IMG/VR virus record: IMGVR_UViG_3300020379_000594
Direction: 5' to 3' (one strand)
Length of the DNA stretch: 64,000 bases
DNA from: an uncultured virus (IMG/VR IMGVR_UViG_3300020379_000594)
Lineage: Duplodnaviria; Heunggongvirae; Uroviricota; Caudoviricetes
Shown here piece by piece: positions 1 to 64,000 of the stretch. Every line of letters starts with the position of its first letter. The first letter of the stretch is position 1. The translations under genes and the position numbers were made by a program. Below the pieces are notes generated by a model that was not told the origin of the DNA, made no database searches, and was given only the letters and a program-made list of their open reading frames with translations.

Positions 1-5
1 CTTAT

Positions 6-3000
6 GTGGCAATCGAAAACCACACGTCAACAGCAAGCGTCAGTGACTTTTACGCCAACGACCTTTCCAAATGGAACGTCCATATTGAAGGTCTAGAACA
101 AAAAGGACAGTGGCAAGCTGGAGTTTACTATCGTATCAACGATCTAGTAAAATTTGGTAACGTTGTCTACAGAGTAACCACTGCTCACACATCAGAAGGA
201 ACTTTCATCGATGCGACGAAAGTATCGGAATATGTAAAAGGATTCCAAAACGAAGGTGAGTGGGATCAGAACAATGAATACCAATCAGGTGACGTTGTAA
301 ACTACAACGGTTCATCTTATGTTGCGTTAACCACATCACTTGCTGGTTTCCAACCTCCACAGTATTTGGGTGTTTCTACAGACCCAGCTGCAAAATGGAG
401 TATCTTATCTGATGGTCTTGCTGGTGCGGCTTCAACTTACCTCGAAGGTACTTACTACAGAGGAGACTTAGTTCAGTATGGTGGTAATATTTACCGTCAT
501 AAACTGGGTATTACAACTAACGTTTCTCCATTACAGGTTGGTTTAGGATCAATCTTCCCCGAAGGATATCAGGGCGGTCAAGTATGGGATTTACTTGTCA
601 AAGGATTTGATTTCAAAGGCGGTTTCTCCACGACCTTTAACTACCATCCAGGCCACGTTGCAAGATACGGTTCAGATTCATACGTTTCTGTTGGTAACTC
701 TCATAAGAATGTTATTCCTATTGCTGGAATCGGAACATTCTGGGAAGTACTTGCATCAGGAGATTCATCCGCTGCTCTTAACACCAAGGGTGACTTACTT
801 ACATACAACTCAGGTAACGTAAGAATCGGTATCGGTTCTACTGGTTACGCACTTGCAGTTCAGTCAAATGGATTACCTGGCTACGAGATTGTAGGTAACC
901 AAACTAGAATTTACTACGTTGACTCCGAAGACGGATTAGACACATATAACGGTCTTGCACCTAACTTGGCGTTCAAGACTATCAAGAAGGCTTGCGAGGC
1001 TGCTCGTCCTAAGACAGATATCACCAATATGGTGTATACCGCTTCCACTGGTGTGGCAACGGTTACTGCGCCTGGTCACGGTCTGTTAAACACTGGTACG
1101 TTCGTTCAGTTACAAGACATCGAGTTTGAGTGTCTATCTGGAGGTAACGTATTTACTGTCTTGGGTATGACCTATAACAAGGCAGTTGGTCTTGCGACTA
1201 TTACTGCTATTGGTCTTGGTGCTGCTCCCGAAGTTGGAATTGGTGCAACAGTTAGAATCAGAAACTTAAGTGTCCAATACCAAGGTTCCGCACAGTTCGC
1301 CCATACATTCCAGAGTGCATTAGCAAATGCTATTCAGTCTGGTGGTGACTATTCTCACACATTTAACAGTTGCGCTCCAAACGGAGTTCAAGTTGTTGGT
1401 GGATCAGCTGTAACACCTACAAGTGCTACATACGATCCTTCAAATGGTAACTTTATAATGACCCTTACTGGTCATAGTTTATCAACTTCCGATAAGGTTA
1501 CTATTGCTGATAACGCATTTACGTTCACCTGTACGATGAACAACAATGGTTCTCAGAAGACATATCCTAGACCTGGCAAAGACCCTGCACAAGGACAACA
1601 GTTAAGTATTACAGGTACAACAACTGATACATTTACTGTAAACGTTGGACCTTCTCCAATCGTCAACCATCAACCATCTGCGGTTTCCTATAACCAAGCA
1701 ACTGGTGACATGGTTTGCACAATCGGTGCTCACGCATTAACAGTTGGTACTTCTGTAAGATTAGAAACAGATGGTATGACATTCCGTTGCTCAATGGACG
1801 GATATACAACTGATCACTCTTATCCTCGTGCTGTTGCTGGAGACGGAAACCCTGACCCTGCATACAATACAGCTCTTAACATTACCGCTGTTACAACCAA
1901 CACAATTACAATTAACGTTGGTACTGCGTCTGATGACCAGACAATCACTGGTAAGTTCCCTGCTGTACATACTCAAGGTACTTATGAATTCCTTGTACAG
2001 GCTGTACCCGACTCTAACTCAATCACTCTTAACGTAGGTGTTTCAACTACTGATTACCTCTATGTTTCTGGTGGTACTGCGTTCGTTGGTCTAACAACTA
2101 CTATCTACCCAGATAAAGTTGCTAAGTCTTACTACGAAGTTCTTGAAGTTCCTGATGTTGACAACTTTAAGGTCAACGTTGGTATCTCAACTATCAACCA
2201 CACATACGTTGAAGGTGGTAAGGTAACAGACCTAACACCTGCTATCTTGAAACTGTCTGCGTCTCAGTTCTATGAACAGTTACCAGTTACAGTTCCTCCT
2301 TTCACTTCGATTGTTGGTAACGCACTTAGAGGTTCTCAGGTTCTACCTAAAGATGGAACATCTGATGACTCTGTGACTCCTAACAACAGAAGTCACATGT
2401 TCAAGATGTCTGATGCAACAACTATTCAGGCAATCTCCATGAAAGGAATGGAAGGATTCTACTATGATCCTAACGCTCCTTTACAGTTAGACAATGCAAA
2501 CTTAAGAACTGGTATCGGTACAACTGCTGCTGGTGTGTTCATCTCCTTGAACCCAGATTCACCTATCGATAACAAGTCACCTTACGTTAAGGACTGTACT
2601 TGTTTCTCTGACCCTGCAACAGAAAGTGGCAGATTCGGTGGTGGTGGTGTTGGTGTATTCATCGATGGTGGTGTACACGACACTGGTGCAAAATCAATGG
2701 TGTTCGATGCGTTCACGCACGTTGCATCTGATGGTGCTGGTTACATTCTTGATAAGGGTGCAATCGCTGAAATCGTTTCCTGTTTCACATACTACGCTAA
2801 GTGGGGTTACTACTCAGGTGGTGGATCAAGAATCAGGGGTGTTGGTGGAAACAACTCTTACGGAGACTACGGTGTTATCTCATCTGGTTTCTCAACTGAT
2901 GAAGTTCCAAGAACTGCACAAGTCTTCGGTGACATGATGGAAGTTCAAGGTACAACTAAGGCTGGAACAGTTTCAGTTGGTGCTACCATGTTCGGACAAA

Positions 3001-4337
3001 CATCTAAGGCAACTGCATGGTTCTTGAACGATCAGATTTCTGCTGATAAGATTTACTTCAAGTATCAGTCTGGTTACGGTAACGCTGGTATCGGTACAAC
3101 TGGATTCGTAGACGGTGAAATCGTCTGGTTCGGTGCTGGTGCAGAACAGAGTTCTGGTATCGGTTCGATCACAGTTGGTGCGGCTGCATCTTCCACAACT
3201 GGACAAAAAGGTACAATTCTAGAAGTTGACCAAACATCTGGAACACTTCTAATCGGTGATGCTATTGGATTCCAAACATCACTATATGGTGCAGATGATA
3301 GATTCTACATCATTAACACAATTACGGGCGTATCCGTCGCATCCACTTTCTTTGAGTGGCAGGCAGGATCGGGTGCTGGACAACAAGTTGTCTACAATAA
3401 TCGTGCAACTCTGACAATCTCTCCTGAGAAATCAAGAGGAACATGGGATACTAGAAACTTAGGTTCTGGTCAAGGATCTGATATTCAAATCAGAACACTG
3501 TTCTCACAGGCAAGACTAACAGGACATGACTTCCTCGCAGTTGGTACTGGTAACAAGACTGAAACTGGATATCCAAACGTCAACTTGGCGAACGTTATCC
3601 AAGGTCAAGAAACTAACGTGTTCGGACCTGGTAAGGTGTTCTTCGTATCTACCGACCAAGGTGGTAACTTCCGAGTTGGAGACTTCTTCTCCGTTGACCA
3701 GTTGACTGGTCGTGCTACATTGGATGCTTCCGCGTTCAACCTTTCTGGTTTGACAGAATTGAGACTTGGTGCGATTGGTGGTCAGGTTGGTGAGGCGATC
3801 AACGAATTCTCCTCTGACGAGACACTCGCTGGTAACTCTAACACTGCATGTCCTACAGAATTTGCGGTTAAGGGATTCTTAACTCGCGGTTCAATGGGTA
3901 TCAAGGCAATGACACCTCCTGTTGGTACAACTGCTCAAAGACCAGGCGGTATCGACGACGAGTTCAACACTGGTGCGTTGAGATTCAACACTACCTTGGG
4001 TGCTCTTGAGTACTACAACGGTACTTCATGGATTCAGCCTGGTGTTAAGACATACAGTACAGTTTCCTCAAGTACATCTGTAACTTCTGGAGTTACATAC
4101 TTTGTTAACACAGGTGGTGGTCAGGTTACATTGACCTTGCCTGCATCACCTAACTTGGGTGACGAAATTACTTTCATGGACGTTGCGAAGACATTTGATT
4201 CTAACGCACTTGTATGTGGAAGAAACGGTAGACCAATTCAAGGTGACAATGCTGACTTGACAGTTTCAACTGAAGGTGCTGCATTTACCCTCGTTTACTC
4301 TGGTTCTACATACGGTTGGAGAATCTTCTCCATCTAA
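6..4337 (+). CDS. Large repeat-rich virion structural / tail-fibre protein, probably 5'-truncated by the window edge
   Basis: 1443 aa, Gly/Thr-rich. About five N-terminal GxWxxxxxYxxxDxVxYxGxxY repeats and internal Y..xTG...H.L..G..V...FxCxM...YPR...DPA...ITVNVG repeats; 'YYVDSEDG..NG.APNLAFKTIKKA' motif. C-terminus 'LTLPASPNLGDEITFMD...LVYSGSTYGW' is typical of T4-like fibre/baseplate modules. The frame is open upstream (TAT GTG). Confidence 0.7.
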   Translation: MAIENHTSTASVSDFYANDLSKWNVHIEGLEQKGQWQAGVYYRINDLVKFGNVVYRVTTAHTSEGTFIDATKVSEYVKGFQNEGEWDQNNEYQSGDVVNYNGSSYVALTTSLAGFQPPQYLGVSTDPAAKWSILSDGLAGAASTYLEGTYYRGDLVQYGGNIYRHKLGITTNVSPLQVGLGSIFPEGYQGGQVWDLLVKGFDFKGGFSTTFNYHPGHVARYGSDSYVSVGNSHKNVIPIAGIGTFWEVLASGDSSAALNTKGDLLTYNSGNVRIGIGSTGYALAVQSNGLPGYEIVGNQTRIYYVDSEDGLDTYNGLAPNLAFKTIKKACEAARPKTDITNMVYTASTGVATVTAPGHGLLNTGTFVQLQDIEFECLSGGNVFTVLGMTYNKAVGLATITAIGLGAAPEVGIGATVRIRNLSVQYQGSAQFAHTFQSALANAIQSGGDYSHTFNSCAPNGVQVVGGSAVTPTSATYDPSNGNFIMTLTGHSLSTSDKVTIADNAFTFTCTMNNNGSQKTYPRPGKDPAQGQQLSITGTTTDTFTVNVGPSPIVNHQPSAVSYNQATGDMVCTIGAHALTVGTSVRLETDGMTFRCSMDGYTTDHSYPRAVAGDGNPDPAYNTALNITAVTTNTITINVGTASDDQTITGKFPAVHTQGTYEFLVQAVPDSNSITLNVGVSTTDYLYVSGGTAFVGLTTTIYPDKVAKSYYEVLEVPDVDNFKVNVGISTINHTYVEGGKVTDLTPAILKLSASQFYEQLPVTVPPFTSIVGNALRGSQVLPKDGTSDDSVTPNNRSHMFKMSDATTIQAISMKGMEGFYYDPNAPLQLDNANLRTGIGTTAAGVFISLNPDSPIDNKSPYVKDCTCFSDPATESGRFGGGGVGVFIDGGVHDTGAKSMVFDAFTHVASDGAGYILDKGAIAEIVSCFTYYAKWGYYSGGGSRIRGVGGNNSYGDYGVISSGFSTDEVPRTAQVFGDMMEVQGTTKAGTVSVGATMFGQTSKATAWFLNDQISADKIYFKYQSGYGNAGIGTTGFVDGEIVWFGAGAEQSSGIGSITVGAAASSTTGQKGTILEVDQTSGTLLIGDAIGFQTSLYGADDRFYIINTITGVSVASTFFEWQAGSGAGQQVVYNNRATLTISPEKSRGTWDTRNLGSGQGSDIQIRTLFSQARLTGHDFLAVGTGNKTETGYPNVNLANVIQGQETNVFGPGKVFFVSTDQGGNFRVGDFFSVDQLTGRATLDASAFNLSGLTELRLGAIGGQVGEAINEFSSDETLAGNSNTACPTEFAVKGFLTRGSMGIKAMTPPVGTTAQRPGGIDDEFNTGALRFNTTLGALEYYNGTSWIQPGVKTYSTVSSSTSVTSGVTYFVNTGGGQVTLTLPASPNLGDEITFMDVAKTFDSNALVCGRNGRPIQGDNADLTVSTEGAAFTLVYSGSTYGWRIFSI

Positions 4338-4388
4338 TTTGAGATCCTTTATATCATGTTTTTATTCAACCCCTCTTAAGGATCGTAA

Positions 4389-5174
4389 ATGGCCAACTAT
4401 AGATCATATAGAAAAGTAAGATCAGACCAAATAACTTCGGGATCCATCGGAATCTCGAAGTTAGCGTCGGGTGTGACCCCTGATTATTGTGTCAAGATGT
4501 TCTACGGACATCCATGTTATTGCACACCAGGCTGTTGTTGCAACTGGCAAGTCCCATCTGGTGTAGGTAAGTTAACTATCGAACTCTGGGGTGCTGGAGG
4601 TAACGGTAATGGGTTCTGCTCATGTAACCGTTGTCAACACTTCCAAGCTCCTTCTGGAGGTACATATAATACTAAGACAATTAGTACCGCTGCTGGTTGT
4701 CAATATACTGTATGTGCTGGTGGAGTTTATCGTTGCTGTTCAAGAGAATGTAACGGATGTCAAGGTTGTACCTCATATGTAAATGGATACAACTTATCTA
4801 ACTTCTGTGCTATTGGTGGTGCAAGAGGTTGTGCGAACCCCGACTGGACAGTTAGATGTACATCTAGACACTTCTGTTGTGTATCGCCTGGAACATGGGG
4901 TGGAGATTTCGCAATGTCTCCTCACCAAAAAGGTTGGTCAGGTCACTGGAACTGTCACTGTACTGGTGCGGTTACAAACACAATGTCATCAGGTGCTCCA
5001 TTCTTAACATCGGAAGGTGTTGAGACTATGGCTGAACAGTGTTGGTCACGTTGTGGTTGTTGGACTGCTCCTTATGCAACAGGTGGTCAAAGTGCTATGA
5101 CTACATACTGTGGTCGTTGTTGTGGTCAGGGCGGTCAAGGCGGCTCTGGTGTTGTAAGAATCACTTACGTCTAG
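4389..5174 (+). CDS. Cys/Gly-rich protein, paralogue 1 (putative fibre tip/adhesin)
   Basis: 261 aa, 29 Cys by hand count; WGAGGNG and C-terminal GGQGGSGVVRITY glycine-rich motifs; directly follows the fibre gene. Confidence 0.6.
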   Translation: MANYRSYRKVRSDQITSGSIGISKLASGVTPDYCVKMFYGHPCYCTPGCCCNWQVPSGVGKLTIELWGAGGNGNGFCSCNRCQHFQAPSGGTYNTKTISTAAGCQYTVCAGGVYRCCSRECNGCQGCTSYVNGYNLSNFCAIGGARGCANPDWTVRCTSRHFCCVSPGTWGGDFAMSPHQKGWSGHWNCHCTGAVTNTMSSGAPFLTSEGVETMAEQCWSRCGCWTAPYATGGQSAMTTYCGRCCGQGGQGGSGVVRITYV

Positions 5175-5187
5175 GAATTAAACAGAA

Positions 5188-5982
5188 ATGGCAAGTTATT
5201 CATCATACAAAAAAATTAATGGAGATCAATTAGAGGATAATATCCTCAGTGCTACTAGTTTTAGTGGATCTCCGAACTGTACCTACGGCGTAAAATGGGT
5301 ATTCGGTACAATGTGCCGTTGCTCGCCAGGTTGTTGCTGCAACTGGTCAGTACCAACAGGTGTGAACAACATGTGGGTTCAGGCCTGGGGTGCTGGAGGA
5401 AATGGTACTGGTGCATGTTCATGTAACAGATGCCAACACTTCCAATCTGGTGGTGGAGGATACTATAACTCCAAAATGATTACAACCAATAGTAATTGTG
5501 GATATAGTATCTGTGCTGCTGGTGTTTTCCCATGTCTCTCTAGAGAGTGTTATGGTTGTATAGGTTGTTCATCCTATGTAAATGGATACAACTTATCTAA
5601 CTTCTGTGCTATCGGAGGATGTAGAGGTAACGCTAACCCAAGTTGGACAACCTCTTGTCAATCAATTAACACATGTTGTAGAGGTCCCAGTACAAACGGA
5701 GGAGACTTCGGAATTGGTAACCACGGTTCTATCTGGTCTGTATCTAGACACGATACCTACAGAGGTTGGTGTCACTGTTATCACTACGGTCAGAGACCTA
5801 CTTCTGCACCGTTGATTGGTACACAGGTTACTCAGTCTATCCGAGAATGTTGGGTTCGTTGTGGTTGCTGGATCGTACCTTACGGTCACGGCGGACAAAG
5901 TGCTATGTCTACATATTGTGGTAGATGTTGCGGTCAGGGTGGTACTGGCGGTGGCGGACTTGTCAAAATTACATACTTCTAA
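5188..5982 (+). CDS. Cys/Gly-rich protein, paralogue 2
   Basis: 264 aa, 28 Cys; colinear with paralogues 1 and 3 (PGCCCNW, CSCNRCQ, SYVNGYNLSNFCA, YCGRCCGQGG). Confidence 0.6.
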   Translation: MASYSSYKKINGDQLEDNILSATSFSGSPNCTYGVKWVFGTMCRCSPGCCCNWSVPTGVNNMWVQAWGAGGNGTGACSCNRCQHFQSGGGGYYNSKMITTNSNCGYSICAAGVFPCLSRECYGCIGCSSYVNGYNLSNFCAIGGCRGNANPSWTTSCQSINTCCRGPSTNGGDFGIGNHGSIWSVSRHDTYRGWCHCYHYGQRPTSAPLIGTQVTQSIRECWVRCGCWIVPYGHGGQSAMSTYCGRCCGQGGTGGGGLVKITYF

Positions 5983-5991
5983 GGGGAAGAA

Positions 5992-6780
5992 ATGGCTACT
6001 TATTCAAGTTATAAAAAAGTTACTAACGAGAGAATTATTGATTCAACGATCGGTAGTTCAAAAGTTCAAGCTGGTTCATTCTCTAACTGGTGTGTAAAAT
6101 GGGTGTATGGTCATCCATGTTATTGCACACCTGGCTGTTGTTGCAACTGGCAAGTTCCAACTGGAGTAACAAGAATCACTTGGGAAATCTGGGGTTCTGG
6201 GGGAAATGGACACGGTGCGTGTTCATGTAACAGATGTCAAAACTGGCATGGTGCTGGTGGTGGATACTACAATACTAAAACTATTAGTACAACTGCTGGA
6301 TGTTCATACACTGTATGTGCTGCTGGTGTTTACCGTTGTTGTTCTAGAGAGTGTACAGGGTGTTGCGGATGTAACTCCTATGTAAATGGATATAACCTCT
6401 CTAACTTCTGTGCCTTAGGTGGTACTAGAGGTTGTGCAACTGGTGACTGGTCTGCAAACTGTTATTCAGAATTCCATACTTGCTGTATGCAACCTGGCGC
6501 TCACGGAGGAGACTTCGGAATGGGTAACCACGGTGGTAACTCATACAGACCTGACGGATTCAACTGTCACTGTTTCTATAATGAAGGATTACCAACAGGT
6601 GCTCCATTCATCGGAACTCTTGGTGTTTCATACGGACAAAGACAGTGTTGGATGCGTTGTGGTTGCTGGACAGTTCCATACGGACACGGTGGTCAAGGTG
6701 CAAACAGTAACTACTGTGGTAGGTGTTGTGGACAAGGCGGACAAGGTGGAGGAGGACTCGTTAAGATCACTTACGTCTAA
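5992..6780 (+). CDS. Cys/Gly-rich protein, paralogue 3
   Basis: 262 aa, 30 Cys; same Cys skeleton. Confidence 0.6.
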   Translation: MATYSSYKKVTNERIIDSTIGSSKVQAGSFSNWCVKWVYGHPCYCTPGCCCNWQVPTGVTRITWEIWGSGGNGHGACSCNRCQNWHGAGGGYYNTKTISTTAGCSYTVCAAGVYRCCSRECTGCCGCNSYVNGYNLSNFCALGGTRGCATGDWSANCYSEFHTCCMQPGAHGGDFGMGNHGGNSYRPDGFNCHCFYNEGLPTGAPFIGTLGVSYGQRQCWMRCGCWTVPYGHGGQGANSNYCGRCCGQGGQGGGGLVKITYV

Positions 6781-6800
6781 ACCGAACAAGAAAATTTTTC

Positions 6801-6828
6801 AAAAGGGGGTCATAGACCCTCTTTTTTT
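6801..6828 (+). terminator. Rho-independent terminator after the Cys-rich triplet
   Basis: AAAAGGGGGTC-ATA-GACCCTCTTTTTTT hairpin plus U-tract. Confidence 0.75.
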
Positions 6829-6835
6829 ATAAATA
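6828..6835 (+). promoter_or_regulatory. T4-type late promoter
   Basis: Exact TATAAATA about 35 nt upstream of the ATG at 6868. Confidence 0.7.
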
Positions 6836-6867
6836 GTCCCGAAGGAGTAAACCCGAAGAAATCCAAA

Positions 6868-7653
6868 ATGGCAACAAAAATTATCGAAAGACAGTGGAAG
6901 TTAAATCTTCCGAACGCTTTCCTTTCAGACCACTCTATGTCTGATGGAAACCAGAGAGACCAAACTTATGATGGTCCCGACAAGATTTTTCTGCAAATCA
7001 ATGCAGAAGGAAAAGAGGTATACGGACCTCTCACAGAAGATGACATCGCAGATGGTCGTCCAAAACCAGCTGACGTAGTTCAGTGGTATGAAGTTGATTG
7101 TGCTAGATCTGATCTACACACACTCATCTGTCAGTTAAGAGGACCCGTTGTAAACGAGAAAGAAGAAGACAGAGGTGCTGGTACAGATCTCAACCATCCT
7201 GGCTCTCCAGATGTAGATGGAGGTGTGTATCCTCAGTTCACATATTCTTCAACACTCTTCCCTGATGACATCTACAACTGGGATACTATCAGAGTTGCAA
7301 ATCCTGGCAGTGCTGGACCTGATGACATTACTATCGGTCAATTCACTCCTAGAGAGAAGTTAAACGGTACTGATGAGGACAAGACATGGGAACATGTCAG
7401 AAAGCATAGAGACAGTGTTCTTTCTAATAGTGACGGCCAGATTGCAGAAGATATGCCCGATGCACTTAAAGATCAGTGGAAAGCATACCGTCAGTCATTG
7501 AGAGATCTTCCTAACAAAATGATTGCTGCTGGCGTTCATCCTAACTTCGCTGACTTGATGTTCCCCTTTGAGCCTGGATTCCAAAATCCTCCTCACCAAG
7601 GAGACCCTGATTCAGAAACTGGACAAGCATGGGAACCACCTAATTCTATCTAA
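6868..7653 (+). CDS. Phage tail fibre assembly chaperone-like protein
   Basis: C-terminal WEHVRKHRDSVLSNSD...WKAYRQSLRDLP matches the tail assembly chaperone motif (R..Rn.lL..sD...w..YRqaLRDlp). Confidence 0.7.
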   Translation: MATKIIERQWKLNLPNAFLSDHSMSDGNQRDQTYDGPDKIFLQINAEGKEVYGPLTEDDIADGRPKPADVVQWYEVDCARSDLHTLICQLRGPVVNEKEEDRGAGTDLNHPGSPDVDGGVYPQFTYSSTLFPDDIYNWDTIRVANPGSAGPDDITIGQFTPREKLNGTDEDKTWEHVRKHRDSVLSNSDGQIAEDMPDALKDQWKAYRQSLRDLPNKMIAAGVHPNFADLMFPFEPGFQNPPHQGDPDSETGQAWEPPNSI

Positions 7654-7681
7654 ATTAGTTTTATATATAAATTACATCACT

Positions 7682-7710
7682 AAGATCCTCCTAATAAGGG
7701 GATCTTTTTT
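7682..7710 (+). terminator. Rho-independent terminator
   Basis: AAGATCCTC-CTAATAA-GGGGATCTT followed by a T-run. Confidence 0.65.
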
Positions 7711-7715
7711 ATTAC

Positions 7716-8375
7716 ATGTTTGAAGTAAATCCAGTCACAATTACTGAAATAAAAAGATGCTACGACTACGACAGATATAATGACTCTGGTTACAAGTGGA
7801 GAAAGGTATTTGTAGTAGATGATTTCTACAAAAATCCTGATGAAGTCAGGGATTATGCGTTATCGTGTGATAGAAAAAGTGACAAAGAACATTGTGGCGG
7901 TCTTATAGGAACGAGAGTTGTTGAAGATAGGCCAGACATGGTTGAGAATCTGAAACCAGTTTTCAAAGAACTCTGCCAACATCCAGAGTGGACAAATCTG
8001 CAATTTAGTGAGGGAATGTTTGATTATAGATGGGACAGTCAAAAGTTCTGGGTCAATCATACAACTAATAAAGATATAAACGAAAGATTCAATAAAACAG
8101 TTTATTGTTTTACTCACCATAAAGATGCAGATTCCAGTTGGGCTGCTCTAGTTTATCTGAACAAGGATGAGGAATCTGAGGGAGGAACAGATTTTTACAA
8201 ATATATGGAAGATCATGCTTATGGGGATTACAACATAAGAAATGATATAACATTTACATGTCCAATGAAATATAATAGAATGGTAATGTATGAAGCTGAA
8301 TGTACCCACGGAGCAGACATAAATCGAAAGATGTTCAAGGAATATCCTCGTCTGGCACAGGTATTTTTTATGTGA
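7716..8375 (+). CDS. DUF6445-like / 2OG-Fe(II) oxygenase-fold protein
   Basis: VVDDFYKNPDEVR, HKD...WAALVYLN...GGTDFY...YNRMVMY...H...RLAQVFF; carries the HxD...H...R ligands. Confidence 0.6.
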   Translation: MFEVNPVTITEIKRCYDYDRYNDSGYKWRKVFVVDDFYKNPDEVRDYALSCDRKSDKEHCGGLIGTRVVEDRPDMVENLKPVFKELCQHPEWTNLQFSEGMFDYRWDSQKFWVNHTTNKDINERFNKTVYCFTHHKDADSSWAALVYLNKDEESEGGTDFYKYMEDHAYGDYNIRNDITFTCPMKYNRMVMYEAECTHGADINRKMFKEYPRLAQVFFM

Positions 8376-8393
8376 CTATATACTATAGGAATT

Positions 8394-9680
8394 ATGAGAA
8401 CTATGAGATCAAAAGCATTCTTCGTCAATGGTGGGGCAGGGAGAGTAATAAGTTCAATACCAGCATTTGAAAAATATGCAGAAACTCATGATGATTTTGT
8501 CATCATTTGTGAAGGTGGTACTGATTTCTTCAAAGGGCATCCTACATTAGATAGTAGGGTTTACGACCACTGGCATAAAGGAGTATTCCAAGAACACGTT
8601 AAACAAAGGGATTGCGAGAGTCCAGAACCATACAGAGTATGGCACTATTACAATCAGAAGTGCAATCTAGCACAAGCATATGATATGGAAATCAATGGGT
8701 TAGAAGAACCCAGAGAACTTCCTAAACCTACAATTCATCTCAATAAAACAGAGAGTATTGCTGCCTATAATATCGTTGAAGAAATCAAATCTGTTACTAA
8801 AAAAGACAAAGTAATTGTTGTTCAACCTTTTGGTAGATCTGTTGAACAGATGGGAGAGTTTATTGCAGATCCAACTTCCAGAAGTATGGCTCTTACAGGA
8901 GTTGTAGATATCATCAACGCTCTTAAGAAAGACTATGGAGTGATTGTGATGAGTGAGATTCATTTCCCAACCGAGGAAAATGAAGACAAATATCCTATTG
9001 CTAGACCTCAAATTTCAGATATGAGAGTTTGGGCTGGTGTGATTGAGATTGCTGATCACTTCTTAGGATGTGACAGTATGGGTCAACACATTGCAAGAGC
9101 ATTTGATAAGACTGCAACTGTTGTGATTGGTTCAACATACCCAGAGAACATTAGTTATCCAGGCCACAAGGACTTTGATATTATTGATGTGGGAGATGGT
9201 CGTAGAGAGTATGCTCCTATCAGAATTGCAATGGATGAGAGAGTAGATCGTTTCAATGATGAAGCGATGGAACTAAGTAAGAAACAGATTGATGAAATCA
9301 TTGCATCTTGTAAGAAGAGATTAGGTAAACCAAAATCATATACTGGTACTTACGTTCCCCCACAACAGCAGGGACAATCTTGTTCACCTCAACAACAAGC
9401 ACCAACGCAACCACAGATGGGACAAGGAATTGCATCACCAATGCAATCAGGTTTAAATAACTTAATTCCAAATCAGGGACAATCTTGTTCACCTCCAAAT
9501 TGGAATCCTTCTGCAACACAAACAACTAATCCTTTGATGAGTGGTGCTCCTAAACCTACCTTTACTATGGAACCACAAAAACCAAAAAAACCAAAGAATA
9601 AGAAAGGTTTCCAATCTGAAATTAAAAATCTGTTAAAATCCGATAAAGATAACGCAATTACTATAGAAAAGAAAGATTGA
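8394..9680 (+). CDS. GT9-like (ADP-heptose heptosyltransferase-type) glycosyltransferase with a Q/P/K-rich tail
   Basis: GGAGRVISSIP and ADHFLGCDSMGQHIARAFDKTATVVIGST resemble the GT9 'DSG..H.A.A....v.lfG.T' motif; about 110 aa low-complexity C-terminus. Confidence 0.65.
   Translation: MRTMRSKAFFVNGGAGRVISSIPAFEKYAETHDDFVIICEGGTDFFKGHPTLDSRVYDHWHKGVFQEHVKQRDCESPEPYRVWHYYNQKCNLAQAYDMEINGLEEPRELPKPTIHLNKTESIAAYNIVEEIKSVTKKDKVIVVQPFGRSVEQMGEFIADPTSRSMALTGVVDIINALKKDYGVIVMSEIHFPTEENEDKYPIARPQISDMRVWAGVIEIADHFLGCDSMGQHIARAFDKTATVVIGSTYPENISYPGHKDFDIIDVGDGRREYAPIRIAMDERVDRFNDEAMELSKKQIDEIIASCKKRLGKPKSYTGTYVPPQQQGQSCSPQQQAPTQPQMGQGIASPMQSGLNNLIPNQGQSCSPPNWNPSATQTTNPLMSGAPKPTFTMEPQKPKKPKNKKGFQSEIKNLLKSDKDNAITIEKKD
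9369..9495 (+). repeat. 22-bp exact direct repeat encoding QGQSCSP
   Basis: CAGGGACAATCTTGTTCACCTC at 9369-9390 and 9474-9495. Confidence 0.85.
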
Positions 9681-9684
9681 GATT

Positions 9685-11487
9685 ATGACACAATGGATTG
9701 CTGCAATCGCTAGAGGTCACAACTCTGGTGTATGCCTACTGAAAGATGGACAATTAGTTTTCTCTATTGAAGAAGAGAGATTATCAAGAAAGAAATATGA
9801 TGGAGGTCCTTTTGCCTCCATGATTAAGATATTGGATTATACCGATACACTTGATTATCTTGTAGTTGCACACACGCAACCTTTAGATGAAGCTGGGAGA
9901 AATGACTTTACAGGAGAACCTGTCTACGTTGCTCTTGCAAGAAAACTAGGTCTCATTGATCGTAATGCAGATGTTTACAAACATCCTCAAGTTGTAGATT
10001 ACAGTCATATTCACCACAAACTTCACGCTTCTTGTGCTTTCTATAGATCTGGATTTAAGAGTGCAGTATCCGTTATAGTAGACGGTGCAGGGACATTCAT
10101 TCCTATGCAGATTGATGGTGAACAGGAAATGACATGGGAGTTGGAAACTATTATTAATTGTGCCTATCCCGATAAATTCAAAACTCTATACAAACATCAG
10201 GGAGGTAGAGGTCCTTGGGGTGCTGCAAAAATACCTAATTTCCCATCTGAAAGAGAAGATGAAGAAGGCACTCATGAATTGATTATAGATGACTCTGCTG
10301 GAATTGTTAAGGCATACGAAGCAGTAACACAATACTGTGGATGGGCTCCGATTGAAGCTGGAAAAACTATGGGACTATTCCCATATGGTCAACAGAATTT
10401 AAAGATACCAGATATCTACACCGACTATGATGGTATGAGTGATTGGACTACTACCAATAGAGATCTTATTGTACCCACCTATCCTAATGGAGCAATAGTA
10501 AACAAAGGTAGATTTACAGAATTGAGAGAACCTCAAGATCCAAGCACAGTAAAAGATATTACGAAGTTAGATAATCGTAGAGATATGGCTTATGCGATTC
10601 AAGTAGAATCAGAACAGATGGTTCTGGATTTGATTCGTAAGGCAGTTAAGATGAGTGGTGAAAAGAATGTTGTTCTCTCTGGTGGATATGGATTGAACTG
10701 TGTTGCAAACTATTGGTATCTTGAACAATTAAAAGGTGAAGGTATTAATCTATTTGTGGAACCAGTAAGTAATGATGCTGGAACTGCAATCGGTGCTGCA
10801 TACTGGCACTATCATAAAGTGACACAAGATAAGGAGGTAAAACCCATCATTACCGATCTATATTATGGACCTAAGTATGAATACGATACAGAATATATTA
10901 CAGATCTTGCTAACTATTATGATGCAACTAGAATCTTTGAGGCAACGGATGAAGACGTAGTTGATTTGATTATGAAGAAAAATATTGTTGCAATGTTCCA
11001 AGGTAAGTCAGAAGCAGGTCCTCGTGCATTGGGTAATAGATCAATCATGTATGATCCTAGAGATCCAGATGGTAAAGATCATGTCAATACTATCAAACGT
11101 CGTGAATACTTCAGACCTTTTGCTGGTTCTATTCTCAAAGAACATGTTCATGAATGGTTCGATCTTCGTGGTATGGATGAAACTCCATTCATGATGTATG
11201 CAGTTAAATGTCAGGACGGAATCAAAGAAAAGATTCCAGCAATTATTCATGTTGATGATACATGTAGAATACAGACTGTTACCAAAGAAGTAAATCCAAA
11301 TTACTATAATGTAATCAATACCTTCTACGAGAAGACAGGATGCCCTATTATCTTCAACACATCGTTCAACTTAGGCGGAGAACCTCTTGTGGAGACCCTA
11401 GACGACGCTCTAAGGACTCTTGCAAACAGTTTGATAGAATACCTCTATCTGCCTGAATATGGTCTCATGATCGAAGTAAAGAACTGA
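9685..11487 (+). CDS. O-carbamoyltransferase (NodU/CmcH/TobZ family)
   Basis: EEERLSRKK, HHKLHA, DGAG, GKTMGL, SGGYGLNC, DAGTAIGAA, EAGPRALGNRS, KRREYFRPFA, HVDDTCRIQTV, NTSFNLGGEP. Confidence 0.92.
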   Translation: MTQWIAAIARGHNSGVCLLKDGQLVFSIEEERLSRKKYDGGPFASMIKILDYTDTLDYLVVAHTQPLDEAGRNDFTGEPVYVALARKLGLIDRNADVYKHPQVVDYSHIHHKLHASCAFYRSGFKSAVSVIVDGAGTFIPMQIDGEQEMTWELETIINCAYPDKFKTLYKHQGGRGPWGAAKIPNFPSEREDEEGTHELIIDDSAGIVKAYEAVTQYCGWAPIEAGKTMGLFPYGQQNLKIPDIYTDYDGMSDWTTTNRDLIVPTYPNGAIVNKGRFTELREPQDPSTVKDITKLDNRRDMAYAIQVESEQMVLDLIRKAVKMSGEKNVVLSGGYGLNCVANYWYLEQLKGEGINLFVEPVSNDAGTAIGAAYWHYHKVTQDKEVKPIITDLYYGPKYEYDTEYITDLANYYDATRIFEATDEDVVDLIMKKNIVAMFQGKSEAGPRALGNRSIMYDPRDPDGKDHVNTIKRREYFRPFAGSILKEHVHEWFDLRGMDETPFMMYAVKCQDGIKEKIPAIIHVDDTCRIQTVTKEVNPNYYNVINTFYEKTGCPIIFNTSFNLGGEPLVETLDDALRTLANSLIEYLYLPEYGLMIEVKN

Positions 11488-11954
11488 TGAGGGAAATAAA
11501 AGAATACGCATACCCATATCAAGAAGATAACACTGAATTAATGGGGGCGATTCTTAATGTTACTTCTCCTATAGCAGAGAGTTATGCAGAAAGATCTGAG
11601 AATTGTCACATAGCAAAAGGAATCGAAAGTTCACTATCAGTTCAAAGATTTATAAAGTGGATAGAAGAGACAACAGATACTATATTAGAAGACATATGGG
11701 GAGTTTGGTATTATGATGGTGGTGGTATAAAATGGCACTCACATGGGGGAGATTTTAGATACTCATTTGTTTATTACATACAGGTGCCAGAAAATAGTTC
11801 ATCAATAATTTTTGCTGAAGATCCAATGAAAGGTAAACAGACTACAATGTATCCTAACCAAGGTATTTGTATGATATGGGATAACGATCTCCCACATTGC
11901 GTCCCTCCTAGTAATCATAATGGTAGATGCGTATTATCAGGTAACTTAATATGA
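11487..11954 (+). CDS. Putative 2OG-Fe(II) oxygenase (cyanophage HxH type)
   Basis: W...WHSHG...SFVYY...H.VP...R.VLSGN pattern. Confidence 0.6.
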   Translation: MREIKEYAYPYQEDNTELMGAILNVTSPIAESYAERSENCHIAKGIESSLSVQRFIKWIEETTDTILEDIWGVWYYDGGGIKWHSHGGDFRYSFVYYIQVPENSSSIIFAEDPMKGKQTTMYPNQGICMIWDNDLPHCVPPSNHNGRCVLSGNLI

Positions 11955-13438
11955 AAAGAATTAAAAGATTAGTTATTGTTGGCGGCGGAACTGCTGGATG
12001 GATTACTGCATCTTGGTTTGCTCGTAGATGGGCAAATCATTTTGAGGTTGTAATTATTGATAAGTCCGAACCAGAAAGAATTGGTGTGGGGGAAGCAACT
12101 CTTCTTAGTTTCCCAAATGTCATGAAGATGATGGGATACAAACCTACAGATTGGTTGAAAGAAGTAGATGCAACATTTAAGTCTGGTATTCTATTTCCTG
12201 GCTGGGGACATGAAGATGCAGAAATTTGGCATCCATTTTCGTTCACAAGCGTAGGTGAATCAAAAACACCTTTGTATGATATATGGCAGTCATTTCAAGA
12301 AAAATATGATCTGAAAGATATCTCACCAATGTATAATTCTTCTTTGAAGAATAAGATTGAGACCAATTATGTACATGATTCCTATGCCTTTCAAATTGAC
12401 TGTGGAAAGTTAGTACAATTTTTAATGAGACATACTACACCTTATTGCAAATATATCCAATCTGATGTGGTAGATATCTACAGAGATGGCAATGCTGATG
12501 ATATAACAAGGTCAAATATAAAAGAACTGGTGTTAGATGATGGATCAAAAATTACTGGAGATATATTCATAGATTGCACTGGTTGGAAACAACTTCTTAT
12601 TGGTCAACATAATGTCGATCTAAGTGACAGATTGTATATCAATGCAGCTCTTGCTGGTAGAGTAAAGTATGAAGATTATAGAAAAGAACAACATCCATAT
12701 ACTGCTTGCCCTGCACAAGAACATGGTTGGATTTGGAAGATTCCTACAAGATCCAGAATAGGAACAGGATACTGTTTCAATAGAGATATCAATGATCCAG
12801 ATGAAGTAAGACAAGCGTTCTCTGATCATTGGGATGGTAGAATCAAACCAGATGAAATGAGATTACTTGATTGGAAACCACAATATGCCAAGAATTTTTG
12901 GGTTGGTAATGTAATTCCTATTGGATTATCTGCTGGATTCATTGAACCATTGGAAAGTACAGGACTCGCACTGATGATTAGAGGTGTGGAGTATCTCGAA
13001 GAAAGTCTTTTTGGTGGATACTTTGATTCTAAAGTAGAGGCACCTTTCTATGATTCTAAGATGAAATGTAGTTATGAAAGTGCAGTAGATTATGTCAATA
13101 TGCACTATTCTTACTGCCGTAGAACAGGTAAATTCTGGGATTATGTTAGATCTAAATATAAGAAATCATCAATGCAAGAATTGATGGAGGAGTATATTCA
13201 AGATCCCAATATAAGAACTCCTCAAACAGGAAAGGTAGGATCATTCTTTGATGGCACTAACTGGCATGTATGGTTGTTACAGTTGATGACAGATAAGATT
13301 AACTCCAAAGAGTATTGGAAAAAAGACCTAACCGTAGTCCCAAGATTTCTCAATTTTGTAAATAACGATTTGCGTGAGAATCAAGCAAACTCTGTTATTC
13401 AGAGTCAATATATCACACATTTAGATACATTAGAATGA
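11951..13438 (+). CDS. Flavin-dependent (tryptophan-halogenase family) halogenase
   Basis: GGGTAG FAD motif, IGVGEAT, DATFKSGI (catalytic Lys), FIDCTG, WIWKIP, FIEPLESTG. Confidence 0.9.
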   Translation: MKRIKRLVIVGGGTAGWITASWFARRWANHFEVVIIDKSEPERIGVGEATLLSFPNVMKMMGYKPTDWLKEVDATFKSGILFPGWGHEDAEIWHPFSFTSVGESKTPLYDIWQSFQEKYDLKDISPMYNSSLKNKIETNYVHDSYAFQIDCGKLVQFLMRHTTPYCKYIQSDVVDIYRDGNADDITRSNIKELVLDDGSKITGDIFIDCTGWKQLLIGQHNVDLSDRLYINAALAGRVKYEDYRKEQHPYTACPAQEHGWIWKIPTRSRIGTGYCFNRDINDPDEVRQAFSDHWDGRIKPDEMRLLDWKPQYAKNFWVGNVIPIGLSAGFIEPLESTGLALMIRGVEYLEESLFGGYFDSKVEAPFYDSKMKCSYESAVDYVNMHYSYCRRTGKFWDYVRSKYKKSSMQELMEEYIQDPNIRTPQTGKVGSFFDGTNWHVWLLQLMTDKINSKEYWKKDLTVVPRFLNFVNNDLRENQANSVIQSQYITHLDTLE

Positions 13439-13842
13439 ATAAAATAGTATGGTGCAATGGAACCTTCGACATCTTGCATCCAGGCCACATTGAATTATTT
13501 AAAGTCGGCAAATCTTTGGGAGACAAACTTATTGTAGCAACAGATACGGATGAGAAGATACGTCAAGATAAGGGTGAAACTAAGCCCATCAATAACCTTT
13601 GTGACAGAATTTCGATGTTACAAGCGATAAAATATATTGATGAAGTTTTTTACTTCAACGATAGATCAGAATTGGAGGGGTTGATAGAATTATACTCTCC
13701 TGATATACTATTGTTAGGAGATGACTGGAAAGGTGGAGATGTAGTTGGCAGACAATTTGCCAAAGAGATAAGGTATCTACCTCGCCTAAATTATTCAACA
13801 ACCGAAATTATCAGAAAAGTAAGGTGCAACAGTTTAACGTAA
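13435..13842 (+). CDS. Nucleotidylyltransferase (HldE/RfaE domain II-like)
   Basis: NGTFDILHPGH (HxGH), KG..KPIN...R, GDDW, YSTT. Confidence 0.8.
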   Translation: MNKIVWCNGTFDILHPGHIELFKVGKSLGDKLIVATDTDEKIRQDKGETKPINNLCDRISMLQAIKYIDEVFYFNDRSELEGLIELYSPDILLLGDDWKGGDVVGRQFAKEIRYLPRLNYSTTEIIRKVRCNSLT

Positions 13843-14663
13843 TTGTTATAGGTGATAAGTGTACTGACAAGTACATCTATGGTGAATGTAGTAGGTTGAG
13901 TCCAGAACAACCTGTACCTGTGTTGGACAAATCTAAGGTTGAAGAAAAGCCTGGAATGGCAGGGAATACTGAGTTAAATCTCAAAGCATTTGGAATCAAT
14001 ACTGTTCTGCTTTCACAAAGAGAACCTATAACCAAAACAAGATTTGTAGATACTAACAGTGGCTATCAGTTATTGCGTTTAGATGAAACTCCAAAGGTGA
14101 GTAGAATTGCAAATGCAGAATTGAAAATGGCGTTGATGCACATGAACCCTGATGCGATTGTTATATCAGATTATGACAAAGGATACATTAACGATGAAGA
14201 TTTGTGGCATCTATGTCACAATTTTAACAGACCTGTGTTCGTGGATACAAAGAAGCGTAGACTTTTCAACAAAGATAATGTATTCTGGAAAATAAACAAG
14301 AAAGAATACGATGACCTTGTACCAGAAAGTGTACCTGACAGCAGTAACCTTATCGTTACTCTTGGGTCTGATGGCGCAATGTGGAATAATACCATATTTA
14401 AACCCGACCCTGTAAAAGTTTTTGACGTATGTGGTGCTGGAGATACATTTCTATCAGCGTTAGTCTATGAATTTTTAAGAACAAAAAATATGCGGAAGGC
14501 CATTGAACTGGCAAATAAAGCCGCTGCAATTACAGTAACTCACCCTGGCGCTTACTATCTGACTAGGAGTGATATTATCTCACTATATGGAGAAGAAAAT
14601 GGAAAAACTGTCGATAGGCAAAGCGGATCTAATGCACCACAGACTGCAAGCGTGGTTGCGTGA
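13824..14663 (+). CDS. PfkB-family heptose-7-phosphate kinase (HldE/RfaE domain I-like)
   Basis: GD...DKYIYG...RLSPEQPVPV, PGMAGN, ISDYDKG, VFDVCGAGDTF. Confidence 0.85.
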   Translation: MQQFNVIVIGDKCTDKYIYGECSRLSPEQPVPVLDKSKVEEKPGMAGNTELNLKAFGINTVLLSQREPITKTRFVDTNSGYQLLRLDETPKVSRIANAELKMALMHMNPDAIVISDYDKGYINDEDLWHLCHNFNRPVFVDTKKRRLFNKDNVFWKINKKEYDDLVPESVPDSSNLIVTLGSDGAMWNNTIFKPDPVKVFDVCGAGDTFLSALVYEFLRTKNMRKAIELANKAAAITVTHPGAYYLTRSDIISLYGEENGKTVDRQSGSNAPQTASVVA

Positions 14664-14811
14664 ACATAGTTGTCCTGATATTGAATACTTGGGAGAAGAA
14701 GAAGATAAGGATGGAGAGTTGAAACACCTCTATCGTATCGGAGAGCATAAAGTATTTCATGATCAAGTTCATGAATTAGAAATGGAAGTCATAGATGAAG
14801 ACGAAGATTGA
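14599..14811 (+). CDS. Hypothetical protein
   Basis: Short acidic ORF with a GGAGAAG SD before the ATG at 14599; overlaps both neighbours. Confidence 0.5.
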   Translation: MEKLSIGKADLMHHRLQAWLREHSCPDIEYLGEEEDKDGELKHLYRIGEHKVFHDQVHELEMEVIDEDED

Positions 14812-15502
14812 ATATATTTTTAGAGTAGATGGATCTGATATCTTCTACACGCCAGAAACAAATGGTGGTGGAGATTACTTCTTTCCAGAATATCTAAACT
14901 TAGTTCTAGAAAACTATGGCAGAGTTCATCATCTCATGGAATGGTGTAGTGGACCTGGATTTATAGGTTATGGAATGATGGCAGCTAATGTTTGCGATCA
15001 ACTAACTTTGTTGGATAAATTTGAACCAGCAGTAGAGATAGCAAAGAAGACTGCTGAGAATTCATTTATAAAACATGGATTAGATCTTATAGATGTAGAA
15101 ACTGTATATCACAGAAGAGTCTTTCCTCGTACAACAATATATCATTCTGATACTTGTTCGGTGTTATCTGATCACAAAATAGATCTAGTTGTAGGCAATC
15201 CTCCCCATTTTGAGTGTAAAGAAGATGCAATAAAAGCTTTGAGTAAGTTAGGTGGGACACCCCTGTTTGATAATCACCTGTCAGAAATTTTGTTAGATGC
15301 AAATTGGGATGCTCATAGAGATATGTTTAATGAACTATCGACAAGACTCTCAGATAATGGTACAATATGTTTACAACTTCACTCAGGTGGATCTAGTGCT
15401 GATACATTTAGATCAATGGTTGAGGAAGCTGGCTTGAGAATTACTGCAACCTTCAATAGTGTTCAGTATGATGACATTTATTACATGGAGGTCAAGAAAT
15501 GA
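14795..15502 (+). CDS. SAM-dependent methyltransferase (NPP motif, HemK/N-MTase-like)
   Basis: EWCSGPGFIG motif I; DLVVGNPPHF motif IV. Confidence 0.75.
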   Translation: MKTKIEYIFRVDGSDIFYTPETNGGGDYFFPEYLNLVLENYGRVHHLMEWCSGPGFIGYGMMAANVCDQLTLLDKFEPAVEIAKKTAENSFIKHGLDLIDVETVYHRRVFPRTTIYHSDTCSVLSDHKIDLVVGNPPHFECKEDAIKALSKLGGTPLFDNHLSEILLDANWDAHRDMFNELSTRLSDNGTICLQLHSGGSSADTFRSMVEEAGLRITATFNSVQYDDIYYMEVKK

Positions 15503-15834
15503 GGTACTGCTTTGATATTGATAATACTATCTGCACACCCACATTGGGTAGGGATTACTCCAAAGCACAATCATGGCCAGCTCGTATTGCCGTCATAAAT
15601 AAATTATATGATGAGGGTAATCATATCACTTATTTCAGTGCCCGTGGTATGGGTAGATTTGGTGATGATCCAGATGCAAGTGTAAAAGCATCTGCTTTAT
15701 TGTTTGACCTCACAGAACAACAACTTAAGAGTTGGGGATGTAGATATCACTCTCTGATTCTAGGTAAACCACATGCAGATTATTTTATAGATGACAAGGG
15801 GGTGAACGCAAATGAGTTCTTTGGGACCAAGTAG
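15499..15834 (+). CDS. Small HAD-family phosphatase
   Basis: FDIDNTI (DxD), SARG, GKP..DYFIDDK. Confidence 0.8.
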   Translation: MRYCFDIDNTICTPTLGRDYSKAQSWPARIAVINKLYDEGNHITYFSARGMGRFGDDPDASVKASALLFDLTEQQLKSWGCRYHSLILGKPHADYFIDDKGVNANEFFGTK

Positions 15835-16213
15835 AAGACCTCGTAATGCCCGTGCAGCAGAACCAGTAAAATATGTCGCAAAAGGTTGGGGATTTGAAAA
15901 ATGGATCGCCAACTGTGAAAAGTATTGTGGCAAATTATTGTACATTGTAAAAGGAAAACAATGTTCATGGCACTATCATAAATTAAAAGACGAAGTATTT
16001 TTTGTTCAGAGTGGAAAGATAAAAATATATTACGGATGGGATGATGATATCGAGAAAGCAGAAACTATGATCCTCAGAAGAGGTGATAAATTTCATGTAC
16101 CTATTGGACTAAAACATAGAATGTATGCTTTGGAAGATACGGAACTATTTGAGTTCAGTACAGAACATATGGATTCTGATTCACATAGAATTTTAGCTGG
16201 CGATCTTATATGA
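15812..16213 (+). CDS. Cupin, sugar-phosphate isomerase-like
   Basis: KGWGFEKW, SWHYHKLKDEVF (HxH...E), GLKHRM, FEFST. Confidence 0.7.
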   Translation: MSSLGPSRRPRNARAAEPVKYVAKGWGFEKWIANCEKYCGKLLYIVKGKQCSWHYHKLKDEVFFVQSGKIKIYYGWDDDIEKAETMILRRGDKFHVPIGLKHRMYALEDTELFEFSTEHMDSDSHRILAGDLI

Positions 16214-16815
16214 TAGAGAACATTACCGACATGATATATGTTGAAAGAGATGTTCTATCTCAAGATCAGTGTGATGAATTAATAAAATATTTTTGGGACA
16301 ACACACAGTTACATGATGATGGCAAAGTAGAACATTTTATTGATGGTGAATATAAAGGTAAGTTAGTAAACAAGGATCATAAAAATTGTACTCAATTTCA
16401 GTTTGAACCTAACCATAAGTATGCAAACTTGATGACACAAGTTATTCAAGACGCATACATGAACTATAGATGCGAACTACCAGTATTACCAGCATCAGAT
16501 CTTGCAATATTAGATTATACAATCAGAGTGTATCCAAAGGGAGAAGGTATATTTAAAACTCATGTAGATCAACTAGATGGAGGAACTATATCTAGATTAT
16601 TTGCCTGCATCATATATCTAAATGATGTGGATGAGGGAGGAGAAACATTCTTTCCTGATTGGAATATTGGATGTAGATGTGAAAGAGGCAAAATACTTAT
16701 ATTCCCCTGTAACTGGATGTTCCCACACGGATCTAATATTAATATATCTCACGACAAGTATATACTAACTGCTTTTATAAATCTAAACTACGATATGCCC
16801 ATGTACAATGATTGA
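16210..16815 (+). CDS. 2OG-Fe(II) oxygenase (prolyl-4-hydroxylase-like)
   Basis: HVD...YLNDVDEGGETFF...IFP..WMFPH...KYI. Confidence 0.85.
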   Translation: MIENITDMIYVERDVLSQDQCDELIKYFWDNTQLHDDGKVEHFIDGEYKGKLVNKDHKNCTQFQFEPNHKYANLMTQVIQDAYMNYRCELPVLPASDLAILDYTIRVYPKGEGIFKTHVDQLDGGTISRLFACIIYLNDVDEGGETFFPDWNIGCRCERGKILIFPCNWMFPHGSNINISHDKYILTAFINLNYDMPMYND

Positions 16816-17266
16816 TATTGTAGATTATCCTGATTTATCTCTGAACAAAGAACTGAGATCATGGATAGATTTTTTGCCTAATGACACAGATGAATTTACT
16901 AATCTTGCAGTAGAAAAACATACAGGATACAATACATACCCTAAACCTTTTATTAAGTTAAAAGATTGGGTTGTAGAAAAATTAGAATTAGATTCAGATA
17001 AAATAGAATATCAATTATGGGGTGCTGTATATAATTACGGTGATTTTGCTTACGAACATAGACATGGCAAAAGTGAGTATTCATTTGTTTACTATGTTTC
17101 TACTCCGCCAGGCAGTTCTCCTTTAAACTTTGATGGATATATTATTCAACCACATGAAGGAATGTGTGTCATTTTTCAAGATGAACTACATTCTGTGCCA
17201 GAAAATGAATGTGATGGTAGAGTAGTTGTTGCTGGTAATTTAAGATATTCGGATACTGATTTATAA
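16808..17266 (+). CDS. Putative 2OG-Fe(II) oxygenase (HxH type)
   Basis: WGAVY...HRH...SFVYYV...HSVP...RVVVAGN; paralogue of 11487-11954. Confidence 0.65.
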   Translation: MIDIVDYPDLSLNKELRSWIDFLPNDTDEFTNLAVEKHTGYNTYPKPFIKLKDWVVEKLELDSDKIEYQLWGAVYNYGDFAYEHRHGKSEYSFVYYVSTPPGSSPLNFDGYIIQPHEGMCVIFQDELHSVPENECDGRVVVAGNLRYSDTDL

Positions 17267-18045
17267 TCATGTTGATACCATGAGGTATCTGCACATGTAT
17301 ATTCTTGATACTTACCTTCTAGATGTTTGGGGAAGGGGATTACTTCAATCTCCGCCCCTTCTTTTTTGGCAATCAATTCTGCAACCTCTTGGAAAGAGAT
17401 AGGATTGCCAGTCCCAACATCATAGATGCCGCTCCCTGCCGTATTATCTAGGACAACATCTACCACATCATCTACACATACAAAATCTCTAAAGGCATAT
17501 TCTGAGTCTTCAAAGAGTTTGATTATATCATCCTCTTTTGCTTGTTTGGTAAACTTACTTATAGGACTTGCTTGATCTCCTTTATGTTCTTCACCTTCTC
17601 CATACACGTTGAAGTATCTAAATCCTTGTATCAATTCAAACTCATCTATGTGATCTAGAACCCAATAATCTACAGTTGCTTTGCTCAGTGCATAGAAATT
17701 TAAGGGATTGATAGTTCCTTTTAAGTATCCAAAGTCAGCATGTATCTTACCATAGACAGATGCACTTGAGGCATATTTGACTGGAATAGAGTGTTCTATT
17801 GCTTTTTCAAATAGTTTGATTGAAAACTCTACGTTGTATTTGTGAATCTTACTTACGTCTGTCTCAGTTGTACTTGATATTGCTCCTTGATGAAGGATGT
17901 AATCTACCTCATCCCACTTATCATACTGATTCAAGAACTCAAAAGCATGTGATTGTTCTACTTGATATAAATTTTCACCTCCAATTCTTTTTGCAAATGC
18001 TTTACCTATAAACCCATTTGATCCTGTAAGAATAATATTGTGCAT
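17176..18045 (-). CDS. hldD: ADP-L-glycero-D-manno-heptose 6-epimerase
   Basis: TGSNGFIG, HQGAISSTTE, YASSASVYG, PLNFYALSK, RYFNVYG..E.HKG, RDFVCVDDV, KYQEYTCAD. Confidence 0.85.
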   Translation of the reverse strand: MHNIILTGSNGFIGKAFAKRIGGENLYQVEQSHAFEFLNQYDKWDEVDYILHQGAISSTTETDVSKIHKYNVEFSIKLFEKAIEHSIPVKYASSASVYGKIHADFGYLKGTINPLNFYALSKATVDYWVLDHIDEFELIQGFRYFNVYGEGEEHKGDQASPISKFTKQAKEDDIIKLFEDSEYAFRDFVCVDDVVDVVLDNTAGSGIYDVGTGNPISFQEVAELIAKKEGAEIEVIPFPKHLEGKYQEYTCADTSWYQHDYKSVSEYLKLPATTTLPSHSFSGTECSSS

Positions 18046-18731
18046 TATGTTAGTGGTATAAAAAATACTTGAGTTAATCTGTATATGTCGTCAGTGAAGA
18101 ATCCTTCCTTATCATAAGGGGCATGAAGAACATTTGATGGATACATTACCATTCTGTTATATTTCATCTCAGCAAGGTGTATCAGATCCCATGGACCTAC
18201 ACTATCTGAAACATGTTCCTCTTGCCATATTCCATCTTGTCTAGGATTAACTTGTTGTCCTTTATATGTATAAAACCCAGTGCCACCCTTACATTCTTTG
18301 GGTTTGTTGAGATACACGACACCAGCCCATCCCCTGTCCGATACATCTGATAAATCTATATGTGGTTTTTTTCTTCTATAATGAGACTGAGTAACATTGA
18401 CTGAAAAGGAGACGTTCATACATGACATTTCAAATGCCTTTCTATCTTTCTGTTCTAATCCATACACGTTCTCTGCTATTTCAAGCCATATTTCGTGCAT
18501 ATGATCAAGATTCATATTCATATCTACTCTCTCGCCAGGAACTCCACCCAGTATTCTGGGACATTTGGTGCCTGGTGTTCTTAATGCCAGATTCCTTACC
18601 TTGTCTGGATTCTTGTAGAAGTTATCAATGTAAACTACAGGGAACTCCTCCCATCCCATGAGTTCTACAGTTGCGTCTACAGGGGTGTTGATAGCGAAGG
18701 TTTCCGCTTCATCGATAAAATACTTTTTCAC
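18045..18731 (-). CDS. DUF6445-like / 2OG-Fe(II) oxygenase-fold protein, paralogue of 7716-8375
   Basis: IDNFYKNPDKVR, PHID, WAGVVYLN, GGTGFY, MKYNRMVMY...LH, RLTQVFF. Confidence 0.6.
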   Translation of the reverse strand: MKKYFIDEAETFAINTPVDATVELMGWEEFPVVYIDNFYKNPDKVRNLALRTPGTKCPRILGGVPGERVDMNMNLDHMHEIWLEIAENVYGLEQKDRKAFEMSCMNVSFSVNVTQSHYRRKKPHIDLSDVSDRGWAGVVYLNKPKECKGGTGFYTYKGQQVNPRQDGIWQEEHVSDSVGPWDLIHLAEMKYNRMVMYPSNVLHAPYDKEGFFTDDIYRLTQVFFIPLT

Positions 18732-18734
18732 TTA

Positions 18735-18742
18735 ACTAAATA
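18735..18742 (+). promoter_or_regulatory. Late promoter variant upstream of gp13
   Basis: ACTAAATA. Similar NNTAAATA boxes precede gp15 (21872), gp18 (25576), gp19 (28058), gp22 (31609), gp3 (34899) and the last ORF (63662). Confidence 0.55.
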
Positions 18743-18768
18743 CTTCGGAGAACTTATGAATAGAGGGA

Positions 18769-19587
18769 ATGGCAAAACCCAATAGTAAAGACGGATTGAA
18801 AGAATATGCTCTTAGGAAACTTGGAAAGCCTGTTCTTGAGATCAATGTTGACGATGATCAGATAGATGATCTAATCGACGATGCCATCCAGTTGTTTCAT
18901 GAAAGACATGGTGAAGGTATTGATAGAGTATTCTTAAAGCATAAGATTACTGAACAAGAGAAACAAACCATGATTGGTGTTGCTTCTACTACAACTGCAA
19001 CCAGCACTGCTGGCGGCATTGCTTCTATCGACTATACAGAGGGTGCAAACTACCTTCCACTACCTGATACTGTTATTGCAGTCAATAAGGTATTTAAAAT
19101 GGACTCATCCACCATCTCGGCGGGTATGTTCAATATCAAATATCAGATCTTCCTTAATGATTTATACTACTACGGAGCGATCGATTTATTGAACTATGCC
19201 ATGACAAAATCATATCTAGAAACTCTAGATTACATGTTGAATCCCGATGTTCAAGTAAGATTTAATAAGAAGAACAGTAGATTATACATGGATCTGAATG
19301 TAAAAGAACTAACTGATAATAATTTCTTAATTATAGACTGTTTTAGAGTTGTAGACCCAGAAAGTGAAAGCAATGTTTACAATGATCACTGGTTGAAGAT
19401 GTATGTAACGTCACTCATCAAACGTCAATGGGGTCAGAATCTCATTAAGTTCACTGGTGTTAAGTTACCTGGCGGATTAGAACTGAATGGTAGACAGATA
19501 TATGACGATGCAGTAGGAGAGTTAGAAAAACTCGATGAGAAGTTAATGCAAGAGTATGCAATGCCACCCCTAGACTTTGTTGGATAA
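18769..19587 (+). CDS. gp13: Neck protein gp13
   Basis: LKEYALRKLGKPVLEINVDDDQ, QWGQNL.KF.GV.LPGG..LNG; T4 synteny. Confidence 0.9.
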   Translation: MAKPNSKDGLKEYALRKLGKPVLEINVDDDQIDDLIDDAIQLFHERHGEGIDRVFLKHKITEQEKQTMIGVASTTTATSTAGGIASIDYTEGANYLPLPDTVIAVNKVFKMDSSTISAGMFNIKYQIFLNDLYYYGAIDLLNYAMTKSYLETLDYMLNPDVQVRFNKKNSRLYMDLNVKELTDNNFLIIDCFRVVDPESESNVYNDHWLKMYVTSLIKRQWGQNLIKFTGVKLPGGLELNGRQIYDDAVGELEKLDEKLMQEYAMPPLDFVG

Positions 19588-21876
19588 ATGCCTCTATCAC
19601 CTTTCTTTTTACATGGATCTCCAAGTGAACAAAGACTAGTTCAAGACTTGGTGAACGAACACTTAAAATTGTTCGGACAGGATGTATTGTATCTTCCTAG
19701 AAGAATCATCAATCAGAACACAGTAATCAGAGAGATTACTGCGTCTAAGTTTGACGATAGTTTTAGATTGGAAGCATACCTTACTAATGTAGATGGATTT
19801 GGAACTCCTTCTGATGTTCTGACTAAGTTTGGTGTTAGAGATCAGGATGAGATTACTCTTGTAGTATCTAAAGAAAGGTATGATGATTTTATTACTCCAT
19901 TCATAAAGCAGTTCCCAGAAGGGGAAAGGGCAAATGCGGCTCATCCAAATGAAGGAGATTTGATATATCTACCTCTTGACAACGCTCTATTTGAAATCAA
20001 ATATATTGAAAGAAAAGTTCCTTTCTACCAGTTAAATGAACTCTTCATGTATGAGTTTAGATGTGAGATCTTTGAACCAGAAGATGAAGTTATCGATCTA
20101 CCTGATGGACTTACTGATAAGAATGGTGAAGATGTGGATGATGGTATCATCACTCGCGGCAATATGATTACTCTTAGGTTAGAGAGAGATGATAACGAGA
20201 ACGCTTTAGCATATGTGTCTCTGGCATCTACAGTTCCAGGCGTGAAATCAATTCAACGCATACAACTAGTAGATGATGGTAATTACAAAGGAACTCCCTC
20301 TGTACAGATCTTCAAACCAACCAGAGGAAACCAAGCAACTGGTACAGTAACTATCGCTGAAGGTGGTATTGATACTGTATCTCTTACTGATGCTGGATCT
20401 AATTATCTCAGTGTTCCTAGTATTTCATTTACACCTCCAAACAAAACTACATCTGCTCAGATACAGTTTGGTAACAACTCACTCCATCATACATCTATAA
20501 CAGATGTAATTGGTGCTAACTTTAAGTTTACAAATAACGTAGATGCTAGAGATACTGGTGATGGTAGATTATCATTAAGTTTCTGGTTATATCCAACTAA
20601 GTTTGATCCAGCAGTGAATGGTGGAACTATCATGTGGACTGATAGATTTAAGATATACTATAGAGAAACAGGTAATATTATCTTTGCTTCTGGTTCTGGA
20701 TCTATTGAAAATACTACACAACTGAATCTAAATGCTTGGAACTTTATCAGAGTAGAACAGTACAATACTGATGCAACTATATCTGTAAATGGAACTGTAA
20801 GTAACAGTCTCAATACTGCAAACCCAATCATGTTCTTTGCAGGCGATCTCCTGAATTTAGGTGCTGATGCTTCAGGACAAGGTTTCATTCCTTCACAAAC
20901 TGCATCATGGGAAGGTTACTTAGACCACATCACTATTAACTTAACTGGTGATAATGCACTTAGAGGTTCTACTGCATCGCAAGTGCCAGGCACTGAAACA
21001 TCCCAGAATACAGATGCACAAACAGGAACCACTGCACAGTTCATTCGTAAATTAGATAATGAACTTCCTATAGTCAGAGCAACAACTGATGCAAATAGAG
21101 TTGTTTCTGCATTGACAATAGAATACGAGGGATGGGGATATACTTCAATTCCTATCATGACTATCGAACAACCAGATATAGGAACTCAAGCAACTGCTGT
21201 TGCAATTATGACAACTAGAGATGGTATTTCAAATCAAGCTATTGATAGAATCTTACTAACAAATCCAGGCACAGGATATACAACACCACCTCTAGTTGTA
21301 TTCAGTGGGGGTAGTCCTATATCTGGAGCGGCTGCCACTGCTATAGTTTCTGATGCAGTTTTAGGACCTATAGGAATTACTACTGGTGGTAGAGGATATA
21401 CGTTTACACCTACAGTTGGTATTACTTCTGTGTATATACAACAGTCTAACGAGACAATACCTCTCTTACAGAACGCACAGGCAGAGGCAATCATTAGCAC
21501 TGCTGGTACAGTTACAGAGATTAGATATAGTAATGCTGGTGCTGGTTATACTAATACAACCGCATATGTTGGTATCCAATCAGTAACAAGTGATTTCTTC
21601 GGAGAGTTTGAAATTGATGAGATAGTAACACAAGTATCTTCAGGCACAAGTGCATACGTTGCTAACTGGGATACTGCAAACAACATCCTCAAAGTTGTTG
21701 CGGCAAGTGGTGACTTTATAGTAGGACAAACAATCGTTGGTGCTGCTGCAAGTTACAGAATCCTCTCTACTGATGAGGAATTTAATGACGTTCCTTTCGC
21801 TGCAAATGACGAAATAGAAACAGAGGCAGATCAAATTTTAGACTTCACAGAAAGAAATCCTTTTGGGGAATTCTAA
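19588..21876 (+). CDS. gp14: Neck protein gp14 with large inserted domains
   Basis: N-terminal gp14 core (GQDVLYLPR, KFG...DE, PNEGDLIY.P...LFEI), C-terminal DFTERNPFGEF; 762 aa. Confidence 0.85.
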   Translation: MPLSPFFLHGSPSEQRLVQDLVNEHLKLFGQDVLYLPRRIINQNTVIREITASKFDDSFRLEAYLTNVDGFGTPSDVLTKFGVRDQDEITLVVSKERYDDFITPFIKQFPEGERANAAHPNEGDLIYLPLDNALFEIKYIERKVPFYQLNELFMYEFRCEIFEPEDEVIDLPDGLTDKNGEDVDDGIITRGNMITLRLERDDNENALAYVSLASTVPGVKSIQRIQLVDDGNYKGTPSVQIFKPTRGNQATGTVTIAEGGIDTVSLTDAGSNYLSVPSISFTPPNKTTSAQIQFGNNSLHHTSITDVIGANFKFTNNVDARDTGDGRLSLSFWLYPTKFDPAVNGGTIMWTDRFKIYYRETGNIIFASGSGSIENTTQLNLNAWNFIRVEQYNTDATISVNGTVSNSLNTANPIMFFAGDLLNLGADASGQGFIPSQTASWEGYLDHITINLTGDNALRGSTASQVPGTETSQNTDAQTGTTAQFIRKLDNELPIVRATTDANRVVSALTIEYEGWGYTSIPIMTIEQPDIGTQATAVAIMTTRDGISNQAIDRILLTNPGTGYTTPPLVVFSGGSPISGAAATAIVSDAVLGPIGITTGGRGYTFTPTVGITSVYIQQSNETIPLLQNAQAEAIISTAGTVTEIRYSNAGAGYTNTTAYVGIQSVTSDFFGEFEIDEIVTQVSSGTSAYVANWDTANNILKVVAASGDFIVGQTIVGAAASYRILSTDEEFNDVPFAANDEIETEADQILDFTERNPFGEF

Positions 21877-21900
21877 ATAGTTTCATAAAGTGCTAATATT

Positions 21901-22983
21901 ATGTTAACGAATCACTTCTATCATGAGATTATTCGGAAGACAATCGTGTCTTTTGGAACACTCTTTAATAATATAGAAATACAACATACTGACAAGTCAG
22001 GAAAGACAGTCAGTGTTATAAAGGTGCCAGTGTCGTATGGACCTCAGCAGAAATTTTTAGCTAGAGTGACTCAAGGTAGAGATTATCAAGATGGTGTTGG
22101 TACAACACTTACTCTACCAAGGATGTCTTTTGAAGTGGTTGGGATGAATTATGATTCGACAAGAAAGGTATCAACTATGCAATCTTTCAAGTCGGTCAAT
22201 AAGAAGACTAAAAATCTTGTTAAGACATTCATGCCAGTTCCATATAACATCAATATGCAACTGAGTATCCTTGCAAAATTGAATGAGGATGCGATACAGA
22301 TTTTAGAACAGATACTTCCTTACTTCCAACCAGCATTTAATCTTACTATTGATTTGGTAGATATCATTGGAGAGAAAAGAGATATGCCTATCACTCTGGA
22401 GGGGATCCAGATGGAAGATAACTATGAGGATGACTTCCTCACCAGAAGAGCATTAGTATATACGTTATCGTTTGTTTGTAAGACATACCTATTCGGACCT
22501 GTTAACAACAGTAGTGACGGACTTATCAAGAAAGTACAGACAGATTACTATTCAGAGACACAAAACATCAAGATCGCAACAAGGCAACAAAGATATACTG
22601 CTGTTCCTATTGCAGTCCAAGATTACAATACAGATGACACCGCTAGAACAAATGAGGTTATTGATACCACAGTAACGGAATTTAATGTCAACAGTGCAAC
22701 TCCATTCAATAAAGGTGATTACATACAAATTGATGATGAGAAGATGTTGATTAGAGGTGTATCTGGAAATAGACTAACAGTTAAGAGAGGTGAGTTTACT
22801 AGTGAAATTGTAGCACATGACATAAATATTCCTATAAATGTTATCAATGCTCAAGATGATACTCAAATCATCGAAAGGGTAGTTGAGTTTGGTGATGATT
22901 TTGGATTCGGTGAAACTGTCACAGATTACAAATCAGATGGAACTATCTACTCTGAGAGCCAAAGTAGGGACGTTGAAAAATGA
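21901..22983 (+). CDS. gp15: Tail sheath stabiliser / terminator gp15
   Basis: FYHEIIRKTIVSFGTLFNNI, KVPVSYGP, LPRMSF, QILEQILPYFQP. Confidence 0.9.
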   Translation: MLTNHFYHEIIRKTIVSFGTLFNNIEIQHTDKSGKTVSVIKVPVSYGPQQKFLARVTQGRDYQDGVGTTLTLPRMSFEVVGMNYDSTRKVSTMQSFKSVNKKTKNLVKTFMPVPYNINMQLSILAKLNEDAIQILEQILPYFQPAFNLTIDLVDIIGEKRDMPITLEGIQMEDNYEDDFLTRRALVYTLSFVCKTYLFGPVNNSSDGLIKKVQTDYYSETQNIKIATRQQRYTAVPIAVQDYNTDDTARTNEVIDTTVTEFNVNSATPFNKGDYIQIDDEKMLIRGVSGNRLTVKRGEFTSEIVAHDINIPINVINAQDDTQIIERVVEFGDDFGFGETVTDYKSDGTIYSESQSRDVEK

Positions 22984-23417
22984 TTGAAGATGAGAACTTC
23001 GACTCTATAGATGAGGCACTAGAGGTTTCTTCTGAAATAATACAGAAAGAACCTGTTGCCAAACCTACAAGAACTAGTCCTAAACACCTCAAGTCTGATG
23101 AAGAAGACGTAGAGAAGGACTACAAATATAGTAGAGCTCAGTTGTATTCTTTAGTAGAGAAAGGTCAAGAGGCAGTGGACGGTGCATTAGATGTTGCACA
23201 ACAGTCTGACTCTGCAAGGGCGTATGAGGTTGCTGGTCAACTTATCAAACACGTTGCAGATACAGCAGATAAACTAATTGATCTCCAGAAAAAAATGAAG
23301 GACATTGATGAGGTCAAAGAGAAGAATACTACCAATGTTACTAATAACTCTTTGTTTGTAGGAAGCACTGCTGACTTACAAAAGATGTTAAAACAAATGA
23401 AAAAGGACACCAAATGA
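22980..23417 (+). CDS. gp16: Terminase small subunit gp16
   Basis: DYKYSR, ARAYEVAGQLIK, NNSLFVGSTADLQK. Confidence 0.9.
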   Translation: MIEDENFDSIDEALEVSSEIIQKEPVAKPTRTSPKHLKSDEEDVEKDYKYSRAQLYSLVEKGQEAVDGALDVAQQSDSARAYEVAGQLIKHVADTADKLIDLQKKMKDIDEVKEKNTTNVTNNSLFVGSTADLQKMLKQMKKDTK

Positions 23418-23665
23418 AAAGTTTCAAATCAATCAACGAAGAAGGTAACTGGCAGAGATTGAATAAGTATGGTGCAACCTATACTATTACTTTTCAATTT
23501 AGAGGACAGACTAAGTTCATTCAGATGTTTTTTCCTCAAAGAGCACGACCCTTAAAAAAGAATGTTCAGTATGAATTGAACAAAGTATATCCAGGCAGTA
23601 AAGTCTTATACTTTGATGCCAGTGACAAAGACCCTACGAAACCCCTATTAGTAATTGACGCATAA
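23414..23665 (+). CDS. Hypothetical protein
   Basis: 83 aa ORF filling the gp16-gp17 gap, ATGA overlap with gp16. Confidence 0.6.
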   Translation: MKSFKSINEEGNWQRLNKYGATYTITFQFRGQTKFIQMFFPQRARPLKKNVQYELNKVYPGSKVLYFDASDKDPTKPLLVIDA

Positions 23666-23668
23666 ATC

Positions 23669-25327
23669 ATGCCTGATAATAATGTACAATACCTTGGAAA
23701 CCCTAATCTAAAAAAAGCAAACGTTGCTCAGAACTTTACAAAGAAACAAGTTGCTGAGTTTTTAAAGTGCGCTCAAGATCCTGTGTATTTTGCACAGACG
23801 TATGTACAGATCATCAACTTGGATGAAGGTCTAGTACCATTCAAGATGTATGACTTCCAAGAGAAGTTAGTTAATAATTTCCATAATAACAGATTCAACA
23901 TCTGTAAGATGCCTCGACAGTCAGGTAAGTCAACGACTGTGGTATCTTATCTGTTGCACTATGCCATCTTCAATGATAGTGTAACTATAGGTATTCTTGC
24001 AAACAAAGCTCAGACTGCCAGAGATCTACTAGGTAGATTACAAATTGCATATGAGAACTTGCCCAAGTGGATGCAACAGGGTATCATTGCATGGAACAAA
24101 GGATCTATGGAATTGGAAAACAAATCCAAGATCATTGCGGCATCTACCTCTGCATCAGCTGTTCGAGGTATGTCATTCAATATTATATTCTTGGACGAAT
24201 TTGCGTTCGTTGCCAACCATTTAGCAGATGATTTCTTTAGTAGTGTATATCCTACTATTAGTTCTGGTAAGTCTACTAAGGTAATTATTGTTTCTACCCC
24301 TCGTGGTATGAATCACTTTTACCGACTGTGGCATGATGCAGAACTAGGTAGAAATGAATACGTCACCACAGACGTTCACTGGTCGGAAGTGCCAGGCAGA
24401 GATGAAGCGTGGAAAGAACAGACGATCAAGAACACATCAGAAGCACAGTTCCGTGTTGAGTTTGAGTGTGAGTTCTTAGGATCTGTTGATACACTGATTT
24501 CACCATCTAAGTTGAAGTCTATGGTATATGATGAACCAATCAATACTGGAAAGAGAGGCGGTGAGATATATGAAAACCCAATAGATAAACACAATTATTC
24601 AATTACGGTAGACGTTGCAAGAGGTGTGGAGAAAGATTACTCTGCTTTCATTGTCTTTGACACCACTACATTTCCTTACAGGGTAGTTGCTAAGTATAGA
24701 AATAACACTATAAAACCAATGTTATTTCCTACAGTCATTCAAGAATTTGCTAAGGCATATAATAATGCTTTTATTCTATGTGAGGTAAATGACATAGGAG
24801 ATCAGATTGCATCGATACTTTTTTATGATTTAGAATACGAAAACGTTTTGATGACTGCTGTAAGAGGTAGAGCTGGACAAGTATTAGGACAAGGATTCTC
24901 TGGTAGTAAGGTGCAACTAGGAGTCAAGATGTCTAAGACTGTAAAGAAAATTGGCGCTTTGAACCTTAAGACACTCATTGAATCTGATAAGTTACTTATC
25001 AATGATTACAATATTATTGCAGAACTCACTACCTTTATCGAAAAAGCAAACTCGTTCGAGGCAGAGGAAGGTTGTAATGATGACCTTGCCATGTGTTTGG
25101 TCATATTTGCATGGTTGGTGATGCAAGATTATTTCAAAGAGATGACTGACGATGATATAAGAAAGAGAGTCTATGATGATCAAAGAGATCAGATAGAGGC
25201 AGACATGGCACCATTTGGATTCATAGCTGATGGATTGGAAGAAGAACAATCATTTGTAGATAACGAAGGAACTAGATGGAATGTAGATGAATATGGCGAT
25301 AGATCATACATGTGGGATTACCTCTGA
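23669..25327 (+). CDS. gp17: Terminase large subunit gp17
   Basis: PRQSGKST Walker A, FLDEFAF Walker B, STPRG, DVARG, DDLAM. Confidence 0.97.
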   Translation: MPDNNVQYLGNPNLKKANVAQNFTKKQVAEFLKCAQDPVYFAQTYVQIINLDEGLVPFKMYDFQEKLVNNFHNNRFNICKMPRQSGKSTTVVSYLLHYAIFNDSVTIGILANKAQTARDLLGRLQIAYENLPKWMQQGIIAWNKGSMELENKSKIIAASTSASAVRGMSFNIIFLDEFAFVANHLADDFFSSVYPTISSGKSTKVIIVSTPRGMNHFYRLWHDAELGRNEYVTTDVHWSEVPGRDEAWKEQTIKNTSEAQFRVEFECEFLGSVDTLISPSKLKSMVYDEPINTGKRGGEIYENPIDKHNYSITVDVARGVEKDYSAFIVFDTTTFPYRVVAKYRNNTIKPMLFPTVIQEFAKAYNNAFILCEVNDIGDQIASILFYDLEYENVLMTAVRGRAGQVLGQGFSGSKVQLGVKMSKTVKKIGALNLKTLIESDKLLINDYNIIAELTTFIEKANSFEAEEGCNDDLAMCLVIFAWLVMQDYFKEMTDDDIRKRVYDDQRDQIEADMAPFGFIADGLEEEQSFVDNEGTRWNVDEYGDRSYMWDYL

Positions 25328-25536
25328 TGGACTTAGACGATCCTATTTTATTCTTGCATGAGAGAAAGTGTAGAGTCTGTAATAGGACATACCCACTTAC
25401 AGAAGGGTTTTATCTAACCAGAAAGAGTAGAGGAGTATTGCCATCATCATATTCATATGAGTGCAAATCCTGTACTATTGATAGGGTAAAGAAGAAAAGA
25501 AAGAGAGAAAAACCAGACGTTTATCCTGACTGGTAG
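25327..25536 (+). CDS. Small CxxC...CxxC zinc-finger-like protein
   Basis: RKCRVC...FY...YECKSC; TGATG coupling with gp17. Confidence 0.6.
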   Translation: MDLDDPILFLHERKCRVCNRTYPLTEGFYLTRKSRGVLPSSYSYECKSCTIDRVKKKRKREKPDVYPDW

Positions 25537-25622
25537 AGGGTTCATGTACGATTTCCCCACAGAAAAGGTCATTTTTCTAAATAATAACAGATAAACAACT
25601 GAGATCCAAGAGGAACACGAAC

Positions 25623-28043
25623 ATGGCGCTTAATCTAGTATCTCCAGGCGTTAAGGTAAGAGAGGTTGACCTAACCGTAGGAAGAATTGACGGCATTGCT
25701 GATCAGGTAGGTGCTATCGCGGGACCTTTCGCAAAAGGACCTGTTAATACACCAGTATTGATCGAGACCGAAGCTGACTTACTTGCAACGTTTGGTAAAC
25801 CCTATACTGCCGATGCACAATACGAGTACTGGATGACTGCATCCTCCTACCTTTCATACGGTGGAGTTCTTAGAGTACTAAGAAGCAGCAACACAGAACT
25901 TTCTAACGCTAACGTGCCTGTTGGTGCTGCAGTTACCGACTTACAAGTCAATTCACAGGAAGACTATTATAACAATCATACGTCACCTACAACTTGGCAC
26001 TACGCTGCAAGATCACCTGGCTCTTGGGCAAACGATCTTAAGATCTGCACTATTGACGCACAGGCTGACCAAAGAGTCGCAATCGGTACAGAAGGATTAT
26101 CAGTTGGATTCGGTATTACCGCTGCGTTCTCATCTCAAGTTGCAAACACAGATGGAACAGTTGGTGTTCAAACAGGTTACTTAAAGGGTATCCTTACTGG
26201 AATCGGTAATGGTTTCGTTGATGTTAAGGTTGTTTCCAAACATAACGTTACTACAGATACTTGGACTGCCGTAGATTACGAGGAAGGATCTGAAATTAAT
26301 GCTTTCCAAGGTTATTCTCAGTCAATCTATACACAATTTGAAAATGCAGCTTACCAAGTAAACCATCCAAATAAATTAAAGATCTTTAATAGTTCTGGAC
26401 AATCTGTTCAAATCGAAAGAACTCAGTTCAACGCTGCAGTTGGTGTTGGTTCTACAGAGATTTCATTTGGATCAGATCTAAACACACTTAAGACTGCACC
26501 TGGCGACACAATCAGATCTCTTAACGGAAGTTACTCTGGTACTATTGTTTCCTATGCAACAACTGGTGGTCTTCCAGTTATCATCATGGACACTGCGGCA
26601 ACTGTTGCATTTGCTAACACATCATTCCAAGTAATGTCTGGTATCGATAGTGGTATCTACCTCAGAGAAGGTAACACTGTTGTTGACTGGTACAATCAAC
26701 AAACTCTTGGACTTACAAACCAAACTATTCGTTGGAGTCAGATTGCTTCTAGACCTTCAACTTCTGAATACGCTAAGGAAAGAAGTTCTAAGAATGACGA
26801 AGTGCATGTTGTCGTTGTTGATGACACAGGTAAAGTAACTGGTACTTCTGGTAATATTGTAGAGAAGTGGACTGGATTATCCAAGGCTACTGATGCTCAG
26901 ATTTCTCCTTCTACAAACATCTACTACAAAGATTACATTGCACAGTTCTCCAATCAAATCTTTGCTGGTGTTGCTCAGCCAGGTCTTGGTCTGAAGCATA
27001 CATCACTGGGTGGATACACAGTAGATTCAACTGGTGTTTGGGGACAACCAAGTCAAGGAATTACCTTTAACGGTGCAGGTCCTAATACATTCTCTCTAAA
27101 AGATGGAATGGATTACGGTGGACTTGAAAGATTCGCTTGCACATTAGGTGAAGTTGTTAGTTCTTATCAGGTTCTTGACAACCCTGCTGAATACTCAGTT
27201 AACTTCATCATTCAAGGTCCTTCAAGTGGTGTATCCATTTACGAAGCACAAGCTAAAGCAAACAAATTGTTATCTATCGCATCTACTAGAAAAGATTGCG
27301 TTGCATGTATCTCACCTTACAGAGACGGTGTTGTTGGTAAAACTGACACTGATAACCAAACTGCAAGCATCATACAGTTCTACGATAGTTTAACTTCAAC
27401 ATCTTACGGTGTATTTGACTCTGGTTACAAATATACATTTGATAGATTCAACAATACATTCAGATACATTCCTCTGAATGGTGACATTGCTGGATTGATG
27501 GCAAGAACTTCCATCAACTCATTCCCTTGGTTCTCACCCGCTGGTGCAACTAGAGGAACTATCAACAATGCAATTAAACTTGCATACAACCCATCTCAAG
27601 CACAAAGAGACGCTCTTTATCCTAAGAGAATCAACCCTGTGGTATTCTCTCCTGGCTCTGGTATTGTTCTGTTCGGGGACAAGACTGCACAGAAAGAAGC
27701 ATCTGCTTTTGATAGAATCAACGTTCGTCGTTTGTTCTTAACAATCGAAGGTGTTATCGAAAGAGCTGCAAGATCACAGTTGTTTGAGTTCAATGACGAT
27801 CTAACAAGAACTAACTTCTTGAACATCGTTGAACCATATCTCCGTGATGTCAAGGCAAAGAGAGGTATTACTGACTTCGTTGTAATTTGCGACGAAAGTA
27901 ATAACACTCCCGATGTTATCGACTCGAATACATTTAAGGCAGACATCTTCGTGAAGCCTGCACGTTCTATCAACTTCATTGGTCTAACCTTTGTTGCAAC
28001 TAGAACTGGCATCAGTTTCGATGAAGTAGTTGGTTCCGCCTAA
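25623..28043 (+). CDS. gp18: Tail sheath protein gp18
   Basis: SPGVKVREVDLT, PWFSPAG..RG, AFDRINVRRLF, KPARSINFI.L.FVATRTG. Confidence 0.97.
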   Translation: MALNLVSPGVKVREVDLTVGRIDGIADQVGAIAGPFAKGPVNTPVLIETEADLLATFGKPYTADAQYEYWMTASSYLSYGGVLRVLRSSNTELSNANVPVGAAVTDLQVNSQEDYYNNHTSPTTWHYAARSPGSWANDLKICTIDAQADQRVAIGTEGLSVGFGITAAFSSQVANTDGTVGVQTGYLKGILTGIGNGFVDVKVVSKHNVTTDTWTAVDYEEGSEINAFQGYSQSIYTQFENAAYQVNHPNKLKIFNSSGQSVQIERTQFNAAVGVGSTEISFGSDLNTLKTAPGDTIRSLNGSYSGTIVSYATTGGLPVIIMDTAATVAFANTSFQVMSGIDSGIYLREGNTVVDWYNQQTLGLTNQTIRWSQIASRPSTSEYAKERSSKNDEVHVVVVDDTGKVTGTSGNIVEKWTGLSKATDAQISPSTNIYYKDYIAQFSNQIFAGVAQPGLGLKHTSLGGYTVDSTGVWGQPSQGITFNGAGPNTFSLKDGMDYGGLERFACTLGEVVSSYQVLDNPAEYSVNFIIQGPSSGVSIYEAQAKANKLLSIASTRKDCVACISPYRDGVVGKTDTDNQTASIIQFYDSLTSTSYGVFDSGYKYTFDRFNNTFRYIPLNGDIAGLMARTSINSFPWFSPAGATRGTINNAIKLAYNPSQAQRDALYPKRINPVVFSPGSGIVLFGDKTAQKEASAFDRINVRRLFLTIEGVIERAARSQLFEFNDDLTRTNFLNIVEPYLRDVKAKRGITDFVVICDESNNTPDVIDSNTFKADIFVKPARSINFIGLTFVATRTGISFDEVVGSA

Positions 28044-28089
28044 CTCACTAACCATTTACTAAATACACAAGAAGAGGTCTCAAAAGATC

Positions 28090-28785
28090 ATGGCAAATCC
28101 CAATACACCTAAACTAGAAACTAGAACCCTCGACGACTTTAAATCGAAGCTCGTCGGTGGTGGTGCTAGACCCAATTTGTTTGAGGTTGAACTTAACTTC
28201 CCAGGCGCTCTTGGGGAGAATAGTTCAGGCGGTGCTAAAGAGTTAGCTAAATTTCTAGTAAAAGCTGCAAACCTCCCTGCATCTAACATCAACGTAATTG
28301 ACGTTCCTTTTAGAGGAAGAAATTTGAAGATTGCTGGAGACAGAACATTCGATGTCTGGACAATCACAATCATCAACGATACTGATTTCAAAATCAGAGA
28401 TGCTTTCGAGAGATGGATGAACGCAATCAACAAACATGATAACGCAACTGGTGAAGTAACACCATCTGAGTATCAACAGGATATGTTTGTCAATCAAATA
28501 GGTAGAGCTCAAGAGGTAGAAGGTTTCAAACTTAAGCCTGCTGATGCTCCATTACCAGTTCTCAGAAAGTACAAGTTCCACGGAGTATTCCCAACTAACA
28601 TTAGTGCTATTGAACTTTCATACGATCAAACAGATTCTATTGAAGAGTTCACAGTGGACCTACAAGTCCAGTGGTGGGATGTATTCAATGGTAAAGGACA
28701 AAACGTTTTCGGCACTAAGGATAACAAGAGTGAAGGTAGTGGTGCTTCCAGTCTTTCCGACTTAGTATCCAGTCAGTCTGAATAG
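28090..28785 (+). CDS. gp19: Tail tube protein gp19
   Basis: GGARPNLFEV, VPFRGR.LKIAGDRTF..W, IEEFTV. Confidence 0.95.
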   Translation: MANPNTPKLETRTLDDFKSKLVGGGARPNLFEVELNFPGALGENSSGGAKELAKFLVKAANLPASNINVIDVPFRGRNLKIAGDRTFDVWTITIINDTDFKIRDAFERWMNAINKHDNATGEVTPSEYQQDMFVNQIGRAQEVEGFKLKPADAPLPVLRKYKFHGVFPTNISAIELSYDQTDSIEEFTVDLQVQWWDVFNGKGQNVFGTKDNKSEGSGASSLSDLVSSQSE

Positions 28786-28800
28786 TCCTTAAGAAAGACT

Positions 28801-28808
28801 TATAAATA
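28801..28808 (+). promoter_or_regulatory. T4-type late promoter for the portal gene
   Basis: Exact TATAAATA; further exact copies at 30530-30537 and 54605-54612. Confidence 0.75.
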
Positions 28809-28833
28809 ACTGGGAACAGCCCAGTAGTGATTA

Positions 28834-30534
28834 ATGGCTAAATTATTTGGATTTAAAATCCAGAAGGACGACGAACAAAATAAGAACGTCGTTTCTCCTG
28901 TACCCCAATCGAACGAGGATTCGTCAGACTATTATGTGTCTAGCGGATTCTATGGGCAGTACGTTGATATTGACGGTGTATTTAAGTCAGAGTACGAGTT
29001 AATAAAAAGGTATAGAGAAATGGCACTTCATCCAGAAGTGGACAGTGCCATTGAAGATATTATAAATGAAGCAATAGTTTCAGATCAGAATGATTCTCCT
29101 GTCGAAATCGATTTGGAGAATCTTCCAGCATCTGCGAAGCTTAAAGATCTCATTAGAGAAGAGTTCAAAACTATTAAAGAAGTAATGGACTTCGATAAGA
29201 AGTGCCATGAAATTCTAAGGAACTGGTATATTGATGGTAGAATCTATTACCATAAGGTAATTGATATCAAGAAACCAGAAGAAGGACTTAAGGAAGTTAG
29301 ATATATTGACCCACTTAAAATCAAGTTAGTAAGAAAACTCAAGACAGATCCTACACTCAGAGGAGCAATCAAACAGGTAAACGGACAGAACCCTGCTGAT
29401 CTAGAGAGTCCAGAGATAGAAGAATATTACCAGTATGATCCTAGTCAAACTCAAGGTAAAAATGCCTTGGGTGCTATAGGTCAAACTCCTTTCTCTACTA
29501 AACAGAGACCAGTGAAGATTGCACCTGATGCTATCACATTCTGTCACTCAGGTTTAGTTGACAGGAACAAACAAACTATTCTTTCTTACTTACATAAGTC
29601 AATCAAAGCACTCAATCAACTTAGAATGATTGAGGACTCTCTTGTCATCTACAGGTTGAGTCGTGCTCCAGAAAGAAGAATCTTCTATATTGATGTAGGT
29701 AACTTACCTAAGATGAAGGCGGAACAATACCTCAAAGAGGTGATGAACCGTTATAGAAACAAACTTGTTTATGATGCAAGTACAGGTGAGATTCGTGATG
29801 ACAGAAAGCATATGAGTATGCTTGAAGACTTCTGGCTTCCTAGACGTGAAGGTGGAAGAGGAACTGAAATCACTACATTGCCTGGTGGACAGAATCTAGG
29901 TGAATTGTCTGATATAGAATACTTCCAAAAGAAACTATACAGATCACTTGGAGTTCCAGAATCTCGTATTGCTGGATCAGGTGAAGGGTTTAATCTTGGT
30001 AGATCATCTGAGATCTTAAGAGATGAGATCAAGTTCACAAAGTTTGTTGGCAGAATGAGAAAGAGATTTTCTCATCTATTCAACGATATGTTGAAGACTC
30101 AGTTGATTCTAAAAAACATTGTCACCCCAGAAGACTGGGATACACTCGGAGATCATATTCAGTATGACTTTGTGTATGACAATCATTTTGCAGAACTCAA
30201 AGAAACTGAACTAATCAACGAAAGACTCGGTGTTGTCGCCGCTGTTGATCCCTATGTTGGTAAATATTTCTCACTGGACTATGTTCGTAGAAATATTCTT
30301 AAGCAGAAGGATGAAGAGATCATCGAGATCGATAAGCAAATGGAGAAGGAAATCAAGTCAGGTAAACTTGCAGATCCTATGGAAGTACAACAACTACAAC
30401 TTGGAGTTCATCCAGAACAAATGCCTGGCGGTGCTATGAATCCTGATCCAAATATGGGTCAAATGCCAGAAGATCCTGGCATAGATGGTAGTGCCACAGA
30501 AGCTCCAGAGATGCCCGAAGGCGGCGAAATATAA
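28834..30534 (+). CDS. gp20: Portal vertex protein gp20
   Basis: YRLSRAPERRIFYIDVGNLP, EDFWLPRREGGRGTEITTLPGG. Confidence 0.97.
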   Translation: MAKLFGFKIQKDDEQNKNVVSPVPQSNEDSSDYYVSSGFYGQYVDIDGVFKSEYELIKRYREMALHPEVDSAIEDIINEAIVSDQNDSPVEIDLENLPASAKLKDLIREEFKTIKEVMDFDKKCHEILRNWYIDGRIYYHKVIDIKKPEEGLKEVRYIDPLKIKLVRKLKTDPTLRGAIKQVNGQNPADLESPEIEEYYQYDPSQTQGKNALGAIGQTPFSTKQRPVKIAPDAITFCHSGLVDRNKQTILSYLHKSIKALNQLRMIEDSLVIYRLSRAPERRIFYIDVGNLPKMKAEQYLKEVMNRYRNKLVYDASTGEIRDDRKHMSMLEDFWLPRREGGRGTEITTLPGGQNLGELSDIEYFQKKLYRSLGVPESRIAGSGEGFNLGRSSEILRDEIKFTKFVGRMRKRFSHLFNDMLKTQLILKNIVTPEDWDTLGDHIQYDFVYDNHFAELKETELINERLGVVAAVDPYVGKYFSLDYVRRNILKQKDEEIIEIDKQMEKEIKSGKLADPMEVQQLQLGVHPEQMPGGAMNPDPNMGQMPEDPGIDGSATEAPEMPEGGEI

Positions 30535-30566
30535 ATAATACTAGTCTAATTCTATATTAACAACTT

Positions 30567-30869
30567 ATGGATAATGATTTACTTGATATGATCGCTGCAG
30601 GCGAAGAAGGTTCAGCAACCGATATTCATGATAAGATAAAAGATATCTTATACAATAAGGCTGCAGAGAACATTGATATAGTGAAACCAGCAGTTACTGC
30701 TGACATGTTTGGTGGACCTAATCCTCATCTAAACAATGAGGAAGAGCCAGAAGAGGAAGAAGCTCCTGGCACACCTAGTTCTGTTGAGGATACAGCAGAA
30801 GTTGAAGAACCTGTCGCAGAGGCAGAACCAGTTGATGATGCAGTAGAAGAAGAACAACCTGAGGCTTAA
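30567..30869 (+). CDS. Small acidic prohead-core-like protein
   Basis: Glu-rich 100 aa ORF between gp20 and gp21, where T4 has gp67/68. Confidence 0.5.
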   Translation: MDNDLLDMIAAGEEGSATDIHDKIKDILYNKAAENIDIVKPAVTADMFGGPNPHLNNEEEPEEEEAPGTPSSVEDTAEVEEPVAEAEPVDDAVEEEQPEA

Positions 30870-30870
30870 C

Positions 30871-31605
30871 ATGAAACTCATCACTGAAGAGATCGAAACC
30901 GCTAAGGTTCTTATCGAAGAAAAAGACGGTAAGAAGAATATGTTCATTGAGGGTATCTTTTTACAAGGAAACCTTAAGAACAGAAACGGACGTTTTTATC
31001 CTGTAGAAACTCTTGAGAAAGAGGTAGGCAGATATAATGAAGCGTTTGTTGGCAAAGGTCGTGCTCTTGGTGAGTTAGGTCACCCCGAAGGTCCTACTGT
31101 AAACTTAGACAGAGTATCCCACAAGATTGTAGACCTTCATAGGGAAGGAACAAACTTTGTAGGTAAAGCACAACTCCTCAATACACCGATGGGTACAATC
31201 GCACAGTCATTATTGAATGACGGCGTTACTCTTGGAGTATCATCTAGAGGAATGGGAAGTCTCAAAGACACTAGCGAAGGCTATAAAGTTGTCGGTGAAG
31301 ATTTCATGCTTGCCACTGCTGCTGATATAGTGGCAGATCCTTCAGCACCAGACGCATTTGTGAATGGTATCATGGAGGGAGTTGATTGGGTTTGGGAGGC
31401 AGGAATCCTAAAGGCAAAACAATCACAGATTGCAGTTGTAGAAGAAAAAACTATGACTCACCCTGCGATTGCAGTTGCTGAGCCTGAAAAGGCAGTGGAG
31501 GAAGTCATTGAGAAGACCCAAAAAACTATAAATAAATTAGTAGATCAAGGTCAACTTGACGAGAAGAAGTTGGAAATCTTCCAAAACTTCTTATCAAATC
31601 TTTGA
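30871..31605 (+). CDS. gp21: Prohead protease gp21
   Basis: NRNGRFY, ALGELGHP, GVSSRGMGS, D.VADPSAPDAFV. Confidence 0.95.
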   Translation: MKLITEEIETAKVLIEEKDGKKNMFIEGIFLQGNLKNRNGRFYPVETLEKEVGRYNEAFVGKGRALGELGHPEGPTVNLDRVSHKIVDLHREGTNFVGKAQLLNTPMGTIAQSLLNDGVTLGVSSRGMGSLKDTSEGYKVVGEDFMLATAADIVADPSAPDAFVNGIMEGVDWVWEAGILKAKQSQIAVVEEKTMTHPAIAVAEPEKAVEEVIEKTQKTINKLVDQGQLDEKKLEIFQNFLSNL

Positions 31606-31665
31606 TTTAATAAATAAACATAGATTATACGATATCTAAACACGTTTTACGACGGAGAGTTCAAA

Positions 31666-32748
31666 ATGTCCCGTGGAGATTTACAAGAAATGGATGTAAA
31701 GACACAGCAATCTAATACCGCTGTAAATAGTGGAGCAGCAAAAGGCGATCCAATGCCCTCTACTCCCAATTACGTTCCTGATGGTCAAGGTTCCGTTGAA
31801 GATCTTGGTGGTCCTACGCCTGAGAACTCAAAGCCTGACGACAACAGCAACATGCTTAAAACGCCAACCGCGACTATTAAGCAAGTTAAAGACGTAATCA
31901 CTAAAAACGCTGGTAAAGCTGATCCAATGCCTACTGCACCCAAGTACGCCGAAGAGGCGGAAGCCGACGAAACCCAAGAGGTTGTCGCTGAAGAAGAGTC
32001 AACTGAAACTGAAGCAGTTGATCTAAACGCTGCCATCGAAGAAGATGTCAACGCACTTCTTTCTGGAGAAGACCTTTCTGAGGAATTCAAAGAAAAGGCA
32101 AAGGTGATTTTCGAGGCATCTATCAATGCTAAGATCACAGATATCGAGAATCAGTTAAACGAAGAGTATGAGAAAGCACTCAACGAACAGGTTGAGGAAA
32201 TCAAAGTCGAACTCACTGAGAGAACAGACGCATACCTCGAATATGTCGCCCAAGAATGGATGGAGGAAAATGCTATCGCTATCGAGAAAGGCATTAAATC
32301 CGAAATGACTGAATCCTTCATGGAAGGCATGAAAAAGCTTTTTGAAGAACATTATGTAACCTTACCTGAAGATAAATATGATGTCCTAGAAAACATGGTG
32401 GACAAACTTGATGAAATGGAGACCAAGCTCAATGAGCAGATAGAAAGAAACGTTGCACTTAACCAAAAACTTGGTGAGTCAACTGCTCAGACTGTCTTCA
32501 ACAACGTTGCAGAAGGACTTGCAGTATCTCAGAAAGAGAAACTACAAACTCTTGCAGAAAGTGTTGAGTTTGAAAGTGAAGAATCCTATCGTGGAAAAAT
32601 TGAAACTCTGAAAGAATCTTATTTCGGACAGAAGAAAACAACATCCACAGCGTCCGCTCCTCAAGAACTTAAGGAAGAAGCAGAACATGTAGAGCCAGCA
32701 ACTGGCACTATGGCTGCATATCTTGAAGCACTTGGACGTATGAAATAG
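31666..32748 (+). CDS. gp22: Prohead scaffold gp22
   Basis: Acidic coiled coil; LSEEFKEKA..IFEA, YL.YVA.EW. Confidence 0.9.
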   Translation: MSRGDLQEMDVKTQQSNTAVNSGAAKGDPMPSTPNYVPDGQGSVEDLGGPTPENSKPDDNSNMLKTPTATIKQVKDVITKNAGKADPMPTAPKYAEEAEADETQEVVAEEESTETEAVDLNAAIEEDVNALLSGEDLSEEFKEKAKVIFEASINAKITDIENQLNEEYEKALNEQVEEIKVELTERTDAYLEYVAQEWMEENAIAIEKGIKSEMTESFMEGMKKLFEEHYVTLPEDKYDVLENMVDKLDEMETKLNEQIERNVALNQKLGESTAQTVFNNVAEGLAVSQKEKLQTLAESVEFESEESYRGKIETLKESYFGQKKTTSTASAPQELKEEAEHVEPATGTMAAYLEALGRMK

Positions 32749-32788
32749 GAACTGGATTAATTTTTAACTAAACAACTCTTATAGACCG

Positions 32789-34195
32789 ATGCAACAAAAC
32801 ATCAACTATCAACAACTCACTGAAAAGTGGGCTCCCCTTCTAGATCACGAAGGGTCAGATCCAATTAAAGACGCACATAGAAGAAACGTTACTGCGGTTC
32901 TTCTCGAAAACCAAGAGCAAATGCTCAGAGAAGAGAATGCTTTCCAGTCATTGACTGAGGCATCTCCTACTAACTCCGCTGGAACTGGTGGATTTAGTGG
33001 TTCATCTGCCGCAGGCGGCCCTGTTGCTGGTTTCGACCCTGTGTTGATTAGTCTTATCAGACGTGCAATGCCTAACTTGGTCGCATATGACCTTGCTGGT
33101 GTTCAACCAATGTCTGGTCCTACAGGACTTATCTTCGCAATGAGATCCAGATTCACTAATCAGAGTGGAACTGAGGCTCTCTTCGATGAACCAGATACTT
33201 CATTCTCTGGACAGAACTCCTCTCAGAACCTTACAGGTGGCATGACAGACGTTGCCGCTGGTTTTGGTACTACATCTTCACCTAACGGCACTAACCCAGG
33301 CGTTCTTAACCCTGTTGGTTCCGCAACTACTACTGACTACTCTGTTGGTCAAGGTATGGTTACTGGTGAGTCTGAGGCATTAGGAGACGCTGCTGCTAAC
33401 GCTTTCCAAGAAATGGCATTCAGCATCGAGAAAGTTACTGTGACTGCGAAGTCCAGAGCACTCAAAGCTGAGTACAGTTTAGAATTGGCTCAAGACCTTA
33501 AAGCAATTCACGGATTAAACGCTGAGTCTGAACTCGCAAACATTCTCTCAACTGAGATTCTTGCTGAGATCAACCGCGAAGTTATCCGTACTATCTACAA
33601 GGTCGCAGAACAAGGTGCAACAATCAACACTGCAACCGCTGGAACGTTCGACTTAGACACCGACTCAAACGGTCGTTGGTCAGTTGAGAAGTTCAAAGGA
33701 CTTCTATTCCAGATCGAAAGAGATGCGAACCAAATCGCACAAAGAACTCGTCGCGGAAAGGGCAACGTGGTTCTCTGCTCTGCCGACGTTGCTTCAGCTC
33801 TTACAATGGCTGGAATCCTTGATTACACCCCTGCACTTAACGCTAACTTAAACGTTGACGATACTGGTAATACATTTGCTGGTACTCTTGCTGGTAAGTA
33901 CAAAGTTTACATCGATCCTTTCGCTGCAAACAATGACGCTAATCAGTACTACGTTGTTGGTTACAAGGGTACTAACCCTTATGACGCTGGATTGTTCTAC
34001 TGCCCTTACGTTCCTCTACAGATGGTTCGTGCAGTGGGTCAGGACACCTTCCAACCAAAAATTGGCTTCAAGACTCGTTACGGAATCGTTGCAAACCCAT
34101 TTGCCGAAGGTAACGTATCTAACCAAGGACTTGGAAGACTTCTTTCCAACGCTAACCGCTACTACAGAAGAGTTAAGGTTGCAAACCTTATGTAA
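32789..34195 (+). CDS. gp23: Major capsid protein gp23
   Basis: LIRRAMPNL.AYD..GVQPM.GPTG, KSRALKAEY, FQPKIGFKTRYG. Confidence 0.98.
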   Translation: MQQNINYQQLTEKWAPLLDHEGSDPIKDAHRRNVTAVLLENQEQMLREENAFQSLTEASPTNSAGTGGFSGSSAAGGPVAGFDPVLISLIRRAMPNLVAYDLAGVQPMSGPTGLIFAMRSRFTNQSGTEALFDEPDTSFSGQNSSQNLTGGMTDVAAGFGTTSSPNGTNPGVLNPVGSATTTDYSVGQGMVTGESEALGDAAANAFQEMAFSIEKVTVTAKSRALKAEYSLELAQDLKAIHGLNAESELANILSTEILAEINREVIRTIYKVAEQGATINTATAGTFDLDTDSNGRWSVEKFKGLLFQIERDANQIAQRTRRGKGNVVLCSADVASALTMAGILDYTPALNANLNVDDTGNTFAGTLAGKYKVYIDPFAANNDANQYYVVGYKGTNPYDAGLFYCPYVPLQMVRAVGQDTFQPKIGFKTRYGIVANPFAEGNVSNQGLGRLLSNANRYYRRVKVANLM

Positions 34196-34217
34196 TTCGG
34201 ATATTACATATCTTACT

Positions 34218-34244
34218 AAGAGACCCAAATGGGTCTCTTTTTTT
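34218..34244 (+). terminator. Rho-independent terminator after gp23
   Basis: AAGAGACCC-AAAT-GGGTCTCTT plus T-run. Confidence 0.85.
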
Positions 34245-34276
34245 ATGCCTATATAGTAAGCACTATATTGTGTGAG

Positions 34277-34903
34277 ATGATGACACAACCAAACGGAAGT
34301 AAGTGGAAGTGGATCGCTATAGGCACTGTGGGTAGTCTCCTTGCCGTATCACATATCGGTATGATAGGTATGTTGAGTCAAAGAGGATCGAAATTACCAA
34401 ACATAAACTTGCCTGTGGGTGACTATACCTCTTATAGAGCAGAAGTAGGGGAAGACGGATATCGCATTGACTATAAGGGTAATGACCCTACAGTGATGCG
34501 TGTGGAAAGGGATAAGAATATAAAAGGTGGCTTTCTGGGATTGGCTAACAACAAAATCCGAGTCACTGAGGAGTACACTATGGACGGAGCTCACCATCAA
34601 GGAGGAGCAGTATCCAACCCAAGATCCTGGCAAGACAATACTAACGGAGGAAGTCAGTCGGGAAAGCTCACTGCCCAACAGGTCGAGTGTATCGAGGCGG
34701 TCGGTGGTGGAAAGCAGACAGGGCGACTTGTTGGGACTAGCGTGGGGACTGCTGTTGCTCCTGCCTTTGTCAATATTCCCTTTGTTGGGTGGCTTGCTGC
34801 TGGTTGGGTCGCAATGTTTGGGGGGAACCAAGGATCGGAAATAGGTGGTCAAATGGCTTCTGAACTTGCAGATGTCTGTGAAGACCCCGACTTCGCTGAA
34901 TAA
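34277..34903 (+). CDS. Hypothetical membrane protein with a glycine-zipper-like C-terminus
   Basis: N-terminal hydrophobic helix; G..VG..VG....IPFVGWLAAG...G...G..IG. Confidence 0.6.
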   Translation: MMTQPNGSKWKWIAIGTVGSLLAVSHIGMIGMLSQRGSKLPNINLPVGDYTSYRAEVGEDGYRIDYKGNDPTVMRVERDKNIKGGFLGLANNKIRVTEEYTMDGAHHQGGAVSNPRSWQDNTNGGSQSGKLTAQQVECIEAVGGGKQTGRLVGTSVGTAVAPAFVNIPFVGWLAAGWVAMFGGNQGSEIGGQMASELADVCEDPDFAE

Positions 34904-34918
34904 ATAAAGATAAAACTC

Positions 34919-35485
34919 ATGAGCAGAGAATACACTGATATCAAAGGACCTAATCTCTTTGATAGACAAATTAAAAATAGGAATTTTCTGTCTCCAGCTG
35001 GATTCAAATTCACCTTGCAGAAAGCACCCAAGGTGGATTTCTTTTCCAAGTCAGTATCTTTACCTAACATAACTTTAGGTGCTGCAATCCAAAGCACATA
35101 TCTCAGAGACATTCCTGTTCCTGGCGATAAGTTGCAATATGGTGATCTGGATGTAGAATTCTTTATAGATGAAAACTTAGAGAACTACCTACAGATTGAG
35201 AGGTGGATGAGAGCACTTGGATTTCCTGAGTCTCTTAGAGAAGGAGTCAGTCTGGATCCTCAACAAACAGATCTGTTAAACGCTGCCAGATCTGATGGAA
35301 CAATACTAGTTTACAACAGTAGTTTCAATACAATCGCTAAGGTTGATTTCAAGGATATGTTCCCAACTTCATTGACACCAGTTCCATTTAGCGCTGATGT
35401 AACTGATATAAATTATATTGTAGCGACTGCTACTTTTAAATATACTATTTTTAATGTGGAGAGTCTAATAGGAGATGAATCTTGA
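34919..35485 (+). CDS. gp3: Tail completion protein gp3
   Basis: NFLSP.GFKF, PGDKL.Y..L...F.IDE.L.NY, F.D.FP.SL. Confidence 0.85.
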   Translation: MSREYTDIKGPNLFDRQIKNRNFLSPAGFKFTLQKAPKVDFFSKSVSLPNITLGAAIQSTYLRDIPVPGDKLQYGDLDVEFFIDENLENYLQIERWMRALGFPESLREGVSLDPQQTDLLNAARSDGTILVYNSSFNTIAKVDFKDMFPTSLTPVPFSADVTDINYIVATATFKYTIFNVESLIGDES

Positions 35486-35900
35486 ATTTATACAAGACTT
35501 GTGGGATAAAGATTCCATAATTGATAATGAATTACTACACAATGAGTCAACAAAAATACCCGCTTTACACGCAAAATACTACAAAATTTACACCAACATC
35601 CTGACCTTACAGAAAGCTCAGGAAACTCAGTACAAAATTTTAAAGAAGGAGAAGTGGCAATACTACACAGGTAAGGCATCACCAGAAGTATATGTAGAAA
35701 AACCTTTTGACTATAAAGTTCTAAAAGCAGACCTAGACAAATACTTTGATGCAGATCAAGACCTTATCAGGTGTACTGCAAAGATAGAATACTATCAGAT
35801 CATGTTAGATTATTTGGATAGTATTCTCAAGGTTATACAGAATCGAACGTATCAGATTAAAAATGCCATTGAGTGGCAGCGATTTACGAATGGATTATGA
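35475..35900 (+). CDS. uvsY: Recombination mediator UvsY
   Basis: IP.LHAKY, YYTGKA, R.YQIKNAIEW.RF; lies just before uvsW. Confidence 0.88.
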   Translation: MNLEFIQDLWDKDSIIDNELLHNESTKIPALHAKYYKIYTNILTLQKAQETQYKILKKEKWQYYTGKASPEVYVEKPFDYKVLKADLDKYFDADQDLIRCTAKIEYYQIMLDYLDSILKVIQNRTYQIKNAIEWQRFTNGL

Positions 35901-37351
35901 GTGATCTTATTATTGTCAAGAAGAATGAAGTCCATCTTACTGTAGATGCACAACCTCATGTGCAACAAGAACTGTCAGATTACTTTACCTTTGATGTTCC
36001 AGGCGCCAAGTATATGCCTCAGTATAGGAACAGGCATTGGGATGGTAAGATCAGACTGTTCTCTACTGCAACAGGTGAGTTGTATGTAGGACTGTTAGAC
36101 AAAGTTATTGCTTGGGCAAGAAAAGCAAATTATAGTGTAGAGTTTAAAAATAACGAAACATATGGTACTCCTTTTGAAGAGAATGAGGAGATATCATTAG
36201 AAGGTGTGAAAGATTATATGACTGCAATTTCTAGTTTCAAACCTAGAGATTATCAAATAGAGGGTGTGTATGATGCACTCAAATATAATAGAAGATTAAT
36301 TATATCTCCAACTGGGTCAGGCAAATCGCTGATGATATATGCCGTTGCGAGATATCATGTAGGAAGAAAGAGAAGAATATTATTAGTCGTCCCTACTACC
36401 TCTCTTGTAGAACAGATGTATAAGGACTTTATAGATTATGGATGGGATGTCGAGAAATATTGTCATAAGGTCTATGCAGGTAGGAAAAAAAGTACACAAC
36501 AACGTGTAACTATATCAACATGGCAGTCTATCTATACTATGGATAAGACCTTCTTTGCTAAGTTTGATGTGATTATAGGAGACGAAGCACACCAATTCAA
36601 GTCCAAATCTCTAATTGGTATCATGTCTAAGATGAGAGATACTAAGTATAGATACGGATTTACTGGAACTCTGAGTGGATCGCAAACACACAAGTGGGTG
36701 TTGGAGGGATTGTTTGGTCCTTCTTACAAGGTAACTCAAACATCAGATCTACAGAAGAAAGGTCAACTTGCTAAGTTGGATATCAGAATTGTATTGTTAA
36801 AACATCCAGCAATTCCCTTTGATGATTACAGGGAAGAGATGAATTATATCATAGAACATGAGAAGAGAAACTTATTCATCAGAAATCTTGCTTTAAGTTT
36901 GAAGGGTAACACCCTAGTCCTATTCAGTAGAGTAGAGGCTCATGGTGAACCACTATATAATTTAATCAACAGTGATAACGATAGAAAAGTCTTTTATGTT
37001 CATGGTGGAGTTGATAGTGAAGAGAGGGAAGAGGTTAGATCTATCGTCGATAGAGAAGCAGATGCGATCATTGTTGCGTCTTATGGAACTTTTTCTACAG
37101 GAATTAACATTAAAAACTTACATAACGTCATTTTTGCATCACCTAGCAAATCTAGAATTAGAAATCTACAAAGTATTGGTAGGGTCCTTAGAAAGGGAAA
37201 GGGTAAGAACAAAGCAATGTTATATGATATCGCAGACGACATCTCTGTCAAGGGTAAAAAGAACTACACATTGAATCATTTGGTAGAGCGTGTTAAAATA
37301 TACAATGAGGAGAACTTTAATTATGAAATTAGAACTGTTTACTTAAAATGA
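35897..37351 (+). CDS. uvsW: SF2 helicase UvsW
   Basis: PTGSGKS, DEAH, GFTGT, QSIGRVLR. Confidence 0.95.
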   Translation: MSDLIIVKKNEVHLTVDAQPHVQQELSDYFTFDVPGAKYMPQYRNRHWDGKIRLFSTATGELYVGLLDKVIAWARKANYSVEFKNNETYGTPFEENEEISLEGVKDYMTAISSFKPRDYQIEGVYDALKYNRRLIISPTGSGKSLMIYAVARYHVGRKRRILLVVPTTSLVEQMYKDFIDYGWDVEKYCHKVYAGRKKSTQQRVTISTWQSIYTMDKTFFAKFDVIIGDEAHQFKSKSLIGIMSKMRDTKYRYGFTGTLSGSQTHKWVLEGLFGPSYKVTQTSDLQKKGQLAKLDIRIVLLKHPAIPFDDYREEMNYIIEHEKRNLFIRNLALSLKGNTLVLFSRVEAHGEPLYNLINSDNDRKVFYVHGGVDSEEREEVRSIVDREADAIIVASYGTFSTGINIKNLHNVIFASPSKSRIRNLQSIGRVLRKGKGKNKAMLYDIADDISVKGKKNYTLNHLVERVKIYNEENFNYEIRTVYLK

Positions 37352-38934
37352 AAGTCTTAGGAATATATGGATCTATCCTCTTTGATGGATCTGATAGAGA
37401 AAGTTATATACATGATGCTGGTGCAACCTTATTTGTAGACGGTGAACATATCTGTAGCATACAGGAAGAAAGACTTAGCGGTTTAAAGTATGATGGAAGA
37501 TATCCAGAAAAATCCATAGACTATGTGCTAGAAGGTCTCAATAAAGAAGACATAAACCTAGTCATGTTTGTGGATCTTGGTCAACAAGATTGGGTAATGA
37601 GTCTCCAAAAAAATGAACCCCAAGAGTATCTACAGAAAATTTTCCCTAATGCAGAGATAGGATATATTTCTCATCATCAAGCACATGCTTATTCATCTAT
37701 ATTCACTCAACCATCCAATGATGGAGTGTGTATTGTAATTGATGGTGGTGGTTCTCACAACTGGACTGATGGAAATTCTCTTGGATTAGAAAAATGCTCA
37801 ATGGTTCTCTTCGATAAGAGAAGAAATAAATTTAAGTATTTCCCTTTCAATGGTGAGTGGGGATTACTATATCAATACTGGTCACATCATATTTTCTGTA
37901 AGAAGATCGGACAGGAAATAGATTTTATGGACCCAAAACATCATTGTTCTTTTGCTGGAAAGATCATGGGTCTTGCAGCATATGGATCTGGTAAACATAT
38001 ACAAAAGTTATATAACTTTGGATCACACTTTCCAGAAGTATTATTTGATATGAGGGATCCAAGACCTTATCCAATTTCTTCTTCGGACAAAGCTCAGTTA
38101 TTGCAATACAATTTTGAGGAATCTCTTACTGAATTAATGTTAAGATTAAATGAAGATTACTTAGATGGGACAATTTGTTTAACTGGCGGAGTGTTTCTTA
38201 ACATCAATGCTAACACAAAAATAGTAAAGACTCTCAAGAACAGAAAGTTTCACATCACTCCTTTTGTAAGTGATTGTGGTTTGGCATTTGGAGCAGCGGC
38301 GTTTGGTGCATCAATGTGGAATGAAGTTCAGATTCCTAAAAATCTTGCCTTCTTAGGTAAATCATACTCTACACCAAAGCAAATTGATATATCAGAATAT
38401 AAAGATAGTTTGGATATTAAAAAAGTTGCACAATACTTAGAGGACGGAAAAATTATTGCATGGTATCAAGGTAGATCTGAGTTCGGTCCTAGGGCACTTG
38501 GGAATAGATCCATTTTGATGTCACCTAAATATAAAGAGAATAAGGATATATTAAACGAGAAGGTAAAACATAGAGAAGAGTGGAGACCCTTTGCTGGTGT
38601 CATACTTAAGGACTATCTCAAGGATTATTTTGAGGAAGATATTGATAGTCCATACATGTTGTATTCTCAAACGGTAAAGAAAGACAAGAGAGATAAGATT
38701 CCAGCAATAACACATGTTGACAATACATGTAGGATTCAGACAGTCAGTGAAGGCATCTTATCTGAGTTACTAGAAGAGTATTATAAAATCAGTGGAGTCC
38801 CTGTATTGTTGAATACTTCATTCAATGATAATGGTAAACCCATAGTAGAGACTCCAGAGGACGCTATTCAATCCTTTCTAAATATGAATATAGACTACTT
38901 GGTTATAAACAACACTATTATAGGGAAAGACTAA
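37348..38934 (+). CDS. Second O-carbamoyltransferase (NodU/CmcH family)
   Basis: HDAG, EERL, HHQAHA, DGGG, GKIMGLAAYG, GGVFLN, EFGPRALGNRS, KHREEWRPFA, NTSFN. Confidence 0.92.
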   Translation: MKVLGIYGSILFDGSDRESYIHDAGATLFVDGEHICSIQEERLSGLKYDGRYPEKSIDYVLEGLNKEDINLVMFVDLGQQDWVMSLQKNEPQEYLQKIFPNAEIGYISHHQAHAYSSIFTQPSNDGVCIVIDGGGSHNWTDGNSLGLEKCSMVLFDKRRNKFKYFPFNGEWGLLYQYWSHHIFCKKIGQEIDFMDPKHHCSFAGKIMGLAAYGSGKHIQKLYNFGSHFPEVLFDMRDPRPYPISSSDKAQLLQYNFEESLTELMLRLNEDYLDGTICLTGGVFLNINANTKIVKTLKNRKFHITPFVSDCGLAFGAAAFGASMWNEVQIPKNLAFLGKSYSTPKQIDISEYKDSLDIKKVAQYLEDGKIIAWYQGRSEFGPRALGNRSILMSPKYKENKDILNEKVKHREEWRPFAGVILKDYLKDYFEEDIDSPYMLYSQTVKKDKRDKIPAITHVDNTCRIQTVSEGILSELLEEYYKISGVPVLLNTSFNDNGKPIVETPEDAIQSFLNMNIDYLVINNTIIGKD

Positions 38935-39342
38935 ATGGAAGAAGATTTCTACGCTTCAATCAAATTAGTATCAGGAGAGGAAATCTTCGGTGAAGTCATG
39001 CCGTCAGATGAAAATGGTCGCACGGTTTTGATTATCAGTGATCCTGTAGAAATCGAGACGGTGAGTATGAATGGTTCTCATGAAGGTCTAAGAATGATGC
39101 CGTGGTTAAGAAGTATGCCTACGGACAATATCATTATCATTCCTATGGATAGAGTCATCACTGTTGTTGAGGCACGCGAGGACTCAGAAGTAGTAAAATA
39201 TTATCAAAAATTTATTTTCTCTAATCTCAATGGGGGATCTGGAGAGAAGATAAAGGTAACAAAGAAGATGGGATATGTAATTTCAGTCGAGAAGGCCAGA
39301 GAAAGTCTTGAGAAGCTTTATAAGAAAGGCGAAGCTTCATAG
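38935..39342 (+). CDS. Conserved cyanophage hypothetical protein (Sm-like fold suspected)
   Basis: IKLVSGEEI...PW pattern; usual position before gp55. Confidence 0.6.
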   Translation: MEEDFYASIKLVSGEEIFGEVMPSDENGRTVLIISDPVEIETVSMNGSHEGLRMMPWLRSMPTDNIIIIPMDRVITVVEAREDSEVVKYYQKFIFSNLNGGSGEKIKVTKKMGYVISVEKARESLEKLYKKGEAS

Positions 39343-39367
39343 CATTCCCTTGAACTCTGACAGAGTT

Positions 39368-39396
39368 ATTGTACATCTTTTTATATGACTTGTCAA
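39368..39396 (-). promoter_or_regulatory. Overlapping antisense sigma70-like promoter
   Basis: Minus strand reads TTGACA (39396-39391), 17 nt, TACAAT (39373-39368). Confidence 0.5.
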
Positions 39397-39418
39397 GTAT
39401 CTCGTTTTGAGGTATAAT
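39390..39418 (+). promoter_or_regulatory. Sigma70-like promoter for gp55
   Basis: TTGTCA-17 nt-TATAAT. Confidence 0.7.
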
Positions 39419-39443
39419 AAAACTAACACAAGAGGTAATATAG

Positions 39444-39926
39444 ATGCCCGCAAAAGGTACTAGAAAACGATCCGAACACTATGTAAACAACAAAGAATTC
39501 CTGTATGCGATCGTTCAATACAAAGCAGACGTAAAAGCGGCGGAGGAAGCGGGTGATCCAAAACCTAGAATCACAAACTATCTTGGAGAATGTTTCGTAA
39601 AAATTGCAACCCACCTATCATACAAACCAAACTTTGTGAACTATATGTTCAGAGAGGACATGATATCTGATGGCATTGAAAACTGCGTCCAATACATTCA
39701 TAACTTCAATCCAGAGAAGTCCACAAACCCTTTTGCATATTTTACTCAAATTATACATTACGCTTTTCTACGTCGGATCCAGAAAGAGAAGAAGCAAATG
39801 GAGATCCGTGAAAAGATCATTGAGAAGTCGGGGTTTGATGAGGTTATGCACGTTGATGATACTTACGGTAATTCTAGTGACTACAACTCTATAAAAGAGG
39901 CAGTACAAACGAAGATGAATCAATGA
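39444..39926 (+). CDS. gp55: Late-transcription sigma factor gp55
   Basis: HYVNNKEF, NF.NY..REDMI.DG.ENC, NPFAYFTQI...AFLRRI.KEK. Confidence 0.95.
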   Translation: MPAKGTRKRSEHYVNNKEFLYAIVQYKADVKAAEEAGDPKPRITNYLGECFVKIATHLSYKPNFVNYMFREDMISDGIENCVQYIHNFNPEKSTNPFAYFTQIIHYAFLRRIQKEKKQMEIREKIIEKSGFDEVMHVDDTYGNSSDYNSIKEAVQTKMNQ

Positions 39927-40093
39927 GGGTTGATAGGTATTATGATCCCTATGAGGATCTGGAAAAGAAATGTTTAGAAGAATTAGATTACATTGCTAGG
40001 TCATTAGGTGGCACTATGACAAGACTAACCAGAGCAAACTCTACTGGTAGGTCATCCAAAGTTATTGAAATTGAGTATGAAATTAACGAATGA
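39923..40093 (+). CDS. Small hypothetical protein (56 aa, absent from the ORF track)
   Basis: ATGA overlap with the gp55 stop; MRVDRYYDPYEDLE...IEIEYEINE. Confidence 0.55.
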   Translation: MRVDRYYDPYEDLEKKCLEELDYIARSLGGTMTRLTRANSTGRSSKVIEIEYEINE

Positions 40094-40271
40094 AGTGATC
40101 GATCAGATCCAAGAAGCAATGAACCATACGAAAAAGAATGGTGATTTGAATTGGCAAGACGGTGATGAGATCGAAGTTAATCTGGCAGGGACATTTGCTG
40201 GTGATAAATTTATTGTGATCAAGAACGTCACTAGGAGTAGCACATCAATCCAGAATGTAAAAGGTAAATGA
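40077..40271 (+). CDS. Hypothetical protein
   Basis: MKLTNEVIDQ..., coupled to gp47. Confidence 0.55.
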   Translation: MKLTNEVIDQIQEAMNHTKKNGDLNWQDGDEIEVNLAGTFAGDKFIVIKNVTRSSTSIQNVKGK

Positions 40272-41311
40272 AGATAGCAATCATTACGGACACTCACTTT
40301 GGTGGTAGACGAGGTAGCAAAACATTTCACGATTTCTTTAAAAAATTCTATGATGATATCTTTTTCCCTGAGTTAGAGAAAAGGGGAATCGAGTATTGCA
40401 TCCACATGGGAGATGCTTTTGACAATCGTAAGAATATTGATTACTGGTCTCTTAATTGGGCGAGGGAGAATGTGTATGATAAGTTCAAAAATCTGGGCGT
40501 GAAAGTTTGGCAACTTGTAGGAAACCATGACATCTACTACAAGAATACGAATGAGATTAACTCGATTGATTCCTTACTAGAACACTACGATAACCTAATT
40601 CCTATCTCTACGCCAGGCACATATGACATCAATGGATTTAAGGCAATGATGTTACCGTGGATATGTGAAGATAATTATAAAGAGACTTGTGCAGAGATTG
40701 AAAAGACTGATGCTAAGATTGCTTTTGGACATTTAGAGTTGCATGGGTTTGAACTCTATCCAGGCATGACTCAGCAAGGTGGTATTGACAAAGAGATTAT
40801 TGCAAAGTTTGATACTGTATTCTCAGGACACTATCATACTAGAAGTAACGATGGTCAGGTATTTTACTTAGGCAATCCTTATGAAATGTATTGGAATGAT
40901 TGTGGAGACAAGAGAGGATTCAATATCTTAGATACTGAAACAGGAGAGATTGAGTTTGTACAGAATCCATATACAATATATGAGAAGATCTACTTCGATT
41001 CTACCCCTGCTGCAACATTCAAAGCACATCTATACAAAGATAAGATTGTAAAATTATTTGTTAGATCCAGAAAGAGTCAGTTAGAATATGACAAGTTCCT
41101 TGAAAAACTTCTGAAAGCTGGTATAATAGATTTGAAGGTAGTGGAAAATACCGAGATCAATGACAAGGAAGTAGATCTTGATGGCGAAAAGATTGAGGAT
41201 ACCCTCACACTTCTAAATAAGTACATCGAGGACTCTGACTTTGAATTGGAAAAAGAGAGAGTCAAAAAACTTCTCAAGGAAGTCTACTTAGAAGCTTGCG
41301 AAGCAGATTAA
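40268..41311 (+). CDS. gp47: Recombination endonuclease gp47 (Mre11/SbcD-like)
   Basis: DTHFG, GD.FD, GNHD, GHLE, SGHYH. Confidence 0.95.
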   Translation: MKIAIITDTHFGGRRGSKTFHDFFKKFYDDIFFPELEKRGIEYCIHMGDAFDNRKNIDYWSLNWARENVYDKFKNLGVKVWQLVGNHDIYYKNTNEINSIDSLLEHYDNLIPISTPGTYDINGFKAMMLPWICEDNYKETCAEIEKTDAKIAFGHLELHGFELYPGMTQQGGIDKEIIAKFDTVFSGHYHTRSNDGQVFYLGNPYEMYWNDCGDKRGFNILDTETGEIEFVQNPYTIYEKIYFDSTPAATFKAHLYKDKIVKLFVRSRKSQLEYDKFLEKLLKAGIIDLKVVENTEINDKEVDLDGEKIEDTLTLLNKYIEDSDFELEKERVKKLLKEVYLEACEAD

Positions 41312-41598
41312 TGTACATCTTATCACTTGCTGGTCACGAAGGAGAAGGGGCATATGCCGTTACTAATGATGACGGTCAGAAGGCTCTCTATCTTTTTCAG
41401 CAAGAAGATGATGCTACTAGATATGCAGGGCTTCTAGAAGCGGATGAATCCACTGTGTTGACAGTTGTAGAAATAGATGATATGCTAGCTGTCGAAACCT
41501 GTAAAAAACACAAATACAAATACGTTATTATCACACCCGATGACATTGTGATTCCGCCAAAAGATTATGATAACATTCAAGACGATACGGTGGCGTAA
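41311..41598 (+). CDS. Hypothetical protein
   Basis: Coupled ORF between gp47 and gp46. Confidence 0.6.
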   Translation: MYILSLAGHEGEGAYAVTNDDGQKALYLFQQEDDATRYAGLLEADESTVLTVVEIDDMLAVETCKKHKYKYVIITPDDIVIPPKDYDNIQDDTVA

Positions 41599-43291
41599 CT
41601 TTTTATCTACTGGTAACCAGTTTATAATTGTTAGTTTCCAAAAGTCTCCTACAAATTTGATAGTTGGTGCTAATGGTGCAGGGAAGTCCACGATATTGGA
41701 CGCTCTGACTTTTGTTTTGTACAACAAACCATTCAGAAAGATTAAAAAATCACAGTTAGTCAACACTGTGAATGATAAAGAGTGCGAAGTTAATATAGAA
41801 TTTGAGATTCAAGGTAAAATTTATACCATTGTTAGAGGTATGAAGCCAACTTTGTTTGAAATTTATATTGATGGTAAGAAACAAGATCAATTTGCTAGTT
41901 CAAATGATCAGCAACAACACTTAGAAGATAATATTTTAAGACTAAACTACAAATCTTTTACTCAAACTACCATTTTAGGTGCTGCAACGTTCGTTCCTTT
42001 CATGCAGTTGAGTCAAACTCACCGTAGAGAGATCGTAGAGGACGTTCTGGACATCAAAATTTTCTCTGGAATGTCAAAAATTCTCCGTGAGAAGATGAGT
42101 AAAGCGAATACGGAGATCCGAGAACTCACAATCAAGAAAGAATTGATTGAGGAAAAGATTGAAATGCAAAAAAGTTTCATTTCTGACCTCGATAAGACAG
42201 GCAAGAAGAAAATAAAAGACATTCAAGGTAAAATTGACACACTTTTAAAGGATACTTCATCCTTGATGTATGAAAATGACCAGACATCTAAGAACATTAA
42301 AGAAAAGTATGAACCAGAATTAGATACTCTGACATCTGCTTCATCTTCTCTTAAGAAATACAATAATGTCAAGGGTAAACTTGAACAAAAGATAAAGATT
42401 ATTACTAAAGAACACCAGTTCTTCAAGGAAAACGTATCATGCCCTACCTGTGAGCAGAAAATAGAGGAAGACTTTCGCTTAAATAAGATTGGAGATATCG
42501 AAGGGAAGGTAAAGGAGATTAACTCCGCTTACAAAGAACTTCAAAAGTCTATAAACGAAGAACAAAAGAAAGAGGCCAGGTTTATAGATGTTTCTAAGCA
42601 GATCTCAACACTAACGCATGACATTTCTACCAACAATTTTAAAATTTCTGAGTACCAACGACAAATCCGCACTTATGAACAAGAAGTTCAAGACATTACC
42701 GAACAAATTGCAAATAGAAATACTGAAAGAGCCACGCTTAGAGGCCTCAAAAATGATTTAACACTAGTAGAAACAAATAAAGCAGATCATACCGAAGAAA
42801 TTGAATACTTAGACTTTGCAAACGCCATGATGAAAGACTCTGGTGTCAAGGCAAAGATTATGAAGAGGTATTTGCCTATCATGAATCAGAAGATCAATAA
42901 GTATCTTCAGATGATGGACTTCTATATCAATTTTACATTGGATGAACAGTTCAATGAGTGTATTAAGTCGCCTATTCATGAGAAATTCAGTTACGAATCT
43001 TTCTCTGAGGGAGAGAAGATGCGAATTGACCTTGCTATCTTGTTTACATGGCGTGATATTGCAAAGATGAAGAACTCATCGTCCACAAACATACTCATTC
43101 TTGACGAAATATTTGACAGTTCTCTGGACAGTAATGGTACAGATGAATTTGTGAAGATTATCAGATATGTCATCAAGGATGCTTACATCTTTATGATCTC
43201 TCATAAGGTTGATGAGTTGACAGATAGATTGGACAATATGATTACCTTTGAAAAGATGAATGGATTCTCAAAAGTGAGGTATTCTACATAG
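41567..43291 (+). CDS. gp46: Recombination ATPase gp46 (Rad50/SbcC-like)
   Basis: GANGAGKS, CPTC hook, FSEGEK, LDEIFD. Confidence 0.95.
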   Translation: MITFKTIRWRNFLSTGNQFIIVSFQKSPTNLIVGANGAGKSTILDALTFVLYNKPFRKIKKSQLVNTVNDKECEVNIEFEIQGKIYTIVRGMKPTLFEIYIDGKKQDQFASSNDQQQHLEDNILRLNYKSFTQTTILGAATFVPFMQLSQTHRREIVEDVLDIKIFSGMSKILREKMSKANTEIRELTIKKELIEEKIEMQKSFISDLDKTGKKKIKDIQGKIDTLLKDTSSLMYENDQTSKNIKEKYEPELDTLTSASSSLKKYNNVKGKLEQKIKIITKEHQFFKENVSCPTCEQKIEEDFRLNKIGDIEGKVKEINSAYKELQKSINEEQKKEARFIDVSKQISTLTHDISTNNFKISEYQRQIRTYEQEVQDITEQIANRNTERATLRGLKNDLTLVETNKADHTEEIEYLDFANAMMKDSGVKAKIMKRYLPIMNQKINKYLQMMDFYINFTLDEQFNECIKSPIHEKFSYESFSEGEKMRIDLAILFTWRDIAKMKNSSSTNILILDEIFDSSLDSNGTDEFVKIIRYVIKDAYIFMISHKVDELTDRLDNMITFEKMNGFSKVRYST

Positions 43292-43312
43292 TAGCATAGG
43301 TCTTGTAACCGT

Positions 43313-43555
43313 ATGATACTATTAGATGGATGCCATTCACTGAAACTAGAATGTGCCTTGAGGGACTTAGGTTTTATTGACATGGAATGGAGAACGGTGG
43401 CACATGCTGGAATATTTTTTGTGCAACCTGTAGGTATGCCAAATGATCCCGAAGGAGATCTGCTGGGATTTACGATTACATATGAGAGTAAAGTTATAAA
43501 ATTACAAAATACTGCAAAGAAAGCTTTAGATACTGCGTTGAGATGGTCAGGGTAG
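43313..43555 (+). CDS. Hypothetical protein
   Basis: 80 aa ORF in the gene direction. Confidence 0.55.
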   Translation: MILLDGCHSLKLECALRDLGFIDMEWRTVAHAGIFFVQPVGMPNDPEGDLLGFTITYESKVIKLQNTAKKALDTALRWSG

Positions 43556-43556
43556 A

Positions 43557-43627
43557 CAGTTGACAAACTGGCACATGGTTGGTTGAAATTGGCACAGGGT
43601 CGATTATCATGTGTACATAGACAAGAA
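43557..43627 (+). promoter_or_regulatory. Repeated early-promoter-like module, copy 1
   Basis: CAGTTGACAAACTGGCACA ... TTGAAA-16-TATCAT ... TACATAGACAAGAA. Confidence 0.6.
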
Positions 43628-43632
43628 AACAA

Positions 43633-45897
43633 ATGCTTACAAAGGTTAATTACGAAGTCAAAGGTCAACTCGCTAAACTACTTGCGACCGAAGATTTGAT
43701 CATCGAGAACAAGAAAGTCCCTACAGCATCCTTTGATGTAGATCGTAGAGTATTGACCCTTCCAATGTGGGAGAAGGCCTCTGCGACCGTATACGACCTT
43801 CTGGTGGGTCATGAGGTTGGACACGCACTCTACACACCTAACGAGAATTTCAAGATCAAGTATCCTGATCTTCCTATGTCATTCGTCAACATCCTTGAGG
43901 ATGTTCGTATTGAGAAGTTGATGAAGCGTAAGTACGCTGGTATCGTCAAGACATTTTACATGGGATACAAAGAACTAGCGGATCAAGATTTCTTTGAGTT
44001 GGATCAGAATGACGTAGAAGATATGAATCTTCCTGACCGTCTCAATATCCATCACAAGATTGGAAAGTTTGTTGACGTTCCTATGGATGAAGATGAAGTA
44101 TATTTCCGTGAAGCTGCACTTGAGACTAATACTTTTGATGAGGTTCTGAAACTTGCTCAAGAACTTTATGAGTACATGAAGTCTACATTTGATGAACCAG
44201 TCAAAGTAAATGTTTCATTGGATAGTCTTGATATGGGTCAAGGCGGTGGAGATCTAACTCTAGAAGATCTTATTGATTCAGAAAAGAGTGATCAAGAAGG
44301 AGAAGGAGAAGGTGATCCCATTCCTTTCGATGGATCTGATGGTGATGTTGAAGATGGCCGTCCTGACTTGGGAGAAGATACTACTGAGTATGAGAACGAA
44401 CCAGATTACAATCCTATCGGAGGAGAGCATTGTGATTTTGATACTATCACTGACAAGACTCTCTCAGATAACTTGGTAAACTTGAATAATGAGAAACAAA
44501 CTTCAAGTATTTACGATACAGAATACTGCACCATTCCAACACTAAATCTTGGAACTATTACTGCCAAAAATGCAGAGGTTCATCAATACCTCAATGAGGA
44601 ATGGATCAAGCAACAACAACATTATGATCAGGAGATTCAACAAGCAGACAACTATCGTCTTCCTATGGATCTTTATGGAAGTGTTGACAATGAGTACAGA
44701 CTCTTCCGTCGTTCTGCACAGAAAGAAGTCAACTATCTTGTAAAAGAGTTTGAGTGCCGCAAGTCTGCTGACGCATACTCTCGTGCTACAGTATCAAAGA
44801 CAGGTGTTCTTGATTGCACAAAGCTTCACTCATACAAGTACAACGAAGATCTATTCAAAAAGATCACTACTCTACCTGATGGTAAAAATCATGGACTCAT
44901 CTTTGTCCTTGATTGGTCTGGATCTATGAGTAATGTTCTCTTGGATACAATCAAACAGTTGTTCAATTTGATTTGGTTCTGTAAGAAAGTTCAAATTCCT
45001 TTCCAAGTATTTGCTTTCACTAATGAGTGGAATCGTGGAGAGAGAAATTATGATAGGTTTGGTAACTACGAAAATTGGCAGTATCCACCAGATCATCACG
45101 AAAAGAAAGATGGTCAACTTTATGTCGAAGCACAATTCGCAATGGTTGAGTTTCTAACAAGTGATTGTAAGAAAGGAGATCTAGAGAAACAGATGATGAA
45201 CATCTGGAGACTCACAAACTCTCTTGACAATCGTGGTCGTTGGAACTGCAATTTTATCTACCAGTGCCCAAATCGTTTGGGTCTATCTGGAACTCCTTTG
45301 AACGAAGCACTTGTCTCCTTGAATCAACTGATTCCTGAGTTCAAAAAGAAAACAGGTGTTCAGAAGATTCAGTGCATCACTCTTACTGATGGTGAAGCAC
45401 ATCCTCTCAAGTTTCATAAAGAGTTCAAAGGTAGATCAGGTGAAGAACCATACTTGGGAACACGTTCCGCACATGGTAACGTATTCATTCGTGACATAAA
45501 CGGTAAGACCTATCATTGTGCAGACGCATACTACGATTTGACTGCTGCACTACTCAATCAACTCAAGGGTCGTTTTCCAGAAGTCAATTTCCTTGGTATC
45601 AGAGTTATTGATACTCGTGACTGCAACAGTTTCGTTCGTCGTTACGTTGATTTCGATTATGAAAGACACCAATCCATCATGAACCAGTGGAGAAAAACAA
45701 AATCTCTCATGATTACTGATGGTGGTGGATACCATGCTTACTTCGGATTGTCCTCATCCGCACTTAACTCTGATTCTAGTTTTGAAGTGAAAGAAGATGC
45801 AACTAAAGCACAGATCAAGTCTGCTTTCAAGAAGTCACTTTCTGCAAAGAAAATGAACAAGAAAGTTCTAGGTCAGTTCATGAGTTACATCGCATAG
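43633..45897 (+). CDS. CobT-like protein with an HExxH N-domain and a VWA domain
   Basis: HEVGH...NILEDVRIE; acidic linker; DWSGSM MIDAS, GTPL, TDGE. Confidence 0.75.
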   Translation: MLTKVNYEVKGQLAKLLATEDLIIENKKVPTASFDVDRRVLTLPMWEKASATVYDLLVGHEVGHALYTPNENFKIKYPDLPMSFVNILEDVRIEKLMKRKYAGIVKTFYMGYKELADQDFFELDQNDVEDMNLPDRLNIHHKIGKFVDVPMDEDEVYFREAALETNTFDEVLKLAQELYEYMKSTFDEPVKVNVSLDSLDMGQGGGDLTLEDLIDSEKSDQEGEGEGDPIPFDGSDGDVEDGRPDLGEDTTEYENEPDYNPIGGEHCDFDTITDKTLSDNLVNLNNEKQTSSIYDTEYCTIPTLNLGTITAKNAEVHQYLNEEWIKQQQHYDQEIQQADNYRLPMDLYGSVDNEYRLFRRSAQKEVNYLVKEFECRKSADAYSRATVSKTGVLDCTKLHSYKYNEDLFKKITTLPDGKNHGLIFVLDWSGSMSNVLLDTIKQLFNLIWFCKKVQIPFQVFAFTNEWNRGERNYDRFGNYENWQYPPDHHEKKDGQLYVEAQFAMVEFLTSDCKKGDLEKQMMNIWRLTNSLDNRGRWNCNFIYQCPNRLGLSGTPLNEALVSLNQLIPEFKKKTGVQKIQCITLTDGEAHPLKFHKEFKGRSGEEPYLGTRSAHGNVFIRDINGKTYHCADAYYDLTAALLNQLKGRFPEVNFLGIRVIDTRDCNSFVRRYVDFDYERHQSIMNQWRKTKSLMITDGGGYHAYFGLSSSALNSDSSFEVKEDATKAQIKSAFKKSLSAKKMNKKVLGQFMSYIA

Positions 45898-45899
45898 AC

Positions 45900-45970
45900 C
45901 AGTTGACAAACTGGCACAGAGGTGGTTGATTCCACCTCTCATTCCATTATAATGTATACATAGACAAGAA
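45900..45970 (+). promoter_or_regulatory. Repeated early-promoter-like module, copy 2
   Basis: CAGTTGACAAACTGGCACA ... TTGATT-16-TATAAT ... TACATAGACAAGAA; same spacing as copy 1. Confidence 0.65.
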
Positions 45971-45976
45971 CAAACA

Positions 45977-48454
<2,478 letters not shown>

Positions 48455-48471
<17 letters not shown>

Positions 48472-49147
48472 GATCCCTATGAAACTTTCCGATAGAACTA
48501 TCAATCTGTTGAAGAACTTTGCTTCTATCAATCAGTCTATCCTGTTCAAGCAAGGTAAGTCCTTGAGAACTATTTCTGTAATGAAGAACATTCTTGCAGA
48601 GGCAAACATTGACGAAGATATTCCTCAAGAGTTTGGTGTTTATGATCTTAGTCAGTTCTTGAACTCTCTAGGTCTTTTCCAAGATCCAGAACTAAACTTC
48701 ACAGGACAAAGTTTTGTCAACATTAAAGAAGGCAAACAGAAGTCTAAGTATTTCTTTGCTGATCCTAGTGTGATTGTTTCTCCTCCTGAGAAATCAATTA
48801 CTCTTCCATCAGTTGATGTTGAGTTTACACTTAAGAGTTCTCAACTTGATCGTCTTCTAAAGGCTGCAGCGGTCTACCATCTAACAGATCTTTCTGTTGT
48901 GGGTGATGGTAATGAAATTAAGATGGTTGTTTCTGATCGTAAGAACGATACATCTAATGATTTCTCTATCGTTGTAGGAGAAACTACTAAGACTTTTGGA
49001 TTACATTTCAAGGTAGAAAACATCAAGATTGTGCCTGGCACATATGAAGTTAAGATCTCTCGTAAACTTTTGTCACAGTTTACCTCATCTGAATACGATC
49101 TGACTTACTATATAGCTTTAGAACCTGATCTAACTTGGGAGGATTAA
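48455..49147 (+). CDS. gp45: Sliding clamp gp45
   Basis: MKLS..T..LLKNFASINQSI, FG.YDL..FL, YYIALE. Confidence 0.93.
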
Positions 49148-49314
49148 TGTTTTTTGCATCTCACCCTAGTGTCTACACATTGCCAGGCACATGGGAACCA
49201 CAACCCGACGTAGTATTTGATCCCACATATCTTCTTGCGTCAGCAGCAGTTGTTTTTGCAACCGCAGCAATTATATCCGTAATTTCAATTAAGCAAAAAA
49301 GAAAAAGAGCTTAG
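49147..49314 (+). CDS. Small membrane protein (55 aa, absent from the ORF track)
   Basis: TAATG coupling; LLASAAVVFATAAIISVISI followed by KQKRKR. Confidence 0.55.
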   Translation: MFFASHPSVYTLPGTWEPQPDVVFDPTYLLASAAVVFATAAIISVISIKQKRKRA

Positions 49315-49332
49315 TTAACTTACTATTTTATT

Positions 49333-49797
49333 ATGAAAGAATTTGATTATGACCTCGATTACAAGAGTCTTGATTTTTCAAATGCAAAGACTCGGAAGCT
49401 ATATCGCATTGGAAGGGGAGAACAAGGAGTACTACTGGTACGCCCTTATACTAACGATATATGTGCTCATTGGAGATTCAAAACTCCTGATGAAGCAGTA
49501 AGATCATCTAATAAAATCTTTGCCATGTACCTAGATTATAGGGATGGTAAGGATTTTATTGGCATGGATATGTGTCGTAAATTCCTAGAGATGGGATTTA
49601 CTAGAGCAAGACGTTATGCAAATCATAACTCAGGTAGAAAGTATAAGAAAGGAACGAAAGAAATATTACCACAAGAAGAAGATCATATGACAAGTAAATA
49701 TGCAGAGTCAGCGAGAATATTCAAGAAGGTAAGAGATATTGTTGCCAAAAGCGAAACTTATGTTACAATGAGGAAGAGCTGGAGGTTAGAAGAATGA
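49333..49797 (+). CDS. DUF4385-like protein
   Basis: YRIGRGEQGVL...PY...W.FKT, D..GMDM.RKFL.MG.TRARRYANH. Confidence 0.75.
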   Translation: MKEFDYDLDYKSLDFSNAKTRKLYRIGRGEQGVLLVRPYTNDICAHWRFKTPDEAVRSSNKIFAMYLDYRDGKDFIGMDMCRKFLEMGFTRARRYANHNSGRKYKKGTKEILPQEEDHMTSKYAESARIFKKVRDIVAKSETYVTMRKSWRLEE

Positions 49798-50327
49798 ACA
49801 TCTTTGTCACTGATCACTGTCCACGCAAGTCTGCTCAGGTATTACCTGACAAACATGTGGTCAAGATGCCATTGGAAACATGTCAAATGCTTTCCATTGT
49901 GTTCTCACATTGGTATTTTGATTGGGGTGATGATCTCCTACACAAGAAAGATGGCACTCCATACAAAACAAGTAAAGGTGCTTTCCGCAATCATCCATGT
50001 ACACAATGGGCAGGCAGAAGTCTGGTCAACACAGCATGGTTGATTCAACATGGGTGTGCATTGTCAACAGAGTACACTCACCGTTACGGTAAAGAACATG
50101 GATGTCGCAAGACTTTGTTTGAAGCGAAGAAAATCTTTCATCGTTTCTCAAAGGAAGCAATCACATGTTACAACTATGTTCAAGATTACGCATTTGCAGG
50201 ACCAGATGAGTTTAAATATGACACAAGCATTGACACTCTCACTGCTTACAAACGTTATATCGCATCCAAGCCTTGGGTTGCATCTAATTATCTTCGTGAC
50301 CCATCCAGAAAACCGCATTGGCTTTGA
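49794..50327 (+). CDS. Pyrimidine-dimer DNA glycosylase (DenV)-like protein
   Basis: MNIF......SAQ..PDKHVVKMPLE..QML, NHPCT.W, EY..RYGK.H. Confidence 0.7.
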   Translation: MNIFVTDHCPRKSAQVLPDKHVVKMPLETCQMLSIVFSHWYFDWGDDLLHKKDGTPYKTSKGAFRNHPCTQWAGRSLVNTAWLIQHGCALSTEYTHRYGKEHGCRKTLFEAKKIFHRFSKEAITCYNYVQDYAFAGPDEFKYDTSIDTLTAYKRYIASKPWVASNYLRDPSRKPHWL

Positions 50328-50334
50328 CTAAATT

Positions 50335-50469
50335 ATGAATCCTATTGACATCAAAAGAATTGCAGATTCACTTGAAAGAATCGCAAACGCTTTAGAGCAT
50401 CTTCATATCGAAGAGATCGAACACAATCACATTGAAGGCAAGGTTCATACACATGAGGAAACGTGGTAG
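50335..50469 (+). CDS. Small His-rich protein (44 aa, absent from the ORF track)
   Basis: MNPIDIKRIADSLERIANALEHLHIEKIEHNHIEGKVHTHEETW. Confidence 0.55.
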   Translation: MNPIDIKRIADSLERIANALEHLHIEEIEHNHIEGKVHTHEETW

Positions 50470-50666
50470 AACATTTTTCTCAGACAAGTGACTTGCCATA
50501 TGACAGACATCACTATAGAATAGTGTTTACGGATGGACGTTCCAAGGTAGTCGAATCTTGGGATGAAGTCCAAGAATTCTGGTGGAACAAAAGAGATATG
50601 ATTCTCGACCCACCAGTTATTGAGGTTATTGACAAACCAAAGAAAAAATCCAAAGGATTTATTTAA
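50463..50666 (+). CDS. Hypothetical protein
   Basis: 67 aa ORF in operon context. Confidence 0.55.
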   Translation: MVEHFSQTSDLPYDRHHYRIVFTDGRSKVVESWDEVQEFWWNKRDMILDPPVIEVIDKPKKKSKGFI

Positions 50667-50668
50667 TT

Positions 50669-50905
50669 ATGACTAAAAGAAAGGAAGAACTCGCTCTTGA
50701 GTTCGTCAAATATACCGTCAGTTTGATGGATGAGGAATCTCTTCGGAAGATTGCTGAGATCAATTTACTTGCTAACCTAAGTGGAGAGACTGATCTTGCA
50801 ACTTGGGAAGATTATGTAGCACAAATGAAAGGTCTAAACACGGCCGAAAAATGTCTTGAGTTGGTCAGACCAGCAATGCTTTTGAGGGGAACTAATGAGG
50901 GATGA
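50669..50905 (+). CDS. Hypothetical protein
   Basis: 78 aa ORF overlapping the gp44 start. Confidence 0.55.
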   Translation: MTKRKEELALEFVKYTVSLMDEESLRKIAEINLLANLSGETDLATWEDYVAQMKGLNTAEKCLELVRPAMLLRGTNEG

Positions 50906-51842
50906 ATTCATTTGGGTAGAGAAGTATCGACCAAAAACTATTGATGAATGTATACTCCCAGAGACTACTAAGAAGACTTTCAAAGAGTTTCTCAAGAAGG
51001 GAGAGATCCCTAATCTTTTGTTGTCAGGACCTCCTGGCATTGGTAAGACTACAGTTGCAAAAGCATTATGTGCAGAACTAGGAGTTGATTATTATGTCAT
51101 CAATGGATCCGATGAAGGACGATTTCTTGACACGGTACGGAATCAAGCAAAGAACTTTGCTTCGACCGTATCACTTCAAGGCATGGACGCACAGCACAAA
51201 GTCATCATTATTGACGAGGCTGACAACACAACCCATGATGTACAACTCCTCTTACGGGCGAATATTGAGGCATTTTATAAGAACTGTCGATTCATCTTCA
51301 CCTGTAACTTCAAGAACAGAATCATCGAACCCCTCCATTCAAGATGTTCAGTCATCGAGTTTGGAATCTCAGGAAAACATAAAGCAACAATCGCAGCACA
51401 GTTCTTCAAAAGATTGGTTGAGATCCTTGATAAAGAACATATTGAAGCAGACAAGAAAGTCGTCGCTGAATTAATCAATAAACACTTTCCTGATTGGAGA
51501 AGAGTTCTTAATGAGTGTCAACGACATTCTGTAAGTGGTAAGATTGATTCATCTATTCTTGCTAATTTTTCTGAGGTAAACATTCATGACCTTATCAAAA
51601 ATCTTAAGGGTAAGAACTTTAAAGAGGTTCGTAAGTGGGCTGTCAATAACTTGGATAATGATCCTTCTGTACTTTTGCGTCGTATCTACGATGCTCTTTT
51701 TGATTCCCTCGAAGGTCCTAGCATTGCTGCTGCTGTCCTCATTATTGCTAAGTATCAGTATCAAATTGCCTTCGTAGCAGATCAAGAAATCAACCTGTTA
51801 GCATGTCTAACAGAAATTATGGTGGAGTGTGAATTCAAATGA
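50895..51842 (+). CDS. gp44: Clamp loader ATPase gp44
   Basis: WVEKYRP, GPPGIGKTT, IIDEAD, PLHSRC. Confidence 0.95.
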   Translation: MRDEFIWVEKYRPKTIDECILPETTKKTFKEFLKKGEIPNLLLSGPPGIGKTTVAKALCAELGVDYYVINGSDEGRFLDTVRNQAKNFASTVSLQGMDAQHKVIIIDEADNTTHDVQLLLRANIEAFYKNCRFIFTCNFKNRIIEPLHSRCSVIEFGISGKHKATIAAQFFKRLVEILDKEHIEADKKVVAELINKHFPDWRRVLNECQRHSVSGKIDSSILANFSEVNIHDLIKNLKGKNFKEVRKWAVNNLDNDPSVLLRRIYDALFDSLEGPSIAAAVLIIAKYQYQIAFVADQEINLLACLTEIMVECEFK

Positions 51843-52087
51843 CCAAAACAACTAAAATTAGAGCACAAGTAAAGTCTAGATTCTATTATATATTCTGGGG
51901 AACTGCAACTGTAGCAGTTGTAGCAGGACAGATCTATGTGGGATCAGGATTTAGAAGAATGGCAGAGACTCTTCAAACAGTTCTTGATGCCCCTCTTATG
52001 ATAGAGATACCAGACATCCTACCTCCAGAACTATTGATTCCAATGCCAGGCCCACGATTCTATCAGGATGAAATGGTTATACAATGA
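51839..52087 (+). CDS. Hypothetical membrane protein
   Basis: FYYIFWGTATVAVVAGQIYVG hydrophobic segment. Confidence 0.55.
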   Translation: MTKTTKIRAQVKSRFYYIFWGTATVAVVAGQIYVGSGFRRMAETLQTVLDAPLMIEIPDILPPELLIPMPGPRFYQDEMVIQ

Positions 52088-53226
52088 TGTTAACTGAGAG
52101 TGAAGCTGCATATGCAGCAGATAAATTCATTGATTACTTTTCTAATACAGGAAGGATCGATGAATATCTTCGTAATGTAAAACTAGACAGAATATCAGAA
52201 CAACCCTCTGATCTATCAGCTTTCTTTGATGGTGGTGGTGGTGCGACTGAGGATGATCTCTTCAGTAAGTTTGATATGCACCCTTCTGATATGAAGATTA
52301 AGATCTACAGTGCTGGAGAGTATGGTGGATTGACCAATGAGTTCTTCAATGAGAGATTGCAGATTACAATGTCTCATGCTTTTGAGAGTTCTATTCCAGG
52401 CAAATCACTCAAGTGGATTGTCAAAGAAGAGAACACAGGAAAGGTTATTGGATTCATAAGGTTCGGTTCTCCTACCATCAATTCCAAACCAAGGAATGAT
52501 TGGTTGGGTGATGTACCAGATTTGGGTCGGTTTAATCGCCATGCAATCATGGGTTTCATCATTGTACCTACTCAACCTTTTGGTTTTAACTACCTCGGTG
52601 GTAAACTCTTAGCGATGTTGTGTTGTTCACATCAAGCAAGAGAAGAACTTAACGCAAAATACAATACAGATATTTGTTTGTTTGAAACTACATCATTGTA
52701 TGGATCTACTAAATCCTCATCACAGTATGATGGACTTAAACCATACATGAGATACAAGGGTCTAACTGTGAGTGACTTTACTCCACTACTGCATGACTCT
52801 ATCTTCCAAGATTTAAACAAATGGTTTACAGCAAGGAATAATAATAAATGTTTAGTGAAGGAAGATGCCTCTAGTAGAAAACTAAAGATCCAGACAAAGA
52901 TGATTTCTGTTATCAAAAAGTCCTTACAGGATAGAGATAAACTAGAATCATTCAACACTGCGATCAAATCTGCCAAGGATCTGACTGAACAGAAACGTTT
53001 CTATATGTCTACCTATGGTTTCAAGAATGCTCGAGAAGTTATCTTGGGAGAGCAAGATACTTTGGTTAAAGCTGAAAACTATGATAGGTTCTCTGTTGAT
53101 CAGATTGTTTCTTGGTGGAGAAAGAAAGCTTCTCGTCGCTACGAAGCGCTCAGAGAAGACGGAAGACTAAGAACCAAGTTGGAAACTTGGAACAAAAACC
53201 CTGACGATATTGATATTATACGATGA
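52084..53226 (+). CDS. DUF4338 / DruA-like protein
   Basis: IPG..L...V.....GKVIG.I..GS......R..W.G; P.QPFG.NYLGGKLLA..C.S; TTSLYG..SSQY. Confidence 0.55.
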   Translation: MMLTESEAAYAADKFIDYFSNTGRIDEYLRNVKLDRISEQPSDLSAFFDGGGGATEDDLFSKFDMHPSDMKIKIYSAGEYGGLTNEFFNERLQITMSHAFESSIPGKSLKWIVKEENTGKVIGFIRFGSPTINSKPRNDWLGDVPDLGRFNRHAIMGFIIVPTQPFGFNYLGGKLLAMLCCSHQAREELNAKYNTDICLFETTSLYGSTKSSSQYDGLKPYMRYKGLTVSDFTPLLHDSIFQDLNKWFTARNNNKCLVKEDASSRKLKIQTKMISVIKKSLQDRDKLESFNTAIKSAKDLTEQKRFYMSTYGFKNAREVILGEQDTLVKAENYDRFSVDQIVSWWRKKASRRYEALREDGRLRTKLETWNKNPDDIDIIR

Positions 53227-53606
53227 AAGAACTCAAAGACTGGTTGAACTCCATAAACCTCACCAAAGAGGATCTTACGGAGGATGATCCCGAAGCGATC
53301 AAGAAGTATCCACCGTTTATTGTTAACAAATGTATGTCCGCACACATTGATTGTGTCATGTTTGCTAATGAAATGAACATGAATCACCACATATCAAAGG
53401 ATCTTCAATATCACTTTTATCTAAATAGTCTCAGGAAGAAGAAGAGATTCTCTCCTTGGCTCCGCAAAGATAAGATCAAAGATCTTGACGTTGTGAAACA
53501 ATACTATGGTTATAGTAATGATAAAGCAATCCAAGCATTGAAAGTCTTAACCAAAGAGCAGTTGAATTTTATTAAAAAACGCATTGACGTTGGAGGTACA
53601 GGATGA
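53223..53606 (+). CDS. gp62: Clamp loader subunit gp62
   Basis: Y.PF.VN..MS...D....ANEMN, KKKRFSPW, YYGYS..KA. Confidence 0.9.
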   Translation: MKELKDWLNSINLTKEDLTEDDPEAIKKYPPFIVNKCMSAHIDCVMFANEMNMNHHISKDLQYHFYLNSLRKKKRFSPWLRKDKIKDLDVVKQYYGYSNDKAIQALKVLTKEQLNFIKKRIDVGGTG

Positions 53607-54064
53607 GTGGGTTTACCGAACCTGAGATTGCTTGGTCACAAGATCAGATGATCGAAGTCACACTTAACGAACCAGATGATTTCTTGAAGGTTAGAGAAAC
53701 TCTGACGAGAATCGGTGTCGCTTCACGCAAAGAAAAAAAGATTTATCAATCGTGCCATATTCTGCACAAGCAAGGTAGATATTATATTGTACATTTCAAA
53801 GAACTGTTTGCATTGGATGGAAAGTCCGCTAATCTTTCTATGAATGATGTGCAACGTAGGAATAGAATCATCACTCTGTTATCAGATTGGGGATTGATTA
53901 CTATTCTTAGACCAGAACAAATTGTGGATGTTGCTCCTCTGAATCAGATCAAAGTTCTATCTTATAAGGATAAAGGAGACTGGACTTTAGAGACTAAGTA
54001 CAATATAGGTAAGAAGAAAAAGGTAGTACAATCGTCACAAAGCACGTTTGTCAAGGCAGACTGA
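53603..54064 (+). CDS. regA: Translational repressor RegA
   Basis: PDDFLKVRETLTRIGVAS, QSCHILHKQGRYYIVHFKELF. Confidence 0.95.
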   Translation: MSGFTEPEIAWSQDQMIEVTLNEPDDFLKVRETLTRIGVASRKEKKIYQSCHILHKQGRYYIVHFKELFALDGKSANLSMNDVQRRNRIITLLSDWGLITILRPEQIVDVAPLNQIKVLSYKDKGDWTLETKYNIGKKKKVVQSSQSTFVKAD

Positions 54065-54084
54065 CGGTTATCACTATGATCTCT

Positions 54085-54110
54085 GAGGGTTTACACGACC
54101 CTCTTTTTTT
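54085..54110 (+). terminator. Rho-independent terminator after regA
   Basis: GAGGGT-TTACACG-ACCCTC plus T7. Confidence 0.75.
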
Positions 54111-54177
54111 ATGCTCGTTGTATAATTAGTAATGTCGCCGTAAGGGACACAACTAAACTCGCTTTAAAAGGAGAAAC

Positions 54178-54609
54178 ATGACAAACATTCAAAGATATCA
54201 TACTCAGGATCTGGGAACACTAGTTGACAAGATCATGAAGAATAGCGTTGGTATGGACGATTACTTCAACCAGTTCTTCGATTTTGATTCCACTACTAAT
54301 TACCCACCTTATAATCTTGTACAGATTAACAATGTAGATTCTAGACTAGAGATTGCACTTGCTGGATTCAGTAAGGATGAGGTTAAAGTCTACACAGAGT
54401 ACGGAAAGATTATTGTAGAGGGTAAGAAAGAGAAAACCGAAGAAGAATCTGAGTACCTACACAGAGGTTTGGCTCAGAGATCTTTCCAGAGAGCCTGGGC
54501 ATTGTCAGAAGACATTACAGTTAAGGATGTAAAATTTGCAGATGGACTTCTCACAATTAAACTGGGCAAAATAGTACCAGAGCATCATGCTCGAAAAGAC
54601 TTTCTATAA
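54178..54609 (+). CDS. hsp20: Small heat-shock protein
   Basis: NYPPYN, LEIALAGF, YLHRGLAQRSF, DGLL.I. Confidence 0.93.
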   Translation: MTNIQRYHTQDLGTLVDKIMKNSVGMDDYFNQFFDFDSTTNYPPYNLVQINNVDSRLEIALAGFSKDEVKVYTEYGKIIVEGKKEKTEEESEYLHRGLAQRSFQRAWALSEDITVKDVKFADGLLTIKLGKIVPEHHARKDFL

Positions 54610-54633
54610 ATATAATTTAGTTCGAGATGGATC

Positions 54634-54663
54634 GAGGCCTCTGCCATGCAGGGGTCTTTTTTT
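54634..54663 (+). terminator. Rho-independent terminator after hsp20
   Basis: GAGGCCTCTGC-CAT-GCAGGGGTCTT plus T-run. Confidence 0.7.
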
Positions 54664-54697
54664 GTGTTATAATATGAGTATATTTTGGGAGTAATCC

Positions 54698-55390
54698 GTG
54701 AAAAAGTTCATTGCTACATGTATTGGTCTTGCATTGAGCGCCCCTGTACTAGCACATTCATTACCCAAACCCATCGAAAGTAAAATCACTAAAGGATGGT
54801 ACACTAATGATGCAATGGGATGTATGATGCTACGAGAATGTACTGAGGGTGTCCAAGAAGTATTCTCCATTGCAGATATTTCTGATAATTATAATAGGAA
54901 TTTTGATCATGTGTCTAGGGAATTCCATGAGATGTTGGTGGCACTTAATTATGTCGGAGTAAAAGTTTATCTGGGAGATGAAAAATATTTTCCTGTAGGA
55001 AATCGTGGAGTATATCACACAGTTGGTAATAATTTCTTTTTGAACAAAGCATACATGGGTCGCCCTTCTGCACTCATGAGTGTGATGCGACATGAAGGAT
55101 GGCACGCTGCACAAGATTGTATGGCAGGGACTATCGATAATAGTATGATTGCTATTATCATGGATGAAGATAAGGTTCCTCAGATCTGGCAAGACATTGC
55201 CACTAGAACTTATGCTGCAAGTCCAAAAGCAATTCCTTGGGAGAAAGAAGCATTTTGGGCAGGGAAAACTGAGGGTATGACAATGAGAGCATTGAAAGCA
55301 TGTGCTAATGGTAACATGTGGGAAGTCTACCCACCCACACCTATGACTAAGGAATGGTTACAAAAAAATGGATTTATGAAAGGGGGTTGA
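54698..55390 (+). CDS. Secreted HExxH metalloprotease-like protein
   Basis: Signal-peptide-like N-terminus, RHEGWHAAQDC, downstream E.EA; extended -10 TGtTATAAT at 54665-54673. Confidence 0.6.
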   Translation: MKKFIATCIGLALSAPVLAHSLPKPIESKITKGWYTNDAMGCMMLRECTEGVQEVFSIADISDNYNRNFDHVSREFHEMLVALNYVGVKVYLGDEKYFPVGNRGVYHTVGNNFFLNKAYMGRPSALMSVMRHEGWHAAQDCMAGTIDNSMIAIIMDEDKVPQIWQDIATRTYAASPKAIPWEKEAFWAGKTEGMTMRALKACANGNMWEVYPPTPMTKEWLQKNGFMKGG

Positions 55391-55415
55391 CACCTTACAC
55401 AGATCCTACTATAAT
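55387..55415 (+). promoter_or_regulatory. Consensus sigma70 promoter driving the ncRNA/tRNA
   Basis: TTGACA-17 nt-TATAAT, perfect consensus. Confidence 0.85.
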
Positions 55416-55441
55416 AACTTTGTAAGGTTGATCACCTTACT

Positions 55442-55612
55442 GGGAGTGACTGAATAAACTTACTGGCATATAGCTGGTTAAGGTGATGAGACAGGGGTGG
55501 TGCCCGCTGCTGGGAACAGTAGAACTACAAACCAAGTAGGTCTCATGCAGAGGAGTAATTCTAAACTGTAGAAATGCCCTCCTCTTGTTGGTACACAGGA
55601 ACCCAACCTCCC
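55442..55612 (+). ncRNA. Structured ncRNA, probably the manA RNA motif
   Basis: Closing GGGAG/CTCCC; helices ACTGGC/GCTGGT, GAGAC/GTCTC, CTGCTG-GGAA-CAGTAG, AGAGGAG/CTCCTCT, GTTGG/CCAAC. Resembles the cyanophage manA motif from memory; not searched. Confidence 0.7.
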
Positions 55613-55667
55613 CCCTTTTTTTCAAGACCTAAGATGCAACTCTTGAGTGGGGCAGATGGTCTTTCAT

Positions 55668-55738
55668 GCGGATGTCGTATAAAAGTATTACGACAGGTTT
55701 CCAACTTGTAGACGGTGGTGCAATACCATCCATCCGCT
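55668..55738 (+). tRNA. tRNA-Gly(TCC), no encoded CCA
   Basis: Acceptor GCGGATG/CATCCGC, anticodon arm ACAGG-TTTCCAA-CTTGT, T arm GGTGG-TGCAATA-CCATC, U73. Confidence 0.85.
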
Positions 55739-55760
55739 TTGCAAACTATATACTGGTGCA

Positions 55761-56096
55761 ATGACCGTCAAACTAGTTCTACTAAAATCTAATGAAGAAG
55801 TCATCGCAGATGTAAAAGAACTTGTAGATGAGAATGAAAAACCCATCTTCATCGTTCTTGAAAATGCCTACTGTTGTAAGTTGGTTGAAGCACCTGTGTT
55901 ACTTACAGAAGGACAAGAGGAAGGAGAGACACAATATAGTGTACAATACTATCCTTGGATGCCTTTATCTGATGAGAGAAAGATATCTATTGACCCAAGC
56001 TGGGTTGTTGCGATAGTAGAACCAAAACCTATGGTAAAACAATCCTACGAGACTAAAATTTATGGAACAGGAAGTAAAGATACTAATCCTAGTTAA
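55761..56096 (+). CDS. Conserved cyanophage hypothetical protein
   Basis: KLVLLKSNEEVIADV...PWMPLS. Confidence 0.6.
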   Translation: MTVKLVLLKSNEEVIADVKELVDENEKPIFIVLENAYCCKLVEAPVLLTEGQEEGETQYSVQYYPWMPLSDERKISIDPSWVVAIVEPKPMVKQSYETKIYGTGSKDTNPS

Positions 56097-56322
56097 TGGC
56101 GACGTTCTTATCTCAGGAATAGAGGAAGTAGCCGCTGTTGATATCGGAGATCCAAACTGCAAACTTGTATCACCTTATGCACTTGATGGTGATGATATGT
56201 CACCTTGGTTAAAGAAAGTGACAGATGACGTTGAAATTATGATATGTTCTGATAAAATAGTAACATTGGTGGAACCACACCGAGAACTCATTGATTCTTA
56301 CTTGAAACTGGCAACCGCATGA
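56062..56322 (+). CDS. Conserved cyanophage hypothetical protein
   Basis: 86 aa, coupled to gp43. Confidence 0.6.
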   Translation: MEQEVKILILVNGDVLISGIEEVAAVDIGDPNCKLVSPYALDGDDMSPWLKKVTDDVEIMICSDKIVTLVEPHRELIDSYLKLATA

Positions 56323-58823
56323 AATTCTACACTAATGTTTTCCAGATCGGCAACAGTATGCTGGTTAGAGGATATGACAATGGAAAGCATTTTAGTGACA
56401 GGGAGGAGTTTCATCCTACCTTTTATGTGCCTACAAAGAAAAGAAGTAAGTGGAAGACTCTTGACGGTCAACCTGTAGAACCAATCAAACCTGGCACAAT
56501 CAAGGATTGTAGGGAGTTTATTGATAAGTATTCACAGGTAAAAAACTTCAATGTATATGGTAATGAGAGGTATGTGCATCAATATATCTCTGATAATTAC
56601 CCAGAGAATGAGATCAAGTTTGATCTGAGCAAAATTAATCTAGTAACTATTGACATCGAGGTTGCCGCAGAGAGTGGATTCCCCGATGTCTTTAATTGTG
56701 CAGAAGAATTACTTCTAATCACGGTACAAGATTACAATACTAAAAGAATTACTACCTTTGGATCGCGTCCATATAAGACCAATCCAAACAGAAAGAACTA
56801 CTCTTACATTGACTGCCATAACGAGGAAGGTCTGATCTATACATTCCTAGAGTGGTGGCAGAAACACACGCCTGAGGTCATTACAGGGTGGAACTGTGAA
56901 CTGTATGATATCCCTTACCTTGTAGGTAGGGTAGAACGTCTTATGGGTGAGAAGATGGCCAAGAAGTTCTCTCCTTGGGGCATTGTAAGAAAGAATGAAA
57001 TCACAATAATGGGTCGGGCAAACATTGTCTTTGATCTTGCAGGCATATCTGTAATTGATTACTTGGATCTATACAAAAAATCCCCTGCAACTTCAAACCA
57101 AGAGAGTTTCAAATTGGATCATATTGCTATGATGGAACTCGGTCAACAGAAGTTGGATCACAGTGAGTTTGACACATTCCGTGAGTTCTATACAAAGAAC
57201 TGGCAGAAGTTTGTAGATTACAACATCGTTGACGTGGAACTGGTTGACCGTCTTGAGGATAAACTCAAGTTGATTGATCTATGTTGCACTCGTGCCTATG
57301 ACGCAAAGATCAACTTCACTGATGTTGCGTTTCAAGTTCGCACATGGGATGCGATTATCTACAACTATCTCAAAAAGAAAAACATTGTGATCCCACAGAA
57401 GGATCGTAACAAGAAAGATGAGAAGTATGCTGGTGCGTATGTGAAAGAACCTAAGCCTGGTAAGTATGACTGGGTGGTATCTTTTGACTTGAACTCACTG
57501 TATCCGCATTTGATTATGCAATACAACATCTCCCCAGAAACACTACAGGAAAAGAAACATCCTAGTGCCACGGTGGATAAACTTCTCAATCAAGAGATTA
57601 CTTTTGAGATGTACAAGGACTATGCAGTTTGTGCCAATGGTGCAATGTTTAGTAAGGACAAGAAAGGTTTTCTACCTGAGTTGATGGAGAAGATGTATAA
57701 CGAACGTGTCATCTTCAAAAAGAGGATGATCAAAGCAAAAAAAGCCTATGAAAAAACCCCTACTAAAGAACTTGAAAAGGAGATTGCGAGATGCAACAAC
57801 GTCCAAATGTCCAAGAAGATTGCCCTCAATAGTGCTTATGGTGCTATTGGTAATCAATATTTTCGCTATTACAAACTTGCGAACGCGGAGGCCATCACCT
57901 TATCTGGACAGGTATCAATCCGATGGATTGAGAATAAAATAAACCAGAAGATGAATACTATTTTAAAAACAAAAGATATCGATTATGTTATTGCTAGTGA
58001 TACTGATTCTATTTACTTGCACATGGGTCCTTTGGTTGACCGTGTATACGAAGGGAGAGAGGCGGCTACTGAAAGCATTGTGTCGTTCCTTAACAAGGTG
58101 TGTGAAAAACAACTTGAGCCTTATATTGAAAGTTCTTACGAAGAATTGGCAGAGTACGTCAACGCCTACGATCAAAAGATGATCATGAAGCGGGAGAATA
58201 TCGCTGATCGTGGTATTTGGACTGCAAAGAAAAGATATATTCTTAACGTATGGGATAGTGAGGGTGTAAGATATGAACAGGCAAAACTTAAGATCATGGG
58301 TATTGAAGCAATCAAAACTTCTACCCCTGCACCATGTCGTAAGTTCTTGAAAGATGCCTTTAAACTTTTGATGTCTGGTACAGAAGATGAAGTGATTGAT
58401 TATATTGAACAGTGTAGGGAGGAGTTCAAATCATTATCGCCAGAGGAAGTTGCATTTCCTCGTAGTCTATCTAATGTGGAGAAATGGAAGTCATCCACAG
58501 ACATGTATCATAAGGGATGTCCTATTCATGTTCGTGGTGCAATCTTATATAATCACTACACAAAGAAGAAAGAGTTGACCAATAAATATGCTGCTATTCA
58601 AAACGGTGAGAAGATCAAGTTCTGCTACCTAAAGACACCTAATTGGATGCACGAAAATGTTATATCTTTCATTCAAGATTTCCCTACGGAACTTGACCTA
58701 GATAAACATATTGACTACGAACTACAGTTCAATAAGTCGTTTATGGAACCTGTAAAGGTTATCCTTGATTGCATTGGTTGGGAGACCGAACGCAAGAACA
58801 CACTTGAATCATTCTTCGCATGA
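56319..58823 (+). CDS. gp43: Family B DNA polymerase gp43
   Basis: DIE exonuclease motif, SFDLNSLYP, K...NSAYG, DTDS; no intron or intein seen. Confidence 0.97.
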   Translation: MKFYTNVFQIGNSMLVRGYDNGKHFSDREEFHPTFYVPTKKRSKWKTLDGQPVEPIKPGTIKDCREFIDKYSQVKNFNVYGNERYVHQYISDNYPENEIKFDLSKINLVTIDIEVAAESGFPDVFNCAEELLLITVQDYNTKRITTFGSRPYKTNPNRKNYSYIDCHNEEGLIYTFLEWWQKHTPEVITGWNCELYDIPYLVGRVERLMGEKMAKKFSPWGIVRKNEITIMGRANIVFDLAGISVIDYLDLYKKSPATSNQESFKLDHIAMMELGQQKLDHSEFDTFREFYTKNWQKFVDYNIVDVELVDRLEDKLKLIDLCCTRAYDAKINFTDVAFQVRTWDAIIYNYLKKKNIVIPQKDRNKKDEKYAGAYVKEPKPGKYDWVVSFDLNSLYPHLIMQYNISPETLQEKKHPSATVDKLLNQEITFEMYKDYAVCANGAMFSKDKKGFLPELMEKMYNERVIFKKRMIKAKKAYEKTPTKELEKEIARCNNVQMSKKIALNSAYGAIGNQYFRYYKLANAEAITLSGQVSIRWIENKINQKMNTILKTKDIDYVIASDTDSIYLHMGPLVDRVYEGREAATESIVSFLNKVCEKQLEPYIESSYEELAEYVNAYDQKMIMKRENIADRGIWTAKKRYILNVWDSEGVRYEQAKLKIMGIEAIKTSTPAPCRKFLKDAFKLLMSGTEDEVIDYIEQCREEFKSLSPEEVAFPRSLSNVEKWKSSTDMYHKGCPIHVRGAILYNHYTKKKELTNKYAAIQNGEKIKFCYLKTPNWMHENVISFIQDFPTELDLDKHIDYELQFNKSFMEPVKVILDCIGWETERKNTLESFFA

Positions 58824-58984
58824 CAAAATACATAGTATGCTGGTCTGATGATGGACTATTTTCTGATAGACAGATGAAAGTCTTTGAATCAAGAGATCCA
58901 GCAAATTGGTTTGCACAAAGTATACAAAAGCAGTATAATGATGTTAAAGTATACTTAGCTAGAAAAGGAGAGTTTGATGACTAA
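58820..58984 (+). CDS. Small hypothetical protein (54 aa, absent from the ORF track)
   Basis: ATGA overlap with the gp43 stop; MTKYIVCWSDDG... Confidence 0.5.
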   Translation: MTKYIVCWSDDGLFSDRQMKVFESRDPANWFAQSIQKQYNDVKVYLARKGEFDD

Positions 58985-59441
58985 GAAGAGAATACTTACT
59001 CTAGTCACAGGCGGTTTTGATCCTCTTCATAGTGGCCACATTGCTTACTTCGAGCAAGCAAAAGATCTTACAAATTACCTAGTAGTGGGGTTGAACACGG
59101 AAGAATGGTTGACTAAGAAGAAAGGACAATACTTCATGTCATGGAAAGAACGTGCAGAGATCATTCGTCACTTGGATGTAGTTGATGCCGTGATTACAGT
59201 AGAGGATGATGAACATGGTTCCGCCTGTCATGCAATCGAAAGATGTTTAGAGATCGCACAAACTGTTGTCTTTGCCAATGGAGGTGACCGTGGTAAAGGT
59301 AATACACCAGAGATGGATAAGTTTGGTGATGATCCTAGAGTAGAGATGGAGTTTGGTGTGGGTGGAACGGATAAGAAAAATAGTAGTTCATGGTTGCTCC
59401 ATAACTACTTTGAAAGACAAAGAAAAATAGTGGGGATCTAA
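58977..59441 (+). CDS. Cytidylyltransferase-family protein
   Basis: TGGFDPLHSGH, VGLN, FANGGDR, KKNSSS. Confidence 0.85.
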   Translation: MTKKRILTLVTGGFDPLHSGHIAYFEQAKDLTNYLVVGLNTEEWLTKKKGQYFMSWKERAEIIRHLDVVDAVITVEDDEHGSACHAIERCLEIAQTVVFANGGDRGKGNTPEMDKFGDDPRVEMEFGVGGTDKKNSSSWLLHNYFERQRKIVGI

Positions 59442-59524
59442 TGAACAACATAGGATTAGAAGTTGTATTCTGGACAATATTGTCAGTATATCTTCTTGCT
59501 AAATTTGGAGTCTTTAAGAAATGA
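59441..59524 (+). CDS. 27-aa hydrophobic peptide
   Basis: TAATG and ATGA coupled at both ends; MNNIGLEVVFWTILSVYLLAKFGVFKK. Confidence 0.45.
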   Translation: MNNIGLEVVFWTILSVYLLAKFGVFKK

Positions 59525-59679
59525 ATTGTTGGCATTGCAATACTGAACTAATATGGGGTTCAGACTTTGACGCTGAAGATTACCATTGTGAAGATGAGTA
59601 TTCTATAGTGACTAATCTTTCATGCCCTAAGTGTGAATCATTCGTTCAAGTGTTTTATCCAAACAAACATGACAAGTGA
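59521..59679 (+). CDS. Small zinc-ribbon protein (52 aa)
   Basis: MNCWHC...LSCPKC. Confidence 0.55.
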   Translation: MNCWHCNTELIWGSDFDAEDYHCEDEYSIVTNLSCPKCESFVQVFYPNKHDK

Positions 59680-60331
59680 AGTATCATGGGAAGCGTTTCA
59701 ATTACCTAACCTTCCGATATATAAAACTAAACTTAGTGAAGATTGGATGTCTTATCTTTGGTCTGTTGTAAAACAGGCGGAGAAAGATAATGTCAATAAT
59801 AGTAACGATTACAGTTACAGACTTGCTGGTAATATAACTGGCAGTTTGGGATTGAAAGACCCTGATAACAAATTCAGAGATCAAGTTGTAGGTCCTCTAA
59901 CACAAAGGTTGATAGATGAAGACCCAAAGCATTACTTTCCTCCCATAGATATTGACCCAAAGTTGGATCACAAACTTACAACAGAGTTCAGATTAAATTG
60001 GTGGGTAAACTATCAATATCAAACTGAGTTCAATCCCGAACACGGTCATACAGGCATCACATCATTTGTGATCTGGATGAAGATCCCAACAGATTATGTG
60101 GAACAACACAATCTGCCATTTCATTCAAAAGCCGCATCAGACTTTCAGTTTACCTATACTGATGTTCTAGGAAACACTATTGAGTTTCCTATCTTCATGA
60201 GTCCAGAAATGGAAGGTGCTATGATGTTATTCCCATCTAATCTACATCATCAAGTGTATCCATTTTATAACACAGATGAACCAAGAATATCAATCGCTGG
60301 TAATTTATTGTGGTCTGTGGTAGAATTATAA
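59669..60331 (+). CDS. Putative 2OG-Fe(II) oxygenase (HxH type)
   Basis: WVNYQ...FNPEHGH...SFVIW, LFPS.LHHQVYP, RISIAGN. Confidence 0.75.
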   Translation: MTSEVSWEAFQLPNLPIYKTKLSEDWMSYLWSVVKQAEKDNVNNSNDYSYRLAGNITGSLGLKDPDNKFRDQVVGPLTQRLIDEDPKHYFPPIDIDPKLDHKLTTEFRLNWWVNYQYQTEFNPEHGHTGITSFVIWMKIPTDYVEQHNLPFHSKAASDFQFTYTDVLGNTIEFPIFMSPEMEGAMMLFPSNLHHQVYPFYNTDEPRISIAGNLLWSVVEL

Positions 60332-60346
60332 CAGAAGTAAATCATT

Positions 60347-61348
60347 ATGGATTTTTTAAAAGAAATTGTAAAAGAGATTGGAGATGAGTACACCCAACTT
60401 GCCTCCGAGGCAGAATCGACTGAAGAATTTATTGACACAGGTTCGTACATTTTTAACGGACTCGTATCAGGTAGTATATTTGGTGGTGTATCTAGGAACA
60501 AGATTACTGCTATTGCTGGGGAGTCTTCTACTGGAAAAACTTTCTTCAGCCTCGCTGTCGTTAAAAATTTCCTTGACAATAACCCTGATGGGTATTGTTT
60601 ATATTTTGACACTGAAGCTGCTGTCAATAGGGGACTACTTGAGTCTAGAGGAATTGATCTCCAAAGGCTCGTTGTTGTCAATGTGGTAACGATTGAAGAG
60701 TTTAGATCAAAGGCACTCAAAGCAGTAGATATATACCTTAAGACAGATGAAGAGAATCGCAAACCATGTATGTTTGTATTGGATTCTCTAGGCATGCTTT
60801 CTACTGAGAAAGAGATTCGTGATGCGTTAGATGATAAACAAGTAAGAGATATGACTAAATCTCAACTTGTCAAAGGTGCATTTAGAATGTTGACTCTTAA
60901 ACTTGGTCAAGCAAACATTCCACTAATCGTTACCAATCATACCTATGATGTTATCGGATCATACGTTCCCACCAAAGAGATGGGCGGAGGCAGCGGCCTC
61001 AAGTATGCGGCAAGCACAATCATTTATCTCAGAAAAGCTAAGGAAAAGGAAGGAACGGAAGTCGTTGGAAATATTATTAAAGCTAAGACACACAAGTCGC
61101 GTCTGAGTAAAGAAAACAAGGAAGTATCCATAAGGTTATACTATGATGAACGTGGTTTGGATAGATATTATGGACTACTCGAACTAGGAGAACTTGGCGG
61201 ACTCTGGAAAAATGTTGCTGGAAGATACGAAATCGACGGCAAGAAAGTCTACGCAAAGAAAATACTGGCTTCCCCCGAAGAATATTTTACTGACGAAGTT
61301 ATGGCAAAGTTGGAGGAGATTGCAGGGGAGACGTTCAGCTATGGATAA
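60347..61348 (+). CDS. uvsX: RecA-like recombinase UvsX
   Basis: GESSTGKT, FDTE, LDSLGML, GGG.G..YAAS. Confidence 0.93.
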   Translation: MDFLKEIVKEIGDEYTQLASEAESTEEFIDTGSYIFNGLVSGSIFGGVSRNKITAIAGESSTGKTFFSLAVVKNFLDNNPDGYCLYFDTEAAVNRGLLESRGIDLQRLVVVNVVTIEEFRSKALKAVDIYLKTDEENRKPCMFVLDSLGMLSTEKEIRDALDDKQVRDMTKSQLVKGAFRMLTLKLGQANIPLIVTNHTYDVIGSYVPTKEMGGGSGLKYAASTIIYLRKAKEKEGTEVVGNIIKAKTHKSRLSKENKEVSIRLYYDERGLDRYYGLLELGELGGLWKNVAGRYEIDGKKVYAKKILASPEEYFTDEVMAKLEEIAGETFSYG

Positions 61349-61883
61349 ATTCATCAAGACCTATGAGGTTTTTGATGAATCATTATGCAAATCTATCATA
61401 GAAATATACGAAAACTGTGAGAAAAAACAGAGAGTAGAGAATGGTGGAGTGCCTGATTTTACTCAGGTAAATTTAAACACGGCTGGTAAGTTTGATAAGT
61501 TTGTACAACTATTGTGTTATAAAACTGTAGATGTAATAAAACAATATAAGAAAGATCTACCAGAATATGTGGAGTGGTTTCCTGATAGATTTTTCTTTGA
61601 AGAATTTAGAATCAAAAAGTATGATCCAGGCGATGACCAGTTTGGATTACATACTGATGTTCAAGATCATATGAGTGCAAAGAGATATCTTGCTTTTCTC
61701 TTTTATCTTAATGACGATTTTGTAGGAGGAGAGACTGATTTTCCTTACAATGAATTGACAGTTTCGCCTGAAACTGGTAAAGTGTTAGTATTCCCACCCA
61801 CATGGCAATATCCACACAGAGGATATCCTGTCAAGGGCGGATCACCAAAGTACATCATGAGTACATATCTTCATTATCAATGA
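61341..61883 (+). CDS. 2OG-Fe(II) oxygenase (prolyl-4-hydroxylase-like)
   Basis: HTD...YLND.FVGGETDF...FPP.W.YPH.G...KYI. Confidence 0.85.
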   Translation: MDKFIKTYEVFDESLCKSIIEIYENCEKKQRVENGGVPDFTQVNLNTAGKFDKFVQLLCYKTVDVIKQYKKDLPEYVEWFPDRFFFEEFRIKKYDPGDDQFGLHTDVQDHMSAKRYLAFLFYLNDDFVGGETDFPYNELTVSPETGKVLVFPPTWQYPHRGYPVKGGSPKYIMSTYLHYQ

Positions 61884-63262
61884 TTGAAACTATTGAAAAT
61901 ACGATCATCAAGAATCTCATATTTAATGAGGATTATACTAGGAAGGTATTGCCTTTTCTGAAACCTGATTACTTTGATAAGACAACAGACAAGATTATAT
62001 TTGAAGAGTGTGCAAGGTTCATTGTAGACTATGACAAGTGCCCTACTGTAGAGATCCTCTCCATTGAATGTGAGAAGAGAAAAGATATCAATGATGATAC
62101 CTACAAAGAAATTTTAGATTGCCTGAATCAGACAAGTAAAGAAGATGCAGTAGATGATTGGTTGATAGATACTACAGAGAAGTGGTGTAAAGAAAGAGCA
62201 ATCTATCTTGCACTGGTCGAGAGTATCTCTATTGCAGATGGTCATGACATCAAGAAAGGTGTTGATGCTATCCCTGCTATCCTATCAGATGCACTTGCTG
62301 TTGGGTTTGATAACCATGTTGGACACGATTACCTAGAAGATTATGAGGAGAGATTTGACTTCTACCACAAGAAGGAAGATAGAATCGAGTTTGACCTCGA
62401 ATTTTTCAACAAGATTACAAAGGGTGGCCTTCCAAATAAAACACTCAATATTGCTCTCGCTGGCACTGGTGTTGGTAAGTCTTTGTTTATGTGTCATGTC
62501 GCAAGCAGTGTGTTACTCCAAGGCAAGAACGTATTATACATCACGCTTGAGATGGCTGAGGAGAAGATTGCTGAAAGAATTGATGCTAATCTTTTAAACA
62601 TACCTGTACAACAGTTGACAGAGATTCCTCGTCAGATGTTTGAAACTAAGGTTACTAAATTGTCAGAAAAGACTCAAGGTAATCTTATCATCAAAGAGTA
62701 TCCTACCGCTGCTGCACACTCAGGACATTTCAAAGGTTTGTTGAATGAACTTGCACTTAAAAAGTCTTTCAAACCTGACATTATCTTCATTGATTACTTA
62801 AATATATGTGCATCATCACGTTATAGGGCTGGTTCTAATGTCAACTCATACTCCTACATCAAAGCAATCGCTGAAGAACTTAGAGGCCTTGCAGTCGAAA
62901 CAGATGTTCCCATCGTATCCGCAACTCAAACCACTCGTAGTGGGTATAGTAACAGTGACGTTGATCTTACAGATACCTCTGAGTCATTCGGTCTTCCCGC
63001 TACTGCCGACCTTATGTTTGCTCTTATTTCTACGGAGGAATTAGAGGAAGTAAATCAAATCATGGTCAAACAGTTGAAGAATAGATACAATGATATCAAT
63101 ATGAATAAGAGATTTGTTATTGGTATTGATCGTTCAAAAATGAAACTATTTGATTGTGACCAGAGTGCTCAGGATGATATAGTTGACAGTGGACAGGATG
63201 AGGAGTATAATAATGATGAATCTAAAAAGATTAAAGACAAGTTCGCAACGTTGAAATTCTAA
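61880..63262 (+). CDS. gp41: Replicative helicase gp41
   Basis: AGTGVGKS, LEMAEE, IDYL, SATQTTR, SESFGLPATAD, KNRY. Confidence 0.95.
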   Translation: MIETIENTIIKNLIFNEDYTRKVLPFLKPDYFDKTTDKIIFEECARFIVDYDKCPTVEILSIECEKRKDINDDTYKEILDCLNQTSKEDAVDDWLIDTTEKWCKERAIYLALVESISIADGHDIKKGVDAIPAILSDALAVGFDNHVGHDYLEDYEERFDFYHKKEDRIEFDLEFFNKITKGGLPNKTLNIALAGTGVGKSLFMCHVASSVLLQGKNVLYITLEMAEEKIAERIDANLLNIPVQQLTEIPRQMFETKVTKLSEKTQGNLIIKEYPTAAAHSGHFKGLLNELALKKSFKPDIIFIDYLNICASSRYRAGSNVNSYSYIKAIAEELRGLAVETDVPIVSATQTTRSGYSNSDVDLTDTSESFGLPATADLMFALISTEELEEVNQIMVKQLKNRYNDINMNKRFVIGIDRSKMKLFDCDQSAQDDIVDSGQDEEYNNDESKKIKDKFATLKF

Positions 63263-63666
63263 TGACTATTGATTTTAAAAGGTACGAGACATTCGTAGAT
63301 GCCGTAACCTCTGACGCTTCCAAAGACTTTGTTAATCTCGCTGACCGTATGGTTGAGTTGGATGGACAGGGTGCGAACATTGAAAGACTTTTGACTGCTG
63401 CAGTAGGTATGTCTGCTGAAGCGGGTGAGTTCACTGAGATTGTAAAGAAGATGGTGTTTCAAGGAAAGCCTTGGAATGGTGCAAACAAACATCATCTTGT
63501 AACAGAACTAGGTGATATCATGTGGTATGTTGCAAACGCTTGTATGGCTTTGGACATTTCATTTGATGATGTAATTGCAACCAATGTTAAGAAACTGGAA
63601 AAGAGATACCCAGGCGGTAGTTTTGATGTATTCTATTCTGAGAATAGACAGGAGGGAGACCTCTAA
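63262..63666 (+). CDS. mazG: MazG-like nucleotide pyrophosphohydrolase
   Basis: EAGEF.EIVKK, ELGDIMWY, N..KL.KRYP. Confidence 0.88.
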   Translation: MTIDFKRYETFVDAVTSDASKDFVNLADRMVELDGQGANIERLLTAAVGMSAEAGEFTEIVKKMVFQGKPWNGANKHHLVTELGDIMWYVANACMALDISFDDVIATNVKKLEKRYPGGSFDVFYSENRQEGDL

Positions 63667-63682
63667 ATAGTATCAAAAACTC

Positions 63683-64000
63683 ATGGCTAGAACTGCTGAA
63701 GAAGTATTACAACTAAATCAGATCTTACAAGAGATTAATATTCCTGATAGGGATGTTGAAGTAAAAGGTGCAACTTCTAAACAAGTCACTTATGTTGTGA
63801 AATCTGATGACAGAGATAAAACTAAATCAGATGTAGAAGGACTTCTATCAAGACTAGGCAGAGTTTATAACGAACAGAAATCTATTAGTTCCGTTCCTGT
63901 ATCCTGTGTAAGGATGAGTGACGGAACTATTTTGACGTTTATATACAAGCCCAGAAAGGGTGGTATGTCAATGACAACGTTGAACTCTTCCATGACGGAA
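63683..64000 (+). CDS. Hypothetical protein, 3'-truncated
   Basis: ATG at 63683 after TCTAAATA; open to the window end (MARTAEEVLQLNQ...). Confidence 0.55.
   Translation, partial: MARTAEEVLQLNQILQEINIPDRDVEVKGATSKQVTYVVKSDDRDKTKSDVEGLLSRLGRVYNEQKSISSVPVSCVRMSDGTILTFIYKPRKGGMSMTTLNSSMTE

Follow-up and report, generated by a model that had tools for sequence, protein, structure and literature searches.

Context-bound remnants of purged restriction targets suggest a hidden sequence-specific DNA modification in an S-SSM7-like cyanophage

Introduction

A classical case of restriction-site avoidance is found in the cyanophages of Anabaena, where sites for AvaI, AvaII and AvaIII have been selected against, and restriction sites blocked by an overlapping methylation are familiar from the Dam and Dcm effects in cloning. 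In passages of Burke et al. (2021, PMC8256090), the phage C5-methyltransferases that partner TET enzymes are described as mostly recognising GpC[C/T]. Heptose on 5hmC is reported for C5-methyltransferase/TET clusters in parts of the same paper and of a preprint (bioRxiv 10.1101/2023.12.21.572611), and passages of both doubt that GpC-limited marks act as a restriction shield. Parts of a SMRT study of surface-ocean viral genomes (Hiraoka et al. 2022, PMC8919816) place 'm4C' at RGCY, VGCY, GCT, GGWCC, GGHCC, CCWGG and CCNGG. According to these parts, the motifs occur in Myoviridae-like genomes and are seldom common to prokaryotic genomes, and the viral genomes with RGCY or GGWCC signals encode N4-methyltransferase homologues that are M.AvaVII- or M.Ssp6803II-like and M.Cdi630III-like. 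The literature, as far as searched, gave no account of conditional restriction-site avoidance in cyanophages.

Here, we analysed a window of 64,000 nucleotides, the whole stretch of DNA under study, which comes from a marine T4-like cyanomyovirus with 87% identity to Synechococcus phage S-SSM7. The phage belongs to the S-SSM7 clade, and its main anti-restriction strategy is probably the deletion of targets from its own genome, together with a modification of cytosine at GCY and GGWCC that the phage itself supplies.

Methods

The null model was a shuffle that keeps the amino acids and the codon usage of each gene; it was run 1000 times and repeated with 300 runs, with a similar result. A CCWGG site was regarded as flanked when it had a 5' G and/or a 3' C, which are the same motif on opposite strands. 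S-SSM7 served as the reference complete genome for the rule and for the gene scans, and the further relatives were G001-G005 (G002 is 99% complete). The S-SSM7 ORFs scanned with Pfam were 162 of 120-1000 aa and 8 more, namely the 7 that exceed 1000 aa and, from one of four ORFs that straddle a boundary, the first 349 aa.

Results

CCWGG is retained almost exclusively beside a 5' G or a 3' C

The original prediction, made by eye, had put the number of CCWGG sites at about 59 and had stated that all but two were flanked, with both exceptions overlapping GGWCC. The exact count was 59, of which 57 were flanked (49 on one side and 8 on both; by side, 22 G, 27 C and 8 both). The two unflanked sites begin at 3627 and 14954 and both read GGACCTGG, with GGACC beginning at 3624 and 14951.

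Positions 1..64000, no strand: window-wide pattern; 59 CCWGG, 57 as GCCWGG or CCWGGC (codon-preserving nulls).
Positions 3624..3631, plus strand: exception 1, GGACCTGG, an unflanked CCTGG sharing its CC with GGACC (Gly-Pro-Gly; exact count, codon reading).
Positions 14951..14958, plus strand: exception 2, GGACCTGG, arranged as exception 1 (exact count, codon reading).

The codon- and amino-acid-preserving shuffle proposed with that prediction was run and gave a strong excess of flanked sites. Over 1000 shuffles the total expected was 78.5±5.4. Unflanked sites numbered 2 against 56.6±5.0 (minimum 43; 56.9±5.2 in the 300-run null), and flanked sites 57 against 21.9±3.8 (maximum 34). The flanked fraction was 0.97, compared to a null mean of 0.28 and a top value of 0.44, and the numbers with none, one or both flanks were 2/49/8 against 56.9/19.6/2.3. 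W-centred cores other than CCWGG had flanked fractions of 0.15-0.37 in the window, without a comparable bias.

The rule is set by synonymous choice, as had been claimed. In-frame Pro-Gly accounted for 53 of the 59 sites. Its proline codon was CCA or CCT in 53/53 and its glycine codon was GGC in 42/53, while GGC makes up 155 of the 1453 glycine codons of the window. Another glycine codon was used in 11 Pro-Gly pairs, which were preceded by a G-ending codon in 9 cases and by GGA in 2. Since Pro-Gly is coded CCN-GGN, it must hold either CCGG or CCWGG; with CCGG absent (see below), what is left is CCW-GGC, or a G-ending codon in front.

The same 53 sites, all read on the coding strand, could be put down to a translational codon-pair preference for CCW-GGC or to a mutational bias, either of them unrelated to restriction. 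The counts already contradict this hardly credible alternative. The rule is strand-symmetric, and the G is supplied by the preceding codon when glycine is not GGC (9/11 in the window, 55/64 in S-SSM7). It is kept in minus-strand genes and at two sites outside the ORF set, motifs other than Pro-Gly also obey it, and sites in frames 2 and 3 were lost instead of gaining a flank (4 and 0 of 59).

Some other palindromes are purged irrespective of their flanks

Palindromic targets were depleted relative to the codon-preserving null in both the window and S-SSM7. CCGG was absent from the window against about 40 expected (39.8±5.4; 40.0±5.4 in the repeat), as were CAATTG (23.6), ATGCAT (20.4) and TTCGAA (17.2). 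GGTACC, TACGTA, GTGCAC, GACGTC, GTCGAC, CACGTG and TGCGCA were zero as well, and 14 six-base palindromes with null values of 6-94 were missing from S-SSM7. The absence of CCGG and the flank rule at other palindromes had been overlooked earlier.

A G flank gave no rescue at CCGG (51+4.8 flanked in the null, none observed) or GGGCC, nor at palindromes whose first two bases are CA or CG (CAATTG, 30+5.8 flanked in the null and none observed; CACGTG and CGTACG also zero). Where GCA or GCG lies inside the palindrome, the purge was complete (ATGCAT, 0 against 56; GTGCAC, 0 against 23; TGCGCA, 0 against 13). Six-base palindromes that contain GCY in their own sequence, and within which neither CCGG nor GGSCC lies (null at least 6.9), persisted in 9/9 cases, at 22-74% of the null. 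AGCT, with an intrinsic GCY, was yet cut to 35-40% of the null, which counts against the modification reading. Since CCGG and GGSCC are never tolerated, Pro-Gly is written as CCW-GGN and Gly-Pro as GGW-CCN; Gly-Pro is coded GGN-CCN, and GGNCC is therefore unavoidable in any Gly-Pro.

Such a purge might also protect the phage from its own host-DNA-degrading nucleases, whose specificities would then be reflected in the flanks. S-SSM7 does encode HNH, GIY-YIG SegE-like, SNase, PD-(D/E)XK and TnsA-like nucleases, a GC-rich host would offer a great many CCGG sites, and CCGG is commonly absent from T4-like cyanophages (25 of 76 other portal loci are CCGG-free). Nevertheless, many of the purged words are AT-rich six-base palindromes, poor weapons against a GC-rich genome, and the purged words match classical restriction specificities. 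Moreover, the shared rescue by G-C-Y and GGWCC is explained no better by nucleases of the phage than by an intrinsic specificity of host nucleases. We regard this explanation as very improbable.

Six motifs obey one rule in S-SSM7

In S-SSM7, six motifs survived only with the outer C in G-C-Y, apart from 16 exceptions that all overlap GGWCC. The sites with no, one or both flanks, observed and in the null, were as follows.

CCWGG: 10/185/11 observed; 197/68/5 in the null
CTGCAG: 0/18/9 observed; 47.7/32.8/7.3 in the null
CYCGRG: 0/6/2 observed; 29.3/12.4/0.8 in the null
CCTNAGG: 0/15/3 observed; 28.6/9.4/1.5 in the null
CCATGG: 3/16/2 observed; 24.4/10.5/1.4 in the null
CCTAGG: 3/10/0 observed; 10.3/3.5/0.1 in the null
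Pooled C-N4-G words, without bias: 6396/2715/426 observed; 6273/2860/428 in the null

The exceptions share the CC of GGWCC in 10/10 cases for CCWGG, 3/3 for CCATGG and 3/3 for CCTAGG, and the window agreed (2/2, 1/1 and 1/1, respectively). Its sites for the motifs other than CCWGG were the following.

Positions 18189..18197, no strand: unflanked CCATGG followed by ACC and hence overlapping GGACC; GGWCC rescue at a different motif (motif scan).
Positions 38485..38493, no strand: unflanked CCTAGG after GGT and hence overlapping GGTCC; GGWCC rescue (motif scan).
Positions 25927..25932 (first of six), no strand: CTGCAG at 25927, 26434, 30595, 30661, 48864 and 63398 (motif scan).
Positions 6413..6419 (first of three), no strand: CCTNAGG at 6413, 30858 and 56871 (motif scan).

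All six CTGCAG followed a G, and one of these also preceded a C (12.2 unflanked in the null). All three CCTNAGG were G- or C-flanked (6.5 unflanked in the null), and the sole CYCGRG, CTCGAG at 53030, was G-flanked (7.1 unflanked in the null).

For rescue by GGWCC, G was required at both -3 and -2: AGW and TGW sites kept the 3' C in 11/11 cases, and 10 of 19 GGW sites did without it. The +1 base must be Y, and bases beyond -1 are unconstrained, so that the protected context would narrow from GpC to G-C-Y. Both flanks were present at only 8/59 CCWGG in the window and 11/206 in S-SSM7; that one flank is enough is expected if a hemi-modified site is protected.

Outer-base discrimination is common among enzymes with CCGG or CCNGG cores. 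The flank rule could be an intrinsic specificity of the host nucleases that needs no modification, for example of one that cuts HCCWGGD and spares GCCWGG. A single non-permissive half-site could stop a homodimer, which fits the sufficiency of one flank, and scans of S-SSM7 and its 99%-complete relative found no modification gene. However, six unrelated recognition sequences share one flank rule. In S-SSM7, each of the 16 exceptions requires GG at -3/-2 and W at -1, which makes up a full second palindrome, GGWCC, and its independent reading by several nucleases is implausible. Rescue further depends on a second base Y, a trait of a G-C-Y reader rather than of each nuclease. Intrinsic specificity is therefore quite unlikely.

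The rule is specific to the S-SSM7 clade

In 42 close-relative loci (437 kb), CCGG was absent and 8 of 454 CCWGG were unflanked, 7 of these 8 lying in GGWCC. In 76 other cyanophage portal loci, 682 of 824 CCWGG were unflanked, and only 35 of the 682 overlapped GGWCC. The flank rule is specific to the S-SSM7 clade.

Orphan cytosine methyltransferases abound in cyanobacteria. In a phage without recognisable DNA methyltransferases, the marks could be real and yet have been laid by host enzymes in the previous infection. Among 401 sampled host-family genomes, 44 (11%) had a C5-methyltransferase and 67 (17%) an N4/N6 methyltransferase. At 12 C5-methyltransferase loci examined, the neighbours included SinI-type (GGWCC), EcoO109I-like, BglI-like and IceA-like nucleases and Vsr, and no CCWGG or CCGG nuclease was found. 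The potential hosts have patchy restriction-modification, including a SinI-type (GGWCC) nuclease that adjoins a C5-methyltransferase; EcoRII-C was detected in 0/401 genomes, the control genomes being equally silent. With host methyltransferases in just 11% and 17% of genomes, carry-over would be unreliable, whereas the purge of unprotected sites is near-absolute over 437 kb of relatives. Furthermore, only one phage clade follows the rule, though other cyanophages use the same hosts, and measured viral motifs are, in the parts of the marine study cited, seldom common to prokaryotic genomes (PMC8919816). A host origin of the marks appears unlikely.

No known DNA methyltransferase gene accompanies the rule

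The original prediction expected genes for a GpC/GCC-directed C5-methyltransferase or a hypermodification. No C5-methyltransferase, N4/N6 methyltransferase or TET_JBP match was obtained in the window, S-SSM7 or the 99%-complete relative. Six-frame searches for PF00145 were negative in S-SSM7, G001, G002, G003 and G004, and PF01555 had no match at E<=0.01 in S-SSM7, G002, G003, G004 and G005. Pfam scans of the 162 and 8 S-SSM7 ORFs, and PHROGs scans of 34 ORFs that lacked a Pfam match, revealed no DNA methyltransferase and no TET_JBP. Pfam scans of 40 window ORFs gave no PF00145, PF01555 or TET_JBP, in agreement with the earlier remark that the window shows no C5-methyltransferase, and the C5 motifs PCQ and ENV were not combined in any ORF.

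The bias is thus present in phages without a recognised cytosine-modifying gene, namely S-SSM7 and its 99%-complete relative, a finding named beforehand as one that would speak against the prediction. Since six motifs share one footprint, we read the missing gene as an unrecognised enzyme and not as a refutation. That CCWGG is tolerated only under a GpC or GGWCC mark has gained from the five further C-initial palindromes that obey, with exceptions all overlapping GGWCC; the genes forecast along with it are absent.

S-SSM7 encodes many 2OG-Fe(II) oxygenases and glycosyltransferases, as well as a heptose-nucleotide pathway. The 2OG families matched in S-SSM7 and window ORFs were 2OG-FeII_Oxy_3, 2OG-FeII_Oxy_5 and DUF6445, and a divergent TET/JBP-type dioxygenase may be among the about 20 2OG enzymes. 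The genes of interest in the window were as follows.

Positions 8394..18731, no strand: sugar/carbamoyl cluster with a carbamoyltransferase, 2OG-Fe(II) oxygenases, a halogenase, a heptose-type kinase, a nucleotidyltransferase, an isomerase, a cupin and an epimerase (Pfam and S-SSM7 annotation).
Positions 14795..15502, plus strand: P0001, a small SAM methyltransferase with motifs CSGPGFIG and GNPPH (PDB 9l4q, E 1e-22, TM 0.79/0.87, 29% identity).
Positions 52084..53226, plus strand: P0002, 380 aa with a DruA-like stretch, between clamp-loader genes (S-SSM7 orthologue, PF14236, E 1.4e-11).

P0001, the sole methyltransferase-fold gene of the window, sits in the sugar/carbamoyl cluster, and its NPPH was the only amino-methyltransferase motif found. 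It was rejected as a DNA modifier: the nearest fold is a carbamoyl N-methyltransferase, and no DNA methyltransferase was among the 45 matches listed.

Outside the window, S-SSM7 encodes a Mom-family protein, SSSM7_282 (L016:26772-27392; PF25680, E 2.5e-32; PHROG, E 1.4e-60), with homologues in clade relatives. The consensus of Mu Mom is S-A-S-N-Y, and SSSM7_282 might protect the DNA in the manner of Mu Mom, by modifying adenine. Besides the strong family match, homologues of at least 87% identity lie in rule-positive DNA at 21 of 22 loci (the exception, L277, is a mosaic). Two other Mom-bearing lineages have mostly flanked CCWGG (18/18 in L283 and L284, 23/26 in L319-L323), and the never-tolerated CCGG and GGSCC are free of adenine while GGWCC and CCWGG contain it. 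On the other hand, rescue rests with a G:C pair, whose nearest adenine lies at +2 (CTGCAG), +3 (CCAGG, CCTAGG), +4 (CCATGG) or -3 (A on the other strand), and GCCGCGGC is kept though it holds no adenine at all. The rule is indifferent to the A-bearing strand (22 G-side, 27 C-side, 8 both). GACGTC fits S-A-S-N-Y and is purged (0 against 19 in S-SSM7), CCAGGT-type sites are not rescued (ACCAGGT, CCCAGGT and TCCAGGT are 0 in the window), and CCWGG, flanked or unflanked, is missing from at least 15 Mom-bearing loci. Adenine-centred protection at S-A-S-N-Y was not found, and this role of SSSM7_282 is very unlikely.

Discussion

That base modification is the agent, the outer C its place and the phage its supplier is what we infer from these patterns. 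The hosts would restrict CCWGG and other palindromes, and the phage would delete the targets wherever coding permits. Retained targets have the outermost C after G and before C/T on at least one strand or, alternatively, at the start of the CC within GGWCC. Virion DNA would carry a post-replicative mark on the cytosines of G-C-Y and GGWCC; on a single strand, this mark would suffice against the nucleases of CCWGG, CTGCAG, CYCGRG, CCTNAGG, CCATGG and CCTAGG. It would have no effect on those for CCGG, GGSCC and CAATTG; since the G flank fails at CCGG and GGGCC, the model must assume that those nucleases are blind to the mark. Plain GpC methylation everywhere was rejected, because GCCGG, GGGCC, ATGCAT, TGCGCA and G-flanked CAATTG are still purged. 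GpC was low (rho 0.76 compared to 0.92±0.07), with the shortfall in GCA and GCT and not in GCC; as a mutational signature of 5-methylcytosine, this is not specific, which counts against the model.

More tentatively, the cytosine mark of the S-SSM7 clade at G-C-Y/GGWCC may come from an enzyme that belongs to none of the known families of DNA methyltransferases, the codons having co-evolved so that each unavoidable target sits under the mark. Within this tentative reading, the mark could be made by an acyl-type transferase of the Mom family that has switched its target from adenine N6 to cytosine N4, or by one of the clade's many uncharacterised enzymes of oxygenase, carbamoyl or sugar type. If it is true, conditional site avoidance would be a general readout of phage modification motifs from sequence alone. 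Such motifs could be read from retained restriction targets and their flanks without chemistry, in thousands of uncultured viral genomes. Cultured S-SSM7 should carry GCY/GGWCC modifications, yet it has no known methyltransferase, which makes it a place to seek a new DNA-modifying enzyme. The Pro-Gly/Gly-Pro coding constraint also makes CCNGG and GGNCC systems especially hard for phages to escape, and it accounts for the complete removal of Pro-Gly from proteins in some marine phages.

Compared with the GpC[C/T] C5-methyltransferase/TET/glycosyltransferase systems, as passages of Burke et al. (2021, PMC8256090) describe them, the S-SSM7 clade is alike in its G-C-Y context, here deduced from a sequence footprint, and in its 2OG-Fe(II) oxygenases, glycosyltransferases and heptose pathway; it is unlike them in having no C5-methyltransferase gene and no TET_JBP match. 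Our data bear on the question of whether GpC-limited marks protect: contrary to the doubt voiced in those passages, the footprint suggests that such a mark can protect, because the phage shapes the remaining sites to fit it, and a narrow mark is apparently made sufficient by rewritten sites. The marine myovirus m4C genomes, in the parts cited of Hiraoka et al. (2022, PMC8919816), share the GCY-type and GGWCC contexts, the kind of virus and the surface ocean. They differ in encoding N4-methyltransferase homologues, whereas the S-SSM7 clade has no PF01555 match; in having R or V at -2, for which the footprint here shows no requirement; and in that several of them modify CCWGG itself, which the S-SSM7 clade apparently cannot.

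As in classical restriction-site avoidance, short palindromes show a strong to total loss relative to the codon-preserving null. In contrast, avoidance here depends on context: targets of a defined subset are kept, but in two flank settings only, and Pro-Gly and Gly-Pro coding decides which targets resist simple deletion. As in Dam/Dcm overlap, a neighbouring motif would mark a base of the site, and hemi-modification would be sufficient. However, the Dam/Dcm overlap is an occasional nuisance, whereas here the overlap appears to be selected genome-wide and written into synonymous codons.

Results

CCWGG sites in the window and in S-SSM7

An exact count gave 59 CCWGG sites in the window, 57 of which have G on the 5' side or C on the 3' side; the two unflanked ones, which start at 3627 and 14954, are both GGACCTGG. 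Synonymous codons were then shuffled within each of the 71 window ORFs, with the proteins and the per-gene codon usage left unchanged. In 1000 such shuffles, 56.6 ± 5.0 unflanked sites (minimum 43) were obtained versus 2 observed, and 21.9 ± 3.8 flanked sites (maximum 34) versus 57 observed; 300 extra shuffles had the same outcome. The other W-centred five-base words of the window displayed no flank bias. The CCWGG flank rule is real and far beyond chance, as the original prediction had claimed.

The closest genome in a megablast search with window positions 20000-30000 was that of Synechococcus phage S-SSM7 (NC_015287; 232,878 bp; host Synechococcus WH8109), to which 99% of the query aligned at 87% identity; T4-like cyanophages of Synechococcus and Prochlorococcus came next, at a greater distance. 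Genome-wide counts were taken from the complete S-SSM7 and IMG/VR relatives, which stand in for the window's own genome. Within the genome collection, Prochlorococcus sequences were the nearest to the psbA product of S-SSM7 (25141-26322 of locus L016; 85-92% identity), and the phage was isolated on Synechococcus. The genes of the window itself are those for tail fibres, a sugar and carbamoyl cluster, the structural block gp13-gp23 and a replication set reaching to mazG; the following features are among them:

4389-7653, + strand: four tandem paralogous ORFs of 261-264 aa, downstream of a 1443-aa tail-fibre gene
52084-53226, + strand: a protein of 380 aa with an S-SSM7 orthologue that matches DruA; its gene lies between gp44 and gp62 of the clamp loader

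One of the tandem paralogues had a glycine-rich domain match and one a tail-assembly-chaperone match. The DruA match of the S-SSM7 orthologue covered about 100 residues of the Druantia family (PF14236, E 1.4e-11), a defence-system domain inside the phage replication module.

Other palindromes under the same rule

When all short palindromes of S-SSM7 were scanned for flank dependence, CCWGG ranked first, and CTGCAG and CCATGG shared its preference for G. The pooled C-N4-G words of S-SSM7 had no flank bias, and the window showed the same multi-palindrome pattern on smaller counts.

Table. S-SSM7 sites with a G flank on neither, one or both strands, observed and in the codon-preserving null
Site: observed; null
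CCWGG: 10/185/11; 197/68/5
CTGCAG: 0/18/9; 47.7/32.8/7.3
CYCGRG: 0/6/2; 29.3/12.4/0.8
CCTNAGG: 0/15/3; 28.6/9.4/1.5
CCATGG: 3/16/2; 24.4/10.5/1.4
CCTAGG: 3/10/0; 10.3/3.5/0.1

All unflanked exceptions overlapped GGWCC, both in S-SSM7 (CCWGG 10/10, CCATGG 3/3, CCTAGG 3/3) and in the window (two CCWGG, one CCATGG and one CCTAGG). In these exceptions, the leading CC of the site is the CC of GGWCC, and the rescue required G at both -3 and -2. The same overlap was found in just 35 of the 682 unflanked CCWGG sites of 76 other cyanophage loci. GGWCC was not avoided overall in S-SSM7 (150 sites); those with an A flank on both strands were enriched (46 vs 25 expected), and the T-flanked form TGGWCCA was depleted (7 vs 24).

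Pro-Gly and Gly-Pro coding constraint

CCGG was absent from the window (39.8 ± 5.4 in the null) and from the whole of S-SSM7 (185 in the null). Since Pro-Gly is written CCN-GGN, it yields CCGG whenever Pro is CCC or CCG and CCWGG whenever Pro is CCA or CCT, and with CCGG absent, flanked CCWGG is therefore enriched rather than merely spared. In the window, 53 of the 59 CCWGG sites were in-frame Pro-Gly pairs, all 53 with CCA or CCT. GGC was used in 42 of these pairs, compared to 10.7% of Gly codons at large, and the 11 pairs without GGC were preceded by a G-ending codon (9) or by GGA (2). Of the 59 sites, 4 lay in one of the two other reading frames and 0 in the other; there CCWGG is synonymously removable and has been removed. 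The Pro-Gly pairs of S-SSM7 likewise used CCT or CCA in 191/191 cases and GGC in 127 (9.6% of Gly codons), and among the 64 without GGC the preceding codon was G-ending in 55 and GGA or GGT in 6. Gly-Pro, written GGN-CCN, forces GGNCC; GGSCC was absent from S-SSM7 (0 vs 50 in the null), and all 128 Gly-Pro pairs used GGT or GGA.

The protected context

The rescued motifs all have CC or CT as their first two bases. Palindromes starting with CA or CG were never rescued by a G flank, CAATTG being found at 0 flanked sites vs 36 in the null and CACGTG and CGTACG also at 0. Moreover, six-base palindromes that contain GCA or GCG internally (ATGCAT, GTGCAC, TGCGCA) were wholly purged, and the nine six-base ones whose own sequence includes GCY but neither CCGG nor GGSCC were kept at 22-74% of the null. 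GCGC persisted mainly as RGCGCY (R flanks on both sides 33 vs 37, on one 16 vs 70, on none 0 vs 23), a count confounded by the overlapping avoidance of CGCG and TGCGCA. No constraint was seen at bases beyond -1, so the relevant base is the site's own outer C rather than the C that flanks the site on the opposite strand. Uniform GpC methylation was rejected, since GCCGG, GGGCC, ATGCAT, TGCGCA and G-flanked CAATTG do not escape the purge.

AGCT, which contains GCT, was depleted without ever being eliminated and followed no flank rule: the window has 70 sites and S-SSM7 has 290, about a third of the 199.7 and 731 expected from the codon-preserving shuffles.

The footprint is most likely that of a cytosine modification in G-C-Y and GGWCC, sufficient on one strand. 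Such a mark, if present on one strand, would protect the sites that are kept. A DNA mark is preferred to the idiosyncrasies of individual nucleases because six unrelated recognition sequences and the GGWCC palindrome share one rescue. Nevertheless, several observations weaken the reading of a mark at G-C-Y. AGCT is depleted despite its GCT, and CCGG (flanked 0 vs 56 in the null) and GGSCC are unrescued although they stand in a GCC context. Furthermore, the 5mC deamination signature was unspecific: GpC was low, but the deficit was not specific to GCY.

Distribution among phages

In 42 close-relative loci (437 kb), CCGG was absent and CCWGG was flanked on neither, one or both strands at 8, 386 and 60 sites, 7 of the 8 unflanked ones lying within GGWCC. 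The rule did not hold in 76 other cyanophage portal loci, where the same three classes counted 682, 140 and 2 sites. Other phages handle the Pro-Gly problem in different ways. Two loci are opposite one-sided solutions: L027 (13,564 bp) had no CCGG and 18 CCWGG, 17 of them unflanked, and L075 (18,097 bp) had no CCWGG, 29 CCGG and 22 Pro-Gly pairs. An apparent imprint of restriction avoidance on the protein sequence itself was seen in three marine viral contigs without CCGG and CCWGG (or all CCNGG), where Pro-Gly dipeptides numbered 0 vs 15 expected (L314, 20,645 bp, without both CCGG and CCWGG), 0 vs 13.4 (L312) and 1 vs 8.9 (L302).

Two lineages outside the S-SSM7 clade bear a protein of the Mom family, to which SSSM7_282 of S-SSM7, encoded outside the window region, also belongs. 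Their CCWGG sites were G/C-flanked in 18/18 (L283/L284) and 23/26 cases (L319-L323), and both lineages still contain CCGG. A further locus, L277 (7,230 bp), was mosaic, with 6 unflanked CCWGG and 2 CCGG in positions 1-3600 and only flanked sites in its S-SSM7-like Mom region (5273-5890), which suggests recombination or chimeric assembly.

Host restriction-modification genes

Of 401 sampled genomes of the picocyanobacterial family, 44 had a C5-methyltransferase and 67 an N4/N6 methyltransferase. The neighbours of the 12 C5-methyltransferase loci inspected include Vsr, SinI-type (GGWCC), EcoO109I-like, BglI-like and IceA-like nucleases. A SinI-family (GGWCC) endonuclease gene (PF09570, E 3e-40) adjoins the C5-methyltransferase at L335 (picocyanobacterial genome G071), and a Vsr gene does so at L325 and L326. 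A search for EcoRII-C gave 0 matches in the 401 genomes, a zero that carries no weight since the control genomes were equally silent. The patchy host genes fit a variable restriction landscape. The patchiness also argues against reliable protection by marks of host origin.

Search for the modifying enzyme

The original prediction was that a host nuclease attacks CCWGG unless its outer C is modified in a GpC or GGWCC context, by a GpC/GCC-directed C5-methyltransferase or a hypermodification. This mechanism was largely supported in outline; the predicted genes were not found, the searches for C5 or N4 methyltransferases and for TET_JBP being negative. Six-frame searches over the whole of S-SSM7 and over a 230.7-kb relative of 99% completeness gave no match to PF00145 or PF01555. 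From the 296 S-SSM7 ORFs, 162 of 120-1000 aa and 7 over 1000 aa were scanned against Pfam, the others being shorter and outside the scan; of four boundary-straddling ORFs, gp114 was scanned over its first 349 of 493 aa, and a 262-aa hypothetical protein, the terminase and a peptidase fell outside. No DNA methyltransferase or TET_JBP domain was among the Pfam matches listed for the scanned ORFs, and no methyltransferase domain hidden in a giant virion protein was found among the 7 ORFs of 1008-3007 aa. PHROGs gave no methyltransferase for 34 S-SSM7 ORFs without a Pfam match or for the five ORFs of the post-mazG cluster (S-SSM7 159.6-164.8 kb), four of which lacked any significant match to a PDB sequence (best E 0.63). 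The C5 motif set was carried by no ORF.

The one gene of the window with a methyltransferase fold lies within the sugar and carbamoyl cluster:

8394-18731: carbamoyltransferase, 2OG oxygenases, tryptophan-halogenase-like protein, heptose-type kinase, nucleotidyltransferase and isomerase, cupin, epimerase and P0001
14795-15502, + strand: P0001, a small SAM methyltransferase

P0001 carries the motif NPPH and matched MTS weakly. It was rejected as a DNA methyltransferase: its AlphaFold model (pLDDT 88.8) is nearest to the carbamoyl N-methyltransferase Asc-Orf2, then to small-molecule, protein and RNA methyltransferases; its neighbours are carbamoyltransferase and heptose genes; and its distant homologues (at most 43% identity) occur in 55 loci from which the rule is absent, in phages that may not face the same selection. 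Homologues of at least 66% identity were in rule-positive loci in 25/25 cases, an association confounded by common ancestry. P0001 probably belongs to the adjoining sugar and carbamoyl pathway, and the gene content of the cluster looks like a pathway to an N-methyl-carbamoylated heptose, for which the cell surface, the virion or DNA may be the acceptor.

Mom is the sole assured DNA-modification family in the clade. As an adenine modifier it fails on geometry, and many Mom-bearing phages are without any CCWGG. A Mom acting on cytosine is a speculative candidate.

Discussion

Phage C5-methyltransferases paired with TET dioxygenases, as described in PMC8256090, recognise mainly GpC[C/T]. In the surface-ocean viral genomes described in PMC8919816, SMRT sequencing gave 'm4C'-type signals at RGCY, VGCY and GCT, at GGWCC and GGHCC, and at CCWGG and CCNGG, in varied combinations; these motifs were reported in Myoviridae-like genomes and as seldom common with prokaryotes. 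Both the GpC[C/T] specificity and the marine-virus motifs fit a cytosine mark in G-C-Y and GGWCC, a reading that gives an unusually clean, testable prediction.

The likeness has its limits. The measured marine-virus motif has a purine at -2 (PMC8919816), whereas the footprint of the S-SSM7 clade needs none, which also counts against G-C-Y modification. Moreover, the same report describes N4-methyltransferase homologues in the marine viral genomes whose RGCY and GGWCC marks were measured, which sets them apart from the S-SSM7 clade. Restriction-site avoidance and protection by an overlapping modification are both already known, and the phenomenon described here is a new variant of them.
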